In this document: positions 1 to 52,997 of the stretch, one piece after another
How positions within the stretch are numbered: the first letter of the stretch is position 1
Layout: every line of letters starts with the position of its first letter
IMG/VR virus record: IMGVR_UViG_2585427779_000013
Location: 1-52,997 of that record
DNA from: a virus
Lineage: Duplodnaviria > Heunggongvirae > Uroviricota > Caudoviricetes
Direction: 5' to 3' (one strand)
DNA length: 52,997 nucleotides
Translations under genes and position numbers: made by a program
Notes under the pieces: model-generated
The model's input: only the letters and a program-made list of their open reading frames with translations
Databases searched by the model: none
What the model was told of the DNA's origin: nothing

Positions 1-231
1 TTATGTATTATCTTTGGCTGACGTTAAACCAATCTGATCAAAGAACTGCATTACGTCCTGATAGCGGTACATAACGCCACGACCGTTACCAAGTACATCA
101 ACCGGGTCGGGGAACGGAGTTCCGTTCCGTTCCCATTTTTTACGCCATAAATAAAATGTTCCCCTGCTAATTCCACCAAGCATCCGGCAGATGGCAGGGC
201 GACTAAGAAGGATTGTCCCTGTTTTATCCAT
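1..231 (-). CDS. AlpA/Vis-like phage transcriptional regulator or excisionase-like protein (76 aa)
   Basis: Small basic protein with HTH-like segment (RGTFYLWRKKWERNGTPFP) typical of AlpA family; stop codon at 1-3; sits at the end of the minus-strand early arm where xis/alpA usually lies. Confidence 0.55.
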   Translation of the reverse strand: MDKTGTILLSRPAICRMLGGISRGTFYLWRKKWERNGTPFPDPVDVLGNGRGVMYRYQDVMQFFDQIGLTSAKDNT

Positions 232-884
232 TATTTACCTCCCGTGTACTCAACGTGTCCGATACATCCATCAATAATAGCTTGCGCCATATTGCGATAA
301 TCGCACGTAAATTCACTGTCACGGCTAAAGTCAATCTCTTTTGCCGCGTCTTCACCCATTACCTTAGTGGCAAGTGCAAACGCGATTTCAGCGAGCGCCT
401 TTTCTTTCGGATCAATATGAACTCGATACGAGTATTGTTTCCATGCAATCGGCGTCTCAATACCATTCTCTAACTTACTGTGAGCAATAGACCACTTATC
501 GCCAATGTAGAAAAACTTAACCACATCAATCACTCTGTCACTTGCTAATCCGATGCAATCAAGCCACACGCCAATCGGAGGCTTTTCTCCTGCCGACCAT
601 TCCGTTTTTTCTTGTTGCGTTTCGCAATCATGGCGCTCATCTTCGATCAGTTCATCAATAATTTCGCTTTCTTTGTTCATACCGTCATCATCCTTTTCAG
701 AGTAACGCACAAAGCGCCACGTATTAGCCATCAGCGTATAAGATTCACCGCCTACCTTAGATCCGGCGTAATACTCCGTCCCAAAATCGTAATAACTTGA
801 AAACGTGGTTACTTCAAAAGGCTGAATATCACCACGGAAGCGGTGGAACATTGCGCCTATTGCAAAAGGGGTTTTCTTCGTCAT
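231..884 (-). CDS. hypothetical phage protein (217 aa)
   Basis: Long ORF, acidic central region, tightly packed between neighbouring genes (stop/start spacing 1 nt with upstream ORF). Confidence 0.5.
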   Translation of the reverse strand: MTKKTPFAIGAMFHRFRGDIQPFEVTTFSSYYDFGTEYYAGSKVGGESYTLMANTWRFVRYSEKDDDGMNKESEIIDELIEDERHDCETQQEKTEWSAGEKPPIGVWLDCIGLASDRVIDVVKFFYIGDKWSIAHSKLENGIETPIAWKQYSYRVHIDPKEKALAEIAFALATKVMGEDAAKEIDFSRDSEFTCDYRNMAQAIIDGCIGHVEYTGGK

Positions 885-885
885 A

Positions 886-1047
886 TTACGCCACCGTTAC
901 ATTGTCAACCTTAATGTAATATTCAGGGTTGTTTTCTATTTCAGATTTAAACTTAGAAAAACATTCCCGCCATTCATGGGCTTGATTATTGAAGTAGTAC
1001 ACCGTATGGCGTTCTATTTTGTACAAAATCCCCGTTGATTTAGCCAT
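886..1047 (-). CDS. small hypothetical protein (54 aa, MAKSTGILYKIERH...)
   Basis: ATG-initiated ORF not in the six-frame track (<60 aa); stop lies 1 nt before start of the 231-884 gene; contains the perfect palindrome TTTTGTACAAAA at 1017-1028. Confidence 0.35.
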   Translation of the reverse strand: MAKSTGILYKIERHTVYYFNNQAHEWRECFSKFKSEIENNPEYYIKVDNVTVA

Positions 1048-1061
1048 GTAATAACTAACCA

Positions 1062-1493
1062 TCATTGCCCCCAGCGTTTTATAAATTCCTCGTTTAATTT
1101 CGTATCACCCGACCATTGAACATCATGTTCAGCACCGAACGAGTAGATCAATTCGATTAGTTCGCTGAATTCTGATTTACTCATTCGACTTGTAGACGTT
1201 CCCAATACAACGAAGCCTGATTTATCTAGGTTAGGGACTACGCCATATTTCTTAAGTCCGGCAGTGAATACCGCTTTCCAGTCTTCCGGCGACAGCTTTT
1301 TACCGTACCAATTAACCTGATCGCTAATGTCGGTTAACAGCGCCCAAAGCAACGCATTTTGACTTAGCGAGCGGGTTTTCTCCTGGATGGTAATTATCAG
1401 CGGGCTTTTGCTATCAGGCTGGATCTCTCTTATCTGCCTGATAGCATTTTCTTTCACGGCGTCGTTTACTATCTCAAATCTAATTTGCCTCAT
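1062..1493 (-). CDS. ninB: NinB/Orf-family recombination protein
   Basis: 143 aa; SQNALLWALL motif and overall similarity to lambda NinB by recall. Confidence 0.75.
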   Translation of the reverse strand: MRQIRFEIVNDAVKENAIRQIREIQPDSKSPLIITIQEKTRSLSQNALLWALLTDISDQVNWYGKKLSPEDWKAVFTAGLKKYGVVPNLDKSGFVVLGTSTSRMSKSEFSELIELIYSFGAEHDVQWSGDTKLNEEFIKRWGQ

Positions 1494-1687
1494 AATACAC
1501 CGTTGCTATTTTTCCATTGTGCCCGTGCGTACATGATCGCCCGCAAAGAAATTAGGCGCGAGCTTGTCATAAAAGCGCTTTTTAAGTACCTCATATCAAC
1601 AACAACAGGCTTATCAGGATCATCGCCGCGCATGTATTCAGCAATAGTGCTTAAATCCTCCACGGTCAATTCTAAATCCTTGTCCAT
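1490..1687 (-). CDS. hypothetical protein (65 aa)
   Basis: ORF with 4-nt overlap (ATGA) onto ninB start, consistent with operon coupling. Confidence 0.45.
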   Translation of the reverse strand: MDKDLELTVEDLSTIAEYMRGDDPDKPVVVDMRYLKSAFMTSSRLISLRAIMYARAQWKNSNGVL

Positions 1688-1696
1688 AATTCCCCC

Positions 1697-1903
1697 TTAC
1701 ACAATCCGCATTGTGTTTCGCAATTCCCCACGCAGCGCCCGCAATGCATCGTGCATTGGCACAAAAACCCGGTTAAATTTTACGTGTTTATATTTCCGCA
1801 TCAGTGGCGGTGTATACACCTTTGCGTCGTATACTTCCCACGGATAATAAACGCGCGTATCGTCGACAAACGTTTCAACTGAATAAAAGATTACCCGTCT
1901 CAT
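1697..1903 (-). CDS. hypothetical protein (68 aa)
   Basis: ORF in the nin-like region, overlaps upstream gene end by 4 nt. Confidence 0.45.
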   Translation of the reverse strand: MRRVIFYSVETFVDDTRVYYPWEVYDAKVYTPPLMRKYKHVKFNRVFVPMHDALRALRGELRNTMRIV

Positions 1904-2457
1904 AATTCTAACCCCGTTTCACCGTTAAGTTTTTCGATCTCAAATACTGGTTTATCCGGTAACAGGCCGTTATTTTTCCGGTATTCATTCAGGCGGCTGT
2001 CAAAATCAAACGCGAGATCATTAGCGTGACCAAAGCGCCCAGGTTTAAACAGTGAGTAAAAGTTAAGGCCGTGTTTATTGGTGTCTATGCAAAGCGTTTC
2101 ATCAAGTACCATTAAACGCAGCGTGCGCGACAGGTAATTCCACGGGATACCAGTTTCCGCGCTAATGTCACGCATACGCTTCTTAACGCTGTAGTCACTA
2201 AATAACGCCGCCACACGATCACGACGTTGTGCATACAAATATTTAATTCGATACCCCAATAATCTGCGGCGCGGTCCGAAATATGTATATACACGCTCGA
2301 CAATACCAGTATCAATCAAGTGTTTAATTGTCTCAGGCAAACATCCGGCTTCGTCATATTCCGCTGATAATCCGGTTTTCTGGCGTAGCTGGTGCATTGT
2401 TGCGATGCCGTCCAGTTCAAGGATATTGATAACTTTTGTTTCAAGTTCAATGCTCAT
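1900..2457 (-). CDS. hypothetical protein with N-terminal winged-helix-like segment (185 aa)
   Basis: Track ORF 1900-2493 uses a GTG; ATG at 2457 (MSIELETK...) has a GAGG RBS 10 nt upstream. Confidence 0.5.
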   Translation of the reverse strand: MSIELETKVINILELDGIATMHQLRQKTGLSAEYDEAGCLPETIKHLIDTGIVERVYTYFGPRRRLLGYRIKYLYAQRRDRVAALFSDYSVKKRMRDISAETGIPWNYLSRTLRLMVLDETLCIDTNKHGLNFYSLFKPGRFGHANDLAFDFDSRLNEYRKNNGLLPDKPVFEIEKLNGETGLEL

Positions 2458-2536
2458 TGTTTTTCGCCTCGTTTTAAGCGCGAAAACAGCCACCAGAAAG
2501 AGATCAACTTTCCGGTAAGCCGTTTGCTCAAGTTAA

Positions 2537-3958
2537 TTAAAAGGATGCGTTATTCTGGTTATTTCGTGGGGAGAATCGGCTTGCTGCCGGACGTTGTTGC
2601 ATTGACTGGATGCAGGCGGACGCCGCGCGAGCCTGGTCGCATGGAATGATGTTGCCGTTATCGTCAAACCGCTGGTAAACAGTCCCCGTTTTCCCGTGAC
2701 GGTTTTTTGAAACAATGATCTCCATGTATTCGCGGGCAACTGATTGTTCGTTGTAGTAGCCGTCGCGGTAGACCATGATGATCCGGTCTGCGTCTTGTTC
2801 AAGATTACCGGAATCACGCAGATCAGAATTGTTCGGGCGCTTGTTCGGTCGTTCTTCAACGCGGCGGGATAATTGCGCCAGCGCCGCCACTGGCACGCGC
2901 AACTCTTTCGCCATCATTTTCAATGACCACGACAATTGCCCTACGGCGAGATCATGACGTTCGGCCTTAGCCAGCTTCATTAACCCGATGTAGTCAATCA
3001 TCACCATTCCAAGATTAGGATGGTCCTGTTTCATCCGTTCGACGGTGGCGCGTATTTCCTCGACCGTTAACTGAGATGCGTCAACAATCCACACATCGAG
3101 ATCGGCAAGGGCACTCATTCCTTGTGCGACGTGCGCCCAACCTTCGTCATCCAGTTTTACCGGATTACGTAGGCAATCCGTTGATAAGTTCCCAGCGCCA
3201 GCGATAGCACGTTCAGTCATCTGATCGAGCGACATCTCAAGCGTGAACAGCAAAACGCCGACCCGCTGACCTTCGCCGCCAGGGTATGGACGTTCAGCCG
3301 CCGCGCGGGCAATTGCCAACGCCAACGCCGATTTACCAGACCCCGGGCGTCCGGCGATAAGCACCAGATCAGTAGCGTTAATGCCGCCTAACATTTCGTC
3401 GAGTGGGTCAATCCCTGTTTTGATGTTGTCAGAGTTCACGCCACACTCCATGCGTTTACTTAGCACTTCCGTGTATTCCTGGACCGCATCGCGCAACAGC
3501 ACCGGGATAATTTGATCTTTTGTTACCTTTAATTTTGAATACCGGGAATCAAAATCTTTCATCGTCTCTTTGACGACTTCAAGCGTCCCTGTTTCCAGTT
3601 TGTAGCGCATATCGTCGATGAGTTCCAACATCTGCCGACGCTGGTGCTCTTCACGTAGTAGCTGTGCGTATCCCTTCAGGTTGGCAGCAGAAGGGCACGA
3701 TCGCGCCGTTTGCATTAGCGGCACAAAGTTTTCATTACCAATCTCATCACCAACCAGTAACGCGTCGATGAGATTTCTGTTTCTGGCTTGCGCACGGATA
3801 ATTTCAAAAGCCCGCTTATATAGCGGAATAGTGAATACTTCAGGATCTAGAGTAGCGAGAACGTCTTGCGCGTTAGGAGTAAGCCCACCTAACAGCAGGC
3901 CACCGATAACCGCAGATTCTCTTTCTTGCCGCAATGAGTTTACTTGTTCGGTTATCAT
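2537..3958 (-). CDS. dnaB: DnaB-family replicative DNA helicase
   Basis: 473 aa; Walker A GRPGSGKSALALAIA, DnaB-like N-terminal domain and RecA-fold C-terminal motifs; GGAGG RBS upstream. Confidence 0.9.
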   Translation of the reverse strand: MITEQVNSLRQERESAVIGGLLLGGLTPNAQDVLATLDPEVFTIPLYKRAFEIIRAQARNRNLIDALLVGDEIGNENFVPLMQTARSCPSAANLKGYAQLLREEHQRRQMLELIDDMRYKLETGTLEVVKETMKDFDSRYSKLKVTKDQIIPVLLRDAVQEYTEVLSKRMECGVNSDNIKTGIDPLDEMLGGINATDLVLIAGRPGSGKSALALAIARAAAERPYPGGEGQRVGVLLFTLEMSLDQMTERAIAGAGNLSTDCLRNPVKLDDEGWAHVAQGMSALADLDVWIVDASQLTVEEIRATVERMKQDHPNLGMVMIDYIGLMKLAKAERHDLAVGQLSWSLKMMAKELRVPVAALAQLSRRVEERPNKRPNNSDLRDSGNLEQDADRIIMVYRDGYYNEQSVAREYMEIIVSKNRHGKTGTVYQRFDDNGNIIPCDQARAASACIQSMQQRPAASRFSPRNNQNNASF

Positions 3959-3976
3959 TATGGCATCGCCTCCGGT

Positions 3977-5095
3977 TTACAAAATGGAATATTCAGGGTA
4001 ATAAACAAAGCGCCCGATTTCTCCATGATCCGGGCTGTAAATAATCACCGCTGCCAGCCGCCGCGACCGCCAACCACCATTCGTTGAATAAGCGTCTTTG
4101 CCAGCTAACGTGCCGTGATACTCAACAACGCCTAACGATGACTCAATCAGCCGTTGATGATGCCAGTGCCCGCAATGAGCGTAAACCGCCGCAGACTTGC
4201 CGAAATCCTCACGCCAGTCAGATACGCAAGCAGACAATAAATTTTCCGGCTTTTTGATAGTGTGCCCGTGGTGGTAAGCAAGGAATGTTTTGCCGTACTG
4301 TGTGTGGTGGACGATAGCAGGGGACACATCAACCGTCACGCGCGGTTCATCTTCGTAAAAAGCCGCCAGCGCCGCGCGTAGCCAAATCATGCCTGACTGA
4401 TCGTGATTGCCTGATAACACCTGGATTTCAACATCCTTATGATTTAGTAACATCTTCCCGACCGCACGCCGGACCGACCGGATCGCCACGTAAACCAGTT
4501 TTGCGTAGCGTGAATCGCAATCCAGGACGTGATTGCTTGATGGCGTCACTGGTAACAGGCCGTCAGTATGAAGCACATCACCGCCGAGAAGTAAAACAGC
4601 CTTTTCAGACATTGGCGCAGCGCCTACCGCGTAGTCGAAGAAATCATTTAGCACACGTTCAGCGATCCCGGTGTCGTAGCTTTCGCCGCATTCAGCTTTA
4701 TGAGCAAGCGCCCCGATATGTAGATCGAATACCGGATAAAGGGCCAGGCTTTTTTGGAAATCAATTTCCGGCACTGGCACGGCCTCCGCGCGTGGCATAT
4801 CTTCCGTGAAAGCATCGCAAGCCGCTTGCATTAGCCTTTCCATTTCATCGCGATCACGGGCTGTTTTAATCCAGCGCATAATCACATTGCCATCCTTATC
4901 GACGAGCAAAGACTCACCATTGATGCCAAAACCAGGCGCGCGACGCGTGGATATTAAACCGCGCTTTGCCAATCGTGCGCCCAGCCGTTCGACGTTGCGT
5001 TTTGCCATGCCGTACTTTTCAGCGATCTGTTTATATGTCAGGCCGCTGTTATGTTCAGCGATTAGTTGTTCATCGCTGATCTTTCTTTGTGACAT
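3977..5095 (-). CDS. HTH domain fused to calcineurin-like metallophosphoesterase (372 aa)
   Basis: N-terminal HTH (LTYKQIAEKYGMAKRNVERL); C-terminal motifs GDVLH, GNHD, HHGH, HCGHWHH typical of metallophosphoesterases; occupies the helicase-loader position between initiator and DnaB. Confidence 0.7.
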   Translation of the reverse strand: MSQRKISDEQLIAEHNSGLTYKQIAEKYGMAKRNVERLGARLAKRGLISTRRAPGFGINGESLLVDKDGNVIMRWIKTARDRDEMERLMQAACDAFTEDMPRAEAVPVPEIDFQKSLALYPVFDLHIGALAHKAECGESYDTGIAERVLNDFFDYAVGAAPMSEKAVLLLGGDVLHTDGLLPVTPSSNHVLDCDSRYAKLVYVAIRSVRRAVGKMLLNHKDVEIQVLSGNHDQSGMIWLRAALAAFYEDEPRVTVDVSPAIVHHTQYGKTFLAYHHGHTIKKPENLLSACVSDWREDFGKSAAVYAHCGHWHHQRLIESSLGVVEYHGTLAGKDAYSTNGGWRSRRLAAVIIYSPDHGEIGRFVYYPEYSIL

Positions 5096-5256
5096 AACGT
5101 TACTTCCTCATGTTTACAGAATGTATATTTATTTTCCGTAAAACGCGCTACAACGCAAAATTCCACCGCGTAACCCATTTGTAAGGGTGCAGTGTCTTTT
5201 TTGCGCCAGAGGCGCTATCAGGTGGCTAATTTTCGATTTACAGACTGGTAGGTAGG

Positions 5257-5358
5257 TTATGGATTAACGAGAAGGTACAAACCGCCGAACAAAGCGACGT
5301 TAACAGCGATTACCGCAGCGATGGCAAAAGCCAGGGCGAAAACGTGTTTACCGTCCAT
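5257..5358 (-). CDS. small hydrophobic peptide (33 aa, MDGKHVFALAFAIAAVIAVNVALFGGLYLLVNP)
   Basis: ATG ORF with AGAGGA RBS 7 nt upstream; single predicted TM helix; not in ORF track (<60 aa). Confidence 0.3.
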   Translation of the reverse strand: MDGKHVFALAFAIAAVIAVNVALFGGLYLLVNP

Positions 5359-5490
5359 TTTAAAATCCTCTCTGTAACGCTCTATAACGAGCTAATCGCA
5401 AAAGGTAAGCAAGTGTAGCCCCATATGCGATTTAGCTCGCTGGTGAGGTTGTTTTGTGGGTAATTTTGGATTTTTGCGGATCGTGGTTGG

Positions 5491-6543
5491 TCAAAGAACG
5501 CCAGCGCGTGTATCACGTAGCGTTTTTGGTTTAAGCAGGAAATCAAGTGTCGCAGTAAAGCCATTGCCGAAGTAAAAATCTGAAGCCGTGTTTTTGAACG
5601 TTTCGAAGTAGGCGACAAAGCCGTTAATGCTTTTGTCTTTCAGGTAGTCAGTGAACGCATAGATCTTGCGTTCAAGATCCCGATCCAGTTCGGCAGGTGG
5701 TAACAGGCCGTCAAACGTGCTGTTAAATGCTTCCACCACGTCGGCAGCGTTTACAGTAGCTGATAGCTTGCGCCATTGTTCAGCATCAGCCAAATACCCA
5801 TCAAACTTAGTTACCCGGCAAATGTTGATAGGCTTAGGTGTTCCGCCACGGCTACGCCATTGCGTTAAAGCCCACTCAATCACTAATGTGATCTCATCCT
5901 CCGTATACGCTTTACGTGTTTTTGTTTCTGTCAGTAGTTCTACGAATGGCTTAGCGTCACGACATTTGCATCCTGCCTTGTCGTTGTAGAAGGCAAGGCA
6001 ACGCAATGCCGCTTCGTTTACGCCATCCTGATTGACCATTTTTTGTTCATTTTCGACAATACACGAAGTGTATATATCTTTTTCTCTTTCTTTTTCTACT
6101 TCTAATTCTAATTCATGACCCTTTCCTGACCCGGTCATGACCCTATCATGACCTTTTTGTGTTGGATTGATTAACTTTTCTAATTTTAATTGCTCCTTCG
6201 CTGTGTTTATGGCGGCCCTGTAAGCGCTTTTAGAAGTCATTGATTGGTCCAGCCTTTTCAATAACTTTAAACAAGTTATGTGGCCTTGAGAACATTCAAA
6301 CAAACCAATTTCGATGAAGTATTTCATCATTTCTTCTATACGTTTTTCAGTAGATCCGACGTTTCGCGCAATTATTCTTGCGTCATGTCGTAGGTCAAAA
6401 GTTAGATTGTGCTGATCTACGTCATAAGTTATTAGTTCTAGGCAATACCAATAAAGCCCGTACCCTTCCAGGCCATAATCTAATAAAACGTTTTGAAGTT
6501 TTTCATCGCGGTTCGCATCGCTATCATGCTTAAACCACTTCAT
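5491..6543 (-). CDS. phage replication initiation protein (O-like replisome organizer)
   Basis: 350 aa; N-terminus MKWFKHDSDANRDEKL is the hallmark of phage replisome-organizer N-domains by recall; lies immediately upstream of helicase module. Confidence 0.75.
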   Translation of the reverse strand: MKWFKHDSDANRDEKLQNVLLDYGLEGYGLYWYCLELITYDVDQHNLTFDLRHDARIIARNVGSTEKRIEEMMKYFIEIGLFECSQGHITCLKLLKRLDQSMTSKSAYRAAINTAKEQLKLEKLINPTQKGHDRVMTGSGKGHELELEVEKEREKDIYTSCIVENEQKMVNQDGVNEAALRCLAFYNDKAGCKCRDAKPFVELLTETKTRKAYTEDEITLVIEWALTQWRSRGGTPKPINICRVTKFDGYLADAEQWRKLSATVNAADVVEAFNSTFDGLLPPAELDRDLERKIYAFTDYLKDKSINGFVAYFETFKNTASDFYFGNGFTATLDFLLKPKTLRDTRAGVL

Positions 6544-6546
6544 AGA

Positions 6547-6801
6547 TCATTCCTCCGGCAATGCAATGTCATAAATGTCGCCGTATTCGTCAGCGCGTTT
6601 AATGAATCCTTTGCGGATCAATGAATTTAATGCGTCAACAGCAGTATGCAGTGGCAGTTCGCACACTTTTGCGATCTCTTCGCGTGAAGCATGTGCGCGG
6701 CCTTTGTTGTCTGCCTTTTCTGCAAACGCAATTAAGACAAGTTTTTGGATCGGGCTGTTAAGTTTTACGTTCCATGCTTCATTCATCATGTGCATACTCA
6801 T
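6547..6801 (-). CDS. winged-helix/HTH DNA-binding protein in Cro/CII position (84 aa)
   Basis: HTH segment ASREEIAKVCELPLHTAVDALNSLIRKGFI; first gene of minus-strand operon divergent from repressor; GGAGA RBS. Confidence 0.65.
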   Translation of the reverse strand: MSMHMMNEAWNVKLNSPIQKLVLIAFAEKADNKGRAHASREEIAKVCELPLHTAVDALNSLIRKGFIKRADEYGDIYDIALPEE

Positions 6802-7107
6802 CTTGTTTTTCTCCTATGGTTAGAGTGAACGCGCGGGCGGGCATCCCATTAGCATTAGATAGCAGTGACTGACCGCTCAACAGATCCCGCCGTTGCGTGA
6901 TATTTGTTTTTCGCTTCGCAGCGACACCGGATTTTTAAAGAGCTTAAGGTAAGTGCCTTTTTGTGCCTTCCGTTATCTTTTTCCTTGCGTCTTTGCAAGT
7001 ATGGCCTTACCTTGTCTGCAAGTTTACAAAATGGAATTTTAAGATCAAGGCTTAAAATACACGTTTTGTGACTTGCATCAAACTTTTTGAGGTTATAGGG
7101 TAGCGAC
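6802..7107. promoter_or_regulatory. divergent immunity-region control region (candidate PR/PRM-like promoters and operators)
   Basis: 306-bp non-coding gap between divergent repressor and Cro-position gene; repeated half-site TGCAAGT at 6994-7000 and 7017-7023 and inverted as ACTTGCA at 7071-7077; inverted repeat AAGGTAAG/CTTACCTT; motif TTTACAAAATGG at 7023-7034. Confidence 0.5.
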
Positions 7108-7755
7108 ATGAAAACAAAATGGTATGACTTAGCAAAGCAGCTCATGCGGGCGCAGGGCATGAGTCAGGATTCACTCGCAGATCTCATGGGGATAACTAAA
7201 GGCGGCCTGTCACACTGGCTTAACGGTCGCCGCGAGCCAAATCTTGAAGATATTGCGCGGATTATGCGGGCGCTTGGGCGTCGTCAGTTCACTGTTACAC
7301 ATGATGGTATGGTCATTGATGATTCTGTTTCTAATACACTTCAGGCCGCACCGCCGCGTGATTTAGGTAGTTACCCGGTTATTGACTGGAAGGACACAGT
7401 AAACAATATGGATGACACAAGGCGATCAGCATTACCACACGTTACGACTAGCGTTATTTGTTCAGATGATAGTTACTGGCTGGTTGCCAAAGGTGAATCA
7501 ATGAACGCGCCGCAGGGGTTAAGCATCCCGGCGGGGACGATGATACTTGTTGACCCGCACGCGCCAGCTATTGACGGCAAACTGGTTATAGCCCAGCTTG
7601 AGGAAGGGCAGATACCGACGTTTAAACAGTTGATTATTGATGGAGGTCAAAGGCTTTTACGTTCGCTGAATCCGCTGTATCCGCCAATCCCTATGAATCC
7701 AGAATCAAAAATTATAGGCGTGGTGGTTGATGCGAAGATCGTAACCCTGCCATAA
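7108..7755 (+). CDS. CI-like phage repressor (HTH plus LexA/S24 peptidase domain)
   Basis: 215 aa; N-terminal XRE-type HTH; C-terminal S24 autoproteolysis motifs (AKGESM serine, TFKQL lysine). Confidence 0.85.
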   Translation: MKTKWYDLAKQLMRAQGMSQDSLADLMGITKGGLSHWLNGRREPNLEDIARIMRALGRRQFTVTHDGMVIDDSVSNTLQAAPPRDLGSYPVIDWKDTVNNMDDTRRSALPHVTTSVICSDDSYWLVAKGESMNAPQGLSIPAGTMILVDPHAPAIDGKLVIAQLEEGQIPTFKQLIIDGGQRLLRSLNPLYPPIPMNPESKIIGVVVDAKIVTLP

Positions 7756-7760
7756 ACATT

Positions 7761-7786
7761 AGCCGCCGAATGGCGGCTTTTCTTTG
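7761..7786 (+). terminator. rho-independent terminator after repressor gene
   Basis: Hairpin AGCCGCC-GAAT-GGCGGCT followed by TTTTCTTTG. Confidence 0.6.
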
Positions 7787-7878
7787 CCTGGAAAACACCA
7801 AAACGTAAACAGAAAACGTTATTTATTATTTAAATATCAATGGTATATAAAATATTATAAAAAAGTATACAAAATGGA

Positions 7879-7907
7879 TTGACTCGGTGTTTTACGGGGC
7901 GTATATT
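7879..7907 (+). promoter_or_regulatory. candidate sigma70 promoter (PL-like)
   Basis: TTGACT (7879-7884), 17-bp spacer, TATATT (7902-7907); motif TATACAAAATGG ends 2 bp upstream of the -35. Confidence 0.45.
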
Positions 7908-8255
7908 GCGAATCAAAGGAAGGGCGCAGGTAACAAAAGCAACTTCCTGGCACTTTAAAAATCAGGCTTAACACCTTGTCAACCGTGGAGTAACTCCCCG
8001 ATGGGGGACCGAAAGCGGCACTGATAACAAGGCGCATGGGGTGTTTAAAGCGTTACATCCCCCACGAAACCGCACGCAAGGCGACGAGTCAGCTTGCTTG
8101 GAGTGAGCAAGGTCACGCCGGGAACGGCGATGATTGCGGGATTAGTTGAAAGATGTTAAGCCGCTCATTAACAATCTGGTCAGCCGCTGGAAGTGCGGCA
8201 ATTAACGAAGATGATTTTTTATTAAGTATCATCAAGGATATACGGAGATCAGATT

Positions 8256-8546
8256 ATGAGCGTTACAATTATATATGGTAAATGTGATAGCAAAATGAAT
8301 GCCAGGGAACGCAGAAGGATAAAAAGAGAAAACGAAAGAAAATCATCACCTGCAATCAATAAAACAGACAATGTGGATAAAGCTATTCGATTTGCAAACG
8401 AGGAAAGATGCAAACCAAATAGCATTAAAGAACGTCGCAAAGGATCAGTAAAATGGTATACGGAAAATGAAAGCGGCAGCTACTACCACGCAACGCAACC
8501 ACGCCATTTAGGGGAAAAACCCCTAGATAAAGTCCGCTATCATTAA
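8256..8546 (+). CDS. putative N-like antitermination protein (arginine-rich motif)
   Basis: 96 aa; segment MNARERRRIKRENERK resembles the ARM of lambda N (MDAQTRRRERRAEKQ) by recall; GGAG RBS before 8256; alternative start at ATG 8295 would place the ARM at the N-terminus. Confidence 0.45.
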   Translation: MSVTIIYGKCDSKMNARERRRIKRENERKSSPAINKTDNVDKAIRFANEERCKPNSIKERRKGSVKWYTENESGSYYHATQPRHLGEKPLDKVRYH

Positions 8547-8695
8547 TACAAAATGTAAACATCCGGAGATGACATTATGGTTATTCAGGCGCTTCAATTC
8601 AAACTGGCAGTAGCGGAAATGCTTCACGATGCCGAAATGTGGAGCGCCGCGAATAAAGCCTTATACATAGTGTTAACAGCGAAGGAGGCTAGTTA

Positions 8696-9226
8696 ATGTC
8701 TTATTCAAAACATGGAATGACGCACACAAAACTTTATGAAGTTTTTAAAGGAATGAAAACGAGATGCAGGAAAACCGATAAGAATCCACGAAATAAACAC
8801 TATAAGGATAAGAATATAACTATATGTGATGAATGGTTGAATGATTCATCAAAGTTTATTGAGTGGGCTTTCAATAACGGTTATCAGGAAGGGTTAGAGA
8901 TAGACAGAATTGATAACGACAAAGGTTATTCACCGGATAATTGCCGATGGGTTACACATGCTGAAAACATGCGCAATACATGTAGAACTACGATGTTAAC
9001 AGTGAGCGGGGAAACTAACACAATACATTATTTTTCCGAAAAATACGGTATATGTGAACGCACCATATATACAAGATTACGTCGCGGCTGGAGTCATGAG
9101 GCCGCTGTACTTCTTCCTTTAAGAAAGGGGAAACGATGTGAAGAAAGATTTATACAAAAAATTGTGGCTAATTCAGCAACAATTAAAAGCGCCAAAATCT
9201 CAGCGCAATTCATACGGTGGATATAA
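8696..9226 (+). CDS. HNH homing endonuclease
   Basis: 176 aa; pattern FKGMKTRC...ICDEW...IDRIDNDKGYSPDNCRWVTHAENMRN typical of phage HNH endonucleases; 3' end overlaps erf by 89 nt. Confidence 0.65.
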   Translation: MSYSKHGMTHTKLYEVFKGMKTRCRKTDKNPRNKHYKDKNITICDEWLNDSSKFIEWAFNNGYQEGLEIDRIDNDKGYSPDNCRWVTHAENMRNTCRTTMLTVSGETNTIHYFSEKYGICERTIYTRLRRGWSHEAAVLLPLRKGKRCEERFIQKIVANSATIKSAKISAQFIRWI

Positions 9227-9779
9227 TTACAGATCGGCGGAGGATATTTTAGAGGCTGTTAAGCCTTTATTGGAAGGCATTACGTTAACGCTTAATGATG
9301 AAGTGGTGTTAATTGGTGATCGTTATTACATTAAAGCAACAGCGATATTGAGCGATGGTGAAGATGAAATAACGGCTACTGCTTTCGCCCGCGAGGAAAA
9401 AGAACAAAAAGGCATGTCGTCTGGTCAGTTAACTGGCGCGACTTCTTCTTATGCTCGCAAATATTGTTTAAACGGCTTGTTCTGTATCGACGACGCAAAA
9501 GATCTGGATAGCGACGCTTACGCGAAGCAGACAGGCCAGCAGCCGCGACAACAGAAAAACCCACCAAAACAACAACCGCAGCAGAAGAAAGCGCCGCCAA
9601 ATCCTGATGAAGTATTAGCACGTTTCTGTGATGCAGCAGCGAAAGCGCAGGACGCTAACAAGCTGCGTGAAATATTTGGCAAATGCTGGAAATTACTACC
9701 GGAAGGATCGGAGCATCGAATCAAGGCAAAAGATGTTTATGACATCCGGGTAGCAGAGCTTAACGGGGAGATGGGTTAA
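9138..9779 (+). CDS. erf: Erf-family single-strand annealing recombinase
   Basis: GTG start with GGGG RBS; N-terminal region closely resembles P22 Erf (…YRSAEDILEAVKPLL…IGDRYYIKATA…TGATSSYARKYCLNGLF) by recall. Confidence 0.85.
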   Translation: MKKDLYKKLWLIQQQLKAPKSQRNSYGGYNYRSAEDILEAVKPLLEGITLTLNDEVVLIGDRYYIKATAILSDGEDEITATAFAREEKEQKGMSSGQLTGATSSYARKYCLNGLFCIDDAKDLDSDAYAKQTGQQPRQQKNPPKQQPQQKKAPPNPDEVLARFCDAAAKAQDANKLREIFGKCWKLLPEGSEHRIKAKDVYDIRVAELNGEMG

Positions 9780-10183
9780 TGAGTTTAAATTCAATCACGC
9801 TGGGCGGGAATATCGGTAATGATATGGAGGTTCGCTACACACAAAACGGGAAAGCGATTGGTAGTTTTCCGTTAGCTGTAACGAATGGCTACGGCGATAA
9901 TAAGCGGACAATGTGGGTCACTTGCCTGGTATTTGGTGAGCGTGCGGAAAAATTAGCGCCACATATCCGCAAGGGTGGAAAAATAGTGGTAAGCGGTCGC
10001 CTAGATGTTCGGCAATATGACCGGAACGACGGCACGAAGGGAACTGCGGTAGAAGTGGCGGTCAATGAGTTTGAGTTCATGGCTGTTAACCAGCAAGGCC
10101 AGCAGCAGAAAGCGCCGCCGCAGCAGCAGAATAATAACGGGAATAATGTTCCTCCTGACTTCGATGACGACATCCCGTTTTAA
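9779..10183 (+). CDS. ssb: single-stranded DNA-binding protein
   Basis: 134 aa; OB-fold SSB pattern, Gln/Pro-rich linker and acidic C-terminal tail DFDDDIPF. Confidence 0.9.
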   Translation: MSLNSITLGGNIGNDMEVRYTQNGKAIGSFPLAVTNGYGDNKRTMWVTCLVFGERAEKLAPHIRKGGKIVVSGRLDVRQYDRNDGTKGTAVEVAVNEFEFMAVNQQGQQQKAPPQQQNNNGNNVPPDFDDDIPF

Positions 10184-10198
10184 ATCAATAGGTTAGCG

Positions 10199-10477
10199 AT
10201 GGGTGATTATTTAAAACCGCCACCGCCACCGCGAACAAAAGAGCAAGTTCTAAGAGAAGCCCGTGATCAAATCGATCATGGGCTTTTTTTATGCGGAACG
10301 GCAGCGGAACGGATGGCAAAAAGATTTAGTGACCTGTACGCAAAACAAATATGGCTCGACAACTGGCAGGCAAGTTTTTATCCGCTGCAAAGAAAACCGG
10401 ATATGCACTGGCCTGAATATGTCGATCCACGTATGCGCAAATATCGCGGGCGTATGGGCCAGGTTATTAACGATTAA
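10199..10477 (+). CDS. hypothetical protein (92 aa)
   Basis: ORF in co-directional early cluster. Confidence 0.45.
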   Translation: MGDYLKPPPPPRTKEQVLREARDQIDHGLFLCGTAAERMAKRFSDLYAKQIWLDNWQASFYPLQRKPDMHWPEYVDPRMRKYRGRMGQVIND

Positions 10478-10491
10478 TGAGGTATTAAATC

Positions 10492-10716
10492 ATGATCGAA
10501 GATAAAGAAGTTGACGGAGAAATTCCTGACGGCGCTGATGAGCTTATCACTTTCGGCGGCGGGCTGTACGAGTTCGAAACGTCTGCGGGGTGGCACGATA
10601 AATGGCCTTTCCCTACTCGCCAGGAATTAAGTGACCGCAAAGCATTCGGCGAAGATGCAGAACGGCTGGCTAATAACAAATGGCTTGATAAGTTCATTGC
10701 GGAGGGTGGCAAATGA
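10492..10716 (+). CDS. hypothetical protein (74 aa)
   Basis: ORF in co-directional early cluster. Confidence 0.45.
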   Translation: MIEDKEVDGEIPDGADELITFGGGLYEFETSAGWHDKWPFPTRQELSDRKAFGEDAERLANNKWLDKFIAEGGK

Positions 10717-10826
10717 ATCTTGCAAAAATTGCCGCATTGCTTGCGGCTTTATCTATCGCCGTGCTGTATCTCAGCGTGTCGCTTTATATCACGGTAGCGA
10801 TCATTAAACTCATTACTAACATGTGA
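10713..10826 (+). CDS. small hydrophobic membrane peptide (37 aa)
   Basis: ATGA overlap with upstream stop; MNLAKIAALLAALSIAVLYLSVSLYITVAIIKLITNM single TM helix. Confidence 0.4.
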   Translation: MNLAKIAALLAALSIAVLYLSVSLYITVAIIKLITNM

Positions 10827-10834
10827 GGCCAATC

Positions 10835-10954
10835 ATGAAAGTCGGTAAGGACATTGTGACGGTCGCGTTTTGCATTATTTTCTTCCTTTTTGTTGTTGTG
10901 TTTTGTGGCGCATTTGCTGCGCTTGTTAGCTTTATTTTCAGAGGGTTGATGTAA
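10835..10954 (+). CDS. small hydrophobic membrane peptide (39 aa)
   Basis: MKVGKDIVTVAFCIIFFLFVVVFCGAFAALVSFIFRGLM; stop overlaps next start (TAATG). Confidence 0.4.
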   Translation: MKVGKDIVTVAFCIIFFLFVVVFCGAFAALVSFIFRGLM

Positions 10955-11223
10955 TGAAAACGTGGGATGCAAAGGCTGGTGATCTTGTCGTATTGCCTGA
11001 ATATCGTGATGACCCTGGCTTGGTTGTGCTGAATAAGGGGAGCTACGATCAGCGCCCGTTACTGGTTAAATATCTTGACGGAACAATAATAGAGCCGCGT
11101 TTCTTTGACAATATTGAACTGAAGGCCCGAAATGTTCGCGTTAAGCCGTTCCGGGCTTATGCTGAAAACCACTGGCGGAAATTGTTCGCCGGGCTGAATG
11201 GGATGTTCGGCGTATGGCTATAA
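10954..11223 (+). CDS. hypothetical protein (89 aa)
   Basis: ORF, coupled to neighbours. Confidence 0.45.
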   Translation: MKTWDAKAGDLVVLPEYRDDPGLVVLNKGSYDQRPLLVKYLDGTIIEPRFFDNIELKARNVRVKPFRAYAENHWRKLFAGLNGMFGVWL

Positions 11224-11405
11224 AAGAAGTAAAGGTTAAACACCTGAAAGGTGGGGAGCGCTTAAAGGCGTGGTGGGGCCGTGAATTTACAGCTACTGCT
11301 TTCAGATTCAGGCAAGGCGGAGAGGTCATTATATACGACGAAAACATGGATGAAGTTGGTAAATGGCATCTTGAGCAATACGTCGAGGTGTTAAATGAAA
11401 ATTAA
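11214..11405 (+). CDS. hypothetical protein (63 aa)
   Basis: ORF, overlaps neighbours by a few nt. Confidence 0.4.
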   Translation: MAIKEVKVKHLKGGERLKAWWGREFTATAFRFRQGGEVIIYDENMDEVGKWHLEQYVEVLNEN

Positions 11406-11727
11406 ATTCCATAAAGCATATGATAGCGAAACAAACAAGCTATCACTATTTATCGAATTCGAACGCCGGATCGTGGTTGTGCCCTGGGCGCGGCGCTTCA
11501 ATGACGCTGGCGGACGCAGACAATTCGCGGTTGATATGCTGTTACGCGGCTGCGGCCTTATGCGTCCGCTATCTGATTTAAAACGAATGATGCCGGGATC
11601 GTTCGGTCAGATTGATGAAATAGAAATAAGCCCGGAAGAACTGAAACGGGAGCGTGATTTATTCCTTTCAAGCGAAGGAAACCCGTTTAATTCAGAAACT
11701 GAAATGAAATGGCATCACCCACTATAA
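11395..11727 (+). CDS. hypothetical protein (110 aa)
   Basis: ORF in early cluster. Confidence 0.45.
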   Translation: MKIKFHKAYDSETNKLSLFIEFERRIVVVPWARRFNDAGGRRQFAVDMLLRGCGLMRPLSDLKRMMPGSFGQIDEIEISPEELKRERDLFLSSEGNPFNSETEMKWHHPL

Positions 11728-11740
11728 AAGGATAAATATC

Positions 11741-12361
11741 ATGAAAGACATCAAAACGGCTTATTCACTCGGCAGCGAAGGCATGTTAATCACTCGCTAC
11801 ACTGAAGACGCAAGTTTTCATGAAGTTGAAATTAAAGATTATCACGAAGTATTGAAAGATATGGAAGCTGGCAAGTATGACGCTGATTTGAATCTGGCGT
11901 TACAGATTGTTGATATTGTGATGGATGCGTCGATCCGCGATTATATGTCTTTAAATGCTGAAGAAAAAACTGCCGTAGCTCGTTATGTCTTCTGCCTTAC
12001 TTTCGTAAAACGAATGGAAGAGGAATATGGACGCGTACCAGTGCCGGAAGAGGTTGATCCGCTCGCGTTCGGAAGTGCTGTTATTTTCCCGTTGAACAAG
12101 GATCAGCTTGGTAGTGTTTCACTGCATTCTATGCGCGGCCTGATGAAAAACATCTTTGAAGTTAAGATGTTGCAGAAATGCATTGAGGAAGGCCACAAAG
12201 AAGAAGAAGTAAAAGCGTTTATGCCGCTGTTTTACGGTGAAATGGTTGGCAATGATATGCGCGCAAATGATTTCGGTGTGCAGGCGGCTATCGCTGTGCT
12301 TAATGATGCACGGAAAAACGCACAGCCGATGCCTGAACAGGAAAAACGTGTACTGCATTAA
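11741..12361 (+). CDS. hypothetical protein (206 aa)
   Basis: Long ORF with good coding continuity. Confidence 0.5.
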   Translation: MKDIKTAYSLGSEGMLITRYTEDASFHEVEIKDYHEVLKDMEAGKYDADLNLALQIVDIVMDASIRDYMSLNAEEKTAVARYVFCLTFVKRMEEEYGRVPVPEEVDPLAFGSAVIFPLNKDQLGSVSLHSMRGLMKNIFEVKMLQKCIEEGHKEEEVKAFMPLFYGEMVGNDMRANDFGVQAAIAVLNDARKNAQPMPEQEKRVLH

Positions 12362-12459
12362 CCGAGTGATTCCGATTACATAAATATACATTATGTATTG
12401 TGATCGCATATCCGTTTTGTAAGCCAAAATCAAAAGGTTTACGGTGCGGAGGAAGCAAA

Positions 12460-12678
12460 ATGGAACGCGAATTGATGCTTTATTGCGTAGAAGGTGGCGT
12501 AGGTCACGATGCCTACGTCGCTGGGAAAGGCTATCCAGCCGATGAAGTGCTTTCTAATATGCACTTCAGAGAAAATGAAAGCCAGGTGTCTGTGTGGAAA
12601 CGGTGCATTGATGGTATTGAGGTTGTAAGTATAGAACGGTATTTAGGCACGTTTGATTACGGTGTTATTGAGGCTTAA
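12460..12678 (+). CDS. hypothetical protein (72 aa)
   Basis: ATG at 12460 with GGAGGAAG RBS; track ORF 12400 starts earlier without RBS. Confidence 0.45.
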   Translation: MERELMLYCVEGGVGHDAYVAGKGYPADEVLSNMHFRENESQVSVWKRCIDGIEVVSIERYLGTFDYGVIEA

Positions 12679-12776
12679 TTATGGACGATACATTGTTTTA
12701 TATGTGCTGTTGCTGGGGTTTTATTGCCTTATGCCTGTTTATCAGGTGGTTTATTGAATACCATATGAGGTGATCT

Positions 12777-12968
12777 ATGAAAAAGGTTGGCGAATACATG
12801 ATACCGGATAACGCTAAATTAGCCGGAATCGGTCAATTTGGTTGTTATTACTATAACTGCGTTGGTGATATTTATCAGGTCAGTATTGTTGGTGGTGTAC
12901 AGCATTTTCGTCTTATGCACTTTGAATTGAGCGCACTTAAAAAGGCGGTGTTAATGTATGAAGTTTAA
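12777..12968 (+). CDS. hypothetical protein (63 aa)
   Basis: GAGGTGA RBS upstream of ATG. Confidence 0.45.
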   Translation: MKKVGEYMIPDNAKLAGIGQFGCYYYNCVGDIYQVSIVGGVQHFRLMHFELSALKKAVLMYEV

Positions 12969-13161
12969 ACACTATAGGGAATGGAAGATTCCAGAATCAG
13001 CAACAAAGGCAGCGCCCGGAAATGTTTCCGGCGTTTATTTTTATATGGAAGGTAAATGGTATTTCGGCAGCAGGCCGGATCACTATTATCAGGAAATGTG
13101 TGATTCTCATGTACTTGATATAAAATTTCGCGTGCAAGGCGGTGTGATTGAGGACGTTTAG
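12958..13161 (+). CDS. hypothetical protein (67 aa)
   Basis: ORF overlapping neighbours. Confidence 0.4.
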   Translation: MKFKHYREWKIPESATKAAPGNVSGVYFYMEGKWYFGSRPDHYYQEMCDSHVLDIKFRVQGGVIEDV

Positions 13162-13162
13162 A

Positions 13163-13390
13163 ATGATGCGTGCACTTATTGACTTCATTATGGGCTGGCT
13201 ATTTTGTTCTTTTTTTGTATTCTCATGCATAGCTACGGTTCTTATTGGAATTTTATGCGGTGTGTCTTTTGTTACATGGGAACTACCAGAAATGCCATCA
13301 CCTGATGATGCGCTTTATATGTTAAGGATCATTATTGCTGTTAGTGTATTTGTTGGGTTCTTTTTCGCTGATTCTACTGATTATTTATGA
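13163..13390 (+). CDS. small membrane protein (75 aa)
   Basis: ATG 13163 with GAGGA RBS; two predicted TM helices. Confidence 0.45.
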   Translation: MMRALIDFIMGWLFCSFFVFSCIATVLIGILCGVSFVTWELPEMPSPDDALYMLRIIIAVSVFVGFFFADSTDYL

Positions 13391-13391
13391 A

Positions 13392-13625
13392 ATGGCTTTA
13401 TTTAACCTGTCAGAGCCGCAATTTAACGCCGTAAAAGCTGCCGCCCGCGCAGCGCTTTCTGCCTGCAAAGCGGAGGTGGAGAAAAACGGCTACAGCGATA
13501 AAGCTACGCGGCTGATATTAGAGAAGCATTATCGCAAGGTCGCCCCACTAATCAGTATTGAGCGCTTTGTGTGGTTGGTGGGGTATTTAAACAACCGTTG
13601 GGGAACGGAACAGGATTATTTCTAA
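13392..13625 (+). CDS. hypothetical protein (77 aa)
   Basis: ATG immediately after upstream stop; start uncertain (alternative 13335). Confidence 0.35.
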   Translation: MALFNLSEPQFNAVKAAARAALSACKAEVEKNGYSDKATRLILEKHYRKVAPLISIERFVWLVGYLNNRWGTEQDYF

Positions 13626-13634
13626 GGGGGCGTA

Positions 13635-14174
13635 ATGAAAAATGATTACGGCGGCAGCTATACGCCGAAAGAAATAAAAGACTTATGGCAAACGCCAAAA
13701 CCTGTTTTTAGAGGAATGGATCGTGAATTCGAATTCGTCGCGGATGTGGCGGCAAACAAGGCAAACGCATTAATCCCGCGATATATAACCGAAGAAATGG
13801 ACACGCTCCATTATCCGTGGGGAGCGGTGGCAATGCCTGGTGAGTATGTCTGGCTTAATCCACCATATTCTAATCCGGGGCCATTCGTTGATAAAGCGGC
13901 GCTTGAACACAGCCGAAACCATATCGGATGCGTAATGTTATTGCCCGCTGATATTTCTGTTAACTGGTTTATGAACGGCGTGGAGACGGCAAACGAATGC
14001 CGATTAATTACGCGCGGGCGGCTGGCGTTTATCAATGCTGCGACGGGTAAACCAGCAAGCGGAAACAATAAAGGGAGTTTGTTCTTGATCTGGCATCCAC
14101 GATGCAGACATGAATGTATTTTCACGCAGATAACACGTAAAGAGCTATATGCAAGAGGTGCAGAAAATGAGTAA
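13635..14174 (+). CDS. phage DNA N6-adenine methyltransferase (Dam-like)
   Basis: 179 aa; catalytic NPPY motif (VWLNPPYSN) and overall resemblance to small phage Dam family by recall. Confidence 0.7.
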   Translation: MKNDYGGSYTPKEIKDLWQTPKPVFRGMDREFEFVADVAANKANALIPRYITEEMDTLHYPWGAVAMPGEYVWLNPPYSNPGPFVDKAALEHSRNHIGCVMLLPADISVNWFMNGVETANECRLITRGRLAFINAATGKPASGNNKGSLFLIWHPRCRHECIFTQITRKELYARGAENE

Positions 14175-14658
14175 AGCGGCTGAATTGCTAAGACTTGCGG
14201 CTGAAACTATTGAGGCAAGAGGGGAACAAAACGGATACGATCGAAAAGAAGAAAAATCAGCGCCAAAAATAGCCACTATTTACAACGCTAAGAAGGGGAC
14301 AAATCTAACCCCGCTTGATGTATGGGATCTACTAATTTGTCTCAAGGAGGGGCGATTAGAGGCCATTTTAAGCAATGGTAGCGACCCGCTCGACACTCTT
14401 ATAGACCTTATTGCTTATAACGCGCTAAAAGCGGAGCAAATATTAACGGAGCGGGAGGAAGAACAAAGAAAGAAACAGGCTGTTTTTGATATGCCGTTAA
14501 ATTGCGGCTGTAAGAATGTCACTATATCCGGCGGCACGATCGCCGCCAGCGGGATAACGCTAAATGGTAGCCTTTCAAATAGGATTGATGTGAAGTTCGA
14601 TAACGAATCACTACTACGCGCGGCGGGGTATCATAAAAATGGAAAGGGTGACAATTGA
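14167..14658 (+). CDS. hypothetical protein (163 aa)
   Basis: ATG 14167 with AGAGGTG RBS; overlaps Dam gene end by 8 nt. Confidence 0.45.
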   Translation: MSKAAELLRLAAETIEARGEQNGYDRKEEKSAPKIATIYNAKKGTNLTPLDVWDLLICLKEGRLEAILSNGSDPLDTLIDLIAYNALKAEQILTEREEEQRKKQAVFDMPLNCGCKNVTISGGTIAASGITLNGSLSNRIDVKFDNESLLRAAGYHKNGKGDN

Positions 14659-15142
14659 CAGGTTATTGGCCTGCGTTTATGTCGCCGTTTTCGTGATCAT
14701 CAACCTTATTGTTAACCATTGCGGCCCGTGGGTGATTCCGATCACTACGGTAGCCGCTGTGTGTGTCAATATGATGATCCGCGACTTCCTGTTATATGAC
14801 GGCGGCCTGAAATGGTCGGCTACAACATGCGCCGCCGCTGGCGCAATCACTGTGCTGATAAATTACGACGCCGGAATGGTGGCGATCGCGTCATTCGTTG
14901 CTGTTGTTTCCGGTGCGCTTATTTCTGGCGGCGTTTACCGGGTTTTGCCTGGTGATTTTGATTCGAAACGCTGGCCTGCCAATATAGCGTCAGCCATTGG
15001 CGATGCGTTGATTTTTCCTACGCTATCGTTCATGGCGTTTATGCCGGAAATATCAGCGATGCAATTCATCTCAAAAATGGCAGCGGTAACGGTGATCACT
15101 ATCATCATGCGCCGCTATTTCACGTTTGAGGGCAGAAAATGA
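14639..15142 (+). CDS. polytopic membrane protein (167 aa), possibly transporter-like
   Basis: About 5 hydrophobic helices; sits between the two methyltransferase genes; family not recognised. Confidence 0.45.
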   Translation: MERVTIDRLLACVYVAVFVIINLIVNHCGPWVIPITTVAAVCVNMMIRDFLLYDGGLKWSATTCAAAGAITVLINYDAGMVAIASFVAVVSGALISGGVYRVLPGDFDSKRWPANIASAIGDALIFPTLSFMAFMPEISAMQFISKMAAVTVITIIMRRYFTFEGRK

Positions 15143-15897
15143 GCAGGGCTAAACATTGGTTAAATAATTGGCTTAGAAGTTGGGTGGTATGGTCGCTGTA
15201 CGACGGCAGCGGGTACGCCGTTAAAGACTGGGCGGAAGCAGGATATAAGTGCTATTGCTTCAACTATGACGGCGCAAATCACGGCGATTATGAAGGCGTT
15301 AAAATCATTCATCCAAATATTGAATACGTTAACGTATGGATTGACAGCCATTTCCTGGTGATGTTCTCCCCTGAATTGTCTGTTTATCCAGAGCCTGACA
15401 TTATCTTGGGCTTTCCGCCGTGCGATGATCTCGCTGTGTCTGGCGCTCGCTGGTTCGCTGATAAACGGAGAAAAGATCCTGACTTCCAGGTGAAGGCTGC
15501 GCATAATGCAAAACTGGTAGAAAAACTGGCGAATATGCATAACGTGCCGTGGATGGTGGAAAATCCGGTGGGCGCACTGTCAACGTTATGGCGTAAACCG
15601 GATTTTATCTTCAATCCTTGCGCTTACGGTGGCTACCTGCCGGAAGATGACAAACATCCTGCTTTCCCGGATGTTTACCCGGCGCGCGACGCGTATACAA
15701 AGAAAACTTGTATTTGGTGCGGTAACGGATTTAAGCAGCCGCTTTTCAGACCTGTAGATCTTAACTCTGGTGATAACCCGGGGTGGGCGAAAACAGGAGG
15801 CAGGACGAAACGAACAAAGATGATCCGCTCACTAACGCCGCGCGGCTTTGCCCGTGCTGTATTCCTGGCTAACCATGACCGCGTTTTACCGGACTGA
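15139..15897 (+). CDS. putative DNA cytosine-C5 methyltransferase-like protein
   Basis: 252 aa; PC motif (GFPPCDDLAVSG) and ENV-like motif (MVENPVGAL); divergent from canonical motifs, so assignment is tentative. Confidence 0.5.
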   Translation: MSRAKHWLNNWLRSWVVWSLYDGSGYAVKDWAEAGYKCYCFNYDGANHGDYEGVKIIHPNIEYVNVWIDSHFLVMFSPELSVYPEPDIILGFPPCDDLAVSGARWFADKRRKDPDFQVKAAHNAKLVEKLANMHNVPWMVENPVGALSTLWRKPDFIFNPCAYGGYLPEDDKHPAFPDVYPARDAYTKKTCIWCGNGFKQPLFRPVDLNSGDNPGWAKTGGRTKRTKMIRSLTPRGFARAVFLANHDRVLPD

Positions 15898-16056
15898 AGT
15901 TTACAAAATGGCGTCATTGCGTGATATGGATCACATAATGGCGCTTTTCGCCTTGTTCTGGTGTATCCATTTTGTATACTTCAAGCAAACAAAATGCTCT
16001 TTAAAAATCCGGCAGCGCTGAAATGCGTAGAAATCACCTGAAAAGGAGAGAGCATT

Positions 16057-16233
16057 ATGTCTTTTGATAATTACCAATGGCATGACGACTATGAACGAGA
16101 AAGCGTTATGCGTGCAATGTGCAATGTATGCAGCACGAAGAAAGGAGGCTGTAACGAGTGCAACGAATGCTTAGAACATTGGCTAAGGGCTGGACACGCC
16201 GAAAGGCTGAACGAAACAGAGAATCAAAAATAA
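16057..16233 (+). CDS. small Cys-rich protein (58 aa)
   Basis: AAGGAGAG RBS then ATG; MSFDNYQWHDDYERESVMRAMCNVCSTKKGGCNECNECLEHW; not in ORF track. Confidence 0.4.
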   Translation: MSFDNYQWHDDYERESVMRAMCNVCSTKKGGCNECNECLEHWLRAGHAERLNETENQK

Positions 16234-16247
16234 TCGGGGTGGTTTTT

Positions 16248-16853
16248 ATGCAAAACCCTAAAAAACCCATAAGACGCCGTTGCAAATGCTGCGGCGTTTT
16301 TTTTGAGCCTAAATATCACAATCAAACGTGGTGCAGCGATGAATGTCTGGAAGAACTGAAGTTTGACCAGCTATGCCGCGACCGTGAGAAGGCTATGAAG
16401 GCTATGGAGCGGAAGAAACGCCGTGATAGCCAGAGGGAAGAACGCAACCGGAAGCGTAAACAGTTAAATCCGCGTAGTTATTGGATCAAGCAAGTTCAAA
16501 ACGTATTTAACGCATATATTCGCGAACGTGATGCGCGGTTGCCGTGTATATCCTGCGGGACTTACTACGGTGAGCAATGCGGGTGGGATGCGGGCCATTA
16601 CAGGACGGTTGCCGCCGCAGGACACCTTCGCTTTAACGAGGATAATTGCCATAAACAATGCAGGCACTGCAACCAGACATTAGACGGAAACATAGGAGGG
16701 TATCGCCCGGCACTGATTCGAAAAATTGGCCTCGCCAGGGTGGTAGCGCTGGAAAACAACAATGATACGCATAAATGGACGATCGCAGAATGTAAGGAGC
16801 TAATAAACATCTATCAGGCTAAATTGGACGCTTTAAGGAGAAAGGCGGCATGA
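16248..16853 (+). CDS. ninG: NinG/Rap-family recombination protein
   Basis: Conserved Cys pattern and strong similarity to lambda NinG (RRRC…PRSYWIKQ…LPCISCGT…WDAGHYR…LRFNE…HKQC) by recall; start set at ATG 16248 (track ORF begins upstream). Confidence 0.8.
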   Translation: MQNPKKPIRRRCKCCGVFFEPKYHNQTWCSDECLEELKFDQLCRDREKAMKAMERKKRRDSQREERNRKRKQLNPRSYWIKQVQNVFNAYIRERDARLPCISCGTYYGEQCGWDAGHYRTVAAAGHLRFNEDNCHKQCRHCNQTLDGNIGGYRPALIRKIGLARVVALENNNDTHKWTIAECKELINIYQAKLDALRRKAA

Positions 16854-17257
16854 ATGAATATTCTTTTAGTCTGCCTTACCCGCCGTCGAATAACCGCTAT
16901 TACCGACATTCACGCGGTTTTCACTATATCAGCAAGGTTGGAAAAGAATACAGGGAACAGGTAAGAGACATCATCGAGCTATTAAATTTAAATATTAACC
17001 TACCTTGCCGACTGGCAATTGCAATTTACGCCGCGCCGCCGGATAACCGGATCAGAGATCTGGACAATATCCCTAAATGCCTTTTTGACAGCCTTACTTA
17101 TGCCGGATTCTGGAAGGATGACGGGCAAATCGACTCAATAAAAATTGTTCGCTGCCGGAAGGTAAAAGGCGGACGCTTGTTTATTAAGATCCGCGAACGC
17201 GGCGACCTACTACCGGATATTGACGAATACGCGACTAATATGTGGGGTGAGCAATGA
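16850..17257 (+). CDS. rusA: RusA Holliday junction resolvase
   Basis: 135 aa; SLPYPPSNNRYYRH…RDLDN…GGRL pattern matches E. coli RusA by recall. Confidence 0.85.
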   Translation: MNEYSFSLPYPPSNNRYYRHSRGFHYISKVGKEYREQVRDIIELLNLNINLPCRLAIAIYAAPPDNRIRDLDNIPKCLFDSLTYAGFWKDDGQIDSIKIVRCRKVKGGRLFIKIRERGDLLPDIDEYATNMWGEQ

Positions 17258-17436
17258 AAAACGAAGTTAAAGATCTGCAAATAGATATTCAGCGCGACGA
17301 GCGTGATTTAGAGACGGTCCGACAAATCCAGGCTTTCCACATGCGCGAATTACTTGCGCTGAAAGAGTTCGAAAGAAAGCTGGTGCAATCCATTTCTGAT
17401 CGTAAACGGCTGGCGGCACGTTATGAGGGCAAATAA
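17254..17436 (+). CDS. hypothetical coiled-coil protein (60 aa)
   Basis: ATGA-coupled ORF between rusA and Q-like gene. Confidence 0.4.
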   Translation: MKNEVKDLQIDIQRDERDLETVRQIQAFHMRELLALKEFERKLVQSISDRKRLAARYEGK

Positions 17437-18164
17437 TGAATTTAGAATCCATTCTAAAATTCCACTTTCCTAAATCACCGCGATTATCTGACGAAAGCCG
17501 GGGCACGTCCCCGGACGCTCTTAATACGACGGATGCGCTAACAGCTGCGGGTATGGCGCAATCGCGCGTAGAGCTTGGCTATAGCGCTTTTTTGGGAAAG
17601 ATGGAGCTATCACAAGCCGAAAAACATAAGGCCGTAGTTTTGCTTACAGAGCGTTTAAGGGCTATGGCAAAAGATTATGAATACGTTATGGAACTGGACG
17701 AGGCCAAACGCAATGATCTCATTATTCTTGTTGCCGTTTTCGCGTTTCGGGATTATTGCCAGAGTGCGGCGACCGAAAAAGTTTGCCCTAAGTGCGGCGG
17801 TAACGGGCTTTCACCACATCCATATTGTGAGTACGCATCGACAGTTTGCTCGCGGTGCGGCGGCAAAGGCTACGTTAAAAACCATTGCCAGCGGTGCAAG
17901 GGTCGTGGCGAAGTACCGGATAAAGCAGCCAGCGAGGCGGCGGAAATGCCAGTGTTCAAAACATGCCAGCACTGCGGCGGGCGCGGGTACTCGCGTTTCC
18001 CTGTAGATCTTGTCCGGCAGGCGGTTAATCAGCTTGTTTTCCCGGTAAGCCGATCAACATGGTGGAAGAAATACCGGGCTTTCTATGAAGACGCCATTGC
18101 TGAATTGTTCAAAGAAGAGGCGCGGGCTGACAACGAAATTAAACGAGTGACGCGGGGTGAATAA
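17436..18164 (+). CDS. putative late antiterminator (Q-like) with DnaJ-type zinc finger
   Basis: 242 aa; four CxxCxGxG repeats (CPKCGGNG, CSRCGGKG, CQRCKGRG, CQHCGGRG); located directly after ninG-rusA where lambdoid phages place Q. Confidence 0.45.
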   Translation: MNLESILKFHFPKSPRLSDESRGTSPDALNTTDALTAAGMAQSRVELGYSAFLGKMELSQAEKHKAVVLLTERLRAMAKDYEYVMELDEAKRNDLIILVAVFAFRDYCQSAATEKVCPKCGGNGLSPHPYCEYASTVCSRCGGKGYVKNHCQRCKGRGEVPDKAASEAAEMPVFKTCQHCGGRGYSRFPVDLVRQAVNQLVFPVSRSTWWKKYRAFYEDAIAELFKEEARADNEIKRVTRGE

Positions 18165-18364
18165 TGGATAAGCTGGAAATAAACGATCAGTTTGCCGTTA
18201 TCTTATTTGAAGATAAAACAGGCGGCGCATGGTGTAAGAAAGTCACTGGCGCGGAAGCGCGTTTAATATTGGGTATGGCAAGCGCGTTAAACGAAGGTGA
18301 ATTGCCAGCCGTGCCAATTGAGCCAGTTCATATTTACGGACGGAGTAACGACAATGAAGCCTAA
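18164..18364 (+). CDS. hypothetical protein (66 aa)
   Basis: ATGA-coupled ORF. Confidence 0.4.
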   Translation: MDKLEINDQFAVILFEDKTGGAWCKKVTGAEARLILGMASALNEGELPAVPIEPVHIYGRSNDNEA

Positions 18365-18623
18365 ATTAAAGGAACATATATTTGCAAAGCTGGTTAATGA
18401 CCTGACATTATCTGCGCGGTTGTGTCGTGATACGCAACAATTAAGGGCGTGGATAGCAAGGGATTTAAGAAAATATATTGAACCAGGCAGGCCAGGCGGA
18501 GAAATCACGATGGACGAAGCCATCAAGCGCCGTTCGGCTGAATGGTCAGTAAGTAATACAGGATTAACCGGATACATCGAAGGCTATAACGACTGTTTAC
18601 AGGATCATGGCGATGGCAAGTAA
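18354..18623 (+). CDS. hypothetical protein (89 aa)
   Basis: ATG 18354 with GGAG RBS. Confidence 0.45.
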   Translation: MKPKLKEHIFAKLVNDLTLSARLCRDTQQLRAWIARDLRKYIEPGRPGGEITMDEAIKRRSAEWSVSNTGLTGYIEGYNDCLQDHGDGK

Positions 18624-18921
18624 AGATCTGCATTTAAACCTGAAAGGAGAATACTTTTACGCCATCCGGGCGGGAAAGAAGGTGGAAGAATACAGGCTTT
18701 ACAATGACTATTGGCGTAAACGCCTGGAAGGGCGGGAATATGAACGCCTGATCATTAAGCTGGGGTATCCAGCCAGCCACGAAGCGCACCGGATTATAAA
18801 CCTGCCTTATTTCGGGTACGAAGTAAAAACTATCACGCATCCATTATTCGGCCCTGATCCTGTTAAGGTATTCGCAATTAAGTGTGATGTGAATTGGATG
18901 TTAAGGTGGGGTGAGCAATGA
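18607..18921 (+). CDS. hypothetical protein (104 aa)
   Basis: ORF in packed accessory cluster. Confidence 0.45.
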   Translation: MAMASKDLHLNLKGEYFYAIRAGKKVEEYRLYNDYWRKRLEGREYERLIIKLGYPASHEAHRIINLPYFGYEVKTITHPLFGPDPVKVFAIKCDVNWMLRWGEQ

Positions 18922-19127
18922 AAAAAGCTGGCCTGTCAATTAGCCGTGTATTGTGCGGCGACGAAAACGAGATCCGCATAGAAATTAAATTTAGCATGGG
19001 TAAAGAGATAATTCTTTACACGACACCTGAAAACATGACGCTGGCGCTTACTGGTAAATCTGAAACGCCGTGCGACGTCCGGTTACGCAATATTGAAATT
19101 AAGGAATTAAGGAAGGGTGAAAAATGA
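18918..19127 (+). CDS. hypothetical protein (69 aa)
   Basis: ATGA-coupled ORF. Confidence 0.4.
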   Translation: MKKAGLSISRVLCGDENEIRIEIKFSMGKEIILYTTPENMTLALTGKSETPCDVRLRNIEIKELRKGEK

Positions 19128-19339
19128 AAAGTAACCGTAAACGCCTGGTAAGGGCGTATGATAAAGCATTAAAGGCTTTTGACGACCTGCGACACAATAA
19201 GCGCCAGCGCCGCAAATGGGCGCGTATGCTTGTTTATGAGTGGCATTATTCTGATGCTTTTATGGAAAGTGCGCCGCTATTAACACAAGAACAAGCCGAC
19301 GAAGTAGCTAACGATAACGTTTATTATATGATGTGGTGA
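19124..19339 (+). CDS. hypothetical protein (71 aa)
   Basis: ATGA-coupled ORF. Confidence 0.4.
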   Translation: MKSNRKRLVRAYDKALKAFDDLRHNKRQRRKWARMLVYEWHYSDAFMESAPLLTQEQADEVANDNVYYMMW

Positions 19340-19343
19340 TAAT

Positions 19344-19709
19344 ATGCAAATAATCATTGATTACCTTTGCCACGCTGCAAATACGCTTTTCGGTTTTTAT
19401 CAGCAACCATTCCTGAAAGAATGGGACGAAATGCTTAATGACATCCTCGACAAAGGATTAATAATGGAATTCGGGGAGCTAACAATCAAATTTAATTACG
19501 AAGGCAAAGAATATGACATATGGGTAGGCAACAGATGGTATTCATACGGGCATATTTATTCAATTGGCGGTAAATACATTAAACGAAGTCAGGAATTTAG
19601 ACCGCGCTTCCGCACAATGCGACGACTGCATGACCTGCATATGAAGATATTTGGAGATCAGGAAGCACGGGAATTATTCAAAATTTACGGGGATAAATCA
19701 TGGAGCTAA
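19344..19709 (+). CDS. hypothetical protein (121 aa)
   Basis: ORF in packed cluster. Confidence 0.45.
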   Translation: MQIIIDYLCHAANTLFGFYQQPFLKEWDEMLNDILDKGLIMEFGELTIKFNYEGKEYDIWVGNRWYSYGHIYSIGGKYIKRSQEFRPRFRTMRRLHDLHMKIFGDQEARELFKIYGDKSWS

Positions 19710-19930
19710 AAATCTGGCAGGCTATCGACGTAGTTGATAATGAATTAACAATGTTTGCCACTGACGGAAAACGCGTGGTGATCGCCACATGGACGCACAA
19801 CCATGATGATATTGTTTTTCGTCGCAAAGCTGCGGAATGGCTTTTCTCTGATGAAGGCTACACGATGAACATTGCACAGCTTGCAAGAATGAAGGATGAA
19901 AAGCTGGTAGACAGCTACACAACTGCATAA
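19700..19930 (+). CDS. hypothetical small protein (76 aa), member of apparent paralog family
   Basis: Shares a loose pattern (G..Y… D.G..W.F) with neighbouring small ORFs. Confidence 0.4.
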   Translation: MELKIWQAIDVVDNELTMFATDGKRVVIATWTHNHDDIVFRRKAAEWLFSDEGYTMNIAQLARMKDEKLVDSYTTA

Positions 19931-19940
19931 CGGGGTAAAT

Positions 19941-20174
19941 ATGCGTATTTATGAACACAAGCGGGATAAAACCCGCTTTTTTGTTCGTGCTGGCGTGGCG
20001 TACCAGTATCACGACTGCGGATATATTGAGGCGCTTGCTTACGACATGGATTTCGAACAAGAAAAAGAATGGTTTGACTTTAAGATTTACCGTAAGCGCA
20101 AGCCAACGCGTGACGAACGACACGCTATCCGGGACTTTTTAATCAGCATAGACCGCTGGGAGGCAGACGAATGA
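19941..20174 (+). CDS. hypothetical small protein (77 aa)
   Basis: ORF in packed cluster. Confidence 0.4.
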   Translation: MRIYEHKRDKTRFFVRAGVAYQYHDCGYIEALAYDMDFEQEKEWFDFKIYRKRKPTRDERHAIRDFLISIDRWEADE

Positions 20175-20398
20175 AAGTTAAATTCTTGCACGATCACGGA
20201 TACCCGTCATTGAAACAGGTTGTTGGTAAGGTCGTTAATGTCGTTCATAGCGATGATATTACTTGCATGATTAATGGTGCTGATCTCATTGCTGCTGGTG
20301 CTGATGACCATTACATCAATCCGGCGTGGTCGTATACGTTCAGCATGGGCGATTTCGTCGGGGACAAGGGGCGCGGGCTTGAGATTGTAGAGGATTAA
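20171..20398 (+). CDS. hypothetical small protein (75 aa)
   Basis: ATGA-coupled ORF. Confidence 0.4.
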   Translation: MKVKFLHDHGYPSLKQVVGKVVNVVHSDDITCMINGADLIAAGADDHYINPAWSYTFSMGDFVGDKGRGLEIVED

Positions 20399-20402
20399 CG
20401 GT

Positions 20403-20618
20403 ATGGACGTTTACGAAGATCTCTACCTACAGACCAATAGCCGCACTTTTTATTTTCTGAAAAGCGGCGTCGTATATCGCAGCGACGACGGGGTGATAAT
20501 GAAAGAGTGGTTATTTAAGCGTAAAGACCTACTCGAAGATCTGGTTTTTGCCGGGATATTTCGTAAACGTCCGGCTAACCTGGAAGAAGAAATGTTGATC
20601 GACGAGGTGTTAAAATGA
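20403..20618 (+). CDS. hypothetical small protein (71 aa)
   Basis: ORF in packed cluster. Confidence 0.4.
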   Translation: MDVYEDLYLQTNSRTFYFLKSGVVYRSDDGVIMKEWLFKRKDLLEDLVFAGIFRKRPANLEEEMLIDEVLK

Positions 20619-20860
20619 AAGTGAATTATTTCAGGGCAAAAGACAAGGCAACAGGAAAGCGGGTGGCTATCCTGGTTAATGAAGCAAATTATATGTTTGT
20701 TCTCCAGCCGTGGTGCATGGCTGACTATAACGATGATTATCGTCGTCACGCTGCGCGGCGGGCGGTCGGGATGAAAGGCTGGCAACCGCGCGACATGCTT
20801 AATTATTGCGACTGGAATCTGATAGCAAAATACACGGTAGATTATAAAGGGGTTTTCTGA
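20615..20860 (+). CDS. hypothetical small protein (81 aa)
   Basis: ATGA-coupled ORF. Confidence 0.4.
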   Translation: MKVNYFRAKDKATGKRVAILVNEANYMFVLQPWCMADYNDDYRRHAARRAVGMKGWQPRDMLNYCDWNLIAKYTVDYKGVF

Positions 20861-20862
20861 TT

Positions 20863-21078
20863 ATGTTTGCAAGATGCGTTTATTCTGACACTACATGCTT
20901 TACTACTGGCGAACTATATAGCGTTGATCTTCTTAATGGGTGCAAGCGCGGCGCGGGCGGTATTCATTATGTAAAAGATAATGATGGCGATGCGTGGCAA
21001 TTTTACGGCGATTACGCAAAAGGGTTTGTTAAGGGTAGTTTTGATAATCGTGTGATGGCGCGCTTTGTTAAGTGGTGA
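20863..21078 (+). CDS. hypothetical small protein (71 aa), paralog-like
   Basis: FTTGELYSV…DGDAWQFYGDY pattern recurs in neighbours. Confidence 0.4.
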   Translation: MFARCVYSDTTCFTTGELYSVDLLNGCKRGAGGIHYVKDNDGDAWQFYGDYAKGFVKGSFDNRVMARFVKW

Positions 21079-21087
21079 GGTGGTGTT

Positions 21088-21327
21088 ATGAGACGGAACC
21101 ATAGATACCAGTGCACATACTCACGATGCAGCGCGTTTTTTAAGAATGGCAAGATCTACGAAGTCGGCGCGGCATTGGTTGACGCAAAGGATCAGGAATA
21201 TATTCACGCCATTACTGACGACCAGGGCCAGTTATGGCGATTTTATAAGATGGGGTGTGGCACGGCGCTTGTTTATGCGCGTGCTGGTGGTGGTGCTTTT
21301 GCTGCGTTTTCGTATGTAGGGGTATGA
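21088..21327 (+). CDS. hypothetical small protein (79 aa), paralog-like
   Basis: FKNGKIYEV…DQGQLWRFYKMG pattern. Confidence 0.4.
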   Translation: MRRNHRYQCTYSRCSAFFKNGKIYEVGAALVDAKDQEYIHAITDDQGQLWRFYKMGCGTALVYARAGGGAFAAFSYVGV

Positions 21328-21548
21328 AAATGATTTTAACGTGTAACGAATCGGAATTGGGCTGTTTTGAGGAAGGCGTACAGTATACGGCTGAAAAACC
21401 GATGGGGTTGTCGCCTAAATTTCCGTTTATCGTCGTGACTGACACTTACGGTCACTTATGGTATGCAGAGCCGCTAGGCGGTATTGGTCGTTATGTTGTC
21501 CGTAGTTCGGATGGGGCGATGAAGGTTACTTTTACGGAAGAAGCATAA
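21324..21548 (+). CDS. hypothetical small protein (74 aa), paralog-like
   Basis: ATG overlapping upstream stop; FEEGVQYTA…YGHLWYAE pattern. Confidence 0.4.
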   Translation: MKMILTCNESELGCFEEGVQYTAEKPMGLSPKFPFIVVTDTYGHLWYAEPLGGIGRYVVRSSDGAMKVTFTEEA

Positions 21549-21646
21549 ATGTGATCTACCCTTCAAAGTTTACAGAATGGCATTGCTCTGGCGGTGCCAT
21601 TTTGTTATAAAGAAGCTGAAGAGAGAACGATGCGGAGGGTAGAAAA

Positions 21647-21919
21647 ATGAAACGCTGGATTAACGAAGAAACAGAGGCCCGCTTCAATGCAATTTGGGAT
21701 CTGATTGAAAAAGAGGACGGCGTTTCTAGTCCCTACCTGAACAATCTTGAGTTCCACTATGTAGAAGCGATGAACGCAGAGCATGACCACGAAGGCGGTG
21801 CCGATGAATTCGCTAAAAAATACGGCTTCGATGATGCAAACCATATGATTAACAACGTGGTGATGCAGGCAGAGGAAGACTACGAATGCAAATCACTTGA
21901 ATTCGCACGCATGGCATAA
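21647..21919 (+). CDS. hypothetical acidic protein (90 aa)
   Basis: GGAGGG RBS; preceded by motif pair and a 20-codon upstream ORF. Confidence 0.45.
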   Translation: MKRWINEETEARFNAIWDLIEKEDGVSSPYLNNLEFHYVEAMNAEHDHEGGADEFAKKYGFDDANHMINNVVMQAEEDYECKSLEFARMA

Positions 21920-21929
21920 GGGGGAAAAC

Positions 21930-22070
21930 ATGAACGCTAACGCTAAATATCCGGCCTGGGTCTTTGAACTATACGCCCGCTATTTTGAAGAACTGGCACC
22001 AGGTGAAGAAGCATTAAGCATTGACGAATACGCGGAGTGTTTAGGATTCAAGGGGGACGAAGAAGAATAA
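21930..22070 (+). CDS. small acidic protein (46 aa)
   Basis: AGGGGGAAA RBS then ATG; not in track. Confidence 0.35.
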   Translation: MNANAKYPAWVFELYARYFEELAPGEEALSIDEYAECLGFKGDEEE

Positions 22071-22113
22071 AACACGGGGCCGGATGGCCCCATCAAATCA
22101 GAAGGGTGTAATT

Positions 22114-22413
22114 ATGAAAAGCGCTAAATTCATTGCGTGCTGTTTTGTTGAAGTCCCTAACGATGATGTTTTCTGCAATTATGAATTTAAAGACAGTTTA
22201 GGCAGATCTCATGTTGTTGTTGGTAAGCGCGGCGACTGGTTATATATCACTGATGGAGACAGGATCTTCACTAAAAACCAGTTGTTAAGAATAAAGGCAG
22301 AAAATGATGAAATACCAGTAGGTAATATGGGGATTATGAATTATCACGCTGGTTTATCGTTAAAGCACGATGCGGTAAATAAAGCGCGTAGCTTACCTGG
22401 TGCGGAGTTTTAA
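22114..22413 (+). CDS. hypothetical protein (99 aa)
   Basis: ATG 22114 with GAAGGGTG RBS. Confidence 0.45.
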   Translation: MKSAKFIACCFVEVPNDDVFCNYEFKDSLGRSHVVVGKRGDWLYITDGDRIFTKNQLLRIKAENDEIPVGNMGIMNYHAGLSLKHDAVNKARSLPGAEF

Positions 22414-22436
22414 TTTATTACGAAGGGGAATAATAA

Positions 22437-22760
22437 ATGTCTAAATTTATCAGCGTTAAGGTTTTTCGTGGCAATTTTCCAGAAGATAAAGAAATTGGAC
22501 AATTCGCAGGTGAACGTGGAGTATGTTTCCGTGTAGCTACTGAAGACGATGCGCACGTTAAATGCTTTCACGTATCTGAACCGCCTTTTAATGCAGAACA
22601 TCTTGAAGACCTGAATAGAATTAAAAGCCTTATTTTTGCCTATCTGGCGTTCCCTGGCATAGCTAATGCTGATGTGGGATTGGTTGGCGCTGAACTGGTT
22701 GCGGAATACAAAATGACTGAAGGTGTAACAGGGGGAATTGACATTGAGCGCATCAAGTAA
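22437..22760 (+). CDS. hypothetical protein (107 aa)
   Basis: ORF in packed cluster. Confidence 0.45.
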   Translation: MSKFISVKVFRGNFPEDKEIGQFAGERGVCFRVATEDDAHVKCFHVSEPPFNAEHLEDLNRIKSLIFAYLAFPGIANADVGLVGAELVAEYKMTEGVTGGIDIERIK

Positions 22761-22995
22761 GCTATACAAGATCAGGTGTAAAGGCGAATACCCTGGCTTT
22801 ACGATTGGTTGCGAATACCTGGGCCACATTGGGTACGGCCCTTTCGGTGAGTTGGGGATGAGCACGCTGGACGATGACGGCGACAGCCGGACGCTTGATC
22901 TTGATTCTGATGATTTCGAATACATCCCGCCAGTCACTTACCGTGACGTCGATGATTTCCTGGCTGAACAAGAAGACGATGAAGAGGATGATTAA
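22738..22995 (+). CDS. hypothetical protein with acidic C-terminus (85 aa)
   Basis: ORF; C-terminal EQEDDEEDD. Confidence 0.4.
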   Translation: MTLSASSKLYKIRCKGEYPGFTIGCEYLGHIGYGPFGELGMSTLDDDGDSRTLDLDSDDFEYIPPVTYRDVDDFLAEQEDDEEDD

Positions 22996-22997
22996 CT

Positions 22998-23138
22998 ATG
23001 GATGACGAATACGTTAATAATTTTATTGTTATGTTTCTTAGTGAAAACTGGCGCATGTTTGAACATTATTGTTTTGAGCGCGGGGAAAATGCTGAAGAAA
23101 TATATCAATATTTAGGCGGGGAGAAAGAGGATGATTGA
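22998..23138 (+). CDS. small protein (46 aa)
   Basis: ATG ORF not in track; overlaps next start. Confidence 0.3.
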   Translation: MDDEYVNNFIVMFLSENWRMFEHYCFERGENAEEIYQYLGGEKEDD

Positions 23139-23328
23139 ATGCCTTATTATTGCGGTTATTCTCCTTTACCTGGCTGGCGTAATTTTAATGGGCGCTTTTC
23201 AGAAAGCTGTTGATAGTGACGGCGTCATTTGGTTCGAGCTAGTCTTCTGGCCTTTCATTACGATATACGCTTTCACTGATGCTATGCGCATTAACATCAT
23301 GCGGGAAATTAAGGAGCGCAAAAAATGA
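23131..23328 (+). CDS. small membrane protein (65 aa)
   Basis: Two predicted TM helices (MIECLIIAVILLYLAGVILMGAF…). Confidence 0.45.
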   Translation: MIECLIIAVILLYLAGVILMGAFQKAVDSDGVIWFELVFWPFITIYAFTDAMRINIMREIKERKK

Positions 23329-23495
23329 TTGAAGACGGTATCTATTTGCACAAGTTATTTGACATCGCTTATCTGGTTAAAGGTGACAAGGTGATGATTC
23401 AGAATCCAGAAAAACCATACTGGGAATCAAGCGAGATGGATCGGTGGCATATGCAAATGTTGCTTGATAATGGCCTGATATACAGAAAGCAGTAA
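23325..23495 (+). CDS. hypothetical protein (56 aa)
   Basis: ATGA-coupled ORF ending just before candidate late promoter. Confidence 0.35.
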   Translation: MIEDGIYLHKLFDIAYLVKGDKVMIQNPEKPYWESSEMDRWHMQMLLDNGLIYRKQ

Positions 23496-23503
23496 AGCCG
23501 TAT

Positions 23504-23532
23504 TTGTGGGTCGAAAACAAACGGATTAAAAT
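23504..23532 (+). promoter_or_regulatory. candidate late promoter (PR'-like)
   Basis: TTGTGG, 17-bp spacer, TAAAAT; about 30 nt upstream of a strong terminator and 70 nt upstream of the holin start. Confidence 0.4.
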
Positions 23533-23560
23533 ATTACCTAACAATGCGAAACTGTAACTA

Positions 23561-23586
23561 CCCGGCCCCGTGCCGGGTTTTTGCTT
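23561..23586 (+). terminator. rho-independent terminator (tR'-like) upstream of lysis cassette
   Basis: GC stem CCCGGC-CCCGT-GCCGGG followed by TTTTTGCTTTGTT. Confidence 0.65.
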
Positions 23587-23602
23587 TGTTGGAGGAAAAT
23601 CT

Positions 23603-23803
23603 ATGTTCGACAAAATACGGGAGGCGTGCGCGTATGCAGTAGGGGCCGTAACGGCCTTTTTTGGTGCGATAACCATTAATGATGTTGCTGTCTTTGTGGG
23701 TATCTTATCAACCGTAGGCACATTTGCCGTTAATTATTACTTCAAATCACAGGAGAACAAGCGAGCGCAAGAGGAACACGACGCGCGAATGGGGAATAAG
23801 TAA
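23603..23803 (+). CDS. holin (pinholin-like, two TM helices)
   Basis: GGAGG RBS; 66 aa with two TM helices and charged C-terminus; immediately precedes SAR endolysin as in phage 21. Confidence 0.7.
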
Positions 23804-23804
23804 C

Positions 23805-24296
23805 ATGATTAGCCAATCGCTGAAAAATAAGATTATTGCGGCGGCGGCTGGTGGGGCGATCGCTATTGCGGGGATGATGATAAAAGATCTTGAAGGCGTT
23901 GAGTATAAGCCGTACAGAGATGTCATCGGTGTTTACACGATATGTTATGGACACGTCGGAAAAGACATCATGCTTGGGAAGACTTACACGCAATCAGAAT
24001 GCGATGCTTTGTTAAATAAAGATCTACACAAGACCGCAAAAGCGATTGACCCATATATCAAGGTCGAAATATCAGATTTTACCCGCGCTGCACTTTATTC
24101 CTTCGCCTATAACGTAGGCACTACCAACTTCAAAACATCAACCTTATTAAAGCTACTCAATGACGGCAAGAAATCAGAAGCGTGCGCACAGCTTAAACGC
24201 TGGATTTATGCTGGCGGTAAGCAGTGGCAAGGGTTAATTAACCGCCGTGATGTTGAATATGCCGTTTGCGAATGGGGTGAGACATGGACAAGGTGA
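23805..24296 (+). CDS. SAR endolysin (lysozyme, T4/P1 Lyz type)
   Basis: N-terminal Gly/Ala-rich SAR helix, then [34 protein letters not shown]… closely resembling phage 21 R / P1 Lyz by recall; track ORF starts upstream at 23724. Confidence 0.85.
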
Positions 24297-24754
24297 AGAC
24301 GTTAATTATCGCCGTTGTTGTTTGCATTATTGCCGGGCTGACCGCCGTAACGTGTTATTACCAGAGTGAGGCGGCAAGGTTACAGGAAGAAGTCACGGTG
24401 ACGCAAGGTGCACTAAAGACAGCAAGTAACACTATTCAGCAGATGAAGGATCGGAACGCCGAACTGTCAAAACTTGATAAGAGGTATCACGATGAGATTA
24501 AAGCTATCAGATCTGACATTGCCGATCTGCGTGCTGGCATTGATAGCGGTGCTATCCGGTTGCACGTCAACGCCGAGCCAGTGCGATTGCTCGACAATAC
24601 CGGAACCGCCAGCCGCATTGATGGAGCCACCTGTAGACTCACTCCAGACGCTGAATCGGCTTATCTATCCCTCAGAGAACAACTAAAAGAGAAAGATGCG
24701 AAGATCGCCGGACTTCAGAGCTATATCAAAACGCAGTGCTTACGCAAAAAATAA
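24284..24754 (+). CDS. Rz-like i-spanin
   Basis: 156 aa; N-terminal TM helix, coiled coil, C-terminal pattern similar to lambda Rz. Confidence 0.8.
24492..24686 (+). CDS. Rz1-like o-spanin lipoprotein embedded in Rz (+1 frame)
   Basis: [24 protein letters not shown] lipobox then Pro-rich region, like lambda Rz1. Confidence 0.75.
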   Translation: MRLKLSDLTLPICVLALIAVLSGCTSTPSQCDCSTIPEPPAALMEPPVDSLQTLNRLIYPSENN

Positions 24755-24986
24755 CAGCGCGTGGACGTGTCGCCGTTTCCGCCAGCCAGCCATAACCGGG
24801 TCAATCCTTCCCGCGAGCGACGGCGGAATAGTCAAAAACACGTAATACCGGATCATCCATCCCATTAACAGGTCAGGCGCTACCTGGGTAGAAGAAAGCG
24901 CCATTCTCCAGTTTTATAAAATTCTAAAAACGGTACTCATGCAGCGCCGTTTTTAGTGTTTTATAGCATTTGCCTATGGTGGAGAT

Positions 24987-25559
24987 ATGTTAACACTAGA
25001 CGAACTAGACAGGATTTTATTCTGTGATGTTGAAAATGGTTTGCTTTACTGGAAATCACGCCCGCGTAGTGACTTTAGCAATGATTTTACTTGCAGGATG
25101 TTTAATTTTAAGGCCGGGAAGATAGCTGGCGGTATTAATGGCGACGGATACGTCGTTATCCATCATAACGGTAAACCTATATTTGCTCATGATGCCGTAT
25201 GGCTTTTTGCTGGTAATGAATTGATAGATGGGCTTGTTATAGATCACATAAACCATATAAGGAGCGATAACAGGCTAAAAAATCTTAGAATGGTTAGTGA
25301 GTTAACTAATTCAAGAAATCAAAAACTTCATAGCAATAACATTACGGGATATAGCGGGGTAAGAAAAACCAAATCAGGAAAATGGTCCGCGCACATACAT
25401 GTAAACGGTAAGGAAAGGCAAATAGGGACATTTTTAACGATTGATGAGGCTGTTAAAGCCAGAAAGAACGCTGAAGCAATTAACGGTTATCATGATAATC
25501 ACGGGCGAGACATCTATGTTGATCTGCCATATATAGACCCGTGGAATAGAATAAATTAA
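24987..25559 (+). CDS. HNH homing endonuclease (HNH plus AP2-like DNA-binding domain)
   Basis: 190 aa; DGLVIDHINHIRSDNRLKNLRMVSELTNSRN and GYSGVRK…W.A motifs; GGTGGAGA RBS. Confidence 0.75.
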   Translation: MLTLDELDRILFCDVENGLLYWKSRPRSDFSNDFTCRMFNFKAGKIAGGINGDGYVVIHHNGKPIFAHDAVWLFAGNELIDGLVIDHINHIRSDNRLKNLRMVSELTNSRNQKLHSNNITGYSGVRKTKSGKWSAHIHVNGKERQIGTFLTIDEAVKARKNAEAINGYHDNHGRDIYVDLPYIDPWNRIN

Positions 25560-25574
25560 TAAAGGAGTCCTGCG

Positions 25575-26117
25575 ATGGCTAAGGGTAAAGGCATTAAGTT
25601 GCCTCAATTCAAAGTCCCGCTCTTTGAGCATACAACAGTATTCTTCTGCCCTACTCGCGATATGTTTTACGAGTTTTGCGAAAAGGCAGGGATCCCAATC
25701 GAACCTGATTTTGAACTGGCAGGAGGTTTAACACTTACTTGCACTGGCGAGAAAGGCGGTAACTTCTACGTGATCGCAGTATTCGATAATGAGCTGGGTA
25801 CGCTGGTACATGAATGCGCTCACACCACATTCCACGTTTTAAGTGATGTAGGCGTCGTAGCGACCACTGATCCAACTCATCCGGCGAACGAGACTTACGC
25901 TTACATGGTAGGCCGCATCTTTGATGCATTTTTCCCTATCCTGGCCGAATCAAACGAAGCACAGGTTGCAGCAATGCAGGCTGCTGAAGTAGTAGAGCAG
26001 GCATTAGAACAGGCAGAACAGCCGAAGAAAGAAGAAAAACCCGCTAAGAAAGGCAAACGTAAGCCGAAATCAAAAGAAGCGTATGTACCGCGCGTAATGA
26101 GCTTTAAACGAGGCTGA
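25575..26117 (+). CDS. hypothetical protein with HExxH motif and Lys-rich tail (180 aa)
   Basis: LVHECAHTTFH motif suggests a zinc-peptidase-like fold; C-terminal KKEEKPAKKGKRKPK. Confidence 0.5.
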   Translation: MAKGKGIKLPQFKVPLFEHTTVFFCPTRDMFYEFCEKAGIPIEPDFELAGGLTLTCTGEKGGNFYVIAVFDNELGTLVHECAHTTFHVLSDVGVVATTDPTHPANETYAYMVGRIFDAFFPILAESNEAQVAAMQAAEVVEQALEQAEQPKKEEKPAKKGKRKPKSKEAYVPRVMSFKRG

Positions 26118-26119
26118 TT

Positions 26120-26209
26120 ATGATTGCGTCAATATTAACGTTTATGGGTGGCGTGGCATTCGGATTCATTATTTGCCTGTTTATGGTGATTATGTCTATG
26201 CGAGGCTGA
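26120..26209 (+). CDS. mini-ORF 1 of tandem hydrophobic peptide array (29 aa)
   Basis: MIASILTFMGGVAFGFIICLFMVIMSMRG; GAGG RBS 7 nt upstream. Confidence 0.4.
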   Translation: MIASILTFMGGVAFGFIICLFMVIMSMRG

Positions 26210-26211
26210 TT

Positions 26212-26307
26212 ATGGACGCTTACATCATCTCCGGATTAATCGGTGTTTCTGTATTTATGGTGGGATTTGTTATTGCCGTGCTGATAACCGTAAAGAGTAA
26301 ATTATGA
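26212..26307 (+). CDS. mini-ORF 2 (31 aa)
   Basis: MDAYIISGLIGVSVFMVGFVIAVLITVKSKL; same GAGGCTGATTATG context as ORF 1. Confidence 0.4.
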   Translation: MDAYIISGLIGVSVFMVGFVIAVLITVKSKL

Positions 26308-26378
26308 ACTCCTACGATTTCATCTGGTTATTGGTGCTCATCGTAGGTATTGGCGTGAACATTTGCAGGCTATGGTGA
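26304..26378 (+). CDS. mini-ORF 3 (24 aa)
   Basis: MNSYDFIWLLVLIVGIGVNICRLW; ATGA overlap with ORF 2. Confidence 0.4.
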   Translation: MNSYDFIWLLVLIVGIGVNICRLW

Positions 26379-26382
26379 AAAT

Positions 26383-26457
26383 ATGATTGACCCGCTAATT
26401 ATCCTTTCTGCCTGCGTCGCTGTATGGCTGGCGATCATGATATTCATTGAAAGCTGA
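26383..26457 (+). CDS. mini-ORF 4 (24 aa)
   Basis: MIDPLIILSACVAVWLAIMIFIES; GGTGA upstream. Confidence 0.35.
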   Translation: MIDPLIILSACVAVWLAIMIFIES

Positions 26458-26468
26458 AGGTATTCACC

Positions 26469-26543
26469 ATGAATATTTACGATCTCATCTGGTGGTCGTT
26501 GGTCGCCGTCATTATCTATTTCTGGTGGAAGAATGTTGTATAG
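26469..26543 (+). CDS. mini-ORF 5 (24 aa)
   Basis: MNIYDLIWWSLVAVIIYFWWKNVV; GAAGG RBS. Confidence 0.4.
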   Translation: MNIYDLIWWSLVAVIIYFWWKNVV

Positions 26544-26551
26544 GTGAAAGC

Positions 26552-26632
26552 ATGAACGCATACGATATGCTATTGCTGGTGGCTGTTATTACAGTCATTG
26601 CCGTTGATGTGTATCGGGAGCTTAAAAAATGA
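26552..26632 (+). CDS. mini-ORF 6 (26 aa)
   Basis: MNAYDMLLLVAVITVIAVDVYRELKK; AGGTGA RBS. Confidence 0.4.
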   Translation: MNAYDMLLLVAVITVIAVDVYRELKK

Positions 26633-26697
26633 AATGGCTTGATTTCTTTTTCCTGATTGTTGCGATTGTTCTTACCATGACAGCACTGACTCAATAG
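26629..26697 (+). CDS. mini-ORF 7 (22 aa)
   Basis: MKWLDFFFLIVAIVLTMTALTQ; ATGA overlap with ORF 6. Confidence 0.35.
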   Translation: MKWLDFFFLIVAIVLTMTALTQ

Positions 26698-26705
26698 GTG
26701 AGCTA

Positions 26706-26780
26706 ATGGATGTTATCGAAGCCGTATTATTCGTATGTATCGCCGCGTTAATTATTGTTGGGGTGATTATCAATGTCTGA
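26706..26780 (+). CDS. mini-ORF 8 (24 aa)
   Basis: MDVIEAVLFVCIAALIIVGVIINV; AGGTGA RBS. Confidence 0.4.
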   Translation: MDVIEAVLFVCIAALIIVGVIINV

Positions 26781-26841
26781 TAGTGATTTCTTAATTATGG
26801 CTATAAGCACGCTGTTGGTTGTTATTGTTTTCTTCTGGTGA
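26773..26841 (+). CDS. mini-ORF 9 (22 aa)
   Basis: MSDSDFLIMAISTLLVVIVFFW; GGGTGA RBS; overlaps ORF 8 end by 8 nt. Confidence 0.3.
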   Translation: MSDSDFLIMAISTLLVVIVFFW

Positions 26842-26849
26842 GAAATATT

Positions 26850-26993
26850 ATGTTTGAATTTATCGATCTACTGATGTTCTTGCTTTGCGCTGGTGTGCTT
26901 ATTATCGCGTTAATGCTATGCGCATACGTGATTGTAATGATTGGCGCGCTCATTTACAGAGAAGCAAAACAGAGATTTAAGGGTAAACAATGA
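26850..26993 (+). CDS. mini-ORF 10 (47 aa)
   Basis: MFEFIDLLMFLLCAGVLIIALMLCAYVIVMIGALIYREAKQRFKGKQ; GGTGAG RBS. Confidence 0.4.
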   Translation: MFEFIDLLMFLLCAGVLIIALMLCAYVIVMIGALIYREAKQRFKGKQ

Positions 26994-27076
26994 AAGAATT
27001 ATTCGACTGGTTGGAAGTATTAACGTACTGCGCGACGATGGTCGTGTGTTTGTATATTCTGTGTAAATTATATTGA
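26990..27076 (+). CDS. mini-ORF 11 (28 aa)
   Basis: MKELFDWLEVLTYCATMVVCLYILCKLY; ATGA overlap with ORF 10; ends 12 nt before terS start. Confidence 0.35.
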   Translation: MKELFDWLEVLTYCATMVVCLYILCKLY

Positions 27077-27087
27077 GAGGTGACATT

Positions 27088-27573
27088 ATGGCCCGCACGA
27101 AAAAGGCAAAGGCTGAAGACAAAAAGCCAGCAGCCAAAAAGACGGGCCGTCCGCATGGCTATTCAGAAGAAAAGGCATTGGAGATCTGCGAGCTTGTGTC
27201 GGACGGCGAAAGCATTAACAAAATTTCGAAGATGCCTGGTATGCCTGCACGTTCAACAATCCTTAAGTGGTTCCGTGATGTGCCGGAATTTTCGGACATG
27301 TACATACGCGCGAAGGAGATCGGCTTTGAGGTGTTAGCTGATGAAATCATCGATCTCGCTGATGCGCCAGAGAACATCAAAAAGGAAGAGTTAAACAGAC
27401 ACCATTTGATGATTGAAACGCGCAAATGGCTATTAGCAAAACTGCAACCGCGTAAATACGGTGAACGCGTCACGCAGGAAATCGTAGGCAACAAGGAAGA
27501 AGCGCCCGTCCAGGTTGAAGTCACGAAAGAAGAGATCGCCCGCATCGTCCAGGAAGTAGAAGACGAGGTGTGA
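27088..27573 (+). CDS. terminase small subunit
   Basis: 161 aa starting MARTKKAK; basic N-terminus and HTH-like region; directly precedes large terminase with 4-nt overlap. Confidence 0.7.
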   Translation: MARTKKAKAEDKKPAAKKTGRPHGYSEEKALEICELVSDGESINKISKMPGMPARSTILKWFRDVPEFSDMYIRAKEIGFEVLADEIIDLADAPENIKKEELNRHHLMIETRKWLLAKLQPRKYGERVTQEIVGNKEEAPVQVEVTKEEIARIVQEVEDEV

Positions 27574-29054
27574 TTATGTTGTCCATCAAAGAAAGGGTTA
27601 TTCAGTCAAAATGTGAAAACGATGGCCTGTTCTTCAACCGTTATTTCTACAAGCAAGCAAACGGAACGAAGATGTTAATCTCAGGCCATCACATAGCCAT
27701 ACGTGATGCTCTACAACGCGTTATTAATGGTGAGATTACCCGGCTCATCATTAACATTCCCCCAGGGTACGGTAAAACCATGATTGCGACCATTAACATG
27801 ATGGCCCGCTCCCTCGCAATAAATCCCCGCACACGCTTCCTTCACGTTTCATACTCCGACAACCTGGCATTACTTAATTCCTCGACAGTCAGAAGCATGG
27901 TTTGTTCGCAGGAATACCAAAAGCTATGGCCCATGAAGATCCGCAACGATGCCAACAGTAAATCGATGTGGTGGACGGAACAGGGCGGCGGGATATATGC
28001 CGCATCGTCACACGGTCAGATTACGGGTTTTCGTGCTGGTTACATGGAGCCAGGTTTTAACGGCGCGATGATTATCGACGACCCATTAAAGCCCGCTGAC
28101 GCTTACTCTGATGTGATGCGGGATAAGGTAAAGAACAACTACAACGATACGCTTGCTTCACGTCTGGCAGTGCAAACAACGCCTGTTATCGTCATTATGC
28201 AGCGTATCCACTACGATGATTTGTCCGGCTACCTGTTACGCGGTGGCAGTGGTGAGAAGTGGTATCACCTTAACCTGCCAGTGAAGATCGACAATAGCAT
28301 CGACTATTGGGATCTGTACCCGGAAAACGAATTCGCTATTCCTATTGCTCATAACCTGCCGGACGGCTGGCTATGGCCTAAAAAGCACAATGACAGCCAT
28401 GAAGCCGGACTGAAAGCGCACCGTAGGTCATTCGAGGCACAGTACATGCAGCGCCCGCGTAAATTCGACGAGGAAGGCGCGTTATGGACTGAAGCCATGA
28501 TAACCGCCGCGCACCGGATGCAGATAACGCAGGACAAGATCCGCACGGTGATAGCCATCGACCCGGCGACAACATCATCTGATGAGTCAGACGAAACAGG
28601 GATTGTAGCCTGTTCAGCCTATGGTGGCGGCAAGTACGCACAGTATTCTGTAGACGGTGACTACTCAGGCCGCATGTCTCCTAACGATTGGGCGCAAGCA
28701 TCAATTAACGCTTACAACATCCATGAAGCTGACGCGATAGTTATCGAAACCAACCAGGGCGGGGAAATGGCAGAGGCCACGCTACGTAACGCCGGATTCA
28801 AAGGCCGCATTGTTAAGGTGCACGCAAGCAAGGGTAAATTCGCCCGCGCCGAGCCAATATCGGCACTGTATGCACAAGGAAGGGTGGCCCACACAGGCAG
28901 CCTGTACACGCTGGAAAATCAAATGATGGAATACGTGCCAGCTACCGCTAAAAAATCCCCGGACCGCCTCGACGCAATGGTGTGGGGTATCACTGAATTA
29001 AGCCAACCACAGGCTATGGGCCTCATGTTACCGAAGCGCCTGCGCGGATTTTAA
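27570..29054 (+). CDS. terminase large subunit (ATPase/nuclease)
   Basis: 494 aa; Walker A PPGYGKT, Walker B MIIDDP, C-terminal nuclease-like acidic motifs. Confidence 0.85.
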   Translation: MIMLSIKERVIQSKCENDGLFFNRYFYKQANGTKMLISGHHIAIRDALQRVINGEITRLIINIPPGYGKTMIATINMMARSLAINPRTRFLHVSYSDNLALLNSSTVRSMVCSQEYQKLWPMKIRNDANSKSMWWTEQGGGIYAASSHGQITGFRAGYMEPGFNGAMIIDDPLKPADAYSDVMRDKVKNNYNDTLASRLAVQTTPVIVIMQRIHYDDLSGYLLRGGSGEKWYHLNLPVKIDNSIDYWDLYPENEFAIPIAHNLPDGWLWPKKHNDSHEAGLKAHRRSFEAQYMQRPRKFDEEGALWTEAMITAAHRMQITQDKIRTVIAIDPATTSSDESDETGIVACSAYGGGKYAQYSVDGDYSGRMSPNDWAQASINAYNIHEADAIVIETNQGGEMAEATLRNAGFKGRIVKVHASKGKFARAEPISALYAQGRVAHTGSLYTLENQMMEYVPATAKKSPDRLDAMVWGITELSQPQAMGLMLPKRLRGF

Positions 29055-29132
29055 AAACCATCCCACAATCCCCCACAAGTTTTTCTATTTTTCGCGTAGC
29101 AACGCGTAAACATGTATTCAGGAGTAAACATT

Positions 29133-30506
29133 ATGCCATCCAATTTAGAATTGGCGGTTAATGCTGCCTTGTCACAACGCCAGGCGGCCTTTGCCCGCTA
29201 TGCAGCCGCTAACCCATTCACTATGGGGATCGATGCTAAACGTAACGCCGCGTGGAGTGAATACGGATTCAAAGAAGAGCTTACCTATACTGATCTATAT
29301 AAGCTGTATCGTCGCGGTGGTATTGCTCACGGGGCCATTGAAAAAATTATCACCACATGCTGGCGCGATAGCCCGGTGCTGATAGAAGGCACTGAAGACG
29401 AGAAAGCGGAAACGGAAACACCCTGGGAAAGAGAAATAAAGAAACAATTCGATAACCGATTCTGGCGTGTTATTGCTGAATGCGATCGCCGTCGCCTGGT
29501 TGGTCGTTATGCCGGACTATTGATTCACGTCAAAGATAACCAGCCGTGGGATCGTCCAGTAACAAAAGGGGTAGGCATCGCTAAATTCACTCCTGTATGG
29601 GCTGGCGCACTAACACCAAAGGACTTCGATGAAAACCCGGATAGCGATAACTACGGTCTGCCGACATGGTGGGAATACAAAGAACGCATCAACAGCAAGA
29701 CCATCGCAAGGAAAATACATCCAGACCGGATATTTATCTTTGGTGACTATTCTGATGATGCTATCGCTTTCCTTGAGCCATCCTATAACGCTTTCGTTTC
29801 GCTGGAGAAAGTGGAAGGTGGTAGCGGTGAGTCATTCCTGAAGAACGCCGCACGCCAGCTTGCTATCTCATTCGACAAAGAAATTGACTTCCGCTCACTG
29901 GCTGCAACGTATGACTGCGACGTCACAGAGTTACGCGAAAAATTCAATGAAGCCGCAGCGGAAATGAATAAAGGTAATGATGTGATGATGGCGTTACAGG
30001 GCGCAACAGTAAGCCCGCTGGTAACTGCCGTATCTGACCCGTCCGCAACCTATGATGTAAACCTGCAAACCGCCGCCGCTGGTATCGACATTCCAACGCG
30101 TATCCTAGTTGGGAATCAACAGGGTGAACGAGCATCAACTGAAGATCTCCGCTATTTCAATAACCGATGCATGACCCGCCGCCAGGAAATCGGAGGCGAG
30201 CTTGAAGAACTATTCCGCAAACTGGCAGATCTACGCCTTACCAGTGAGCCACGCGACATATCAGTGCTATGGGATGACCTTAACGCTATGACCAAAGCCG
30301 AACTACTGGAAGCGGCACACAAGATGGCGCAAATCAATCAGGCATGTCTTGCTACTGGTGAGCAGGTATTCAGCGGTGATGAGATCCGCGAAGCTGCCGG
30401 ATATGAAGGGCCAACGCAGGAAGTAGAAGTGGAAGACGAGGAAAACGATGATGAAGGTGAAGAAAATAATCAGGCGAATACCTCCAGCCGCGATAATGCC
30501 ATCTAA
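29133..30506 (+). CDS. putative portal protein
   Basis: 457 aa following terL, acidic C-terminus; AGGAG RBS before ATG 29133; assignment by size and gene order. Confidence 0.6.
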   Translation: MPSNLELAVNAALSQRQAAFARYAAANPFTMGIDAKRNAAWSEYGFKEELTYTDLYKLYRRGGIAHGAIEKIITTCWRDSPVLIEGTEDEKAETETPWEREIKKQFDNRFWRVIAECDRRRLVGRYAGLLIHVKDNQPWDRPVTKGVGIAKFTPVWAGALTPKDFDENPDSDNYGLPTWWEYKERINSKTIARKIHPDRIFIFGDYSDDAIAFLEPSYNAFVSLEKVEGGSGESFLKNAARQLAISFDKEIDFRSLAATYDCDVTELREKFNEAAAEMNKGNDVMMALQGATVSPLVTAVSDPSATYDVNLQTAAAGIDIPTRILVGNQQGERASTEDLRYFNNRCMTRRQEIGGELEELFRKLADLRLTSEPRDISVLWDDLNAMTKAELLEAAHKMAQINQACLATGEQVFSGDEIREAAGYEGPTQEVEVEDEENDDEGEENNQANTSSRDNAI

Positions 30507-31392
30507 CACCGAAGACCCGACCATGACAGGTAAGTTGCGGTCGGGCGCTATTAAGCGTTTTAAGTCCTGCCTGAAGAAAATAGCCGATCCATATATCGCC
30601 ATACTGGACAGAATACAATATAGCCTGGCTGTTAATAAGAAATACACCTTCCAGATTTACATGGATGAATTGCACGACATGCTGGAGGACGCCAGCAACA
30701 TGATTGATGAGATATTCGAACTAACCGACCCGGAAAGTTTTTGGTTCTGGCAGGAATACGTGAAGGTGGCCTATCAGCGCGGCACGGCACAGGAATACGC
30801 CAACATCGCTAACCAGTCTGTCACGTACTCAAGCGCATACCCTGATGTATCTGCCGTGTTATCAAGCACAACTTACCGCACCCGCCTTGCCCTGGTGCGT
30901 ACCCGTGTATTTGAGGAAATGCGCGGGCTGACCGCACAGATCAAAAAGGATATGGCCCGGCGATTAACTGAAGGCATGGCCCGTGGTTTAAATCCACTGG
31001 AAATAGCGCGCACATTGAATCAGGAAACGCAATTGCCACTGTACAGGTGCAAACGTATTGCCCGAACTGAAATATGCACAGCGTTACGCACAGCACGTAT
31101 GGATGAGGCCGAAGCGGCGACAGAAGAATTTAATCTGCGCACTATGCAAATGCACATTTCGGCATTATCACCGACTACCAGGCTATCGCACGCGCAGCGG
31201 CACGGGAAAACATACACCATAGATGAGCAGCGCGAATGGTGGAGCAGATCCCCAAATTCTATTAACTGCAAATGTAGCACGATTACCGTATTAGTTGACG
31301 AAGACGGTAATATATTAAACGAAAGAATATTAGATCGGGCGCAAGAAAACTATAAGGTTGCGCACGCTAAATATGGCGAAGATTGGGAGTAA
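30448..31392 (+). CDS. head morphogenesis protein (Mu F / SPP1 gp7-like minor head protein)
   Basis: 314 aa; position after portal and overall resemblance to Mu F-like family by recall; start uncertain because it overlaps the portal gene end. Confidence 0.6.
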   Translation: MMKVKKIIRRIPPAAIMPSNTEDPTMTGKLRSGAIKRFKSCLKKIADPYIAILDRIQYSLAVNKKYTFQIYMDELHDMLEDASNMIDEIFELTDPESFWFWQEYVKVAYQRGTAQEYANIANQSVTYSSAYPDVSAVLSSTTYRTRLALVRTRVFEEMRGLTAQIKKDMARRLTEGMARGLNPLEIARTLNQETQLPLYRCKRIARTEICTALRTARMDEAEAATEEFNLRTMQMHISALSPTTRLSHAQRHGKTYTIDEQREWWSRSPNSINCKCSTITVLVDEDGNILNERILDRAQENYKVAHAKYGEDWE

Positions 31393-31405
31393 AACCGTGA
31401 GTAAA

Positions 31406-31888
31406 ATGATTAACTGGCATGATTATTTCACGTATGAATCAGGTCATATTTATTGGAAAATATCACCAACTAACGGCGTACATATTGGCGATCATGCAGG
31501 CAATGACAGCGGGTTAGGATATTTGCGTGTCCGTGTCAACTATAGGTTATATCTTGTTAGTAGAATCATATGGGAAATGCACAACGGACCGATACCTGAA
31601 GGTTACGAGATAGATCATATTGACCATAACACGCTAAATAACGATATAACGAATCTAAGGATGGTAAGTCATTACGAAAATACACTAAATGCGCCAATGA
31701 GAAAAGATAATAAAAGCGGTTACATCGGTGTTATTTGGCATAAGGCGTCACGTAAATGGATGGCGTATGTACAAGTGAATAAGAAGCGCAAACATTTAGG
31801 TTTATTTGACAGCATAGATGAGGCTGTAGCCGCACGCCGACAAGCTGAAAAAGAGAACAATTATCATCCAAATCACTGGAGTGTTTAA
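31406..31888 (+). CDS. HNH homing endonuclease (paralog of 24987-25559)
   Basis: EIDHIDHNTLNNDITNLRMVSHYENT and GYIGV…W.A motifs align with the other HNH gene; track ORF begins at TTG 31358, start set to ATG 31406. Confidence 0.7.
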   Translation: MINWHDYFTYESGHIYWKISPTNGVHIGDHAGNDSGLGYLRVRVNYRLYLVSRIIWEMHNGPIPEGYEIDHIDHNTLNNDITNLRMVSHYENTLNAPMRKDNKSGYIGVIWHKASRKWMAYVQVNKKRKHLGLFDSIDEAVAARRQAEKENNYHPNHWSV

Positions 31889-31889
31889 G

Positions 31890-33155
31890 ATGTCAGATTT
31901 AATTCAAGTAAACGCAAAAATTTCATGTAATAAAATACGCAGGGAGATATACAACGGTAGGGAACACATCGTAGTCCCTTCGTATACACTCCCTTTCGGT
32001 ATCGTTATGAATCGTGAATATTACCCGGAAGCTGAAATTATCGCTAATTACCAGTCACTGGAGGGTACACTTGCCCCGCTGGGCCATCCTACCGTTGACG
32101 GTAAATTTGTTTCCGCATTTAGCCCGGAAGGATTAAACACGGGTTTTTGTGGAGCGTGGAACAGAAACGTTGAATTACGCGGCAATCGTGTTTATGTGGA
32201 AAAGTGGGTGGATATTGAAACAGCCAGCCACTCAGAACAAGGCCGGGAATTGTTGAGCAGGCTGGAAGCACTGGAGAAAGGAGAAAGCAAGGATCCCATC
32301 TGGTCGTCCGTCGCTGTATATCGTCAACGTATGCCAGCTACTGAAGAGATGAAAGCCCAGGGCGCTGACAGCGTTGTTAAAATTATGTCGATCGACCATG
32401 ACGCTATTTTACTGCATGAGCCGCCAGCCGCCTCACCTGAACAGGGTGTAGGGTTGATGGTTAATACTGACCAGGCGAAACCGTTAATGGCGGTGGCAAT
32501 GAAAGAAAACAGCTACCGCACGCTTGAGAAACAATTAACCGACGCGGCGCGGGAATTATTCCCTGATGCCGATTATGTGTACGTGGTGGACTTCACTGAT
32601 AAAGAGGTGACGATCGCCACTAATACTGAAAGTGCTCAAGTTTGCGCATATGAAAAACAGGCTGATAAAATTATTCTCAATAATGGCGAGCTTGCAACCA
32701 ACGAGGAAAGTAAATCCTGGTTTGCTCAGTTCGCTGAACACCTTTCTAATCTTTTCTCCCTGAATGAAAAAATTAAGGCCAATAAATCGGAGGACGATCC
32801 CATGCCTTTGACCAAAGAAGAACGCGCCGAACTGGTAAAAGAAATTAACGAAGGCTTAGCCGCCAATATCGCTAATGCAGTAGCAGAGGCATTAAAACCA
32901 GTACAGGCAAGCGTGGAAGAATTACAGACCAACCAGAAAGCAATTAAAGAAGAAATTGCAGCAAATGCAAATAAAGAAGTAGCAGAAAAACGCGCCGCAG
33001 TAGCAAAAGTACACGGCGAAATTGTTGCTAACGCATTAAATGGTGAAGCGTTAGAAGCAATGTTTAAATCCCTGGGTAAAGCAGCGCCGATGGCAACCAA
33101 CGCAGCAAGCGAAGGTAAAAAAGGCGAAGTACCAGACTTTAACACTTATTTCTAA
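31890..33155 (+). CDS. putative scaffolding protein / prohead-assembly protein
   Basis: 421 aa; Ala/Glu/Lys-rich coiled-coil C-terminal half; GGAG RBS; lies between head morphogenesis and capsid genes. Confidence 0.55.
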   Translation: MSDLIQVNAKISCNKIRREIYNGREHIVVPSYTLPFGIVMNREYYPEAEIIANYQSLEGTLAPLGHPTVDGKFVSAFSPEGLNTGFCGAWNRNVELRGNRVYVEKWVDIETASHSEQGRELLSRLEALEKGESKDPIWSSVAVYRQRMPATEEMKAQGADSVVKIMSIDHDAILLHEPPAASPEQGVGLMVNTDQAKPLMAVAMKENSYRTLEKQLTDAARELFPDADYVYVVDFTDKEVTIATNTESAQVCAYEKQADKIILNNGELATNEESKSWFAQFAEHLSNLFSLNEKIKANKSEDDPMPLTKEERAELVKEINEGLAANIANAVAEALKPVQASVEELQTNQKAIKEEIAANANKEVAEKRAAVAKVHGEIVANALNGEALEAMFKSLGKAAPMATNAASEGKKGEVPDFNTYF

Positions 33156-33171
33156 TTAAAAGGGGATCACA

Positions 33172-33600
33172 ATGTTTCGTTTTCGTCGTGTAAATATTGA
33201 TGGCAAGTCAATTACCGAAACCTATGCAGCCAATGAGGCGGTGAAGCCCGGTGAACTGGTTAAACTGGCTGAAGGTAAATTCGCTAAAGCAGCCCTTGCA
33301 GATGTTGGCAAGGCCCAACTTTTCATCGTTAACCCGGCATTCCATGAAGGCAAAACCATTGCTGATGAAATTGCTAAAGGTGCAACCGTTGTTGCTGATT
33401 ATGTGGAGCAGGGCCGTGAGTTTGCTCTTCGTGTCCCTGCCGCAGCATACAAAAAGGGGGCAGCTATCGCTTTCACGGCTACTGGCGTCAAGCTGTTTAC
33501 CGAGCCACTTGAATCAGCACCCGCAGATCCGATTGTCGCATACTGCCAGGAAGACGTAACCCTGGAAGCGGAAGACTTTATCCGCGTTCGCGTCGCTTAA
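33172..33600 (+). CDS. putative head decoration / capsid-associated protein
   Basis: 142 aa; position immediately upstream of major capsid gene. Confidence 0.45.
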   Translation: MFRFRRVNIDGKSITETYAANEAVKPGELVKLAEGKFAKAALADVGKAQLFIVNPAFHEGKTIADEIAKGATVVADYVEQGREFALRVPAAAYKKGAAIAFTATGVKLFTEPLESAPADPIVAYCQEDVTLEAEDFIRVRVA

Positions 33601-33617
33601 TTTAAAAGGGGGAAAAC

Positions 33618-34682
33618 ATGTACTTTACTAAAGAAAACCTTGCTACCAACGCCCGTATGCAGGGCCATTGGAAAGAACTGTGGGCGCAACGCAATATCTT
33701 CAACGAGCAGCACAACGCCATGATTGCAGCAAATCAGGCAAATATGACCGCTGAAATGTTGACCTGTAACGCCGTCGGCGGCTTCGCAAAAGAATTCTGG
33801 AAAGAAATCGATAACCAGATTATCGAACTGAACACCGAAGAAATCGGTATTGAAATCGTCAACGACCTGATGGGCGTGCAAACCGTACTGCCTATCGGTA
33901 AAACGCTGAAAATGTACAGCGTATCCGGCGACATCAACGATGAAGTCGTGATGTCTATGGATGGTCAAGCGCCGCACGGCTTTGATCACACCGAATACGG
34001 CAGCGATGGCGACCCGATCCCGATGTTCGCGGCTGGTTATGGTGTCAACTGGCGTCTTGCTCAAGGTCTGAATACTGTAGGTATCGATCTCGCCCTGGAT
34101 AGCCAACGCCTGAAACTGAAAAAATTCAATAAAGCCCGCGTACAGTTCTATCTGAACGGTAACGACAATATCGTGGTAGATGGTCATAAAGCAATGGGTA
34201 TTAAAAACCACAAAAACACCCAGCAACTTAAACTGAAATCTGTCGCTAAAATCGACCTGACCACCGCGACTTTCGATAAGATTATTGAATTCTTTACCAC
34301 TGGTGAGTTCGGGAAACTGGCCCGCGCCAACTTCGTAGCTAAATACGATGTAATGTGGGTATCGCCAGAAATCATGGCTAACCTGGCACGCCCACACATC
34401 GTTAATGGCGCAATTGTTGGTAGTGTACTGGATGTTATCAAGCCGTTTGTCCCGGTTGATGATATTCGCCAGACCTATGCGCTGACTGGCAACGAATTTA
34501 TCGCTTATCAGCGTAGTCGCAGCGTCATCACCCCGCTGATTGGCATGACCACTGGCGTAGTTCCGTTACCGCGCATGATGCCGACCGATAACTACAACTT
34601 CCGCATTATGTCTGCTGAGGGTCTTCAGATCACCTGTGATATGAAAGGTCGTTCAGGTGTGGTCTACGGCAGCAATACCTGA
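33618..34682 (+). CDS. major capsid protein
   Basis: 354 aa; GGGGGAAAA RBS; followed by strong terminator; order after scaffold/decoration genes. Confidence 0.7.
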   Translation: MYFTKENLATNARMQGHWKELWAQRNIFNEQHNAMIAANQANMTAEMLTCNAVGGFAKEFWKEIDNQIIELNTEEIGIEIVNDLMGVQTVLPIGKTLKMYSVSGDINDEVVMSMDGQAPHGFDHTEYGSDGDPIPMFAAGYGVNWRLAQGLNTVGIDLALDSQRLKLKKFNKARVQFYLNGNDNIVVDGHKAMGIKNHKNTQQLKLKSVAKIDLTTATFDKIIEFFTTGEFGKLARANFVAKYDVMWVSPEIMANLARPHIVNGAIVGSVLDVIKPFVPVDDIRQTYALTGNEFIAYQRSRSVITPLIGMTTGVVPLPRMMPTDNYNFRIMSAEGLQITCDMKGRSGVVYGSNT

Positions 34683-34701
34683 TTGATGTGTTTCTGTAAC
34701 T

Positions 34702-34730
34702 CCCCGGCGCGATGCCGGGGATTTTTTTTG
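34702..34730 (+). terminator. rho-independent terminator after major capsid gene
   Basis: CCCCGGC-GCGAT-GCCGGGG followed by ATTTTTTTTG. Confidence 0.75.
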
Positions 34731-34747
34731 TATGTGGAGAAAACAAA

Positions 34748-35134
34748 ATGGTCACTACAGAACAGGCGCGGGAATATCTTGAAAGCCAGGGTATTGACCT
34801 GCCAGACATTATCTTATCTTTGCTGGTGGAGCAGGCAAATAGCGTTAATGAATGCCTTGATGCCAACTATCCGGCCTCCACTGCAACATTGATTCAGCTT
34901 TATCTGATTGGACTGTTAGGACTCAGCCAGGCTGATAAATACGTCTCATCGCAGACGGGTCCGAACGGTGCAAGCCAGTCATACCGCTATGTCGATTTCA
35001 ACAAACGATGGAAGGCGGCCTATTCGTTGCTTTACTCACTTGATAAACATCACTGTACAGCCGAACTAATTCCAGCAGATCCAGAAAACACCGCGCACGC
35101 CGGACTGTGGATAGGTAAAAGCGGGAGGATGTAA
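34748..35134 (+). CDS. putative head-tail connector/adaptor protein (128 aa)
   Basis: ATG 34748 with GGAG RBS; first gene after capsid terminator. Confidence 0.45.
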   Translation: MVTTEQAREYLESQGIDLPDIILSLLVEQANSVNECLDANYPASTATLIQLYLIGLLGLSQADKYVSSQTGPNGASQSYRYVDFNKRWKAAYSLLYSLDKHHCTAELIPADPENTAHAGLWIGKSGRM

Positions 35135-35136
35135 CA

Positions 35137-35322
35137 ATGTGGAACGACCTGACATTACCGGATCCGCTATTGCCGAAACTGTTTACCCGCGTGTGGGTGA
35201 AGACAGACACCGGGCGACAGGTGGCAGCCTACCTCAATGATGCTGGTGAATGGGCAATTCTTTGCCCGCGCGTGGCGAAAACTCATCCAAAGGTCATTAG
35301 CTGGAGTTACGGTTATGAGTAA
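35137..35322 (+). CDS. hypothetical structural protein (61 aa)
   Basis: Short ORF between connector-region genes. Confidence 0.35.
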   Translation: MWNDLTLPDPLLPKLFTRVWVKTDTGRQVAAYLNDAGEWAILCPRVAKTHPKVISWSYGYE

Positions 35323-35683
35323 GATTGCGCGATTCAGTTACAAGGCATTAGCCACCATTTACCCCGTAACGCATGACGACTGGACAAACTCCGATGTATA
35401 CGGTGCACCATACCTGATTAACTGCGCATGGGAGCGCACAGACGGCACTGCAACAGACACAAACGGCAATGAGGTTAGCAATACAATAACTGTATTTACC
35501 GAACTGCTTCACAATATGCAGCCAGTGCAGCGCCCGGAAAAAGGCTGGATGATTGCCACTGGCGACACCACTGATATTTCAGACCCGCTGGCGGCAGGTG
35601 CGAACGTTATAACCGGAATCGTTGAATGGGATATGAGCATGTTTAACGACACGCCGGATTATAAGATCGTGACAGGGGGTTAA
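35315..35683 (+). CDS. putative head-tail joining protein (122 aa)
   Basis: ATG 35315 with GGAG RBS; track ORF 35237 starts upstream in overlap. Confidence 0.45.
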   Translation: MSKIARFSYKALATIYPVTHDDWTNSDVYGAPYLINCAWERTDGTATDTNGNEVSNTITVFTELLHNMQPVQRPEKGWMIATGDTTDISDPLAAGANVITGIVEWDMSMFNDTPDYKIVTGG

Positions 35684-35685
35684 TC

Positions 35686-36126
35686 ATGCCTATCAAGGGT
35701 GTTAAACGTGTCAGGGAGCGATTAAAGCAGGAGCTAAAGGAAATCACAGATAAGAAAACTCATGAGGTGTTATGGCGAGTAGGGATGCTGGCTGGTGGCT
35801 TCGCGGCGAACATGACCCCCGTTGATACGGGTTTTTTAATTAACAGCCAATTTCAGTATATAGGTAGCACGGCGGAGGGTATGCAGTTACGGCTGGGATA
35901 TACGGCCCGGTATGCTGAATGGGTGCACAATATGCCAGGTAAATTAAAAGGACAGCCGCGCGAACATTTCGGCAAGACTAGCGAAGGGGTTGAATTCGGC
36001 GGCGGTACTGGAAAAGGTAAATATTGGGACCCAAACGCGGAGCCGGAATTTTTGCGCAAGGCATTCGAAGATCCAAACAACGCTGACGATATTTATAAAG
36101 AGATTGTAGAAGGTTACAAAACATGA
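35686..36126 (+). CDS. HK97 gp10-like head-tail joining protein
   Basis: 146 aa; VDTGFLINS motif typical of HK97 gp10 family by recall. Confidence 0.55.
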   Translation: MPIKGVKRVRERLKQELKEITDKKTHEVLWRVGMLAGGFAANMTPVDTGFLINSQFQYIGSTAEGMQLRLGYTARYAEWVHNMPGKLKGQPREHFGKTSEGVEFGGGTGKGKYWDPNAEPEFLRKAFEDPNNADDIYKEIVEGYKT

Positions 36127-36509
36127 AACGCAGCGAAGTATACGACGAAATAAGGGATTGGATTAAATCCCACGGGTACGATGAAGGCTATATTTTGCAG
36201 GCCCGTTTCTGGAATGAAAAATCCAATTCGAATAACGACCGATACATTGTTATCCAGCAAAACGGCGGCGCGGCTGGTGAGGAAGCAATAACCCGTGATT
36301 ATTTCCGCATCCTGGTTATTTCGGCGCGTAATGATGCAAATATCAGTGAAGTGGAAGACCTTGCCGACGCCATCCGTCAAAGTATGTTAACAGAATATAA
36401 AACTGATAAAATTACACACATGAAGCCAGTTGGCGCTATTCCTGCAATGCAGACAAGAGAAGGGCGCTTTATTTTCACCGTAGCTTTTCAAACCATCATA
36501 TCCAGATAA
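36123..36509 (+). CDS. putative tail completion/neck protein (128 aa)
   Basis: ATGA-coupled ORF preceding major tail gene. Confidence 0.45.
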   Translation: MKRSEVYDEIRDWIKSHGYDEGYILQARFWNEKSNSNNDRYIVIQQNGGAAGEEAITRDYFRILVISARNDANISEVEDLADAIRQSMLTEYKTDKITHMKPVGAIPAMQTREGRFIFTVAFQTIISR

Positions 36510-36521
36510 GAGGTAATAAAC

Positions 36522-36998
36522 ATGTCTCAGACTTGCGAAAAGGGCGCGTTTTTGGGCCGCGACGTGGCTGTATTCTTCGCTATCGCTTGTCCTAACGCGA
36601 AGCCGTTAGATGACGACTACAAAGCGTTAGGAATGATGCGCGGCAAAACGCTCTCAGTCGAATGGGAAACCGCAGACGCCACCGCTGATAAATCAGCAGA
36701 CTACACAAAAGAATCAATGGTTACTTACAAATCTGTTTCTTTCTCCGGCGATGGTGTATCGCGTACTGAAGCAATCCATAATCAGAAAGAACTGAAGCGT
36801 CACGTTATTAACCCTGGTGAAACAACCGGATCTCAGCCTTATGTGTGGCTTAAACTTGTTTCTCCGGTTGATGTAACTGAAGGTCCATTCCTTTGCACTT
36901 CCTTTAAAGAGGAAGACCCGAACGATGATGTCTCCACCTGGTCTATTGAGTGCTCAAGCGCTGGTAAGGTGACGGTTGGCGACATCCCAGCAGCATAA
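36522..36998 (+). CDS. major tail protein
   Basis: 158 aa; position before chaperone and tape measure genes; followed by terminator. Confidence 0.6.
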   Translation: MSQTCEKGAFLGRDVAVFFAIACPNAKPLDDDYKALGMMRGKTLSVEWETADATADKSADYTKESMVTYKSVSFSGDGVSRTEAIHNQKELKRHVINPGETTGSQPYVWLKLVSPVDVTEGPFLCTSFKEEDPNDDVSTWSIECSSAGKVTVGDIPAA

Positions 36999-37016
36999 TA
37001 ATCAATATTAATAATC

Positions 37017-37040
37017 GGGGCCGTTGGCCCCTTTCTTTTA
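37017..37040 (+). terminator. rho-independent terminator after major tail gene
   Basis: GGGGCC-GTT-GGCCCC followed by TTTCTTTTA. Confidence 0.7.
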
Positions 37041-37051
37041 GGGTGAAAACT

Positions 37052-37729
37052 ATGATTCATGTTCGAACAGGACAATTTGCGGCGGTGGTAGACGGCAGGC
37101 GGTATGTGTTTAATCCCTGTTTCGCTGCAATGGCTAAGATCGGTAGTGACAGAGAACTGGTCGAATACTTCGCAACCATCCACGGTGGCAAATATCCATC
37201 ACGATTGCCAGCAGATCCAGACCTACGCAATCGCATTCTGGCGCGGTGTTATGGTGAGATAGTGCAAACGTCAATACACATCCTGAAATGTTGCTCAGAA
37301 GACGAAATAGGCCCGTTATTGGGTGAATGTAGGTTTACTCCTTCCGGCAAATTGCGACTAAAACCCGGACTGATGCCGACCAGTGACGTTATCACGCTGG
37401 CGCAACATTGCATGTACCACGGCTTAATCGGTGACGGGCCGGAAGAAGACGCCGGAGAGATCCGGGAAGGGGAATATAAGCCTACTTTTAACGTGCTGGA
37501 ATTCGTTTATTCTGCCGTTGCTCACCTGGGCTTGTCAGAATCGGAAGCATGGAATATGACAATGACCGGATATAGGGCCGCTGTACGCGCTAAAACGCCG
37601 CCAGACGAAAGAAACGAGAGAAGCAAGCCAAACGTTCACATAAATAAACGTGCTTATGACGAGCAAATGGAGGTCGCTAAAAAGGCACTAGAAAGAATGA
37701 AAAATCGAGAGCAAGAAAAAGCCCGGTAG
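37052..37729 (+). CDS. putative tail assembly chaperone (225 aa)
   Basis: GGGTGA RBS, ATG 37052 (MIHVRTGQF); position between major tail and tape measure genes. Confidence 0.45.
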   Translation: MIHVRTGQFAAVVDGRRYVFNPCFAAMAKIGSDRELVEYFATIHGGKYPSRLPADPDLRNRILARCYGEIVQTSIHILKCCSEDEIGPLLGECRFTPSGKLRLKPGLMPTSDVITLAQHCMYHGLIGDGPEEDAGEIREGEYKPTFNVLEFVYSAVAHLGLSESEAWNMTMTGYRAAVRAKTPPDERNERSKPNVHINKRAYDEQMEVAKKALERMKNREQEKAR

Positions 37730-37745
37730 ATCCGGGCGTTTTTGT
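37716..37745. terminator. bidirectional terminator between chaperone gene and reverse-strand moron
   Basis: AAAAAGCCCGG-TAGAT-CCGGGCGTTTTT, A-run and T-run on either side. Confidence 0.7.
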
Positions 37746-37754
37746 TAAGTTCGC

Positions 37755-38075
37755 TTATGCTATTTTTTCGTAAAGCACATTCATCTGGGTGCGAATCACT
37801 GTTAATATATTGATTGCTGCGTTCTTATCAATGCGTTTATTCGCTACTATTTTTGTTTTCCCATCAATAACAACCAGATCTGCGTGCAATACATGGTTGA
37901 AGTTAATAATGTAATAATACTGTTTATCGCCAACATGTTGAACATATGCACCATTTAGATTTCCTTTATACCCACAATCACGCTCTGCGACACCGAAGTC
38001 AAATTCGCGGTTCATCTTGCGATTATATGCTACTTGTTTATGTTCCCATTTTCTCATCCATTCATCGCGCTTCAT
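37755..38075 (-). CDS. hypothetical moron protein (106 aa)
   Basis: Reverse-strand ORF inside tail cluster, coupled to upstream lipoprotein gene. Confidence 0.5.
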   Translation of the reverse strand: MKRDEWMRKWEHKQVAYNRKMNREFDFGVAERDCGYKGNLNGAYVQHVGDKQYYYIINFNHVLHADLVVIDGKTKIVANKRIDKNAAINILTVIRTQMNVLYEKIA

Positions 38076-38084
38076 GTTTCACCC

Positions 38085-38744
38085 TTAATTCCAGTTGCAA
38101 GCGTTTTTTACTTTGTCGATGTGGTTATAAAGACCATCAATGTTAAACACTGCTTTCTCAATGTCGCCAGCTTCCGGCACTACTTCAATGATGAATTGTT
38201 TTTCGTTAACCATTTTTTTAATCATTGGGATGGCTTTTTTGCCGTCCCATAATCCAAGAGCTTTATAATTAGTTGACCGTCCCCACTCAGTAGCTACAGC
38301 TTTGTGAACGCCGATCCGGTAGTTAATATAAGTAGTGTCCCCGGCGTCAGTTACATGGTGTGACCATGCTACGAACATTTTTGTTTTATTACCCTGGCAA
38401 GCGATTGTTAATACCGGTTTATTCTTATCCTGTGCCTTCAGTGTCGGGAAAGCATCAAGACTTCCGCTGAATTGTTCTGCTTTCACAAAAAGGAATACGT
38501 TTTTTGCGTCCTGCATATCATCTTTTCTTTCAACTACAAGCCACTGTTTACCAGCATTTTCTTTTTCTAACTGTGCATCGTATGCGGCTTGTTTTGCTTG
38601 TTGTTCTGCAAGCCATTTAGCATTTTTCTCTGCTAATGCTTGTTGTTCTTGATTGGTCACTATAGGCGCTTTTTCATTATCCTCATTGCAACCAACCAGA
38701 CCCAATACCGCCGCAATCATTGCCACTTTTGCTAACTGTTTCAT
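38085..38744 (-). CDS. moron lipoprotein (219 aa)
   Basis: Signal peptide with lipobox MKQLAKVAMIAAVLGLVGC; coiled-coil rich N-terminal region. Confidence 0.6.
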   Translation of the reverse strand: MKQLAKVAMIAAVLGLVGCNEDNEKAPIVTNQEQQALAEKNAKWLAEQQAKQAAYDAQLEKENAGKQWLVVERKDDMQDAKNVFLFVKAEQFSGSLDAFPTLKAQDKNKPVLTIACQGNKTKMFVAWSHHVTDAGDTTYINYRIGVHKAVATEWGRSTNYKALGLWDGKKAIPMIKKMVNEKQFIIEVVPEAGDIEKAVFNIDGLYNHIDKVKNACNWN

Positions 38745-39004
38745 AACCCACCACGCTTAGTTTTTATTTTTAAGTGATTTTAACATTTCTTCAATGAAAT
38801 CCGCATAGCGTTCATGTTCGTTGGGACGGTAGTTTACGTTTTTCATTTTCTTGTCCTCTTTTGCTTCCTCCGGTTTATCCGGTCCTTTTAAATCCCTTTA
38901 CTCTATCCATTTCCTTTAGCCTCTTTATACAAAATGTATTCGTTGAAGTGAAGCCATTTTGTATAAAATAGAGACATAGATCACATCTTGTATGAGGTTA
39001 AATC

Positions 39005-41350
39005 ATGGCTACCAGTGTAGGTACAATTTATTACGAAGTTGATGCAAAAACTGGTCAACTTCTCGTTGCACAACGACAGGCAGACCAGGCCTTTGACCGT
39101 ATAGAGCGCGGCGCAAAACAGGCTGACCGCCAGGTAAACACCCTGAAAACATCCATCAAGGCACTGACCAGGGTTATCCATTTGCTAATTGCTGCCGAGG
39201 CTGTGCGCCAATTTATGGATATGGCGGAGCAAGCAAAAATGCTTCGCGTAAAAATCAAAATGCTTACGGGCGATGCGGAGTCCGCTGGACGGGTTTTCGA
39301 CGGCCTGAAAGCAATATCCAGGGAAACGGGGCAAAGCCTGAAGGATACTGGCGAGCTATGGCAAGGTCTTGCCATCTCACTGAAGAACACGTCAGCTACG
39401 GAAGGGCAATTACTTAACCTGGTTGGCACTATTCAGAAAATGGGGGCGTTAGGCGGCGCATCAGCGGAACAGATGTCTAACTCTATGCGCCAGTTCCGCC
39501 AGTCTATAGACGGCGGCGTGCTGCGTGCTGAAGAATTTAACAGCCTACTTGAAAACACCCCGACCATCGTACAGACAATGGCCCGTCAGATGGGGTTATC
39601 TATGGGCCAGTTCCGCGCCGAAATGCTGGACGGCAAGATCACGGCAGAAAGGATGGTTAACGCAATCCAGGCGGCTACGCAGGAAACAAACGAGCAGTTT
39701 GCTCAGTTGCCGCGCACATCCGGCATGGCTATCAATGAGCTTAAAGTCGAAATCATGGGTCTTGTTGAACAGCTTGATGATCTTTTCGGCGTGTCAGATG
39801 GCGTAGTCTCAGCTATCGACTTAATCACAAAAGGCGTTAAGGGGTTAGGTGAGGGCGCTAAATTCGCTAAAACCTGCTTCGATACACTCAAAACGGCTGG
39901 TGGCGAATTCATCGACATGTTTGATGATGTGGCTGTGAAGGCTGGCGAGGTGGCAGAGAAGATCATCGCAATGGTGACGCCAATCAAGGCACTTATGGAC
40001 GCCTACAAATGGATGAAGGAGGTTGTAGATAAGCGCAAGGAAGAACTAAATAGCAACAATGAGAAGAAATTCGGCCCTACAGTCGGTAAAGTCATGACTT
40101 TTGCAAACGACATTAAAAACGCGACTGCCGCTTATGATGAGTTTATGCAGAAACAGGCAGAAGCCAACGACGGCAAGATCACCGGATTCGACAAGCCAGT
40201 TGATAAGCCTAAAAAGGGTAAGAAGACTGGCAGCAAGAAAAGCAAAGAGGATACGCTTGGTGACAAGGGTATAAGCGTTTCTGACCAGTACAATAAAGAC
40301 GCCGCCGCCATGCGCAAAGCGTTAGAGAACGGCAAGGCCATTGATGCTGCATTCGCCCAGGGTAAAATCACCCTCCTTGAGTACCGCGCCGCGCAAAAAG
40401 GGATAGGTAAGGAACTGAAGGAAGAATTAGCCCAAATTCCGGTAGATGAATTGCGTGATAAATGGGCGCAAATAGTAAGCCCGATGAATCAGCTTAAAGG
40501 CGAGGTTGACCCTATTCAGCAGGTACAAAATGAATGGGCCGTCCGTAAGCAAATGCTTATCGACCTGGGCGCTACCGAAGCGCAACAGAAACAGGCATTG
40601 TTAGCCTATGAGCAACAGATCCGCGATCTGAAATGGGAGCAATGGCAGGCGCAAAGCCAGACAAACGGCCTGATCGGTGATTGCGTTAATGGCCTTAAAG
40701 GTGGCATGAGCAATGCGCTTGTTGGCCTGCTTAACGGTACTCAATCATTGAGCGATGTTTTTGCTAACTTAGGGAGCAATATACTAGGGAATATTGGCAA
40801 CAGACTTTCTGATATAGCAGCCGACTGGATAGCAGATCAGATCATGATGGAAACACAAAGCAAGGCAACTCAAGCAAGTACAACGGCAAGCGCGGTTGCC
40901 GCTCAGGGAAGCATCGCGGCGGCGGCGGCCCCGGCGGCGGCGGCAACGGCTGCATCAACTGGCGGTAGCTGGGCGGCGGCTGGTTCGGCGGCGCTCACTG
41001 CGATCATGTCGCTGGCTACGTCAATTTTCGGCGGCGGTCGCTTTAATGGTGGTAGCGTCATTGGTGGCAATATGTACCGCGTAGGGGAACACAACAGGCC
41101 GGAGCTATTCCAGACGTCTAACGGCAACCAATATATGATCCCAGGCGAGAACGGCAGGGTTATTCCTGGTCGTGATATTGGTGGCGGTGGCGGTTTTAGT
41201 ATGCCTGTCAGTATCAGTATTCAAACCACAAACGGATTTAGCGAAGAAGACAGCCGCAGACTTGAATCAACAATGGAACGTGTAGCAATGAAGATGATAA
41301 CAAGGGAATCGCAAAGACCTGGCGGGATGTTGCAACCGCGCCGCAAATAA
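39005..41350 (+). CDS. tail tape measure protein
   Basis: 781 aa; long helical protein with Gly/Ala-rich C-terminal region; location and size typical. Confidence 0.85.
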   Translation: MATSVGTIYYEVDAKTGQLLVAQRQADQAFDRIERGAKQADRQVNTLKTSIKALTRVIHLLIAAEAVRQFMDMAEQAKMLRVKIKMLTGDAESAGRVFDGLKAISRETGQSLKDTGELWQGLAISLKNTSATEGQLLNLVGTIQKMGALGGASAEQMSNSMRQFRQSIDGGVLRAEEFNSLLENTPTIVQTMARQMGLSMGQFRAEMLDGKITAERMVNAIQAATQETNEQFAQLPRTSGMAINELKVEIMGLVEQLDDLFGVSDGVVSAIDLITKGVKGLGEGAKFAKTCFDTLKTAGGEFIDMFDDVAVKAGEVAEKIIAMVTPIKALMDAYKWMKEVVDKRKEELNSNNEKKFGPTVGKVMTFANDIKNATAAYDEFMQKQAEANDGKITGFDKPVDKPKKGKKTGSKKSKEDTLGDKGISVSDQYNKDAAAMRKALENGKAIDAAFAQGKITLLEYRAAQKGIGKELKEELAQIPVDELRDKWAQIVSPMNQLKGEVDPIQQVQNEWAVRKQMLIDLGATEAQQKQALLAYEQQIRDLKWEQWQAQSQTNGLIGDCVNGLKGGMSNALVGLLNGTQSLSDVFANLGSNILGNIGNRLSDIAADWIADQIMMETQSKATQASTTASAVAAQGSIAAAAAPAAAATAASTGGSWAAAGSAALTAIMSLATSIFGGGRFNGGSVIGGNMYRVGEHNRPELFQTSNGNQYMIPGENGRVIPGRDIGGGGGFSMPVSISIQTTNGFSEEDSRRLESTMERVAMKMITRESQRPGGMLQPRRK

Positions 41351-41354
41351 CACT

Positions 41355-41382
41355 AAGGCCGCTTATAGCGGCCTTTATTTTA
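41355..41382. terminator. bidirectional terminator after tape measure gene
   Basis: AGGCCGC-TTATA-GCGGCCT followed by TTATTTT. Confidence 0.7.
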
Positions 41383-41667
41383 CATGGTGAGAATATAAAT
41401 CAAACAGCACAGGAATACAGGTGCGGCGAAGTCGCAAACGCTAGCCATATTCCATGCTTTAGGTAATAATCCGCCATACCACGGCATTCTTTCCCGTTTT
41501 CCACCGCAAAATTCCGCTATGTAACGATATTCAGCCTGCGTGTGTTCCCGTGCAAAAAAGAATGTACATCCAATCAGGCCGCCAGTGAGATAATCACCAG
41601 TAAGCAGGCCGATAACAACCTGCATAGCCGCCGCAGCCAGTGCGTGACCAATGACGGTTAAATCCAT
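41380..41667 (-). CDS. moron membrane protein (95 aa)
   Basis: Three hydrophobic segments; reverse strand inside tail cluster. Confidence 0.5.
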   Translation of the reverse strand: MDLTVIGHALAAAAMQVVIGLLTGDYLTGGLIGCTFFFAREHTQAEYRYIAEFCGGKRERMPWYGGLLPKAWNMASVCDFAAPVFLCCLIYILTM

Positions 41668-41669
41668 TG

Positions 41670-41855
41670 TTAATCCTCCTGATCGTTCTCAAATGTGCCA
41701 TCTATAAATTTTTGAAGCCCGGCGATAAGTTGCGTCGCCTGCGATTTGTCAATTACGAGGGTGTCAGTCCCCATGAGTTCGGTTATCCATAGCCGACCAT
41801 CCTCATCAAGATCTAACCTAACTCCGTAACATAACTCTGTTTCGTCAATAATCAT
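41670..41855 (-). CDS. moron acidic small protein (61 aa)
   Basis: ORF 2 nt upstream of membrane protein gene (coupled pair). Confidence 0.45.
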   Translation of the reverse strand: MIIDETELCYGVRLDLDEDGRLWITELMGTDTLVIDKSQATQLIAGLQKFIDGTFENDQED

Positions 41856-41964
41856 TTTTCCTCCTATAATCTTCCGTTACGTGCTACGTAACCACTGCCG
41901 AACATCACCAACCAAATATTCCAGATCTCCCGCCAGGTGAATTTATCGTCCTCCATGTCCCACC

Positions 41965-42219
41965 TCACTTATGCACCCCTTTGACTCCACAGTGCCTGTT
42001 ATATTCCAGATGATCGATAATTAACCAGACTTTTAGGTCTTCGCTAAACAGCCTCCAGTCAGGGGTGATGTCGAATTTAAAGCCATAACCATCACGTAAC
42101 TTTTTGGGGCGCGCCTCTTTCTTCAAAAATGCTTTAAGCAGTTCCCTCCCTTTCTTGATAATCCTGTCTTGTGCGTTTTTCTGTACTTTCAGGTTTTTAT
42201 CAATCGCTACCAGTTTCAT
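41965..42219 (-). CDS. moron basic small protein (84 aa)
   Basis: Reverse-strand ORF. Confidence 0.45.
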   Translation of the reverse strand: MKLVAIDKNLKVQKNAQDRIIKKGRELLKAFLKKEARPKKLRDGYGFKFDITPDWRLFSEDLKVWLIIDHLEYNRHCGVKGVHK

Positions 42220-42236
42220 AACTCACCCCATCATCC

Positions 42237-42392
42237 TTAGTTGAGTGCCTTCAGGAAGAAATCACGGTATTCATCTTCTTTTGCATTCATCATGAATTGA
42301 CCGTATTTGAATGCGTCGTCGAAGCCCTTAACGATTGCTATTTCCACTTGTTCGAATGCGTTGTTCAGCATTACCACTACATAGCGTTTCAT
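42237..42392 (-). CDS. moron small protein (51 aa; possible N-terminal extension to 42467)
   Basis: ATG at 42392 has GGAGG RBS; an in-frame upstream ATG at 42467 lies inside the TTTACAAAATGG motif. Confidence 0.45.
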   Translation of the reverse strand: MKRYVVVMLNNAFEQVEIAIVKGFDDAFKYGQFMMNAKEDEYRDFFLKALN

Positions 42393-42560
42393 TTTTGGCC
42401 TCCTTCGTTGGTACTGCTTTTCTTCTTGCTTTCTATATACATCTTGTTGCGTACTATGTGAAGCCATTTTGTAAACTAGCTATAATCATTGTGATTAAGA
42501 TCTCATTTTTCGCGTAGAGGCGCGTAAAGATATATACAAAATGTAACTTATGGGGGTTTT

Positions 42561-42914
42561 ATGCCGGAAGTGTTCAGATGGACGCCGCAACGAAGCTACA
42601 GCGTGACCAGGGAGCCGGACGTATCAGTTGTTAAGCTGGGCGATGGTTATGAGCAAAGACAGGTTAAAGGTATCAACCCGTTACTTGATAGCTACACCCT
42701 GGTGTTTAAGGGCAGTAGCGCCGGATGTGGTGATGGTGAAAACGTAGCAATCCAGGCGGAAGCATTCTTGAGGGCGCGCGGCGCGGTCGAGGCTTTTTAC
42801 TGGTCGCCGTCGATGGATAACGTGCAAAGGCTTTTTGTTTGCCGTAGCTGGAGCATGACTAAAGACGGTCCGCTATACACGCTAAATGCAACATTTGAGC
42901 AAGTTATTAATTAG
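42561..42914 (+). CDS. minor tail protein M (lambda gpM-like)
   Basis: 117 aa; resemblance to lambda gpM family by recall; followed later by L, K, I, J in lambda order. Confidence 0.65.
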   Translation: MPEVFRWTPQRSYSVTREPDVSVVKLGDGYEQRQVKGINPLLDSYTLVFKGSSAGCGDGENVAIQAEAFLRARGAVEAFYWSPSMDNVQRLFVCRSWSMTKDGPLYTLNATFEQVIN

Positions 42915-42922
42915 GGGGGGAT

Positions 42923-43105
42923 ATGCCTTATTTTTGTGTAGTGGAGCGCACTGGCGCTTTTACATTGTTCGCCGACTATGAAATTAATGATCTTACTGTC
43001 CGGGCTGATAACGGTGAGACGTGGTATCTTCATGATATGGGTGATGGATATATCGGCTGTACGACTTGGGATGGCAAAGAAGTAGCATTTCTATCCTACG
43101 ATTAA
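42923..43105 (+). CDS. hypothetical protein (60 aa)
   Basis: Short ORF after gpM, before bidirectional terminator. Confidence 0.35.
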   Translation: MPYFCVVERTGAFTLFADYEINDLTVRADNGETWYLHDMGDGYIGCTTWDGKEVAFLSYD

Positions 43106-43131
43106 AAAACACCCCGCCACGGCGGGGTTTA
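43104..43131. terminator. bidirectional terminator
   Basis: AAAAAAC-ACCCCGCC-ACG-GCGGGGT-TTAT. Confidence 0.65.
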
Positions 43132-43203
43132 TAGTGTCGATAGCAGAATGCATAACAATCCAATAATGATAATGATCATTTCCAGAACGTAATGTTCGCA
43201 CAT
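43129..43203 (-). CDS. very small hydrophobic peptide (24 aa, MCEHYVLEMIIIIIGLLCILLSTL)
   Basis: ATG 1 nt after upstream stop; overlaps terminator; speculative. Confidence 0.25.
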   Translation of the reverse strand: MCEHYVLEMIIIIIGLLCILLSTL

Positions 43204-43204
43204 C

Positions 43205-43453
43205 TCATAACGCCCCCTTCAAATATGTCAATCCCTTATCAGTGACGAATGAATGATTAACCTTGTTTTCATCCGTCATGATGATGAATAACTTTTCCTG
43301 CAAGTATTTTGCTTTCGGGTACAGCGTTAAGCAGACCTGGTATAAAATCCCGCGCTCAATCAGCAAATCAATAAATTCGTGTTCATGATAACCGACGAGG
43401 CGGGCGGCCTGTTTCAACGTGTACACATAATCACCGTGATTGCGCCGCCCCAT
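43205..43453 (-). CDS. moron protein with HTH-like segment (82 aa)
   Basis: TLKQAARLVGYHEHEFIDLLIERGIL resembles a DNA-binding helix-turn-helix. Confidence 0.45.
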   Translation of the reverse strand: MGRRNHGDYVYTLKQAARLVGYHEHEFIDLLIERGILYQVCLTLYPKAKYLQEKLFIIMTDENKVNHSFVTDKGLTYLKGAL

Positions 43454-43462
43454 GTTGTCGCC

Positions 43463-43810
43463 TTATTTATCGAACGCAGACAAATTGTCGATACAGAAAT
43501 CTTTTGCCGCTTTTTCGTATTCGCGTTTTGCTTGCGGATCGTCTGCCGGGAAACCTTTTGCGTGTATTTCACCAGGGCAAGACTGATCCATAGAATCAGC
43601 AAATTCAACATTGACGTTAAAGTTAATATCTTTCGGATTCATGTTTTCCACCTCATCAATTATCTGCACCGGATTAGCGGCATATTTCACTGGATGGCCT
43701 AAACTACATTCAAGAATCCTGCCTTCTTCCAGGGCTGCCTCTTCGCTATCAAATAATCCGAAACACTCCTTGCAACCACTTAACCACACATCAAGACTAT
43801 ATTTTTGCAT
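43463..43810 (-). CDS. moron protein (115 aa)
   Basis: Reverse-strand ORF, several Cys residues. Confidence 0.45.
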   Translation of the reverse strand: MQKYSLDVWLSGCKECFGLFDSEEAALEEGRILECSLGHPVKYAANPVQIIDEVENMNPKDINFNVNVEFADSMDQSCPGEIHAKGFPADDPQAKREYEKAAKDFCIDNLSAFDK

Positions 43811-43822
43811 TTCGTTAACCTC

Positions 43823-43978
43823 TCATTTGACAGGTTCGATTCTGTACCCCAAAACGCGTTCGTCTTCAGCGAGTAATAGCGCGTCAGTCAGTGCCTCGCC
43901 TTCGTCTTTATACAGAGCTACAGTCATTTCCCTGCCACCTGACAGGAATACCTTCAACCTCCACACCTTATCAGCCAT
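43823..43978 (-). CDS. moron small protein (51 aa)
   Basis: ATG 43978 with GGAGG RBS; in-frame upstream ATG at 43996 sits in motif CCATTTTGTTAA. Confidence 0.4.
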   Translation of the reverse strand: MADKVWRLKVFLSGGREMTVALYKDEGEALTDALLLAEDERVLGYRIEPVK

Positions 43979-44107
43979 CTCACACCTCCGCGCCATTTTG
44001 TTAACTGTGCTTCCGTTTGAGTAAAATATACATATTGTATAAACCGCGATCAATCCATTTTGGTATGATTTAGCGTGACGCAGATCACAAAATCAGAAGG
44101 TGAGAAA

Positions 44108-44812
44108 ATGCGCAATATACCTACAGAGATGATTATTGATTCCGTGGACGCTGGTGTGGGCGCGGTGATTGACTTGTTCGAACTGGACTTGTCGCCCCTG
44201 GGTGGCGAGGTTATCCGCTTCCATTCCGGCGCGAATGGCTATTACGGCCCGGTTATCTGGAAGGGATTAACTTACAACAGCTACCCGATCGAGGCTACTG
44301 GCTTCGAAATGAAAAACGAGGGCGTTTATTCGCGGCCTCAAATGGTTGTAGCTAATATCGGCGGGCTAATCACAGGGATGAATAACGACTTCAACGACCT
44401 GCGAGGAATGAAGGTTACGCGCCGCCAGGTGGAAGTAAAATACCTGGACGCCGTTAACTTCCCAAACGGCAATCCAGACGCAGATCCATCTATTGAGGCT
44501 GTATCTTTTTACGTCGTGGAGGCCATGAGCGAGGAAACAGCGGATCAGGTGCAATATGAGCTGTCAACGCCAATTGATGCTGATAAGGCCGTTATCCCTG
44601 GGCGCACCATCCTTGCTGACGTTTGCCAGTGGCAATACAGAGGCGACGGGTGTATGTACGCTGGCGGACCAGTAGCAAACGATAAAGACGAGCCGACAAG
44701 CGATCCTAAAGCCGACAGATGCAGCCACCGTCTAAGCGGTTGTCGTTTGCGTTTCCCGCGTCCAAATCCGTTACCGATTTCCTGTTTCCCTGGTTCCAGC
44801 AAGGTAGGTTAA
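44108..44812 (+). CDS. minor tail protein L (lambda gpL-like)
   Basis: 234 aa; C-terminal Cys cluster (CSHRLSGCRLRF) as in gpL; AGAAGGTGAG RBS. Confidence 0.7.
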   Translation: MRNIPTEMIIDSVDAGVGAVIDLFELDLSPLGGEVIRFHSGANGYYGPVIWKGLTYNSYPIEATGFEMKNEGVYSRPQMVVANIGGLITGMNNDFNDLRGMKVTRRQVEVKYLDAVNFPNGNPDADPSIEAVSFYVVEAMSEETADQVQYELSTPIDADKAVIPGRTILADVCQWQYRGDGCMYAGGPVANDKDEPTSDPKADRCSHRLSGCRLRFPRPNPLPISCFPGSSKVG

Positions 44813-44814
44813 TC

Positions 44815-45546
44815 ATGGTAATGGAAGACAAAATGTTGCGTTATGCCGCCGCGCATCCGTTTGAAGAAGTTTGCGGACTGGTAATAGATAACGAATATTT
44901 TTACCCGTGCACTAACGTGTCTGAAACGCCCTACAACAGCTTCAAAATTTCGCCGGACGATTACATCAAAGCGGACGAATTGGGCGTTATAACCGCCGTT
45001 TTCCACTCCCACGTTGGTGATATTCCTGTATTGTCAGCGCGGGATCGACAGCAACAGGTTATTTCCGGGCTACCCTGGTTTTTATATTCCGGCGGCAAGA
45101 TCAGGAAATTCCGTCCGGTTGCGCACCTGCTAGGCCGTAAATTCGTACACGGAACGACAGACTGTTACGCGCTTTTCCGCGACGCATATCACCTTTGTGG
45201 CGTGGATCTGCCTGACTTTGAGCGCCACGATGGGTGGTGGCTGCGTGGTGAAAACCTGTACATAAAAAACCTGCCACTAAACGGGTTTTTCATGGTTGAT
45301 GCGCAAAGCATTCAGCCTGGTGACGTGATTATTCGCCAGCCGTTCAAGGGCGCTGCCCCATGCCACGCGATGATTTACCTGGGCGATAACACTGTTTTGC
45401 ATCATGACAATGCCGGACTGCTAAGCCGCCGCGAGCAAATGCGGCCCGCGTATGTTCGACAAACGCATTCAATATGGAGATCTGACAAATGCTCAAATTT
45501 AGATTTACGGGCAATCTTCGAAGATATTACGGCAAAGTGTGTTTAA
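44815..45546 (+). CDS. tail protein K (lambda gpK-like, MPN/JAB plus NlpC/P60-like)
   Basis: 243 aa; FHSHVGDIP (JAB-like His motif) and Cys/His NlpC-like motif; order after L. Confidence 0.7.
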   Translation: MVMEDKMLRYAAAHPFEEVCGLVIDNEYFYPCTNVSETPYNSFKISPDDYIKADELGVITAVFHSHVGDIPVLSARDRQQQVISGLPWFLYSGGKIRKFRPVAHLLGRKFVHGTTDCYALFRDAYHLCGVDLPDFERHDGWWLRGENLYIKNLPLNGFFMVDAQSIQPGDVIIRQPFKGAAPCHAMIYLGDNTVLHHDNAGLLSRREQMRPAYVRQTHSIWRSDKCSNLDLRAIFEDITAKCV

Positions 45547-46019
45547 ACGTTGATACGCCAGCGCAAGGACTTAGCCTATTGACCGCGCAGGATCAGGAGT
45601 TCAAGAAGGCTTTTTTAAATACACCTTTGCGCTTACGAATTGCCGGAAAAGATTATGACGAAAAGAACGCGCCCGCAGCAGTTAACAGTAAATACCCTGA
45701 CGGAACAACCATCATTATTGCCCCAGTAGTTGAAGGTGGTATTGCGGGGATTGGTGTTGTGGGTTGGATCTTGATTGGTGTTTCAGTGGTTAGCGTTGCG
45801 TTTTCAATCTTTATGTCTCGCAACATGAAGGTAAAAACATCATCAGAAAGCGCGCAGGATAACACCATAACTAATAACACTTACACCAGCATAGAAAACA
45901 GGGTAGGACAGGGTAGACCAGTGCCGATTCTACTTGGCGAAATGAAAGTAGGTTCAAACGTCGGATCGTTAGGCATAGACACAACAAACAATAAAGACGC
46001 CTTAGACGTTGTAAGTTAA
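45489..46019 (+). CDS. tail assembly protein I (lambda gpI-like)
   Basis: 176 aa; hydrophobic central helix; position between K and J. Confidence 0.65.
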   Translation: MLKFRFTGNLRRYYGKVCLNVDTPAQGLSLLTAQDQEFKKAFLNTPLRLRIAGKDYDEKNAPAAVNSKYPDGTTIIIAPVVEGGIAGIGVVGWILIGVSVVSVAFSIFMSRNMKVKTSSESAQDNTITNNTYTSIENRVGQGRPVPILLGEMKVGSNVGSLGIDTTNNKDALDVVS

Positions 46020-46033
46020 TAGGAGGATTAACC

Positions 46034-49000
46034 ATGAGTAGCGGCGGCGGTAAAGCAAAAACACCGACTTTAATTAATGATAATCTATACCATAAACAAT
46101 TTTATCGTGTACTGGATATTATTTCGGAAGGTCCTATTTATGGACCTGTAAATACAAAAGCACCATTAAATAGCGTGATGCTTAATGACACGCCTGTAAC
46201 TGACGCGAACGGCAATACAAGTGTCCCTGGTGTTAGCGTGGCGTGGCGTAACGGCACGTTAGATCAATCACCTATTAACGGTTTTAACGCCATTGAATCA
46301 ACCGTTATTGTTAACGCTCAGGTGAAACACGATACCCCAATAATCAGGACTGTATCAGATCCTAACGTTACGCGCGTTCGCCTGAATATCGGCGTCGATT
46401 CACTTGTACAATCTGACGAGCAAAGCAATCAACATAACACATCGGTTATGATGATGATTGATGTCAAGCCTTCATCTTCTTCTACGTGGACGCTTGTTAA
46501 AGACGTAACTATAGGCCCGGGTAAGATCAGCGGAGAATATCTTGAAGCGCATATTATCAATGCACCAGATGAAAAGCCGTTTGATATTCGCGTTCGCCGT
46601 GTAACGGCCGATAGCACAAGCGATCTATTGCAGAATGATACGAGATGGAGTAGTTACAGCGAAATAATCGACGATAATTTGTCATATCCCCACACAGCTG
46701 TAGCTGGCGCGGTTATTGATCATGATCAGTACACTGACACGCCTACCCGCACTTATCACCTGCGCGGGCTGATTGTTGACGTTCCTGATAACTATAACCC
46801 GGAAACGCGCACTTATTCCGGTTTGTGGCTTGGCGGCTTCAAGAAGGCGTACACCAATAACCCCGCGTGGATCTTCCGTTACCTGGTTAAAAACGAGCGT
46901 TTCGGTCTTGCCCGCCATGCTGGCTATATTGACGTTGACGACGGCGCATTATATACGCTCTCCCGATACTGCGACCAGTTGGTTGATGATGGTTACGGTG
47001 GCCTTGAGCCTCGCATGACGCTTAATGCTTACATTACAGAGCAAATGAGCGCCCGCGATTTACTGGACAATATCGCCGGGATGTTCCGAGGCATCGCGTT
47101 ATGGGACGGACAACGCCTTACCGTGATGATTGATGCGCCACAAGACCCGATCGCCACCATCACAAACGCAAACGTCGTTGATGGTGCGTTCACTCGTTCA
47201 AGTATCGCCCGAGCAGAATGCTACAACGCCGTGATTGTATCATGGACTGACCCGGAAAACGGCTGGGAGCAATCAAAAGAGTATGTGGCAGATGATGAGC
47301 TAATCGCCCGTGATGGTTATAACGAAACTACGTTGGAGGCGTTCGGGTGCACTTCACGCGGGCAAGCGCACCGCGCGGGTAAATGGCTGATAGAAACAGC
47401 AAAACGCGAGCCGTCAAAATTCACGTTTAAAATGGCCCGTGATGCGATTCACTTTACGCCAGGGGATATAATCGAGATCCTCGACAATAACCGCGCAGGC
47501 GCGCGTTTAGGCGGTCGTATCGTGGCGAACAATGGGAAAGTGATAACGGTCGATAAGGTCGATTCAGAATACATTGCAGCAGGCGACACCATCAGTTTAC
47601 TTGATGGCGATGGCAAATTTAAAAAACATCAGATCACTGGTGTTAACGGGAACAAAATCACACTGGCAGCAGCCCCGGCATGGATTCGGAACGGTACTGT
47701 TTTTGCTGTATCAACCGAATCTGCAAAACCCGTTTTATGTCGAATCATCAGCGTAGCAGAAACTGAAAACAACAGCGTGTACACCATCGAAGCCGCGCAA
47801 CATGACCCGAAAAAACAAGCAGTAGTCGATGAAGGAGCGATATTTGAAATCAACAACGACACGCTTAATCACTTCCGCGTGCCGAACATTGAAAATCTGA
47901 AGGTTGTAAACATTGGATCTGAAACGGTTCAATGCCGCGCAACATGGGAGACACAGACAACAACACATCGCATGACATTTGAGATCCGCATATATAACGC
48001 CGATGGTGCGGTGGTTAGAAGCTACGAAACAACGAAATACAGTTATGATTTTTATGGCATCGACTCTGGCGCGTATTCGTTAGGCGTTCGCGGAAGAAAT
48101 GACACTGGCATGAAGGGTGCAGAAAGCATAGTAGATCTTGTTATCGGTGCGCCAGCCTCGCCAATAGGCGTTAACTGGGTTCCAGGTGTATTTCAGGCTA
48201 CAGTGTACCCGATAAGCAAGACGACGCTAACAACTGATACAGCGTATGAATTCTACTATGCAGGTGAAAACCAGATTACGGATCCTGCAAAAATAACCAC
48301 GTCTGCGCAGTTTACCGGGCGCGGGTATCAGTGGACGTTTGGCGGCATGAATACAGGCCACACTTATTACGTTTATGTGCGCACGCGTAACGCTTTTGGC
48401 GTGTCTGACTTTGTGGAAGCATCAGGTAAGCCGACAGAAAATTTTGATGAAATTAGCGATTACGTCACCAAAGACGTGATGAATTCAGAACAATTTAAGG
48501 GAATGGTAAGTGATATTAAGGATCTTGGTGATCGCGCTGATATTATAGAAAGCGCAACCGCCGACCTTAAAACAGCTACAGACGGCCTTAAAGCTGATAC
48601 AGATACACTTAAAAAAGACACCGAAGACCTCTATAAAAAAGTCGAAGAAAACGCAGATGGAATAGGCAAACATGAGGTAAGAATAGACTCATTAGAGGTA
48701 TCAAACGAAAACGTTAACAATGAACTGGCACAGACAAAAGCAAGTCTACAAAACGCTTCTCTAGCCCTGATCAACAACTCACTTGCTCAAACTAACACGC
48801 GCGTTACTCTTACCGCTCAATATAAGAAAGGGCGCAACGAAACGAAAGCGCAGATTGACCGCATAGACAACGTTATCGCAGAGGAGAAAAAAGCGACAGC
48901 GGAATCACTGGAAACCATTACAGCAGAAATGAACGCAATGGACTCCAGCATCAAAGGGGAAATCGCCCGCGTTGACAAAGCAATCGCAACCGAAACGCAG

Positions 49001-50482
49001 GCAAGAAGCGACGCAATAACAGAGGTTAAAGCTGATTTAACCACGCTTGAAAATAGCACAAACGCCAGTGTTAGACGCCTTGATCAAGCTATCGCTGACG
49101 AATCAAGCGCGCGCGCCCAGGCAATATCAGGCATCAGTGCGGAGCTTGGTCTTGTTAAAAGTGATGTTGATAAAAACAGCGACAAGATAGAGCAGGCGAA
49201 AGCAAGTCTGCAAAACGCCTCGATTGCACTTATCAACAACTCAATAGCGCAAAGCAAGATGGGCACTGTTATTGAGGCGAAATACAGGAAAGGACAGACA
49301 AAAACAAAAGCGGAAATAGCAAGGATCGACACAGCAATAGCAGACGAAACACAGGCCCGCGCGGAGGCTATAGCATCACTTGAAGCCAATATTAATGAAA
49401 ACATTTCAGCAAAAATAACAGATATATCAACGGCGCTAGCTACTCACGAGGCATCAAGTGCTGAAAAATTTGTCAAAATATCGGCATCTTTCGACGATGT
49501 AAACTCAAGCATCACGGAATGGTCGCAGGCCATGTCAACGGCAGATGAGGCGTTATCGACAAAAATTGATCAACTGAAAGTGACCGTTAACGGAAACACA
49601 ACAGCGATCGAGACAACATCGAAAGCGTTAACCGATTTTAAAGGTAACGTTGATGCGTCATATTCAATCAAGATTGCCACTGATAACAACGGTATGAAAT
49701 ACGCAACAGGAATGTCACTTGGCCTAACTGGCAGCGGTACTGATGTTCAATCGCAGTGCATTTTCCTTGTTGACCGATTCGTGTTAATGACTGCCGCAAA
49801 CGGCACATATCAGACACCTTTCTATGTCACTAACGGCGCAATGTATGTGCGCGAAGCGTTTATTAAAGACGGTTCAATCGACAATGCAAAAATAGGCAAT
49901 GTCATAACGTCATACAATTGGAACGGTAGCGATCAAGGTTGGGCAATAGTTAAAGATGGCTGGGCTACATTTAACAACGTTACAGTACGCGGCACGGTAT
50001 ACGCTAATTCTGGTGTGTTTAACGGTGCTGTTTACGCGACTGACGGTAAATTCAGAGGCACTGTAGAAGCTACATCCTTTGTTGGTGACGTTGCGAGTAT
50101 GTCAGTAATTCCAGAGGCAACATTCCCTGCGCAATCAGGGTCAGGTAGCAGGAGTGTAACCAAAAATTATTGGGATTCATCATCATCCGCTTTATCGAAA
50201 ACGGTTTATGTAATGATACCTTATAACCTTGCTTACTATATATATAACCAGTCTGGACGCATTAACGTAACCATAAACATTAACGGAAATTCAAAGACTA
50301 TAGACATAGAAAGGGCGGCATCAACGCCCCACAAGTCAGACGTTGCCGTTCATTGTGTTTCAGGTATTACATCTCAGCATGTTTCCGTAACTGTTACAGA
50401 AAACTACACAAATACATCATCAGCGGCAATAAGGAGACCAGGCCTAGTCCTTGTCACAAGAAGCTCAGGATCGTGGTCATAA
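46034..50482 (+). CDS. host specificity / central tail fibre protein J
   Basis: 1482 aa; lambda J-like N-terminal region, fibronectin-III-like segment, internally duplicated coiled-coil region near C-terminus. Confidence 0.85.
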   Translation: MSSGGGKAKTPTLINDNLYHKQFYRVLDIISEGPIYGPVNTKAPLNSVMLNDTPVTDANGNTSVPGVSVAWRNGTLDQSPINGFNAIESTVIVNAQVKHDTPIIRTVSDPNVTRVRLNIGVDSLVQSDEQSNQHNTSVMMMIDVKPSSSSTWTLVKDVTIGPGKISGEYLEAHIINAPDEKPFDIRVRRVTADSTSDLLQNDTRWSSYSEIIDDNLSYPHTAVAGAVIDHDQYTDTPTRTYHLRGLIVDVPDNYNPETRTYSGLWLGGFKKAYTNNPAWIFRYLVKNERFGLARHAGYIDVDDGALYTLSRYCDQLVDDGYGGLEPRMTLNAYITEQMSARDLLDNIAGMFRGIALWDGQRLTVMIDAPQDPIATITNANVVDGAFTRSSIARAECYNAVIVSWTDPENGWEQSKEYVADDELIARDGYNETTLEAFGCTSRGQAHRAGKWLIETAKREPSKFTFKMARDAIHFTPGDIIEILDNNRAGARLGGRIVANNGKVITVDKVDSEYIAAGDTISLLDGDGKFKKHQITGVNGNKITLAAAPAWIRNGTVFAVSTESAKPVLCRIISVAETENNSVYTIEAAQHDPKKQAVVDEGAIFEINNDTLNHFRVPNIENLKVVNIGSETVQCRATWETQTTTHRMTFEIRIYNADGAVVRSYETTKYSYDFYGIDSGAYSLGVRGRNDTGMKGAESIVDLVIGAPASPIGVNWVPGVFQATVYPISKTTLTTDTAYEFYYAGENQITDPAKITTSAQFTGRGYQWTFGGMNTGHTYYVYVRTRNAFGVSDFVEASGKPTENFDEISDYVTKDVMNSEQFKGMVSDIKDLGDRADIIESATADLKTATDGLKADTDTLKKDTEDLYKKVEENADGIGKHEVRIDSLEVSNENVNNELAQTKASLQNASLALINNSLAQTNTRVTLTAQYKKGRNETKAQIDRIDNVIAEEKKATAESLETITAEMNAMDSSIKGEIARVDKAIATETQARSDAITEVKADLTTLENSTNASVRRLDQAIADESSARAQAISGISAELGLVKSDVDKNSDKIEQAKASLQNASIALINNSIAQSKMGTVIEAKYRKGQTKTKAEIARIDTAIADETQARAEAIASLEANINENISAKITDISTALATHEASSAEKFVKISASFDDVNSSITEWSQAMSTADEALSTKIDQLKVTVNGNTTAIETTSKALTDFKGNVDASYSIKIATDNNGMKYATGMSLGLTGSGTDVQSQCIFLVDRFVLMTAANGTYQTPFYVTNGAMYVREAFIKDGSIDNAKIGNVITSYNWNGSDQGWAIVKDGWATFNNVTVRGTVYANSGVFNGAVYATDGKFRGTVEATSFVGDVASMSVIPEATFPAQSGSGSRSVTKNYWDSSSSALSKTVYVMIPYNLAYYIYNQSGRINVTININGNSKTIDIERAASTPHKSDVAVHCVSGITSQHVSVTVTENYTNTSSAAIRRPGLVLVTRSSGSWS

Positions 50483-50515
50483 AAATAACCCCGCTTTGCG
50501 CGGGGTTTTCTTTTA
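50483..50515. terminator. bidirectional terminator after J
   Basis: AAAAATAA-CCCCGC-TTTGC-GCGGGG-TTTTCTTTT. Confidence 0.75.
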
Positions 50516-50761
50516 GTAGTTAGCTACACAATTCGACGGGCTACCGATGCGGCGCATATTGTGATCTAGTTCATGACACCATTGACCAGTATATGGAAGT
50601 TTTTCAGTGTCATAGACAAGATGACCATTAGCATCATAGACAATTTCTTGAGGAATTACTCCGCTATTTGGCAGGTTGTGCAATGCAGCATCTTTGTCAA
50701 CAGCACAACCAGTAAGAGCAACAGCCGCAGCGAATAATACCACTTTGAGCATGTTTTTCAT
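50513..50761 (-). CDS. small lipoprotein, candidate receptor-blocking superinfection exclusion protein (Cor/Llp-like)
   Basis: 82 aa; signal peptide with lipobox MKNMLKVVLFAAAVALTGC; reverse strand between J and tail fibre gene. Confidence 0.55.
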   Translation of the reverse strand: MKNMLKVVLFAAAVALTGCAVDKDAALHNLPNSGVIPQEIVYDANGHLVYDTEKLPYTGQWCHELDHNMRRIGSPSNCVANY

Positions 50762-50938
50762 TTTTGAATCCCCATTCTCGTTAGCTCGCCAGGTTCATCC
50801 GGTGGCTTAAATATCCGACAAAACAACATTTCGTATATTGATATAAATCAATAAATACATTTTGTATAAGCCAGAAATGTAACACAGATCACAAAATGGT
50901 AAAATTACCAGGTTAATTAACATAATGGAGTCATTGCG

Positions 50939-52720
50939 ATGATTTACACAACAGGCACGATAGCCGTTAGCGGAAAAACAGTTACCGGAACGGGGACTGA
51001 ATTCAATGCCGCATTATCTCTGATCAGGGTCGGTTGCACCCTTATTGCCATTAGCAATCCGGTGCAGATTTTCTCAATCACAGAGGTAAAAAGCGCAACA
51101 AGTTTATCAGTAACACCTGCGGCAAGTCCGAATATTCCTGCTGGAACTAAATTTAGTATCCTGCTTTCAGATTCGATCTCTGTGGATGGTCTTGCTCAGG
51201 ATGTTGCAGAAACACTGCGTTACTATCAGGGCAAGGAATCAGAAATAGCTGACGCCGTCGAATTTTTCAGCGACAACAAAGATGTGATTTCAGCCTCAAA
51301 ATTAGCGTCACAATCAGCTACCACTGCAACCAACGCTGCAACAACAGCGACAAGCGCCGCCGATTCAGCTAAGACATACAGAGACGAGGCCCACGAATAC
51401 GCTAATCAGACAGCGCAGCCTTACGCGTATGTTTTGCAGCCGCTGCCGGACGTATGGATACCGTTTAACGACTCTCTCGACATGATTACCGGGTTTTCCC
51501 CTTCCTATAAAAAGATTGTTATTGGTGAAGAAGAAACAACAGTACCAGGTGACAAGATCGTTAAATTTAAACGCGCGTCAAAAGCAACTTATATAAACAA
51601 ATCCGGTGTGTTTAAGGAAGCAGCCATTGACGAACCACGTTTTGAACGAGAAGGGCTGCTGATTGAAGGGACCAGAACTAACCACATTATAAACGGTAAC
51701 ACTCCATCAAGCTGGGGGAGATCGCCGTCAGTTACGACAACTGCAAACACGGATGCCTTCGGCTTCCTGTACGGTAAGTTCGTGATCGGGGACGATGATG
51801 TGGGAAAAACTACGGCGTTAAACATGGCTTCCGTAATTGCGGCTAACAGTCTTGATACGTCTGGTGACGAGAAATATGTAACGGCATCATGCCGATTCCG
51901 ATCCGACAAGGATGTACGTCTGCGCGTGCGTTTTGCAGAGGGTGCGGATCAGGATAGCATGACTTTCTCCGGCGACGCATACATTAAACTTAGCGACTTG
52001 TCAGTGTCTAAAACTGGTGGCGCTGCGGAACGTATCACGGTAGAAGTTGAGAGGGACGAGGTCACCGGATGGAATCGCGCGGTGGTGATGCTGCAATCCA
52101 CCACGGCATTGGTTAACGCACAGTTTCAGATCTCGCCAGTGAGTAGTTATGCTGCCGGGGATTATATCGAACTAACCACACCGCAAGTTGAGCTAGGTAT
52201 CGGGGCGTCCTCGTATATCATATCCAACACATCACCGACAACCAGGGCAAGTGATATAGCCACGGCTCCGATAAAGAACAACATTTATAATGCACCATTT
52301 ACTATTCTTTGTGAGGTGCATAAAAATTGGAACAAAACGCCGAGTTCAGCGCCGCGTGTTTTTGACACAGGAGGTCATCAGACTGGCGCGGCTATAATTC
52401 TTGCTTTTGGGTCGTCGGCAGAATACGACGGATTTCCTTATTGCGATATTGGCGGGGCAAACAGGCGCGTTAACGAAAACGCATCACTGCAAAAAATGAT
52501 TATCGGCATGAGGGTTAAAAGCACCTATGATACATGTTGTGTCAGTAACGGACGCATATCAAGCGAAACAAAAACAACATGGAGATATATATATAACGCA
52601 GCAATATTCCGTTTCGGCGGTCAAACAACATCAGGGGAGCGACATCTTTTTGGACATATTAGAAATTTCAGGGTATGGCACAAAGCATTAACCGATGCGC
52701 AATTGAGCGAGATTGTTTAA
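50939..52720 (+). CDS. tail fibre protein
   Basis: 593 aa; Ser/Thr/Ala-rich N-terminal region typical of fibre proteins; location after J. Confidence 0.6.
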   Translation: MIYTTGTIAVSGKTVTGTGTEFNAALSLIRVGCTLIAISNPVQIFSITEVKSATSLSVTPAASPNIPAGTKFSILLSDSISVDGLAQDVAETLRYYQGKESEIADAVEFFSDNKDVISASKLASQSATTATNAATTATSAADSAKTYRDEAHEYANQTAQPYAYVLQPLPDVWIPFNDSLDMITGFSPSYKKIVIGEEETTVPGDKIVKFKRASKATYINKSGVFKEAAIDEPRFEREGLLIEGTRTNHIINGNTPSSWGRSPSVTTTANTDAFGFLYGKFVIGDDDVGKTTALNMASVIAANSLDTSGDEKYVTASCRFRSDKDVRLRVRFAEGADQDSMTFSGDAYIKLSDLSVSKTGGAAERITVEVERDEVTGWNRAVVMLQSTTALVNAQFQISPVSSYAAGDYIELTTPQVELGIGASSYIISNTSPTTRASDIATAPIKNNIYNAPFTILCEVHKNWNKTPSSAPRVFDTGGHQTGAAIILAFGSSAEYDGFPYCDIGGANRRVNENASLQKMIIGMRVKSTYDTCCVSNGRISSETKTTWRYIYNAAIFRFGGQTTSGERHLFGHIRNFRVWHKALTDAQLSEIV

Positions 52721-52730
52721 GGTGGTGAAT

Positions 52731-52997
52731 ATGAAAGATGTTAGCTTGCAATTTACTGATAAACAGCAATACAACGACATTGTGATTAATAGCGGATGGC
52801 TGGACGCCAACTGGTCAACCGTATTTGTTGATGAAATTGGTTTTGTTCCTGTATTCGATGATCCAGAAAGTGAGACACCTGTACTGATTGAGAAAAAAGG
52901 CTATTACGTCAACATGCGCATAACTGGTGACGATGTTGATTTGTCGCCGCTGGAAAAATTCATCGTTCCAGATCCAGGCGTCCGCGCGTGGGCTTGA
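52731..52997 (+). CDS. hypothetical protein, possibly tail fibre-associated (88 aa)
   Basis: GGTGG RBS then ATG 52731; stop codon coincides with window end. Confidence 0.4.
   Translation: MKDVSLQFTDKQQYNDIVINSGWLDANWSTVFVDEIGFVPVFDDPESETPVLIEKKGYYVNMRITGDDVDLSPLEKFIVPDPGVRAWA

Follow-up and report, generated by a model that had tools for sequence, protein, structure and literature searches.

A short DNA element that recurs along the genome of a coliphage is probably the operator for the lambda-CI-type repressor that the phage itself encodes at 7108-7755 of the window (the whole stretch of 52,997 nucleotides analyzed here, a member of the mEpimmI coliphage group of mEp021 relatives). An operator for a phage regulator had been among the functions proposed in the initial annotation, and this reading is preferred because the sites accompany this family of repressors in phages that are otherwise unrelated and occupy the operator positions of early promoters. 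With approximately 30 sites across a dozen gaps, the tail-gene region included, one repressor may silence many promoters. A role as a promoter element, also proposed, was upheld in part, and roles as a Dam switch or a recombination boundary were not.

Definition and distribution of the element

Allowing at most one mismatch, TACAAAATGG occurred 24 times in the window compared to 5.5 ± 2.5 times in 100 shuffled sequences, none of which (0/100) reached 24, and this exhaustive count against a shuffled background confirmed that the recurrent element is real. The top over-represented 10-mers outside the GC repeats were TACAAAATGG and CATTTTGTAT, and the 7-mer TACAAAA alone was weakly enriched (23 vs. 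13.3). The element forms the core of a longer pseudo-palindromic 11-mer, TAC(A/G)-N3-(C/T)G(T/G)A, a symmetry supported by the flipped orientation of a site between genomes, and copies lacking the A-tract such as TACGGGGCGTA at 7893-7903 had been overlooked. The best conserved bases were central (CAAAATG) and most copies carried TGG instead of the symmetric TGT, rendering many sites strongly asymmetric. Outer bases dominate in the operators of lambda, 434, and P22, and the conservation of central bases here would make for a contact pattern unusual for a helix-turn-helix dimer. The 11-mer would sit within a footprint of approximately 17 bp, presumably occupied by a repressor dimer.

Sites scoring at least 15 bits with a 15-mer matrix were regarded as strong (n = 21) and 17 of these were mostly non-coding, in a window with 9.3% non-coding DNA (binomial P = 1.2e-14). 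This agreed with the earlier observation that nearly all copies lie in non-coding DNA or at gene junctions, and the element was equally frequent neither in coding DNA nor in the shuffled controls. Copies within genes were scarce and mostly at chance level (3595, 22707, 33448, and 40524), with two exceptions that both lie in the repressor gene (7113-7123, covering codons 2-6, and 7399-7413). The total came to approximately 29 sites in approximately 12 intergenic regions from 3978 to 50929, and not the 20 or so gene boundaries first reported. The element was present at all but one of the positions originally given, the exception being 50868-50878, which reads AAGCCAGAAAT and has its true copy at 50856-50866; the palindrome at 1017-1028 has the conserved G in neither reading and counts as a weak site at best.

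The element had also been placed on both flanks of every reverse-strand island, but it was found on one flank, the 5' or promoter side. The other, motif-free flank carries equivalent bidirectional terminators at 37721-37737 (the 3' end of island 1), 41355-41375, and 43111-43128. A two-operator promoter module comprising an operator, a -35, and a second operator overlapping the -10 occurs at least seven times in the window and lies upstream of each of the first three reverse-strand islands, and seven operator pairs have starts 24-25 bp apart.

The repressor and the immunity region

The proposed binder of the motif is a 215 amino acid protein encoded on the plus strand (7108-7755) with, as in lambda CI, an N-terminal helix-turn-helix (Pfam HTH_3, 5e-13) and a C-terminal LexA-like S24 domain (Peptidase_S24, 4e-19), and it matches the lambda repressor 3BDN over its full length (E 1e-19). 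It is a homologue of Rep021, which confers immunity (PMC11893012). The main rightward early promoter (7868-7907, plus strand) is the best sigma-70 match in the window and includes operator TACAAAATGGA (7868-7878, centered at approximately -41) directly before the -35 TTGACT (7879-7884), as correctly noted in the initial annotation, followed by operator TACGGGGCGTA (7893-7903, centered at approximately -16), the -10 TATATT (7902-7907), and the nutR1 boxA downstream (7950-7966). Its upstream operator was invariant in 34 unique sequences, and the spacer drifts with the half-sites AC(G/A)..CGTA being kept.

Upstream of the repressor gene, a divergent control region (7017-7123) kept in 26 unique sequences holds operators at 7025-7035 (TACAAAATGGA), 7060-7070 (CACGTTTTGTG), and 7113-7123 (AACAAAATGGT, inside cI) together with a 27-nt imperfect palindrome (7017-7043/7051-7077), and the nutL boxA is located at 6927-6943 on the minus strand. 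A promoter scan identified a candidate leftward promoter, TTGATC (7048-7043)-16-TAAACT (7026-7021), with one operator overlapping its -10. The candidate PRM-like promoter, TTGCAT (7073)-17-TAGGGT (7101), would start at the A of the cI start codon (ATG), so that a leaderless repressor mRNA is possible; a relative with 55% identity has the matching layout CCATTTTGTGAC-TTGAAT-17-TAGGAT-6 nt-ATG. One operator lies at approximately -43 of this candidate weak promoter, which is where lambda CI binds to activate PRM.

This organization resembles lambda and phage L in that operators overlap the -35 or -10 of the divergent early promoters next to the repressor gene (7868 and 7893 rightward, 7025 leftward), with nut sites and an N-like gene downstream, and in that one site is at approximately -42 of the repressor's own promoter. 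As in lambda OR and OL, the pseudo-palindromic operators form adjacent pairs with starts 24-27 bp apart, and the lambda OR1/OR2 spacing of approximately 23-24 bp permits pairwise cooperativity. Unlike lambda and phage L, the replication genes lie to the left and the N and recombination genes to the right of the repressor, and a third nut site is present.

The link to the repressor family, like the sites themselves, their conservation, and their geometry, is read directly from the sequence. Sites were conserved at matching positions in approximately 85 related loci (43 immunity-region and 42 late-region), and 0-1 match was found in 38 phages with a 67-72% identical tail protein that share the tail module alone (approximately 650 kb). 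The syntenic phage L156-158 carries the same motif at approximately 17 sites in 20 kb; its CI is 55% identical overall with an identical N-terminal arm and recognition helix (ITKGGLSHWLNGRREPN), and the Cro-position proteins of this phage and the window are unrelated (E 0.26). Four prophage types and Salmonella phage L (P22-like, Lederbergvirus ST64T) have unrelated backbones with only the repressor family in common (38-54% identity), and in each the interval separating the repressor gene from the divergent gene contains two to three copies of TAC(A/G)N3(C/T)GT, spaced by approximately 33 and 25-27 bp at the positions expected of OR and OL. Loci that extend to the promoter on the opposite side have two to three further copies there, and few or none occur elsewhere in the examined segments. 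The 11-mer and the operator/-35/operator/-10 layout of the rightward early promoter recur in phage L and L160, with TACAAAATGGA-TTGACT-..TACGGGGCG-TATATT in the window corresponding to TACATTTTGTA-TTGACG-..TACATTTTG-TATTGT at phage L PL, followed by boxA, boxB, and N, and to TCCGTTTTGTA-TTGACG-..TACGTTATG-TATTGT in L160, and operators are spaced by 24-27 bp in L156, L159-161, and phage L. It is this unrelated-backbone comparison alone that discounts other proteins common to mEpimmI and L156-158 as the binder, and a search among the relatives for a close heteroimmune phage with a changed recognition helix on the same backbone found none.

Proposed operators in the early and late regions

Lambda operators are confined to the immunity region. 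In the window, operators were not confined to two control regions flanking the immunity genes; unlike phage L and the prophage immunity segments examined, where sites keep to the immunity region, the approximately 29 sites and 12 regions include the tail-gene region. Further two-operator units lie ahead of the third nut site, in the early right arm (two places), in the left arm, and in the divergent gaps that separate islands 1-3 from the tail-gene segments after them. A few single sites occupy gene junctions with too little space for a promoter. Promoters in these modules were called as consensus matches only, and several modules have poor predicted -35 hexamers.

Two leftward early genes are separated by an 18-bp gap that has no space for a promoter. 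A single 23.5-bit operator-like site in this gap (3978-3988, plus strand) directly precedes, on the 5' side, the ribosome-binding site of the DnaB-like helicase gene, and is kept at the same junction in relatives with or without an adjoining HNH gene insertion. The operator pair at 5091-5130 (plus strand) consists of GACATAACGTT (5091-5101) and TACAGAATGTA (5115-5125) followed by TATATT (5124-5129), a rightward module antisense to the leftward operon, and its central A-tract is flipped in other genomes. The palindromic site TACAAAATGTA (8547-8557) overlaps the stop codon of the N-like gene (8256-8546) and recurs, +1436 from the start of cI, in 43 related loci. A three-site cluster conserved in 32 unique sequences (12387-12450) includes TACATTATGTA (12387-12397), TACAAAACGGA (12411-12421, minus strand), and TACGGTGCGGA (12440-12450), the first two forming a leftward module that ends in TATATT and has a poor -35. 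Upstream of nutR2, the cluster at 15902-16012 (plus strand) contains operators at 15902-15912, 15932-15942, and 15966-15976 (minus strand), a candidate promoter, TTGTTC (15953)-16-TATACT (15980), with a predicted start at approximately 15987, and the boxA TGCTCTTTAAAAATCC (approximately 15995-16012). The -35 TTGTT(A/C) and the -10 of this promoter are retained in divergent variants, and nutR2 has been located at this cluster (PMC11893012). An inverted pair (21571-21611) has operators at 21571-21581 and 21596-21606, starting 25 bp apart, with the candidate rightward promoter TTGCTC-17-TATAAA; the mEp010 counterpart of this pair carries an ARNold terminator annotation.

Between island 1 and the tape-measure gene, a symmetric bidirectional module (38924-38967) carries operators at 38928-38938 and 38953-38963, each at approximately -42 for one candidate promoter and approximately -16 for the other (TTCACT-17-TATAAA leftward and TTCGTT-17-TATAAA rightward). 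Both operators were invariant in 20 unique sequences and the intervening 16 nt vary, i.e., conservation is footprint-like. The control region that separates island 2 from the minor-tail gene (42434-42545) contains operators at 42439-42449, 42463-42473, and 42535-42545, a leftward module (TTCACA-17-TATATA), and a candidate rightward promoter, GTGAAG (42458)-17-TATAAT (42486), with an operator within its spacer; of 39 unique sequences, 38 retain the TATAAT and the operators. The region separating island 3 from tail gene L (43992-44064) is conserved in 31 unique sequences and has operators at 43992-44002, 44029-44039, and 44054-44064, a leftward module, ACCAAAATGGA-TTGATC-17-TATATT, and a candidate rightward promoter, TTGTTA (43998)-18-TAAAAT (44027), both promoters being found by the consensus scan and by a second scan (13.4 and 12.1 bits). 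Four sites (50825-50835, 50856-50866, 50890-50900, and 50919-50929) occupy the island-4 gap (50825-50929) between a lipoprotein gene (50513-50761, minus strand) and a tail-fibre gene (50939 onward), where a clear promoter module was looked for and not found despite the four sites. Among the inserted island genes are one for a ParE-like toxin and the lipoprotein gene of island 4, and relatives of this lipoprotein gene have been described as exclusion genes.

From this arrangement we infer repressor binding, repression and not activation at the individual sites, and activity of the predicted promoters. In a lysogen, a single repressor would shut a dozen transcription starts together, including secondary tail-gene promoters and those of the inserted islands, and the orphan sites would be roadblocks or partners in cooperative long-range binding. 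Morons are usually expected not to be repressed by the prophage repressor, and silencing of the inserted islands would be the reverse of this expectation. This argues against the operator reading, as do the central position of the best conserved bases, the asymmetry of many sites, and the poor -35 hexamers.

Comparable systems, competing explanations, and wider meaning

Dispersed repressor operators are an already known kind of system, and the unusual feature here is the two-operator promoter unit repeated through the genome. The C1 protein of phage P1 is a single immunity repressor with many scattered operators, each at its own promoter; it is a monomer that is not of the S24 type, its 17-bp site is asymmetric, and the P1 prophage is a plasmid. 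The window shares with it the dispersed operators under one repressor and differs in its S24-type repressor and pseudo-palindromic site. Streptomyces phage phiC31, from a Gram-positive host, has palindromic c repressor sites at many intergenic loci beside early promoters of a phage-specific type, and is alike in repeating a palindromic site at many intergenic loci and unlike in its unrelated repressor family. In cluster A mycobacteriophages (L5 and TipsytheTRex), a monomeric two-domain repressor has a 13-bp asymmetric site whose orientation follows transcription (PMC9283540). The window resembles these phages in having more than 20 sites at promoters and short intergenic gaps, and differs from them in its CI/S24-type repressor, pseudo-palindromic site, and mixed orientations.

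Stoperator-type silencing, with sites mainly halting elongating RNA polymerase inside operons and not acting on initiation, would account for the more than 20 sites in short intergenic gaps genome-wide and for those at 3978, 8547, and 5115, which lie in junctions without space or a plausible promoter for the downstream gene. It is nevertheless an unlikely general explanation, as the repressor belongs to the lambda-CI/S24 type, where the stoperator system has a monomeric two-domain protein, the site is pseudo-palindromic with a central tract that flips between genomes, unidirectional contexts are mixed (four antisense and three sense in the TGG class), and the majority of sites belong to promoter modules; such action at the few orphan sites can be compatible with the operator reading. 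An activator site or special promoter that switches on the moron and tail-gene units is more improbable still. Sites do recur at approximately -42, the class II activator position, beside weak -35 hexamers, the reverse reading gives -10-like hexamers (e.g., TGTATAAA and TGTAAACT), and one site lies approximately -43 relative to the putative repressor promoter, matching the location of activation by lambda CI. However, the palindromic core is best conserved and not the -10-like part, in which the critical last T is not conserved, and the near-consensus hexamers of the strongest site-bearing promoter make an activator unnecessary there. In addition, a second site overlaps the -10, a repressing position, in nearly every module and the same element makes textbook tripartite operators in phage L-type immunity regions. 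The suggestion of a late or moron promoter element therefore holds insofar as sites lie inside sigma-70-like modules upstream of islands and tail-gene segments, and fails in that the conserved core is a repressor-type palindrome and not a -10 or -35. Activation of selected promoters by the same repressor is possible as a sub-case of the operator reading.

The proposed methylation-sensitive switch, by which the phage or host Dam methylase would tune binding through an adjoining GATC, drew on three variants starting with GATC, GATCACAAAATGG at 50887 (invariant in 11 unique sequences), GATCACATAATGG at 15929, and AGATCACAAAATC at 44083, and the phage does encode the Dam-family methylase that had been annotated (Pfam 4e-50). 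Yet GATC was enriched neither in non-coding DNA (23 observed vs. 22.7 expected) nor near the sites (eight within 25 bp of operator centers vs. approximately six expected, a rough estimate from GATC density), it occurs in three of approximately 29 sites, and the consensus has TA where the GATC variants have TC, making such a switch highly improbable. Scarcely more credible is a recombination boundary, in which short conserved sequences would provide microhomology for gene-module exchange between phages. A hot spot at 5120-5140 (66 alignment ends) abuts the 5115 site, smaller break-point clusters lie near 38880-38900, 43980, and 50820, and an HNH gene is inserted next to the 3978 site in mEp010 and mEp021. 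Apart from that hot spot, proximity to break points was no general property, with 12% of the 1232 internal alignment ends lying 40 bp or less from a site compared to 23% of all non-coding positions, the largest break-point clusters (8680, 9120, 13380, 37740, 41340, and 48580) are distant from all sites, and recombination leaves unexplained both the fixed geometry with promoter hexamers and the link to the repressor family.

Beyond the operator reading, it is conceivable, if doubtful, that a lambda-CI-type repressor runs a genome-wide regulon through a duplicated two-operator cassette that has spread through the phage, tail genes included. In symmetric cassettes, the same two operators lie at approximately -42 for one promoter and approximately -16 for the divergent one, and graded occupancy could silence tail-gene and early promoters yet activate or set the level of neighboring island genes. 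With its many tetramer-binding cassettes, the prophage could also be looped into a compact structure that is repressed. If this holds, the tail genes would be transcribed partly from repressor-controlled sigma-70 promoters and not from a Q-dependent late promoter alone.

Gene layout and recurrence of the motif

The first 25 kb of the window were ~88% identical to Escherichia phages mEp010, mEp044, mEp554, mEp013, mEp515, and mEp021, and the last 25 kb displayed 85-90% identity to MagusPhagus and the same mEp phages. These phages make up mEpimmI, a prevalent group of gut coliphages first defined in 2025, whose members are temperate, Nus-dependent, and non-lambdoid and have a lambda-CI-like repressor (Rep021) demonstrated to confer immunity, the N-like Gp17, and three nut sites (PMC11893012). 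Gene calls from a strand-block caller, plus three long genes entered by hand, resolved leftward early genes (replication, helicase, and NinB; ~7000 down to 1), the gene of the Rep021 homologue (hereafter the repressor; 7108-7755, + strand), and rightward genes for N-like, Erf, methylase, NinG, Q-like, lysis, head, and tail functions (~7900 to 37700). Four islands on the reverse strand (37755-38744, 41380-42467, 43205-43978, and 50513-50761) broke up the tail region and encoded accessory-type products (VasI-like, a ParE-like toxin with a 51-aa partner, an ANT/KilAC fragment, and a lipoprotein).

The initial annotation described a motif with the half-site TACAAAA recurring in non-coding gaps and at gene junctions. 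Its recurrence was borne out by TACAAAATGG, the top non-GC 10-mer of the window, with 24 matches at one mismatch or fewer compared to 5.5 ± 2.5 in shuffles. The placement also held, as 17 of the 21 sites scoring at least 15 bits with a 15-mer matrix built from clear motif copies lay in the non-coding 9.3% of the window (P = 1.2e-14). The positions listed were correct in all cases but one, the copy placed at 50868-50878 being found at 50856-50866. Ahead of the exonuclease-like gene, the intergenic gap contained either TACATTCTGTAAAC or TACAAAATGTAAAC at one and the same position depending on the genome, and since the arms were kept while the central tract (an A-tract in GTATACAAAATGGATAC) was flipped, the site corresponds to the pseudo-palindrome TAC(A/G)-N3-(C/T)G(T/G)A. 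This 11-mer had 27 perfect matches compared to 7.2 ± 2.8 in Markov shuffles, 15-16 of them non-coding, and uncovered copies missed by eye such as TACGGGGCGTA at 7893-7903.

Across 43 IMG/VR loci encoding a 91-100% identical repressor, sites kept constant distances to the start of the repressor (-86, +2, +291, +757, +1436, ~+4860/4880, and ~+8400/8466), with left-arm sites near -4070 and ~-2930 that were displaced where insertions differed. In the late region, sites recurred ahead of the tape-measure, M, L, and tail-fibre genes in 42 loci. A single match was identified in ~650 kb from 38 phages with a 67-72% identical minor tail protein, so that the signal is a feature of the mEpimmI group rather than of the tail module. 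An identical repressor type was carried by all full-length relatives (immunity region in 35 genomes versus tail segment in 29), and heteroimmune close relatives, sought for a co-variation test, were absent from the IMG/VR contigs and E. coli genomes searched. Neither operators nor a repeat are described in the 2025 mEpimmI paper (PMC11893012). A full-text literature search with the motif sequence returned unrelated primers only, leaving mEpimmI operators unpublished in the searchable literature; a 2023 Arch Virol paper on Gp17 fell outside its results. The Gp17 paper reportedly maps nut sites and terminators.

The repressor family and the immunity region

A homologue search identified P0008, a repressor 55% identical overall to that of the window, on contigs syntenic with mEpimmI (integrase, NinB, DnaB, a 370-aa protein, replication protein, HTH protein, and repressor, followed by Erf, SSB, Dam, NinG, and RusA). 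Its first 60 residues, which contain both the MKTKW N-terminal arm and recognition helix ITKGGLSHWLNGRREPN, were nearly unchanged, the C-terminal domain had drifted, and its contigs shared the motif at ~17 sites per 20 kb. One matrix match on the P0008 contig L156, TTTAACAAAATGGAA, overlaps boxA through a coincidental similarity and could raise the motif count of this relative artificially. The Cro-position proteins were unrelated between these two lineages having the motif in common and were rejected as the binder. In the window this protein (6550-6801, - strand) matched HTH_36 and DnaD_N-type domains and is annotated in MagusPhagus as a replication initiation protein, such that the phage may lack a conventional Cro.

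Repressors of the same family (38-51% identical) were also found on unrelated backbones in Enterobacter (L159), a lambdoid Citrobacter prophage (L160), a metagenome (L161), and the prophages L047/L049. Each contained two to three TAC(A/G)N3(C/T)GT sites between the repressor and the divergent gene, spaced ~33 and 25-27 bp apart, with a further two to three at the promoter across the repressor gene in L159 and L160 and few or none elsewhere in 15-20 kb. The classical P22-like Salmonella phage L, whose repressor shares ~54% identity across the 69 N-terminal residues that were compared, had three sites in the interval from cro to the repressor gene. PL of phage L (GTACATTTTGTA, TTGACG, ATATTAAGTACATTTTG, and TATTGT, then boxA, boxB, and the N gene) was built like the window rightward early promoter (TACAAAATGGA, TTGACT, CGGTGTTTTACGGGGCG, and TATATT, then boxA at 7950-7966 and the N-like gene). 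Because the phages carrying both repressor and 11-mer share little else, the 11-mer is most simply read as the operator of this repressor family.

The predicted rightward early promoter scored best in the window (15.9 bits), with predicted operators centred at ~-41 and ~-16; the upstream operator was invariant in 34 unique sequences and the spacer drifted while keeping AC(G/A)...CGTA. Operators 7025 and 7060 lay within an imperfect palindrome of 27 nt (7017-7077) that precedes the repressor gene. The former overlapped the -10 of a candidate leftward promoter, TTGATC-16-TAAACT, whose transcript would traverse nutL boxA at 6943-6927, and the latter lay at ~-43 of a candidate promoter, TTGCAT-17-TAGGGT (7073-7110). 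The spacing of this candidate suggests a start at the A of the repressor ATG and hence a leaderless mRNA, and the 55%-identity relative L156 kept the layout as TTGAAT-17-TAGGAT-6 nt-ATG. An operator at ~-43 together with an extra site at +10 inside the gene mirrored lambda PRM, from which the repressor mRNA is leaderless. The mEp021 record has a later repressor start (198 aa); the MKTKW N-terminus is nonetheless conserved in distant homologues. An operator-like GTAAACAATATGGAT at 7399-7413, inside the repressor gene 291 nt from its start and present in most relatives, may reflect coding constraint or a regulatory role. The boxA elements at 6927-6943 (-), 7950-7966 (+), and 15995-16012 (+) had GCTCTTTAAAAATC in common, which closely resembles the ribosomal-RNA-type boxA.

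Promoter-operator modules in the early and late regions

The layout of the rightward early promoter (7868/7893) recurred as a module in which an 11-mer operator precedes a hexamer in -35 position, 17 nt, and a -10, with operator starts 24-25 bp apart and the second operator formed by the last nine bases of the spacer and the first two of the -10. This geometry accounts for the two sequence classes of the initial annotation, as TGG copies adjoin the -35 and TGT copies enter a TATAxx -10. Further modules were identified at 44054/44029 (leftward, TTGATC-17-TATATT, 13.4 bits), 38953/38928 (symmetric and bidirectional, read rightward as 38928/38953), 42463/42439 (leftward), 12411/12387, 21571/21596, and 5091/5115. 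The operator/TATATT modules at 5091-5140 and 12387-12421 are oriented against the surrounding operon and would therefore yield antisense transcripts; the former adjoins a segment of high variability, with 66 alignment ends clustered at 5120-5140. A further site covered the -10 of a candidate promoter, TTGTTC-16-TATACT (15953, start ~15987), ~10 nt upstream of nutR2 boxA (TGCTCTTTAAAAATCC). Beyond read-through from the main rightward promoter, nutR2 may thus be fed by its own repressor-controlled promoter, in which case all three nut sites would have one.

The motif had been placed on both flanks of the islands, whereas its clusters were confined to the 5' side, in divergent gaps ahead of the next tail gene; the 3' sides of islands 1-3 contained bidirectional terminators (37721-37737, 41355-41375, and 43111-43128). 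A TATAAT at 42481-42486, with an operator within its spacer, was fully conserved. Between the divergent promoters upstream of the minor-tail gene, the inverted repeat CGCGTAGAGGCGCG (42505-42528) follows TTTTT and was kept in 38 of 39 unique sequences. Island 2 starts with the 51-aa gene followed by the ParE-like gene (41968-42392; Pfam 4e-11), and this pair directly under one of the operator modules looks like a toxin-antitoxin system. Orphan single sites at 3978 and 8547 occupied junctions with too little room for a promoter. In mEp010 (5304-5894) and mEp021 (6080-6583), an inserted HNH/homing endonuclease gene precisely separates the helicase-proximal operator from the upstream gene; the window (3958-3977) is without the insert.

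From site position, we infer that in a lysogen repressor dimers would fill paired operators cooperatively and block initiation at the early promoters, internal promoters, and promoters of islands 1-3, as well as at secondary promoters of the tail-gene segments resuming after each island. At its own promoter, the repressor would stimulate transcription from -43 and limit it from +10, and orphan sites may serve as roadblocks or as anchors of long-range cooperative binding. Some island promoters may be activated from the -42 site, which would fit since accessory genes are usually expected to be expressed from the prophage.

Alternative readings and significance

As a sigma-70 -35 hexamer (TTTACA/TTGTAA) the motif had no consistent partner at 16-18 bp across sites, and as a -10 its final T was not conserved. 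Its ATG was a real start at none of the sites checked; that at 42467 lies upstream of the start in annotated relatives, where the 51-aa product has its own ribosome-binding site. Host-factor sites (IHF, Fis, DnaA, TyrR, CpxR, and OmpR) resembled the motif loosely and by eye only, and the group-specific distribution speaks against them. Inverted motif pairs were rejected as terminators for want of a subsequent U-run, despite an ARNold label in mEp010; this Rho-independent terminator T8 (23133-23177), the counterpart of the window 21571-21606 pair, is probably a mis-call of an inverted operator pair. A dedicated activator or special promoter element is unlikely, given that conservation falls on the palindromic core and that most modules have a site covering the -10.

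A Dam methylation switch, also proposed in the initial annotation, is contradicted by the counts, with GATC not enriched. A recombination boundary fails as a general property, as break points had no general association with sites apart from the hot spot at 5120-5140. Stoperator-like elongation block, in which sites halt transcription within operons, fits the orphan sites, but the window fails the features that define such systems, namely a repressor that is monomeric and has two domains, a site without symmetry, and dependence on orientation (PMC9283540).

The predicted repressor/operator relationship is itself ordinary for the family, as phage L displays the same sites in the same layout. The window stands out by dispersal, with ~29 predicted sites in ~12 regions, and by late-region copies of the early promoter-operator cassette. 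P1, phiC31, and cluster A mycobacteriophages likewise have dispersed repressor sites; to our knowledge, no such case is known among coliphages with a repressor of lambda-CI/S24 type. The prediction supplies the operator sequence, its ~29 sites, and early promoters feeding the three known nut sites, and through the cassette the repressor would directly control tail-gene segments as well as the inserted accessory genes. Should binding fail, the motif would still be a strongly conserved, group-specific intergenic signal wanting another explanation. If true, the system would offer ready-made repressor-controlled promoters of graded strength and, as a Gram-negative case built on a lambda-CI-type repressor, would parallel the dispersed operators of P1, phiC31, and mycobacteriophages.

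What the first reader, a model, noticed from the sequence alone, without database searches (positions are those of the whole stretch)
3977..5095. HTH-metallophosphoesterase fusion in the helicase-loader position of the replication module
Between the initiator (5491-6543) and the DnaB helicase (2537-3958), where lambdoid phages usually encode a P-type helicase loader or DnaC-like ATPase, lies a 372-aa protein with an N-terminal HTH and a calcineurin-like phosphoesterase core (GDxxH, GNHD, HCGHWHH). Lambda carries a separate NinI phosphatase further downstream. A phosphoesterase here could be a novel loader or replication regulator, or a nuclease.
Basis: partly seen in the sequence, partly recalled or inferred. 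Interest (0 to 1): 0.5.

Follow-up and report, generated by a model that had tools for sequence, protein, structure and literature searches.

The report
Common phage Mre11-like phosphoesterase gene
The gene is real and encodes a DNA-binding domain fused to an intact metal-dependent phosphoesterase that most resembles Mre11/SbcD DNA nucleases, but the family occurs in over two thousand phage genomes in many different gene neighbourhoods, so it is most likely a stand-alone nuclease and not a new helicase loader.

Summary
The ORF at 3977-5095 (-), 372 aa, is as described. It has an N-terminal helix-turn-helix (HTH), all five metallophosphoesterase (MPE) motifs, and sits between a replication initiator and a DnaB helicase. 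The window is a mEp021-like temperate coliphage, a group described as non-lambdoid.

The protein is a full-length member of PHROG family phrog_704 ("DNA repair exonuclease", E 4e-138). Homologues occur in 2044 deposited phage genomes, including T1 gene ST16, and in about 4300 protein clusters at 50% identity. The catalytic residues are conserved across the family.

A DnaB helicase lies nearby in only 1 of 65 independent lineages, the window's own. Elsewhere the gene sits next to lysis genes, tail genes, a terminase, DNA ligase or nucleotide-salvage genes. No Rad50/SbcC-like partner was found.

Best reading: a stand-alone DNA nuclease/phosphodiesterase tethered to DNA by its HTH. The helicase-loader idea is not supported. 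The nearest functional precedents are the mycobacteriophage MPEs Bxb1 gp47 and A10ZJ24 gp48, which belong to a different sequence family.

This is an ordinary member of a widespread family for which I found no experimental study.

The parts
3977..5095 (-). Gene for the 372-aa HTH-metallophosphoesterase (phrog_704 family; homologue of mEp021 gp11 and T1 ST16)
   Evidence: ORF list. phrog_704 E 3.9e-138 over residues 4-368. 97.6% identical to MagusPhagus CDS0008 and 56% to T1 ST16.
5103..5109 (-). Shine-Dalgarno-like GAGGAAG, 7 nt upstream of the ATG
   Evidence: Read from the sequence.
4964..5074 (-). N-terminal tri-helical HTH (residues 8-44); the most variable part of the family
   Evidence: AlphaFold helices 8-16, 21-28, 32-44. 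phrog_3855 E 8e-5. HTH_28, Sigma70_r4_2 and GerE hits in relatives. The Campylobacter homologue lacks it.
4805..4930 (-). Conserved beta-hairpin plus helix (residues 56-97) preceding the catalytic core; includes near-invariant G69 and W75
   Evidence: Model strands 56-65 and 71-80, helix 82-97. Family matches begin at about residue 53. Conservation.
4001..4756 (-). Metallophosphoesterase catalytic core (residues 114-365)
4718..4726 (-). Motif I, D124-x-H126
   Evidence: D124 and H126 are invariant in 45 diverse homologues.
4568..4582 (-). Motif II, G172-D173-x-x-H176
   Evidence: G172 and D173 invariant, H176 at least 90% conserved.
4508..4549 (-). Family-specific conserved segment VTPxSxHxLDxDxR (residues 183-196) after motif II
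   Evidence: T184 invariant; D192, D194 and R196 at least 90% conserved. Low model confidence at 184-186.
4400..4411 (-). Motif III, G229-N230-H231-D232
   Evidence: N230 and H231 invariant.
4262..4273 (-). Motif IV, H275-H276-G277-H278
   Evidence: H276 invariant.
4157..4171 (-). Motif V, G309-H310-W-H312-H313
   Evidence: G309 and H312 invariant, H310 at least 90% conserved.
2537..3958 (-). Context: DnaB-family replicative helicase, next gene downstream (18-nt spacer with GGAGG)
   Evidence: DnaB_C E 1e-75, DnaB N-terminal domain E 6e-12. Spacer read.
5491..6543 (-). Context: replication initiator / replisome-organizer-like protein, next large gene upstream
   Evidence: Lin1244_N E 7e-11. 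PHROG families labelled replication initiation O-like and replisome organizer.

Best explanation
The gene encodes a stand-alone, catalytically competent binuclear-metal phosphoesterase of the Mre11/SbcD/PolD-DP1 structural class. It is fused to its own N-terminal helix-turn-helix.

Inferred mechanism: the HTH tethers the enzyme to DNA. The two-metal site (D124, H126, D173, N230, H231, H276, H310, H312) hydrolyses DNA phosphodiester bonds as an exo- and/or endonuclease acting at ends or unusual structures. It works without a Rad50/SbcC-type ATPase.

In this phage the gene is co-transcribed with the early replication genes. It would serve phage DNA metabolism, either by processing ends and intermediates during replication and recombination, or by breaking down DNA to mononucleotides for salvage. 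It is an accessory DNA enzyme that happens to lie beside DnaB in this lineage. It is not a helicase loader.

Shown: gene, domains, intact motifs, fold class, family size and variable context. Inferred: the substrate (DNA) and the biological role.
For: All five MPE motifs are invariant or nearly so across 45 homologues at 25-57% identity. They are kept in at least 96% of 327 family members.

DNA binding: an HTH or comparable N-terminal module precedes motif I by at least 120 residues in 61 of 63 lineage representatives. Relatives give significant HTH family hits.

Recurrent neighbours are DNA and nucleotide enzymes: dNMP kinase (phrog_139), HAD PNKP-type phosphatase, HD 5'-dNMP phosphatase, DNA ligase, Dam, NinB and NinG.

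[quoted passage not shown] A10ZJ24 gp48 has phosphodiesterase activity and damages host DNA (PMC12287305).
Against: There is no biochemical or genetic data for any member of this family in the literature I could search.

Sequence-profile links to Mre11 are not significant: E 0.07 and hhalign probability 5% against T4 gp47.

The protein has no Mre11 capping domain and no Rad50/SbcC partner, so the substrate could differ.

The frequent position next to lysis genes (11 of 65 lineages) is not explained by a DNA-metabolism role.
Confidence: 0.5

Rival explanations
1. Helicase loader or replication regulator. The protein binds the phage DnaB helicase or the origin and loads or regulates the helicase. 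The phosphoesterase fold serves as a scaffold or regulatory activity.
For: In this window and in about 40 mEp021-like relatives the gene lies in the early operon directly upstream of DnaB. Eukaryotic and archaeal polymerase B-subunits/DP1, which are replisome subunits, are among the best structural matches. Bxb1 gp47, an MPE, is required for phage DNA replication (PMC11795197). Some T1-like phages also carry a DnaB-like helicase a few kb away.
Against: A DnaB homologue lies within six genes in only 1 of 65 lineages. The gene sits beside lysis, tail, terminase or ligase genes elsewhere. Homing-endonuclease-type genes separate it from its neighbours in mEp021. There is no match to any loader family (lambda P, DnaC/AAA+, G39P, DnaD) in Pfam, PHROG or NCBIfam. 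The upstream HTH_36 and Lin1244_N proteins already match PHROG initiator, replisome-organizer and DnaD-like loader families. A strictly conserved catalytic site argues for an enzyme, not a scaffold. From general knowledge, P22 pairs an initiator with its own DnaB-type helicase and has no separate loader.
Confidence: 0.04
2. Nucleic-acid end-healing enzyme. It acts as a 2',3'-cyclic phosphodiesterase or 3'-phosphatase that cleans broken RNA or DNA ends, together with a kinase/phosphatase and a ligase. This would resemble the phosphoesterase domain of bacterial Pnkp.
For: The gene is followed by a HAD PNKP-type phosphatase and a small P-loop kinase in three unrelated phage groups: Era103, Kagunavirus XY1 and a Webervirus-like lineage. 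It lies next to an ATP-dependent DNA ligase in Era103 and Campylobacter phage CP39. From general knowledge, Clostridium thermocellum Pnkp uses a calcineurin-type MPE domain for end healing.
Against: This cluster is present in only 4 of 65 lineages and is absent from the window. The P-loop protein matches dNMP kinase (phrog_139, E 1.5e-47), not polynucleotide kinase. No RNA ligase is present. The best structural matches are nucleases.
Confidence: 0.12
3. Small-molecule phosphodiesterase used as counter-defence or in signalling. It would degrade cyclic mono-, di- or oligonucleotide messengers or other nucleotides.
For: MJ0936, YfcE and Rv0805-type phosphodiesterases are also good structural matches. 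The gene occupies variable, accessory-like positions. It forms its own transcription unit between terminators in T1, sits among tail genes in Jerseyvirus, and lies between lysis and terminase genes in Dhillonvirus.
Against: A nearly universal N-terminal HTH is unexpected for a messenger-degrading enzyme. The gene is very strongly conserved and is kept in whole phage families, unlike typical anti-defence accessories. There is no PADLOC or defence-related match. The top Foldseek hits are all Mre11.
Confidence: 0.12
4. Bifunctional transcription regulator. The HTH binds specific phage or host promoters, and the phosphoesterase domain senses or modulates a ligand.
For: The HTH types seen in the family (sigma-70 region 4, LuxR/GerE, HTH_28) are typical of sequence-specific regulators. 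The gene often sits at boundaries between transcription modules, near lysis or late genes.
Against: The HTH is the least conserved part and is missing in the Campylobacter phage homologues, whereas the catalytic core is invariant. No target sites were identified.
Confidence: 0.07
5. Lambda NinI-type (PPP family) protein Ser/Thr phosphatase displaced into the replication module.
For: It belongs to the same calcineurin-like superfamily. Lambdoid phages carry NinI between the replication and late genes.
Confidence: 0.02

Closest known systems
PHROG family phrog_704 ('DNA repair exonuclease'; T1 ST16, mEp021 gp11, Era103 gp26, 16-3 p044)
   Same: Full-length profile match (E 3.9e-138). Same HTH + hairpin + MPE architecture and same invariant residues.
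   Different: Nothing of substance; this protein is a member. The family name is a prediction, and I found no experimental study.
Mre11 / SbcD nucleases (E. coli SbcD, archaeal Mre11, T4 gp47)
   Different: No C-terminal capping domain and no Rad50/SbcC/gp46 partner gene. An N-terminal HTH is present. Sequence-profile similarity is not significant.
Archaeal PolD small subunit DP1 and eukaryotic polymerase B-subunits
   Different: No OB-fold domain. No polymerase catalytic subunit is annotated in the closely related MagusPhagus genome. The context is not tied to replication genes in most lineages.
Mycobacteriophage Cluster A metallophosphoesterases (Bxb1 gp47, A10ZJ24 gp48)
   Same: Phage MPEs encoded among replication genes, with Mre11/DP1/LpxH as structural neighbours. 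They are needed for phage DNA replication and have measurable exonuclease or phosphodiesterase activity.
   Different: About 255 aa with motif I near residue 10 and no HTH. hhalign probability is only 12.9% over 40 columns, so this is a separate sequence family. Bxb1 gp47 also acts as a serine-integrase directionality factor, for which there is no hint here.
Phage helicase loaders (lambda P, DnaC-type AAA+, SPP1 G39P)
   Same: Only the position between an initiator and a DnaB-type helicase, in this one lineage.
   Different: No sequence or fold relationship. No conserved linkage to DnaB.
Lambda NinI (PPP-family Ser/Thr phosphatase)
   Same: Same superfamily; a phage-encoded early/nin-region enzyme.
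   Different: Different motif signatures, distant fold rank, and hhalign probability 0.7%.

Membership tests
Calcineurin-like metallophosphoesterase superfamily | Five metal-binding motifs: DxH, GDxxD/H, GNH[D/E], H, GHxH | tested here: met
   D124-H126, G172-H176, G229-D232, H276 and G309-H312 are present and invariant or nearly so in the family.
Calcineurin-like metallophosphoesterase superfamily | Beta-alpha-beta-alpha-beta sandwich fold matching solved MPE structures | tested here: met
Calcineurin-like metallophosphoesterase superfamily | Match to Pfam PF00149 or PF12850 above threshold | tested here: inconclusive
   The window protein has no Metallophos hit even at E of 1 or less. Of 45 relatives, 16 hit PF00149 (best E 2.7e-5) and 12 hit PF12850.
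phrog_704 (phage 'DNA repair exonuclease') | Full-length match to the family profile | tested here: met
   E 3.9e-138, residues 4-368 against profile positions 2-387 of 390.
Mre11/SbcD nuclease family | Nuclease-type phosphoesterase core as the closest structural neighbour | tested here: met
Mre11/SbcD nuclease family | C-terminal capping domain following the nuclease core | tested here: not met
   The model ends with core strands at 346-365 of 372 residues. Only about 186 of 319 SbcD residues align.
Mre11/SbcD nuclease family | Adjacent Rad50/SbcC/gp46-type coiled-coil ATPase partner | tested here: not met
   None in the closely related MagusPhagus genome. No large N-terminal P-loop neighbour within three genes in 65 lineages, apart from one terminase.
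Mre11/SbcD nuclease family | Significant sequence-profile similarity | tested here: not met
   Family profile against PDB sequences: best Mre11/SbcD E 0.07. hhalign against T4 gp47: probability 5%. No NCBIfam hit.
PPP-family protein phosphatase (lambda NinI) | GDxHG / GDxVDRG / GNHE signatures and a PPP-like fold | tested here: not met
Helicase loaders (lambda P, DnaC AAA+, G39P, DnaD-like) | Homology to a loader family | tested here: not met
   No such hit in Pfam, PHROG or NCBIfam.
Helicase loaders (lambda P, DnaC AAA+, G39P, DnaD-like) | Conserved genetic linkage to a replicative helicase | tested here: not met
   A DnaB homologue lies within six genes in 1 of 65 lineages.
Helicase loaders (lambda P, DnaC AAA+, G39P, DnaD-like) | Physical binding to and loading of the helicase | not testable with these tools
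   Needs complex prediction or biochemistry.
Bxb1 gp47 / A10ZJ24 gp48 mycobacteriophage MPE family | Sequence homology beyond the shared superfamily motifs | tested here: not met
   hhalign probability 12.9%; only motifs IV-V align, over 40 columns.
Bxb1 gp47 / A10ZJ24 gp48 mycobacteriophage MPE family | Requirement for phage DNA replication; nuclease activity | not testable with these tools
   Shown for gp47 and gp48 in PMC11795197 and PMC12287305. Untested for this family.

The most novel reading that the evidence does not exclude
The HTH-phosphoesterase is a replisome-associated exonuclease. It would be a DP1-like editing, primer-removal or flap-removal nuclease. Phages that encode a helicase but no polymerase (mEp021-like phages, T1) would add it to the host replication machinery, making it a functional counterpart of Bxb1 gp47 that is required for phage DNA replication.
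Probability: 0.08. Interest if true: 0.65.

Novelty: new member of a known kind. Interest (0 to 1): 0.27.

Why it matters
The window's gene is unremarkable on its own. The family it belongs to is large: about 4300 clusters at 50% identity and more than 2000 sequenced phages, including the classic phage T1. It is strongly conserved and catalytically intact, has no dedicated Pfam family, and has no experimental study that I could find.

Establishing its substrate would annotate thousands of phage genomes at once. It would also show whether an Mre11-like nuclease can work without a Rad50 partner by carrying its own DNA-binding domain.

For this scan the practical result is negative. The position next to DnaB does not indicate a new type of helicase loader.

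Tried and rejected
1. Helicase loader by position. Rejected after sampling contexts by hand and across 327 loci dereplicated to 65 lineages.

2. PPP/NinI-type phosphatase. Rejected by motifs, fold ranking and hhalign.

3. Same family as the characterised mycobacteriophage MPEs. Rejected; hhalign probability 12.9%.

4. Orthologue of SbcD/Mre11 with a Rad50-like partner. No partner, no capping domain, and no significant profile match.

5. Defence or anti-defence label. No PADLOC match. The bacterial Metis and PUA-Cal-HAD papers concern host MPEs, not this family.

6. Literature searches for functional data on T1 ST16-type proteins returned only genome-annotation papers.

7. A locus search with the diverse alignment A2 failed for lack of a conserved peptide stretch. 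It was replaced by several narrower queries.

8. The paper on Bxb1 gp47 and replication (PMC3273658) is not held, so it is cited only through PMC11795197.

9. The profile search of the protein database added few new diverse sequences.

Full report
**1. Observation**

The ORF at 3977..5095 on the minus strand exists, starts with ATG and encodes 372 aa. A Shine-Dalgarno-like GAGGAAG lies 7 nt upstream. Its N-terminus (MSQRKISDEQL...) aligns with the N-termini of homologues from other phages, so the start is sound.

This gives the complete five-motif signature of binuclear metallophosphoesterases (MPEs).

The N-terminal helix-turn-helix (HTH) is supported on three counts:
- The AlphaFold model has three helices at residues 8-16, 21-28 and 32-44.
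- The window protein gives weak HTH profile hits and matches phrog_3855 at E 8e-5.
- Relatives give significant hits to HTH_28, Sigma70_r4_2 and GerE.

The flanking genes are as stated. 2537-3958 is a DnaB-family helicase. 5491-6543 carries a Lin1244_N domain and matches PHROG families for replication initiators and replisome organizers. It is preceded by an 84-aa HTH_36 protein at 6547-6801.

**2. What the window is**

The left 9 kb is 88-94% identical to Escherichia phages MagusPhagus, mEp515, mEp010, mEp554, mEp021, mEp044 and mEp013. These form the 'mEpimmI' group of Nus-dependent temperate coliphages, which their describers call non-lambdoid (PMC11893012).

In mEp021 the homologue is gp11, annotated 'hypothetical protein'. 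In MagusPhagus the 97.6%-identical gene is annotated 'DNA repair exonuclease'.

**3. Family**

- The protein matches PHROG family phrog_704 ('DNA repair exonuclease') over its full length at E 3.9e-138.
- A translated search finds homologues in 2044 of 50,697 deposited phage genomes, 1959 of them covering at least 80% of the protein.
- These include T1 (ST16, 56% identity), most T1-like Escherichia, Klebsiella and Shigella phages, Jerseyvirus and Kagunavirus of Salmonella and E. coli, and Dhillonvirus. Others are the SP6-like Erwinia phage Era103, Rhizobium phage 16-3, and Vibrio, Rhodobacter, Campylobacter and Flavobacterium phages.
- An exhaustive HMMER scan of 1.84 billion cluster representatives finds 4312 clusters at E of 1e-3 or less and 921 at 1e-30 or less. 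Most are 370-420 aa.
- No Pfam family is dedicated to it. The window protein misses Pfam Metallophos entirely, and 16 of 45 relatives hit it only weakly.

Across 45 homologues at 25-57% identity, the invariant residues are D124, H126, G172, D173, T184, N230, H231, H276, G309 and H312. H176, D232, H278 and H310 are at least 90% conserved. The motifs are kept in at least 96% of 327 members collected from viral contigs.

The enzyme is therefore under selection as a catalyst. The conserved unit begins at about residue 53, with a beta-hairpin and a helix. The HTH in front is the variable part and is absent from Campylobacter phage homologues.

**4. Fold class**

The AlphaFold2 model was built on 45 homologues and has mean pLDDT 78 and pTM 0.67. 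The core is mostly above 85, with low-confidence loops at 134-138, 184-186 and 332-344.

| Method | Best matches | Distant or absent |
|---|---|---|
| Foldseek vs PDB | Ranks 1-7 all Mre11, E 1.6e-7 to 2e-6; then PolD DP1, Rv0805, Vps29, LpxH | No PPP phosphatase in the top 50 |

hhalign of the family profile gives probability 0.7% against lambda NinI. Against T4 gp47 the probability is only 5%, but the alignment spans the whole core through motifs I, II, III and V.

The margin over small phosphodiesterases is modest, and sequence-level similarity to Mre11 is not significant. The protein also has no Mre11 capping domain, since the chain ends with the core. It works like that class but is not a member of the Mre11/SbcD family.

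**5. Genomic context**

Contexts sampled by hand differ widely:

| Phage or locus | Neighbourhood of the homologue |
|---|---|
| T1 (ST16) | After Dam and small ORFs; its own terminators; followed by an HNH endonuclease and the lysis cassette |
| Jerseyvirus f18SE | Short divergent unit in the middle of the tail genes |
| Dhillonvirus | Between lysis genes and the terminase |
| Era103 | After the exonuclease and endonuclease; before a HAD PNKP-type phosphatase, a P-loop kinase and DNA ligase |
| Kagunavirus XY1 | Followed by a second small phosphoesterase, the same HAD phosphatase and the same kinase |
| Campylobacter CP39 | Follows DNA ligase |
| Rhodobacter RcWhiteOak, several metagenomic phages | Beside endolysin genes |

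To quantify this I collected 327 loci with up to 8 kb of flank. I called ORFs, dereplicated the family at 70% identity into 65 lineages, and clustered the six genes on each side.

| Neighbour within six genes | Lineages of 65 |
|---|---|
| DnaB homologue | 1 (the mEp021-like lineage itself) |
| T4-type lysozyme | 11 |
| dNMP kinase (phrog_139) | 4-7 |
| HAD PNKP-type phosphatase | 4 |
| HD 5'-dNMP phosphatase | 4 |
| DUF6378 | 3-4 |
| NinG | 3 |
| NinB | 3 |

The only large P-loop (Rad50/SbcC-like) protein found within three genes is a terminase. The closely related MagusPhagus genome has Erf, SSB, Abc2, NinB and NinG, but no SbcC-like gene and no DNA polymerase.

Spacing varies even inside the mEp021 group. 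The gap from initiator to phosphoesterase ranges from 0.4 to 1.9 kb. About 0.5 kb is inserted before DnaB in some members. In mEp021 the inserts are a DUF4379/CapR/T5orf172 protein and an HNH endonuclease, both of the homing-endonuclease type.

The 'helicase-loader position' is thus an accident of one lineage. In addition, the upstream HTH_36 and Lin1244_N proteins already match PHROG families labelled initiator, replisome organizer and DnaD-like loader. From general knowledge, P22 pairs an initiator with its own DnaB-type helicase and has no separate loader.

**6. Mechanism proposed**

Shown:
- an intact two-metal phosphoesterase site;
- an Mre11/SbcD/DP1-like core;
- a fused HTH in nearly all lineages;
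- no ATPase partner;
- co-transcription with early replication genes in this phage (18-nt spacer and its own ribosome-binding site before DnaB);
- recurrent linkage elsewhere to DNA and nucleotide enzymes.

Inferred: the HTH holds the enzyme on DNA, and the core cuts DNA as an exo- or endonuclease at ends or unusual structures. This would serve replication and recombination intermediates, or the conversion of DNA into mononucleotides that neighbouring dNMP kinases and nucleotidases would then handle. I put 0.5 on 'DNA nuclease/phosphodiesterase acting alone on DNA'. I have much less confidence in any one physiological role.

Rivals, in order:
1. End healing with PNKP-like enzymes and ligase, 0.12.
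2. Small-molecule or messenger phosphodiesterase, 0.12.
3. Bifunctional regulator, 0.07.
4. Helicase loader or replication regulator, 0.04.
5. PPP-type protein phosphatase, 0.02.

**7. Comparison with what is known**

The closest experimentally studied analogues are the Cluster A mycobacteriophage MPEs.
- A10ZJ24 gp48 has phosphodiesterase activity, damages host DNA and is needed to overcome host defences (PMC12287305).

Those proteins are about 255 aa, lack an HTH, and align with this family only around motifs IV-V (hhalign probability 12.9%). They are a functional precedent and not the same family. I found no experimental study of phrog_704 members.

**8. Verdict**

The 'novel loader' option is not supported.

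The gene is a routine member of a very widespread, already annotated phage family for which I found no experimental study. I classify it as a new member of a known kind, with interest about 0.27. The residual interest lies in the family as a large 'known unknown', and in the small chance that it is a replisome-associated exonuclease like Bxb1 gp47.

Noticed in passing
window 1-52997: The window is essentially a whole genome of a mEp021-like ('mEpimmI') Nus-dependent temperate coliphage, a group described as non-lambdoid. Over its first 9 kb it is closest to Escherichia phage MagusPhagus (94% identity over the matched part). It is not a lambdoid prophage.
   Followed up: partly
L001 (mEp021) 6080-6583 and 7737-9224; L003 (T1) 7207-7689; L014 7051-7572: Homing-endonuclease-type genes repeatedly flank the phosphoesterase gene in relatives: HNH, or DUF4379+CapR+T5orf172. 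Among about 40 mEp021-like loci the initiator-to-phosphoesterase gap varies from 0.4 to 1.9 kb. The window has the shortest, insert-free form.
   Followed up: partly
window 5491-6801 (-): The replication initiator function appears split into two adjacent ORFs 3 nt apart: an 84-aa HTH_36 protein (6547-6801) and a 350-aa Lin1244_N protein (5491-6543). The same arrangement is annotated in mEp021 (gp14/gp13).
   Followed up: no
window 5096-5490 (-): The 395-bp spacer upstream of the phosphoesterase gene holds only tiny ORFs, including a 33-aa hydrophobic peptide (MDGKHVFALAFAIAAVIAVNVALFGGLYLLVNP). MagusPhagus annotates three small hypothetical genes there.
   Followed up: no
L007 4998-7244 (Era103), L011 5001-7788 (XY1), L097 about 8001-10232: Three unrelated phage groups carry the same three-gene cluster: the HTH-phosphoesterase, then a HAD PNKP-type phosphatase, then a small P-loop kinase (phrog_139, dNMP kinase). 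This suggests a shared nucleotide-salvage or end-processing module. The window lacks the other two genes.
   Followed up: partly
65 dereplicated family loci (e.g. L003, L014, L070, L097, L134, L258): The family gene lies within six genes of an endolysin in at least 11 of 65 lineages, often at the junction of the tail and lysis modules. No function proposed here explains this recurrent position.
   Followed up: partly
window 231-884 (-) and 1900-2493 (-): The 217-aa ORF next to the excisionase-like gene has no hit in Pfam, PHROG or PADLOC. The 197-aa ORF after DnaB has only weak PHROG hits to families labelled 'MarR family regulator' and 'Ren-like exclusion protein'.
   Followed up: no
window 8696-10477 (+): On the other side of the repressor gene lie an HNH-looking 176-aa ORF, then Erf-like (9138-9779) and SSB (9779-10183) genes. 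The next ORF is probably the Abc2-like anti-RecBCD gene. These assignments come from synteny with MagusPhagus and mEp021 annotations and indicate a P22-type recombination set. The window ORFs themselves were not scanned.
   Followed up: no

Follow-up and report, generated by a model that had tools for sequence, protein, structure and literature searches.

An immediate-early locus with a putative Gp17/nut antitermination system and a conserved leader module in an mEp021-type temperate coliphage

Layout of the locus and its phage group

The window (the whole 52,997-nucleotide stretch of viral DNA analysed here, IMGVR_UViG_2585427779_000013:1-52997) contains a repressor gene with HTH and Peptidase_S24 domains (7108-7755), followed by a terminator hairpin, a predicted sigma-70 promoter, a leader of ~341 nt (about 7915 to 8255) and a gene encoding a 96 residue orthologue of mEp021 Gp17 (Table 1). 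The complete order is repressor, terminator, promoter, nut, N-like gene, Kil-like ORF, Erf and SSB, an arrangement similar to that of the PL operons in P22 and lambda, and the 'PL-like' label attached to this region by an earlier sequence-only reading agrees with it; the published authors' name for the site is nutR1.

In a DNA search, positions 7780-8600 were 99.0% identical to Escherichia phage MagusPhagus, 96.2% to mEp010, 94.8% to mEp515 and 93.0% to mEp021, and were matched along just 76% of their length by mEp013, mEp044 and mEp554. Comparison thus places the window as an mEp021-type temperate coliphage within the mEp 'immunity I' group, whose phages are described in PMC11893012 (Negrete-Mendez et al. 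2025). The same leader occurs in 35 of 5426 complete E. coli genomes, in one copy each and chromosomal in all; 42 IMG/VR contigs supplied leaders for our alignment, along with three phages and five prophages. Searches of species-representative genomes with Gp17 peptides, and then with an alignment, found no relatives, and the Gp17 family is restricted to some E. coli strains and phage contigs. The window is an isolate or prophage other than mEp021, with which it shares the orthologous protein, its conserved arginines, its neighbour genes and three nut sites in the same relative places (nutL and nutR2 being identical or nearly so in sequence); unlike mEp021, it has an HNH endonuclease gene (8696-9226) after the Kil-like ORF.

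Among 37 relatives, variation in the repressor-terminator hairpin falls in loop columns and, in a single sequence, at one stem end; the terminator is also annotated in mEp021, mEp010 and mEp013. Past the repressor gene and this hairpin, just where the sequence-only reading had put a strong promoter candidate, TTGACT-17-TATATT is the top sigma-70 match (10/12) within 6500-9500. Because promoter-like matches in that interval are not above chance (10, against 7.0 +/- 2.6 expected), the real support for this promoter is its conservation pattern: across 37 distinct relatives the -10 is invariant, the -35 is changed at one position in one sequence, and 11 of the 17 spacer columns are variable. Fixed hexamers around a variable spacer are the signature expected of a working promoter, with a predicted transcription start at ~7914-7915. 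The recurrent motif AAGTATACAAAATGGA, also pointed out previously, does abut the -35, is invariant in 14 of 16 columns among the 37 distinct relatives and is kept beside the -35 of two distant relatives (L087, L088); it may be a site for the repressor or another regulator. A minus-strand ORF at 7855-8037 was rejected, its frame being broken by indels in relatives.

Table 1. Coordinates of features in and around the gp17 leader (positions in the window).
Feature	Position	Strand	Details
nutL	6911-6943	-	boxA GCTCTTTAAAAATC 6943 to 6930, spacer CGGTG, boxB TCGCT-GCGA-AGCGA 6924 to 6911
Intrinsic terminator of repressor transcript	7761-7785	+	hairpin 7761-7778, AGCCGCC-GAAT-GGCGGCT, then T run
Recurrent motif AAGTATACAAAATGGA	7863-7878	+	directly adjoins -35
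Predicted early sigma-70 promoter of gp17 operon	7879-7907	+	TTGACT 7879-7884, 17-nt spacer, TATATT 7902-7907
5' leader hairpin	7918-7947	+	GGAAG 7918-7922 pairs with CTTCC 7943-7947; variable 5' part of leader
boxA-like copy 1, GCACTTTAAAAATC	7950-7963	+	long-form leaders only; without boxB
Predicted closed structured RNA module, 199 nt	7964-8162	+	base helix 7965-7973 with 8154-8162 (predicted)
Predicted module internal hairpins	7995-8008, 8040-8063, 8093-8111, 8116-8129	+	8093-8111 covarying; 8116-8129 with GGAA/GAAA tetraloop
gp16, 37-aa ORF	8036-8149	+	named in the mEp021 and mEp010 annotations; probably spurious
nutR1 boxA GCTCATTAACAATC	8163-8176	+	one mismatch from rrn-type GCTCTTTAACAA of short-form relatives
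nutR1 boxB hairpin, GCCGC-TGGAAGT-GCGGC	8183-8199	+	6 nt past boxA; predicted in every fold
AU-rich hairpin, GATGAT...ATCATC	8210-8233	+	between nutR1 and ribosome-binding site; predicted fold
Shine-Dalgarno and start codon	8244-8258	+	GGAG 8244-8247, ATG 8256-8258
gp17 orthologue, 96-aa N-like antiterminator	8256-8546	+	ARM NARERRRIKRENERK, residues 15-29, nt 8298-8342
nutR2	15996-16028	+	boxA GCTCTTTAAAAATC 15996-16009, spacer CGGCA, boxB GCGC-TGAAAT-GCGT 16015-16028

Gp17 and its nut sites

The 96 residue product of the 8256-8546 ORF carries the arginine-rich motif that had been read in it (MNARERRRIKRENERK, residues 14-29) and is 93% identical to mEp021 gp17, keeping R17, R19, R20 and R24. 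As summarised in PMC11893012, mEp021 Gp17 is a lambda-N-like protein for early antitermination that works via nutL, nutR1 and nutR2 (citing Valencia-Toxqui et al. 2023, Arch Virol 168:92); the same account has arginines 17, 19, 20 and 24 kept in 48 of 48 genomes, and reports terminator read-through that depends on Gp17 and Nus for mEp021 only. Among 13 family members compared here, down to 62% identity, R17, R20 and R24 never change and R19 almost never does. Synteny agrees, the orthologue lying between the repressor gene and the kil-like/erf genes. The ORF, named gp17 in mEp021, is annotated 'anti-termination protein N-like' in MagusPhagus, and residues 1-95 match the PHROG 271 family of that name (E 1.3e-13), as do the distant members P0027 and P0028, PHROG annotations not being experimental. 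Conservation is concentrated in an N-terminal M-x-x-x-I-x-x-G, a core N-A-R-x-x-R-x-x-K-R and a C-terminal KWY...ENESGNY...PR.LGE.PLDKVRYH. Position 14 is M, L, I or A among relatives, from which it follows that the ARM is internal; Met14 was rejected as the true start, being neither conserved nor preceded by a Shine-Dalgarno sequence. Orthology to a protein of published function, together with the PHROG match, means that the main idea of the sequence-only reading, an N/nut-type antitermination system, was right and already known: the system is a further copy of the published one.

'N-like' is here a functional or design statement and not one of demonstrable homology. The Pfam N_peptide model (PF25694) scored 15.9 bits (E 0.019), missing its cut-off of 27.9; BLASTP against lambda N, queried with what we take to be its sequence, detected no similarity (E 11); phmmer against all PDB chains matched no solved N protein; and among 1.84 billion proteins an exhaustive profile search picked out four (two from the Gp17 family, a 115 residue protein similarly built, and a segment within a protein of 3778 residues). 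The Gp17 family itself comprises 31 clusters, all unnamed. With no detectable homology and a subthreshold Pfam score, the term rests on function, architecture and PHROG clustering.

In design the system is close to that of lambda, which likewise pairs an arginine-rich peptide with a short hairpin bearing a GNRA-like loop a few bases past boxA. As with lambda nutL, the antiterminator gene carries the site in its own leader, 3' of the repressor gene on the same strand, and both systems have a long structured leader and, from the literature, Nus-factor dependence. The differences are that the Gp17 ARM is internal, past a conserved 13 residue N-terminal segment, whereas a lambda-type ARM is at the extreme N terminus; that the mEp021 group has three nut sites and lambda two; that the boxB loop is a U-GNRA-U/A tetraloop instead of a GAAAA pentaloop; that the structured domain is upstream of nut, and in lambda between nut and gene; and that here, unlike in lambda, the late regulator Q is in the same operon as the N-like gene. 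The ARM core, N-A-(K/R)-x-R-R-x-x-(R/K)-R, resembles in register GNAKTRRHERRRK of P22 gene 24 (N), a resemblance only, with no significant alignment. As in the P22 PL operon, a Kil-like ORF, Erf and SSB follow downstream, with an anti-RecBCD (Abc2-type) gene annotated in the relatives mEp021 and MagusPhagus; the P22 boxB, with its GACAA pentaloop, is unlike the mEp021-group tetraloops.

GCWCWTTAAMAATC has four matches in the window, where chance would give 0.35, at 6930-6943 (minus strand), 7950-7963, 8163-8176 and 15996-16009. Three of the four stand at the relative nut positions given in PMC11893012, namely nutL 5' of the repressor gene gp15, nutR1 5' of gp17 and nutR2 past the cytosine methyltransferase gene. 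We tabulated boxA-type sites in 87 loci, and a hairpin follows 3-6 nt after every one except those of the 7950 type, one unrelated 2-mismatch hit and one L024 allele mismatched within the boxB stem. Between alleles and sites the stems are completely different in sequence but still pair throughout, with at least eight different compensating boxB stems (GCCGC/GCGGC, GCTAC/GTAGC, TGCAC/GTGCA, GCGC/GCGT, ACGC/GCGT, TCGCT/AGCGA, GCAC/GTGC, GCTC/GAGC, TCGC/GCGA), the last three from relatives with only 60-68% Gp17 identity; the second, third and last three are those of other nutR1 alleles, where the loop is U-GAAA-U/A. This stem covariation provides good comparative evidence for boxB. The loops (U-GAAA-U/A, U-GCGA-A, U-GUGA-A, U-GCAA-U) are GNRA tetraloops closed by U-U or U-A, nutL having GTGA and GCAA variants in relatives, and the UGGAAGU of the window's nutR1 is an outlier among them.

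Every relative has the nutR1 boxA, even where Gp17 identity falls to 60-69%. It reads GCTCTTTAACAATC in short-form leaders (described below), which contain the E. coli rrn boxA GCUCUUUAACAA as an exact 12-mer, and GCTCATTAACAATC in the window, one change away, long-form leaders having a U-to-A substitution at boxA position 5. Both nutL and nutR2 carry GCUCUUUAAAAA in place of GCUCUUUAACAA. In the phage sites boxB is downstream of boxA, unlike the boxB-boxA-boxC order of rrn. The boxA sequences considered as candidate NusB-S10 ligands were GCACUUUAAAAA, GCUCAUUAACAA and GCUCUUUAACAA. A boxA near GCUCUUUAACAA, a covarying hairpin and a GNRA-like loop are found together at 8163-8199, nutL and nutR2, giving the window three nut sites, as in the mEp021 Gp17 family. 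With the same layout as nutL and nutR2 (boxA, short spacer, boxB) and common to all relatives, 8163-8199 would be the working nut of the leader, and we infer that it is the published nutR1. In mEp021, whose candidate nutR1 is at 12225-12261, the nutR2 boxA is 7947 bp downstream of the 8163-type boxA, in agreement with the more than 7.9 kbp that reportedly separates nutR2 from nutR1 in the 2023 mEp021 study.

The boxA and hairpin of the sequence-only reading are different elements. Its boxA-like GCACTTTAAAAA, placed at 7960-7971, exists, 10 nt lower at 7950-7961, and is probably not a working boxA; its TCCCC-GATG-GGGGA hairpin, placed at 8005-8018, is likewise real and lies 10 nt lower, at 7995-8008. 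The second boxA (8163-8176) and the hairpin at 8183-8199 were absent from that account. As a boxB, the TCCCC/GGGGA hairpin was rejected for its wrong spacing and its variable, non-GNRA loop. We consider it highly improbable that the 7950-7963 boxA and a small leader hairpin such as 7995-8008 form the working nut. Although GCACTTTAAAAATC is one base off the nutL/nutR2 boxA and nearly invariant among long-form leaders, none of the 70 loci with a 7950-type copy has a hairpin 0-9 nt downstream of it; at nutL, nutR2 and the 8163 site, by contrast, a hairpin regularly follows at 3-6 nt. The GATG loop of 7995-8008, moreover, is neither A-rich nor GNRA-like and varies freely (GATG, AATG, GCTG, GATT), mEp021 itself has an extra A inside its 7950-type element, and short-form phages, mEp013 and probably also mEp044 and mEp554 among them, lack the block altogether, all three nut sites being reported for these three phages (PMC11893012). 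The evidence supports the sequence-only reading in outline, and shows its supporting nut details to be wrong.

Two leader forms and a conserved module

The leader is GC-richer, as had been noted, and is so in its middle (GC 0.51-0.57 across 7925-8149, against 0.31-0.41 on either side), and the whole sense leader folds with a z score of -5.41 (antisense -3.30). It occurs in two forms in the alignment. The window, mEp021, mEp010 and most others have the long form; the short form (L022, L030, L035-39, L043-45, L049, L050 and mEp013, and probably mEp044 and mEp554, judging from their matching 76% coverage) lacks about 213 nt equivalent to window 7935-8147, and with them the boxA of the sequence-only reading. 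In the variable 5' part of the leader, the five pairs of the 7918-7947 helix show one G-C to G-U change and zero breaks; the 8210-8233 hairpin is deleted in L045-L048. A further helix between the SD-AUG region (8247-8255) and the 3' end of boxA plus spacer (8173-8181) is predicted in all window-type leaders; we keep it only as a lead because it is absent from the L045 allele prediction, and no compensatory changes supporting it were found among the leaders.

Exactly between the two boxA-like copies lies a 199-nt predicted module (MFE -77.6 kcal/mol, z -3.76, with 0 of 200 shuffles as stable) that is found whole or not at all; it is missing from roughly a fifth of relatives, and 31 of the 35 E. 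coli prophages of the group carry it. Together with the 7950-7963 copy it is an accessory insertion in the leader of about four fifths of group members. In prophages L046-48 its 8093-8111 hairpin carries three double compensatory substitutions plus one wobble. Covariation evidence for the module as a whole is nonetheless thin, in that one helix varies informatively and its changes come from a single lineage; 58 of the 69 predicted pairs never vary, and the other helices, being invariant, are uninformative on structure. Searches of phage and E. coli genomes found the module only in this phage group and in one copy per genome, so within these collections it is not a repeated mobile element. Rfam 15 at gathering thresholds gave no match anywhere in the window; at E up to 10, on 7750-8600 and 7945-8205, it gave chance-level matches on the terminator and boxB and none in the module. 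ARAGORN found no tRNA or tmRNA in 7700-8400. Against both strands of the remaining window, the module gave only matches of 9-12 nt, a chance length, with no paralogue and no antisense target.

Two GenBank records annotate the GC-rich part of the leader as a translated 37 residue ORF, gp16, which is intact with zero indels in 20 of 21 distinct long-form sequences. That it is translated is very doubtful. Its variable sites fall 7/4/6 on codon positions 1/2/3, with no third-position excess, the stop codon is lost in L040, and of the six amino-acid changes in L046-48, five fall within six consecutive codons at the covarying hairpin, where they amount to stem compensation. The ORF has no usable Shine-Dalgarno sequence at the right spacing, matches no Pfam or PHROG family, is missing in a fifth of the group, and PGAP (RefSeq) calls nothing there in 31 genomes. 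Given no coding signature in the module, the annotated gp16 is probably spurious.

The module is either under strong constraint or recently spread by recombination. It differs from the window by 0-2.8% in most relatives and by 5.6% in L046-48, whereas in the same genomes third-codon-position divergence is 5-31% for the repressor gene and 3-43% for gp17; its divergence is about ten times slower than that of flanking synonymous sites. Were it a neutral insertion carried between conserved flanks by recombination, this low divergence would reflect youth, and several features fit: the all-or-none block flanked by two boxA-like direct repeats, its confinement to one phage group in single copy, its absence from the deeper-branching Gp17 alleles examined (60-69% identity) other than L046-48, and the silence of the 58 invariant pairs on structure. 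We regard such an origin as unlikely. The divergence is low beside its own neighbours, the fold is stabler than shuffles, most E. coli prophages of the group retain the module, and in L046-48 8 of 12 changes are in one hairpin, all of whose pairs are kept, other variation falling in predicted loops; the compensated hairpin favours constraint. More doubtful still is a precursor of a processed, trans-acting small RNA, comparable to DicF of prophage Qin or the c4/CI RNAs of P1/P4 leaders. The module's closed and stable fold, its high conservation, its place at the 5' end of an early operon and its exact end at a long base helix would suit such a precursor, but no Rfam family matches (C4 and DicF included), no terminator follows the module, and no extended complementarity exists elsewhere in the phage, the phage sequence being all that this comparison covered.

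A cis-acting role is the reading we prefer. Our best guess is that the module is most likely a structured RNA that affects how stable gp17 mRNA is, or how it is processed or translated; by way of analogy, an RNase III site in the lambda N leader is said to tune N translation. More specifically, we tentatively suggest, at less than even confidence, that the module, with a base helix bringing two boxA-like repeats side by side, is an undescribed cis-acting element of an N-like antitermination leader. It could possibly be a switch, controlled by RNase III or other processing, that sets the amount of Gp17, or an auxiliary site for loading Nus factors ahead of nutR1 transcription.

Working model and implications

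Very probably, an mEp021-group temperate coliphage has its immediate-early promoter, its leader and its antiterminator gene at this locus, with Gp17 acting via nut sites. The elements themselves, their conservation, the covariation and the Gp17 orthology are observations made here; that the system antiterminates, needs the arginines and depends on Nus factors comes from the mEp021 literature and not from the window; the succession of assembly steps and the contacts assigned to individual Nus factors are carried over from lambda and P22 N. Once repression is lifted, host sigma-70 RNA polymerase would start at ~7914 from TTGACT-17-TATATT and transcribe the 341-nt leader, then gp17, with nutR1 RNA emerging about 250 nt into the transcript. 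Gp17, a small basic protein, would bind the nutR1 boxB on the nascent RNA through its internal ARM, boxA would recruit NusB/S10, and with NusA and NusG a termination-resistant polymerase would form. The modified polymerase could then pass the terminators of the recombination and accessory genes (terminator-like hairpins occur downstream at, for example, 10731-10747, 14935-14955, 16278-16296 and 19959-19978) toward nutR2 and the late regulator, annotated as a Q-like gene at 17436-18164. For the replication operon, which runs divergently on the minus strand, nutL would play the same role.

The leader module, the two leader forms and the extra boxA copy are not described in the account of the group given by PMC11893012, as far as that source was available, and the conserved module is the only part of the locus that may be new. 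Genetic tools already available for these phages would allow the insertion to be deleted. The nut pattern of this phage group, which is common in the human gut, is now defined by comparison as a boxA followed 3-6 nt later by a hairpin with a stem of 4-6 bp and a loop of the form U-GNRA-U/A, and an ARM protein with no detectable homology to lambda N would here read the same kind of RNA fold.

Predicted RNA pairing between nutR1 and the gp17 start

Structure prediction places a 9-bp helix, enclosing boxB, between positions 8173-8181, which take in the nutR1 boxA at its 3' end together with the adjoining spacer, and positions 8247-8255, which lie between gp17's Shine-Dalgarno sequence and its AUG. 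The helix is predicted for every window-type leader, long or short, and is absent from the prediction for L045, the leader allele of a relative. Such pairing could possibly link nut occupancy to gp17 translation.

Gp17-like proteins and the genes following gp17

The exhaustive profile search found just two proteins outside the Gp17 family. One of these, P0033 (115 aa), is laid out like Gp17, with IIYG, an arginine-rich stretch and KWY...PLDRIRY, which suggests that Gp17 belongs to a wider, very sparse family. The other is a 3778-residue protein, P0032, whose match to the profile lies at residues 2203-2250.

Immediately downstream of gp17, the Kil-like ORF matches Pfam Lambda_Kil at E 1.8e-4, short of the family cut-off, as well as PHROG 34942 (3e-28) and PHROG 2055, 'Kil' (1.5e-3). 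The next ORF, an HNH endonuclease gene that overlaps the start of erf, is absent from the same position in mEp021, mEp010 and MagusPhagus; prophage E21845/O/A carries an HNH gene there, likewise between the Kil-like ORF and erf. This ORF looks like a mobile homing-endonuclease insertion.

Features near gp17 and the nut sites, and listed sites of the recurrent motif
Feature	Position	Strand	Remark
Winged-helix protein, 84 aa	6547-6801	-	First leftward-operon gene after nutL
Candidate promoter	7019-7046	-	Upstream of nutL
Candidate promoter	15953-15980	+	Only ~16 nt upstream of nutR2 boxA
Kil-like ORF, 39 aa	8577-8696		Directly after gp17; resembles lambda Kil
HNH endonuclease ORF, 176 aa	8696-9226		Between Kil-like ORF and erf; PHROG 3377, E 1.7e-48
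Motif, sites listed singly	3978, 7025, 7868, 15902, 15976(-), among others
Motif, pairs	21571/21606(-), 38928/38963(-), 42473(-)/42535, 50866(-)/50890, among others

Recurrent motif, leftward operon and candidate promoters

The motif (AAGTW)TACAAAATGG has 24 matches in the window at no more than one mismatch, against 5.5 expected, a count reached in none of 100 shuffles. Inverted pairs spaced 25-70 bp apart are frequent, in early and late regions alike, and the motif could be the operator of the repressor or a site for another DNA-binding protein. The winged-helix protein matches replication initiators, in their N-terminal domain (PHROG 4617, E 9e-19), and not a Cro-type regulator; no obvious cro equivalent was seen from the repressor gene to the replication genes.

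The candidate promoters near nutL and nutR2 share a common design, in which a -35 element (TTGATC or TTGTTC) and a -10 element (TAAACT or TATACT) are separated by a 16-nt spacer ending in CCATTTTG. The rightward candidate is kept in mEp021 and, if real, would give nutR2 a promoter of its own, so that this site would be reached not only via read-through from nutR1.

Follow-up and report, generated by a model that had tools for sequence, protein, structure and literature searches.

The window analyzed here, a stretch of 52,997 nucleotides of Caudoviricetes DNA (IMG/VR record IMGVR_UViG_2585427779_000013), contains at positions 13635-15897 a block of four genes with overlapping stop and start codons, located in the early-right ("nin-like") operon of a temperate coliphage of the mEp021 type (mEpimmI) (Table 1). 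As read from the sequence, all four genes are joined end to end: the stop codon of the adenine methyltransferase gene and the start of the DUF6378 gene overlap by 8 nt, the end of the latter overlaps the membrane-protein gene by 20 nt, and the ATG of the cytosine methyltransferase gene shares the sequence ATGA with the stop codon of the membrane-protein gene. The block lies between recombination genes and the NinG-RusA-Q genes, upstream of NinG, RusA, and Q; Pfam searches of the early-region ORFs placed ERF, SSB, NinG, and RusA genes around the methyltransferase genes. An earlier note, made from the sequence alone, had described a membrane protein between the two methyltransferases; this protein is indeed there, but it shares the interval with the DUF6378 gene, which was absent from that account.

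Table 1. Features of the four-gene block and of the terminator that closes it (positions refer to the window).
Feature	Position	Strand	Length	Basis or correspondence
Phage Dam-type N6-adenine DNA methyltransferase	13635..14174	+	179 aa	NPPY at residues 75-78; Pfam and TIGR matches
DUF6378 protein	14167..14658	+	163 aa	PF19905, phrog_9871
Small polytopic membrane protein, divergent member of the VUT (YhhQ-like) superfamily	14639..15142	+	167 aa
Compact phage "Dcm-like" C5-cytosine DNA methyltransferase	15139..15897	+	252 aa	Motifs, family, predicted fold
Hairpin and T-run	15911..15944	+		mEp021 predicted terminator t4 (TERM_4), nutR2 region

Phage mEp021 (GenBank MH706966) carries these four genes as gp30-gp33, in unchanged order and with about 90% nucleotide identity; its record names a putative N6-adenine methyltransferase, then a hypothetical protein and a putative membrane protein, and last a putative cytosine methyltransferase. 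The block of the window is only an allelic variant. The block is syntenic in mEp021 and an E. coli prophage, and the closest E. coli prophage match has 96% identity. The cassette is thus already known, being annotated in that GenBank entry and conserved among the mEp021-type phages found by our searches.

The hairpin downstream of the cassette was equated with TERM_4 by shifting the mEp021 locus positions 5930-5963 onto the window, with the methyltransferase gene as the reference for the offset, and in the mEpimmI phages nutR2 was placed downstream of the cytosine methyltransferase gene (PMC11893012). A promoter scan of positions 12600-16300 gave 7 sites against 7.4 expected, which does not point to an independent promoter. 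On the sequence evidence of synteny, the nutR2/t4 elements, the lack of a promoter excess, and the overlapping codons, we assign the genes to the N-antiterminated early-right operon. Given this position and the promoter scan, the cassette is expected to be silent in the lysogen, and therefore a comparison of the methylomes of a lysogen and a cured strain would probably have nothing to show; the right material would be virion DNA or the DNA of induced cells.

Two methyltransferases and no nuclease partner

The first gene encodes the small NPPY adenine methyltransferase that the earlier note had recognized. The protein matched Pfam PF05869 with an E-value of 3.7e-50 and 170.3 bits (cut-off 28.1) over profile positions 2-167 of 169, the TIGR01712 equivalog with 137.1 bits (cut-off 97.05), and phrog_111 with an E-value of 5e-62; the top PADLOC model was "orphan methyltransferase" (E 1e-23). 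The gene is preceded by a GGGGG ribosome-binding site. In the alignments, the sequence LNPPYS, containing the catalytic (D/N)PPY motif, stands opposite LNPPYS of the T1 enzyme and NNPPYS of the VT2 enzyme, and the N-terminal D-x-A-A motif for SAM binding is present as D-V-A-A at residues 37-40, aligned with DAAA and DSAA of the same enzymes (ADVAAN opposite LDAAAS and LDSAAS). Identity was 42% to Sap34 of VT2-Sakai (M.EcoVT2Dam), a nin-region methyltransferase (E 4e-45), and 37% to ST20 of T1 (E 2e-31), in both cases over essentially the full length, and 41% to the Dam-like protein of phage KarlJaspers. Homologs were found in 1,841 of 50,697 phage records, and a sequence search of the PDB returned no relatives.

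NPPY, D-x-A-A, and orphan status are common to this protein and to the group formed by Sap34, ST20, and the HP1/HP2 Dam enzymes (PF05869, TIGR01712), and the nin-type early-region position in a temperate coliphage is likewise that of the VT2/T1 Dam group. The VT2 enzyme is of similar size (175-179 aa for both), the T1 enzyme measures 237 aa, and the translational coupling to a DUF6378 gene sets the window gene apart from this group. The VT2-Sakai enzyme, with which it shares 42% identity, reportedly targets GATC (PMC6602927), and the target of the window protein is therefore most probably GATC as well; as relatives outside the mEp021 group share only 37-44% identity with it, this is a specificity that we infer.

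The fourth gene had been described as encoding a divergent cytosine methyltransferase-like protein with PC and ENV motifs. The ORF and the PPC motif stand, but the supposed ENV is really ENP followed by V, and ENP replaces ENV throughout the protein family. Motif I (FxGxG) appears as DGSG at residues 22-25, motif IV as PPC at 93-95 with the catalytic Cys95, and motif VI as ENP-V at 141-144 with Glu141, in the contexts YDGSGY, FPPCDD, and VENPVG, respectively; Lys188 and Lys189 are present, and a motif IX-like sequence, RSLTPRGFARA, occupies residues 230-240. In an alignment of 27 family sequences, G23, S24, P93, P94, C95, E141, N142, and P143 were invariant. The predicted structure (pLDDT 88.6) has the fold of the C5 superfamily, with DNMT3B, M.HhaI, and other C5 enzymes as top matches.

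Sequence profiles did not reveal this relationship. The protein did not match PF00145 (DNA_methylase) even at an E-value of 10, nor any other Pfam family, and only 3 of 120 relatives had a precomputed PF00145 match among the matches listed; in the PDB, a search with the single sequence found nothing and the family profile reached C5 enzymes with an E-value of about 0.1. Lacking a PF00145 match, the protein was assigned to phrog_757, a very large family of Dcm-like phage proteins with more than 7,700 database matches; 1,519 of 50,697 phage records contained a homolog. When this family was compared with E. coli Dcm by hhalign, the alignment was limited to 27 columns around the PC motif, with a probability of 1.2%; "Dcm-like" is therefore a label for function and fold and implies no close relationship in sequence.

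A more informative relative is bas06_0055 of phage KarlJaspers (Bas06), a 711-bp "Dcm-like C5 cytosine methyltransferase" gene, whose product is 62% identical to the window protein over 232 residues (E 1e-106). The comparison was made with the KarlJaspers sequence, to which phage K42 is linked by 95.4% genome identity and a 711-bp dcm. In vivo, the K42 counterpart forms 5mC, and it is a trigger of retron Ec86; the modification was shown on msDNA, and CCWGG was proposed as the target, not mapped, by analogy with the host Dcm and from the mutation of one msDNA site, with no methylome (bioRxiv 10.1101/2023.08.16.553469). Residues C95, E141, K188, and K189 of the window enzyme are the equivalents of C82, E128, K175, and K176 of the K42 enzyme, with identical spacings of 46 and 47 residues from Cys to Glu and from Glu to Lys-Lys, and a 236-aa member of the family has exactly C82/E128/K175/K176. 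The KarlJaspers/K42 enzymes and the window protein are also alike in being compact, single-domain products of a stand-alone gene with DNMT3 as the best structural match. They differ in that the window protein has a 13-residue N-terminal extension and D instead of T after PPC, and in that its gene lies in the early operon of a temperate phage, whereas that of KarlJaspers/K42 (Drexlerviridae) lies in a virulent T1-like genome.

Among the classical enzymes, E. coli Dcm (M.EcoKDcm, CCWGG) and M.HhaI share with the window protein the catalytic fold and the motif order I-IV-VI. However, Dcm is 472 aa long against about 230-250 aa in the compact phage family, and, compared with PF00145 enzymes, the region between motifs VIII and IX in this family is short and almost invariant, and motif X is not recognizable. 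On motifs, family, and predicted fold, the Pfam-negative protein can be named with confidence as a phage Dcm-like C5 methyltransferase, with an activity that we infer from homology. Its target is possibly CCWGG, which would make it the same as that of E. coli Dcm if the proposal for K42 holds. Both targets would thus be extrapolations, the relatives that serve as reference having an identity of 42% for the Dam-type and 62% for the C5 enzyme.

As the earlier note had stated, no restriction endonuclease is adjacent: PADLOC matched none in the four cassette proteins and six neighboring ORFs, and the Dam-type protein alone gave matches, to models of "orphan methyltransferase" and of type II methyltransferases. 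Nor did Pfam reveal a nuclease partner among the early-region ORFs around the block, the only nuclease-like match being a sub-threshold HNH_3 at 8696-9226; these scans covered ORFs of at least 40 aa outside the late region. As ten scanned proteins included no partner nuclease, the reading of both methyltransferases as orphan enzymes holds.

The genes between the methyltransferases

The DUF6378 gene lies in an ORF that opens at 14149, and its start was assigned to the ATG at 14167, preceded by AGAGGTG. The protein matched PF19905 barely over the cut-off (27.3 bits against 27.1, E 4.5e-6) and phrog_9871 with an E-value of 6e-17, and the same gene in E. coli GF66.2 is DUF6378 by RefSeq annotation; a sequence search of the PDB found no relatives.

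The membrane protein had been described as a five-helix protein; five long helices are seen in the structure model, and the mEp021 record notes six transmembrane segments. The protein by itself did not reach the cut-off of Pfam Vut_1 (PF02592), with 12.3 bits against 27.2 (E 0.22) in an alignment spanning profile positions 6-149 of 152. Vut_1 was matched by 37 of the 40 sequences scanned, that is, the window protein and 39 relatives from profile searches, with a top E-value of 2.5e-15, and hhalign paired the protein with E. coli YhhQ at an E-value of 6e-6 and a probability of 85%. YhhQ, a queuosine-precursor transporter of the VUT family, is likewise a small, all-helical polytopic protein; it has 221 aa against 167 aa, identity is about 21%, and the homology is seen at the profile level. 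Its role in preQ0 transport was implicated by preQ0/preQ1 uptake tests of the kind made in an E. coli yhhQ queD double mutant (Zallot et al. 2017, cited in PMC6884629). The closest structural match of the model was RibU, with 148 of 167 residues aligned, and the predicted fold resembles S components of ECF transporters (RibU, FolT, BtuM) for several different vitamins, such that the substrate cannot be inferred from it. Intermediate sequences, profiles, and the predicted fold together indicate a distant relative of VUT/YhhQ-type transporters. This assignment, for the "putative membrane protein" of the mEp021-type phages, is the sole mildly new point of the analysis.

A general association of VUT-like genes with methyltransferases was considered and rejected, as these genes occur in other contexts, and Pfam and hhalign scans of their neighbors gave no such link; in one phage type, a PF01555 methyltransferase lies two genes from the VUT-like gene.

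Target sites, the recurrent motif, and the role of the cassette

Neither putative target is avoided in the window. The earlier note had spoken of frequent GATC beside the recurrent motif; genome-wide, GATC is no more frequent than expected, with 244 sites against 249, and CCWGG occurs 111 times against 122 expected. Many other 6-bp palindromes are nearly absent, among them CCGCGG (0 against 20), GGCGCC (0 against 19), GATATC (0 against 15), and CTGCAG (0 against 10). The sparing of GATC and CCWGG amid such strong avoidance is consistent with protection by methylation; their normal frequencies are equally expected from host methylation alone.

We consider it likely that the cassette supplies two orphan methyltransferases, one Dam-type and one Dcm-like of the C5 class, which protect progeny DNA from within the early operon of an mEp021-type phage. 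Once infection or induction has occurred, transcription from the early-right promoter would read through into the block, and both enzymes would use S-adenosylmethionine to methylate the replicating phage DNA, at adenine N6 and cytosine C5, such that progeny genomes would leave the cell in a fully methylated state, independently of whether the host has Dam and Dcm and of how much methylation it can provide. Full methylation would shield them against any restriction system that these marks block, at the predicted cost of sensitivity to retron Ec86, which senses the 5mC activity of the C5 family. An anti-restriction role of both methyltransferases is plausible. The DUF6378 and VUT-like membrane genes would be co-translated passengers; the conserved coupling of the VUT-like gene to both methyltransferases is left unexplained by this proposal.

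Since Dam and Dcm are already present in typical E. coli hosts, the selective benefit is not obvious. The enzymes could instead serve mainly for purposes other than meeting restriction, such as pacing replication, recombination, or packaging by hemimethylation, blunting the mismatch or very-short-patch repair of the host, or modification of host DNA during takeover. The location of the genes among recombination and replication functions would fit such roles, the Dam and Dcm supplied by the hosts make a pure anti-restriction benefit questionable, and the BASEL study saw no simple link of these methyltransferase genes to restriction resistance in Drexlerviridae (PMC8594841). However, none of these roles is directly supported in the mEp021-type group, and counts in 2-kb bins showed no clustering of GATC; we regard them as very unlikely.

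Control of gene expression, or of the lysis-lysogeny decision, by a phage Dam that methylates GATC beside the recurrent motif T(A/T)TACAAAATGG and thereby switches the binding of a regulator is, in our view, very unlikely. The motif itself is real: with up to two mismatches it occurs 21 times against 7.4 expected, a number reached in 0 of 100 shuffles, and it forms inverted pairs in intergenic regions, including one just downstream of the cassette that flanks the terminator (15900-15911 on the plus strand and 15967-15978 on the minus strand). A GATC at 15929 falls between these paired copies, but it is located in the terminator stem, not in the motif. The nearness of GATC to the motif that the earlier note had pointed out amounts to a weak trend. 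Among the ten copies of T(A/T)TACAAAATG(G/T) that have no more than one mismatch, the nearest GATC lay at a median distance of 34.5 nt against about 70 nt at random (P = 0.08), and 4 of 10 had a GATC not more than 30 nt away, where 2.6 were expected (P = 0.25). No copy contains or directly abuts a GATC, host Dam would methylate these sites anyway, and the mEpimmI paper does not describe the motif as an operator (PMC11893012). With GATC as frequent as expected and its proximity not significant, GATC-dependent regulation at the motif was set aside as being without statistical support.

Finally, the four genes together might form a module in which the VUT-like protein imports a precursor or cofactor (preQ0-like or SAM-related) and one or both methyltransferase-fold enzymes install a non-methyl or additional modification on the phage DNA, which, if true, would make the mEp021-type phages an unrecognized class of hypermodifying temperate coliphages, but this is highly improbable, as neither the early-region ORFs scanned with Pfam (for DpdA/TGT or for deazaguanine-, preQ0-, or queuosine-pathway genes) nor the mEpimmI paper (for DpdA/TGT or preQ0-pathway proteins; PMC11893012) yielded a candidate, the product of the K42 relative is plain 5mC, T1-like and other phages have the C5 family on its own, with neither VUT nor DUF6378, other VUT-like homologs lie in unrelated contexts, L008 keeps the VUT gene but not the methyltransferase, and phage YhhQ homologs are reported to be uncorrelated with any phage group (PMC6884629).

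Taking the cassette as a pair of orphan methyltransferases that probably protect progeny DNA, its significance is little beyond correct annotation, since orphan methyltransferases of the Dam and Dcm-like types belong to the most frequent accessory genes in enterobacterial phages, each family being present in about 3-4% of all phage records. The identity of the C5 enzyme predicts, by analogy with its K42 relative, that the phage of the window would be sensed by retron Ec86, and the avoidance of palindromes that spares GATC and CCWGG may offer a simple picture of how the mEp021-type phages handle restriction.

Gene organization and phage context of the block

The region carries two orphan methyltransferase genes, both intact and both from well-populated phage families; they are co-transcribed, with stop/start overlaps, in a delayed-early operon. 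The observation made in the earlier note is largely right and its interpretation partly so. Both methyltransferase ORFs are present where it placed them; a membrane protein does lie between them, as it had claimed, although not as the sole gene, since a DUF6378 gene precedes it. The junctions show each of the four genes overlapping the next: the ATG of the DUF6378 gene lies 8 nt within the Dam gene, the membrane-protein ATG 20 nt within the DUF6378 gene, and the ATG of the C5 gene shares ATGA with the TGA of the membrane gene. The four-gene order is also found in a diverged relative (contig L006), with the membrane protein 54% and the C5 enzyme 67% identical. The term orphan was borne out, as PADLOC gave no restriction-enzyme model for the four block proteins and six neighbours, and Pfam found no restriction enzyme among the early-region ORFs. 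In the early region, 4.4 kb ahead of the Dam gene, a 176-aa ORF (8696-9226, +) matched HNH_3 below the threshold (E 0.0028; 17.7 bits vs 24.8) and was not counted as a restriction partner.

Coordinates of the features discussed
Feature	Position	Strand	Length	Match
CI-like repressor	7108-7755			
Adenine METHYLTRANSFERASE (Dam)	13635-14174		179 aa	Pfam Dam PF05869, E 3.7e-50
DUF6378 protein	14167-14658			Pfam, 27.3 bits (cut-off 27.1)
Membrane protein	14639-15142			VUT-family (YhhQ-like), profile-based
Cytosine METHYLTRANSFERASE (C5)	15139-15897		252 aa	phrog_757 'DNA methyltransferase', E 5e-87
NinG	16158-16853			
RusA	16850-17257			
Q-type antiterminator	17436-18164	+		Pfam Antiterm, E 8e-32
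Recurrent motif	3976, 7023, 7866, 15900, 38926, 42533			
Recurrent motif	15967, 38954, 42464, 50857	-		

The 3.2 kb around the block share up to 96% nucleotide identity with E. coli prophages and 88-91% with the temperate coliphages mEp010, mEp013, mEp021, mEp044, mEp515, mEp554 and MagusPhagus; these phages form the Nus-dependent, non-lambdoid 'mEpimmI' group from human faeces (PMC11893012). The block occurs in 35 of 5,426 complete E. coli genomes, chromosomal in every case; it is already annotated in GenBank MH706966 and RefSeq prophages, and is an ordinary feature. The gene order of the window (CI-like repressor, ERF recombinase, SSB, small genes, the block, NinF-like gene, NinG, RusA, Q-type antiterminator) is that of mEp021 and of a prophage in E. 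coli GF66.2, and therefore the block sits in the delayed-early rightward operon. In mEpimmI phages, a third nut site (nutR2) and the predicted terminator t4 lie directly downstream of the cytosine methyltransferase gene (PMC11893012). Sigma-70-like promoters showed no excess in 12600-16300 (7 vs 7.4 expected). Because the operon is expected to be repressed in lysogens, the lysogen methylome proposed as a check in the earlier note is likely uninformative.

Some neighbouring genes are recorded here. The gene at 13392-13625 (+), 9 nt before the Dam gene, lies where mEp021 has ipe ('inducer of pleiotropic effects') and is without a Pfam match at E 0.01 or a PADLOC match. The Q-type antiterminator also shows a DnaJ-type CxxCxGxG zinc-finger region below the cut-off (E 2e-6), and a small ORF (18164-18364) follows it. 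In L006, a Lar-like restriction-alleviation protein (9188-9415) comes straight after the Q gene, and another is found near the Dam gene of Shiga-toxin phage VT2-Sakai.

The adenine and cytosine methyltransferases

The Dam ORF matched TIGR01712, an NCBIfam equivalog model, at 137 bits (cut-off 97), and also phrog_111, its best PADLOC model being 'orphan methyltransferase', and homologs were found in 1,841 of 50,697 phage records. Its identity is 37% with ST20, the methyltransferase of phage T1 (E 2e-31), T1 Dam being a GATC adenine methylase, 41% with the Dam-like enzyme of the Drexlerviridae phage KarlJaspers, and, along the entire protein, 42% (E 4e-45) with Sap34, a 175-aa methyltransferase encoded between NinB and NinE of VT2-Sakai. 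NPPY and D-x-A-A align across these enzymes. We read Sap34 as M.EcoVT2Dam because it is the sole methyltransferase annotated in the 14-kb part of VT2-Sakai that was examined, and the reported target of M.EcoVT2Dam is GATC (PMC6602927). By analogy, GATC is the presumed target of the window Dam.

The C5 ORF went unmatched in Pfam and NCBIfam, even at E 10. Its relatives in a database search number more than 7,700, most of them 226-262 aa long, and the family occurs in 1,519 of 50,697 phage records, chiefly of Escherichia, Klebsiella and Salmonella phages. The 51 invariant columns of a 27-sequence alignment include DGSG (motif I), PPC (motif IV, Cys95), ENP (motif VI, Glu141), a Lys-Lys pair (188, 189) and RSLTPRG close to the C-terminus. 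Against PDB, the family profile retrieved C5 methyltransferases only (DNMT3B, M.HaeIII), weakly (E ~0.1), with motifs I to IV in register. Decisive for naming the protein was the literature on K42, a KarlJaspers-like (Bas06) phage of Drexlerviridae, whose 711-bp dcm is the trigger of retron Ec86; its nearest structural match is DNMT3A, with C82 predicted as catalytic and E128, K175 and K176 as substrate-binding (bioRxiv 10.1101/2023.08.16.553469). In that work, LC-MS detected 5mC in msDNA with the wild-type enzyme and none with C82A/E128A/K175A/K176A, and the CCTGG site of the msDNA was required (bioRxiv 10.1101/2023.08.16.553469). KarlJaspers (MZ501090) bas06_0055, of 711 bp and annotated 'Dcm-like C5 cytosine methyltransferase', is 62% identical to the window protein over 232 residues (E 1e-106), and the spacing of Cys, Glu and Lys-Lys is the same as in the K42/KarlJaspers enzyme. 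The family is very remote from host E. coli Dcm, hhalign aligning the PC motif only; for the K42 enzyme, CCWGG is a proposed target, suggested by analogy to that of the host enzyme (bioRxiv 10.1101/2023.08.16.553469). Solitary members of the family, with no Dam, DUF6378 or VUT gene beside them, occur in a T1-like phage and a 44-kb siphovirus-like contig.

Restriction sites and the recurrent motif

Over the whole window (1-52997), GATC (244 vs 249 expected) and CCWGG (111 vs 122) are retained, whereas many 6-bp palindromes are nearly missing: TCCGGA (2 vs 25), CCGCGG (0 vs 20), GGCGCC (0 vs 19), GATATC (0 vs 15), AGGCCT (2 vs 15), GCCGGC (0 vs 10), CTGCAG (0 vs 10), AAGCTT (0 vs 9.5) and CACGTG (0 vs 8.4). 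GGWCC is low too (19 vs 35). It thus appears that many restriction systems are evaded through site loss, with retention of the sites that would be covered by Dam- or Dcm-type methylation; host methylation alone would also explain the retained GATC and CCWGG.

The recurrence of the motif T(A/T)TACAAAATGG is genuine: allowing up to 2 mismatches, T(A/T)TACAAAATG(G/T) occurs 21 times where 7.4 matches would be expected. Its copies are intergenic, often in inverted pairs 28-70 nt apart (15900/15967, 38926/38954, 42464/42533), two flank the CI-like repressor gene, and it may be a regulator binding site; it is not described in the mEpimmI paper (PMC11893012). The proximity of GATC to the motif, from which methylation-dependent regulation had been suggested, fell short of significance (P = 0.08 and 0.25). 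The motif pair that follows the block encloses one GATC (15929), which lies in the stem of predicted terminator t4.

Companion genes and the proposed role of the block

No PDB relative of the DUF6378 protein was found by sequence. Its Gly/Ser/Asn-rich C-terminal extension of ~70 residues, with a very weak beta-helix-repeat match (E 0.89), is absent from the L006 homolog (5374-5673, 99 aa). In a Faecalibacterium phage, a 225-aa cytosine methyltransferase, a PF05869 Dam, ThyX and DUF6378 lie close together (PMC13432834), so that such genes tend to co-travel in DNA-metabolism regions.

Close relatives of the membrane protein are few; searching 1.84 billion representative proteins with a profile yielded 257 relatives. 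A Pfam scan of 40 sequences, the protein itself and 39 of these relatives, matched Vut_1 (PF02592) in 37 (best E 2.5e-15), with a QueF-like domain (E 4.4e-7) in one and DUF5020 in one. Many distant relatives (P0158-P0206 and others) are ~290-340 aa long, from which we infer an extra region of ~140 aa unrecognised by Pfam. The family profile aligned with E. coli YhhQ (hhalign, E 6e-6, probability 85%), a queuosine-precursor transporter to which the window protein is a distant, profile-level relative; phage YhhQ homologs are known, reportedly without correlation to any phage group (PMC6884629). No DpdA/TGT or preQ0-pathway gene was found in the early region of the window, thus a deazaguanine role of the membrane protein is unsupported. 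A joint role of the four genes, as a module that imports a precursor and modifies DNA with it, is very improbable. In another, unrelated temperate phage (L007 6001-8258, L009 265-2534), the gene of a 45%-identical VUT homolog is followed by two uncharacterised genes and then by one for a 300-aa PF01555 (N6_N4) methyltransferase; a sister contig (L008, 301-2039) keeps the VUT-like gene and neighbours, the methyltransferase missing. A general VUT-methyltransferase linkage was rejected, as the other VUT-like contexts examined show no link.

This work makes two small additions: the Pfam-negative C5 enzyme is now firmly named, and the membrane protein is assigned to the VUT family. BASEL cautioned that, in Drexlerviridae, methyltransferase content is no simple predictor of restriction resistance (PMC8594841). 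We propose that during lytic growth the block enzymes would methylate replicating phage DNA, adenine probably at GATC and cytosine possibly at CCWGG, such that its methylation would be independent of limited or absent host Dam and Dcm; progeny would then be shielded against restriction systems that these marks block, at the possible cost of detection by retron Ec86.
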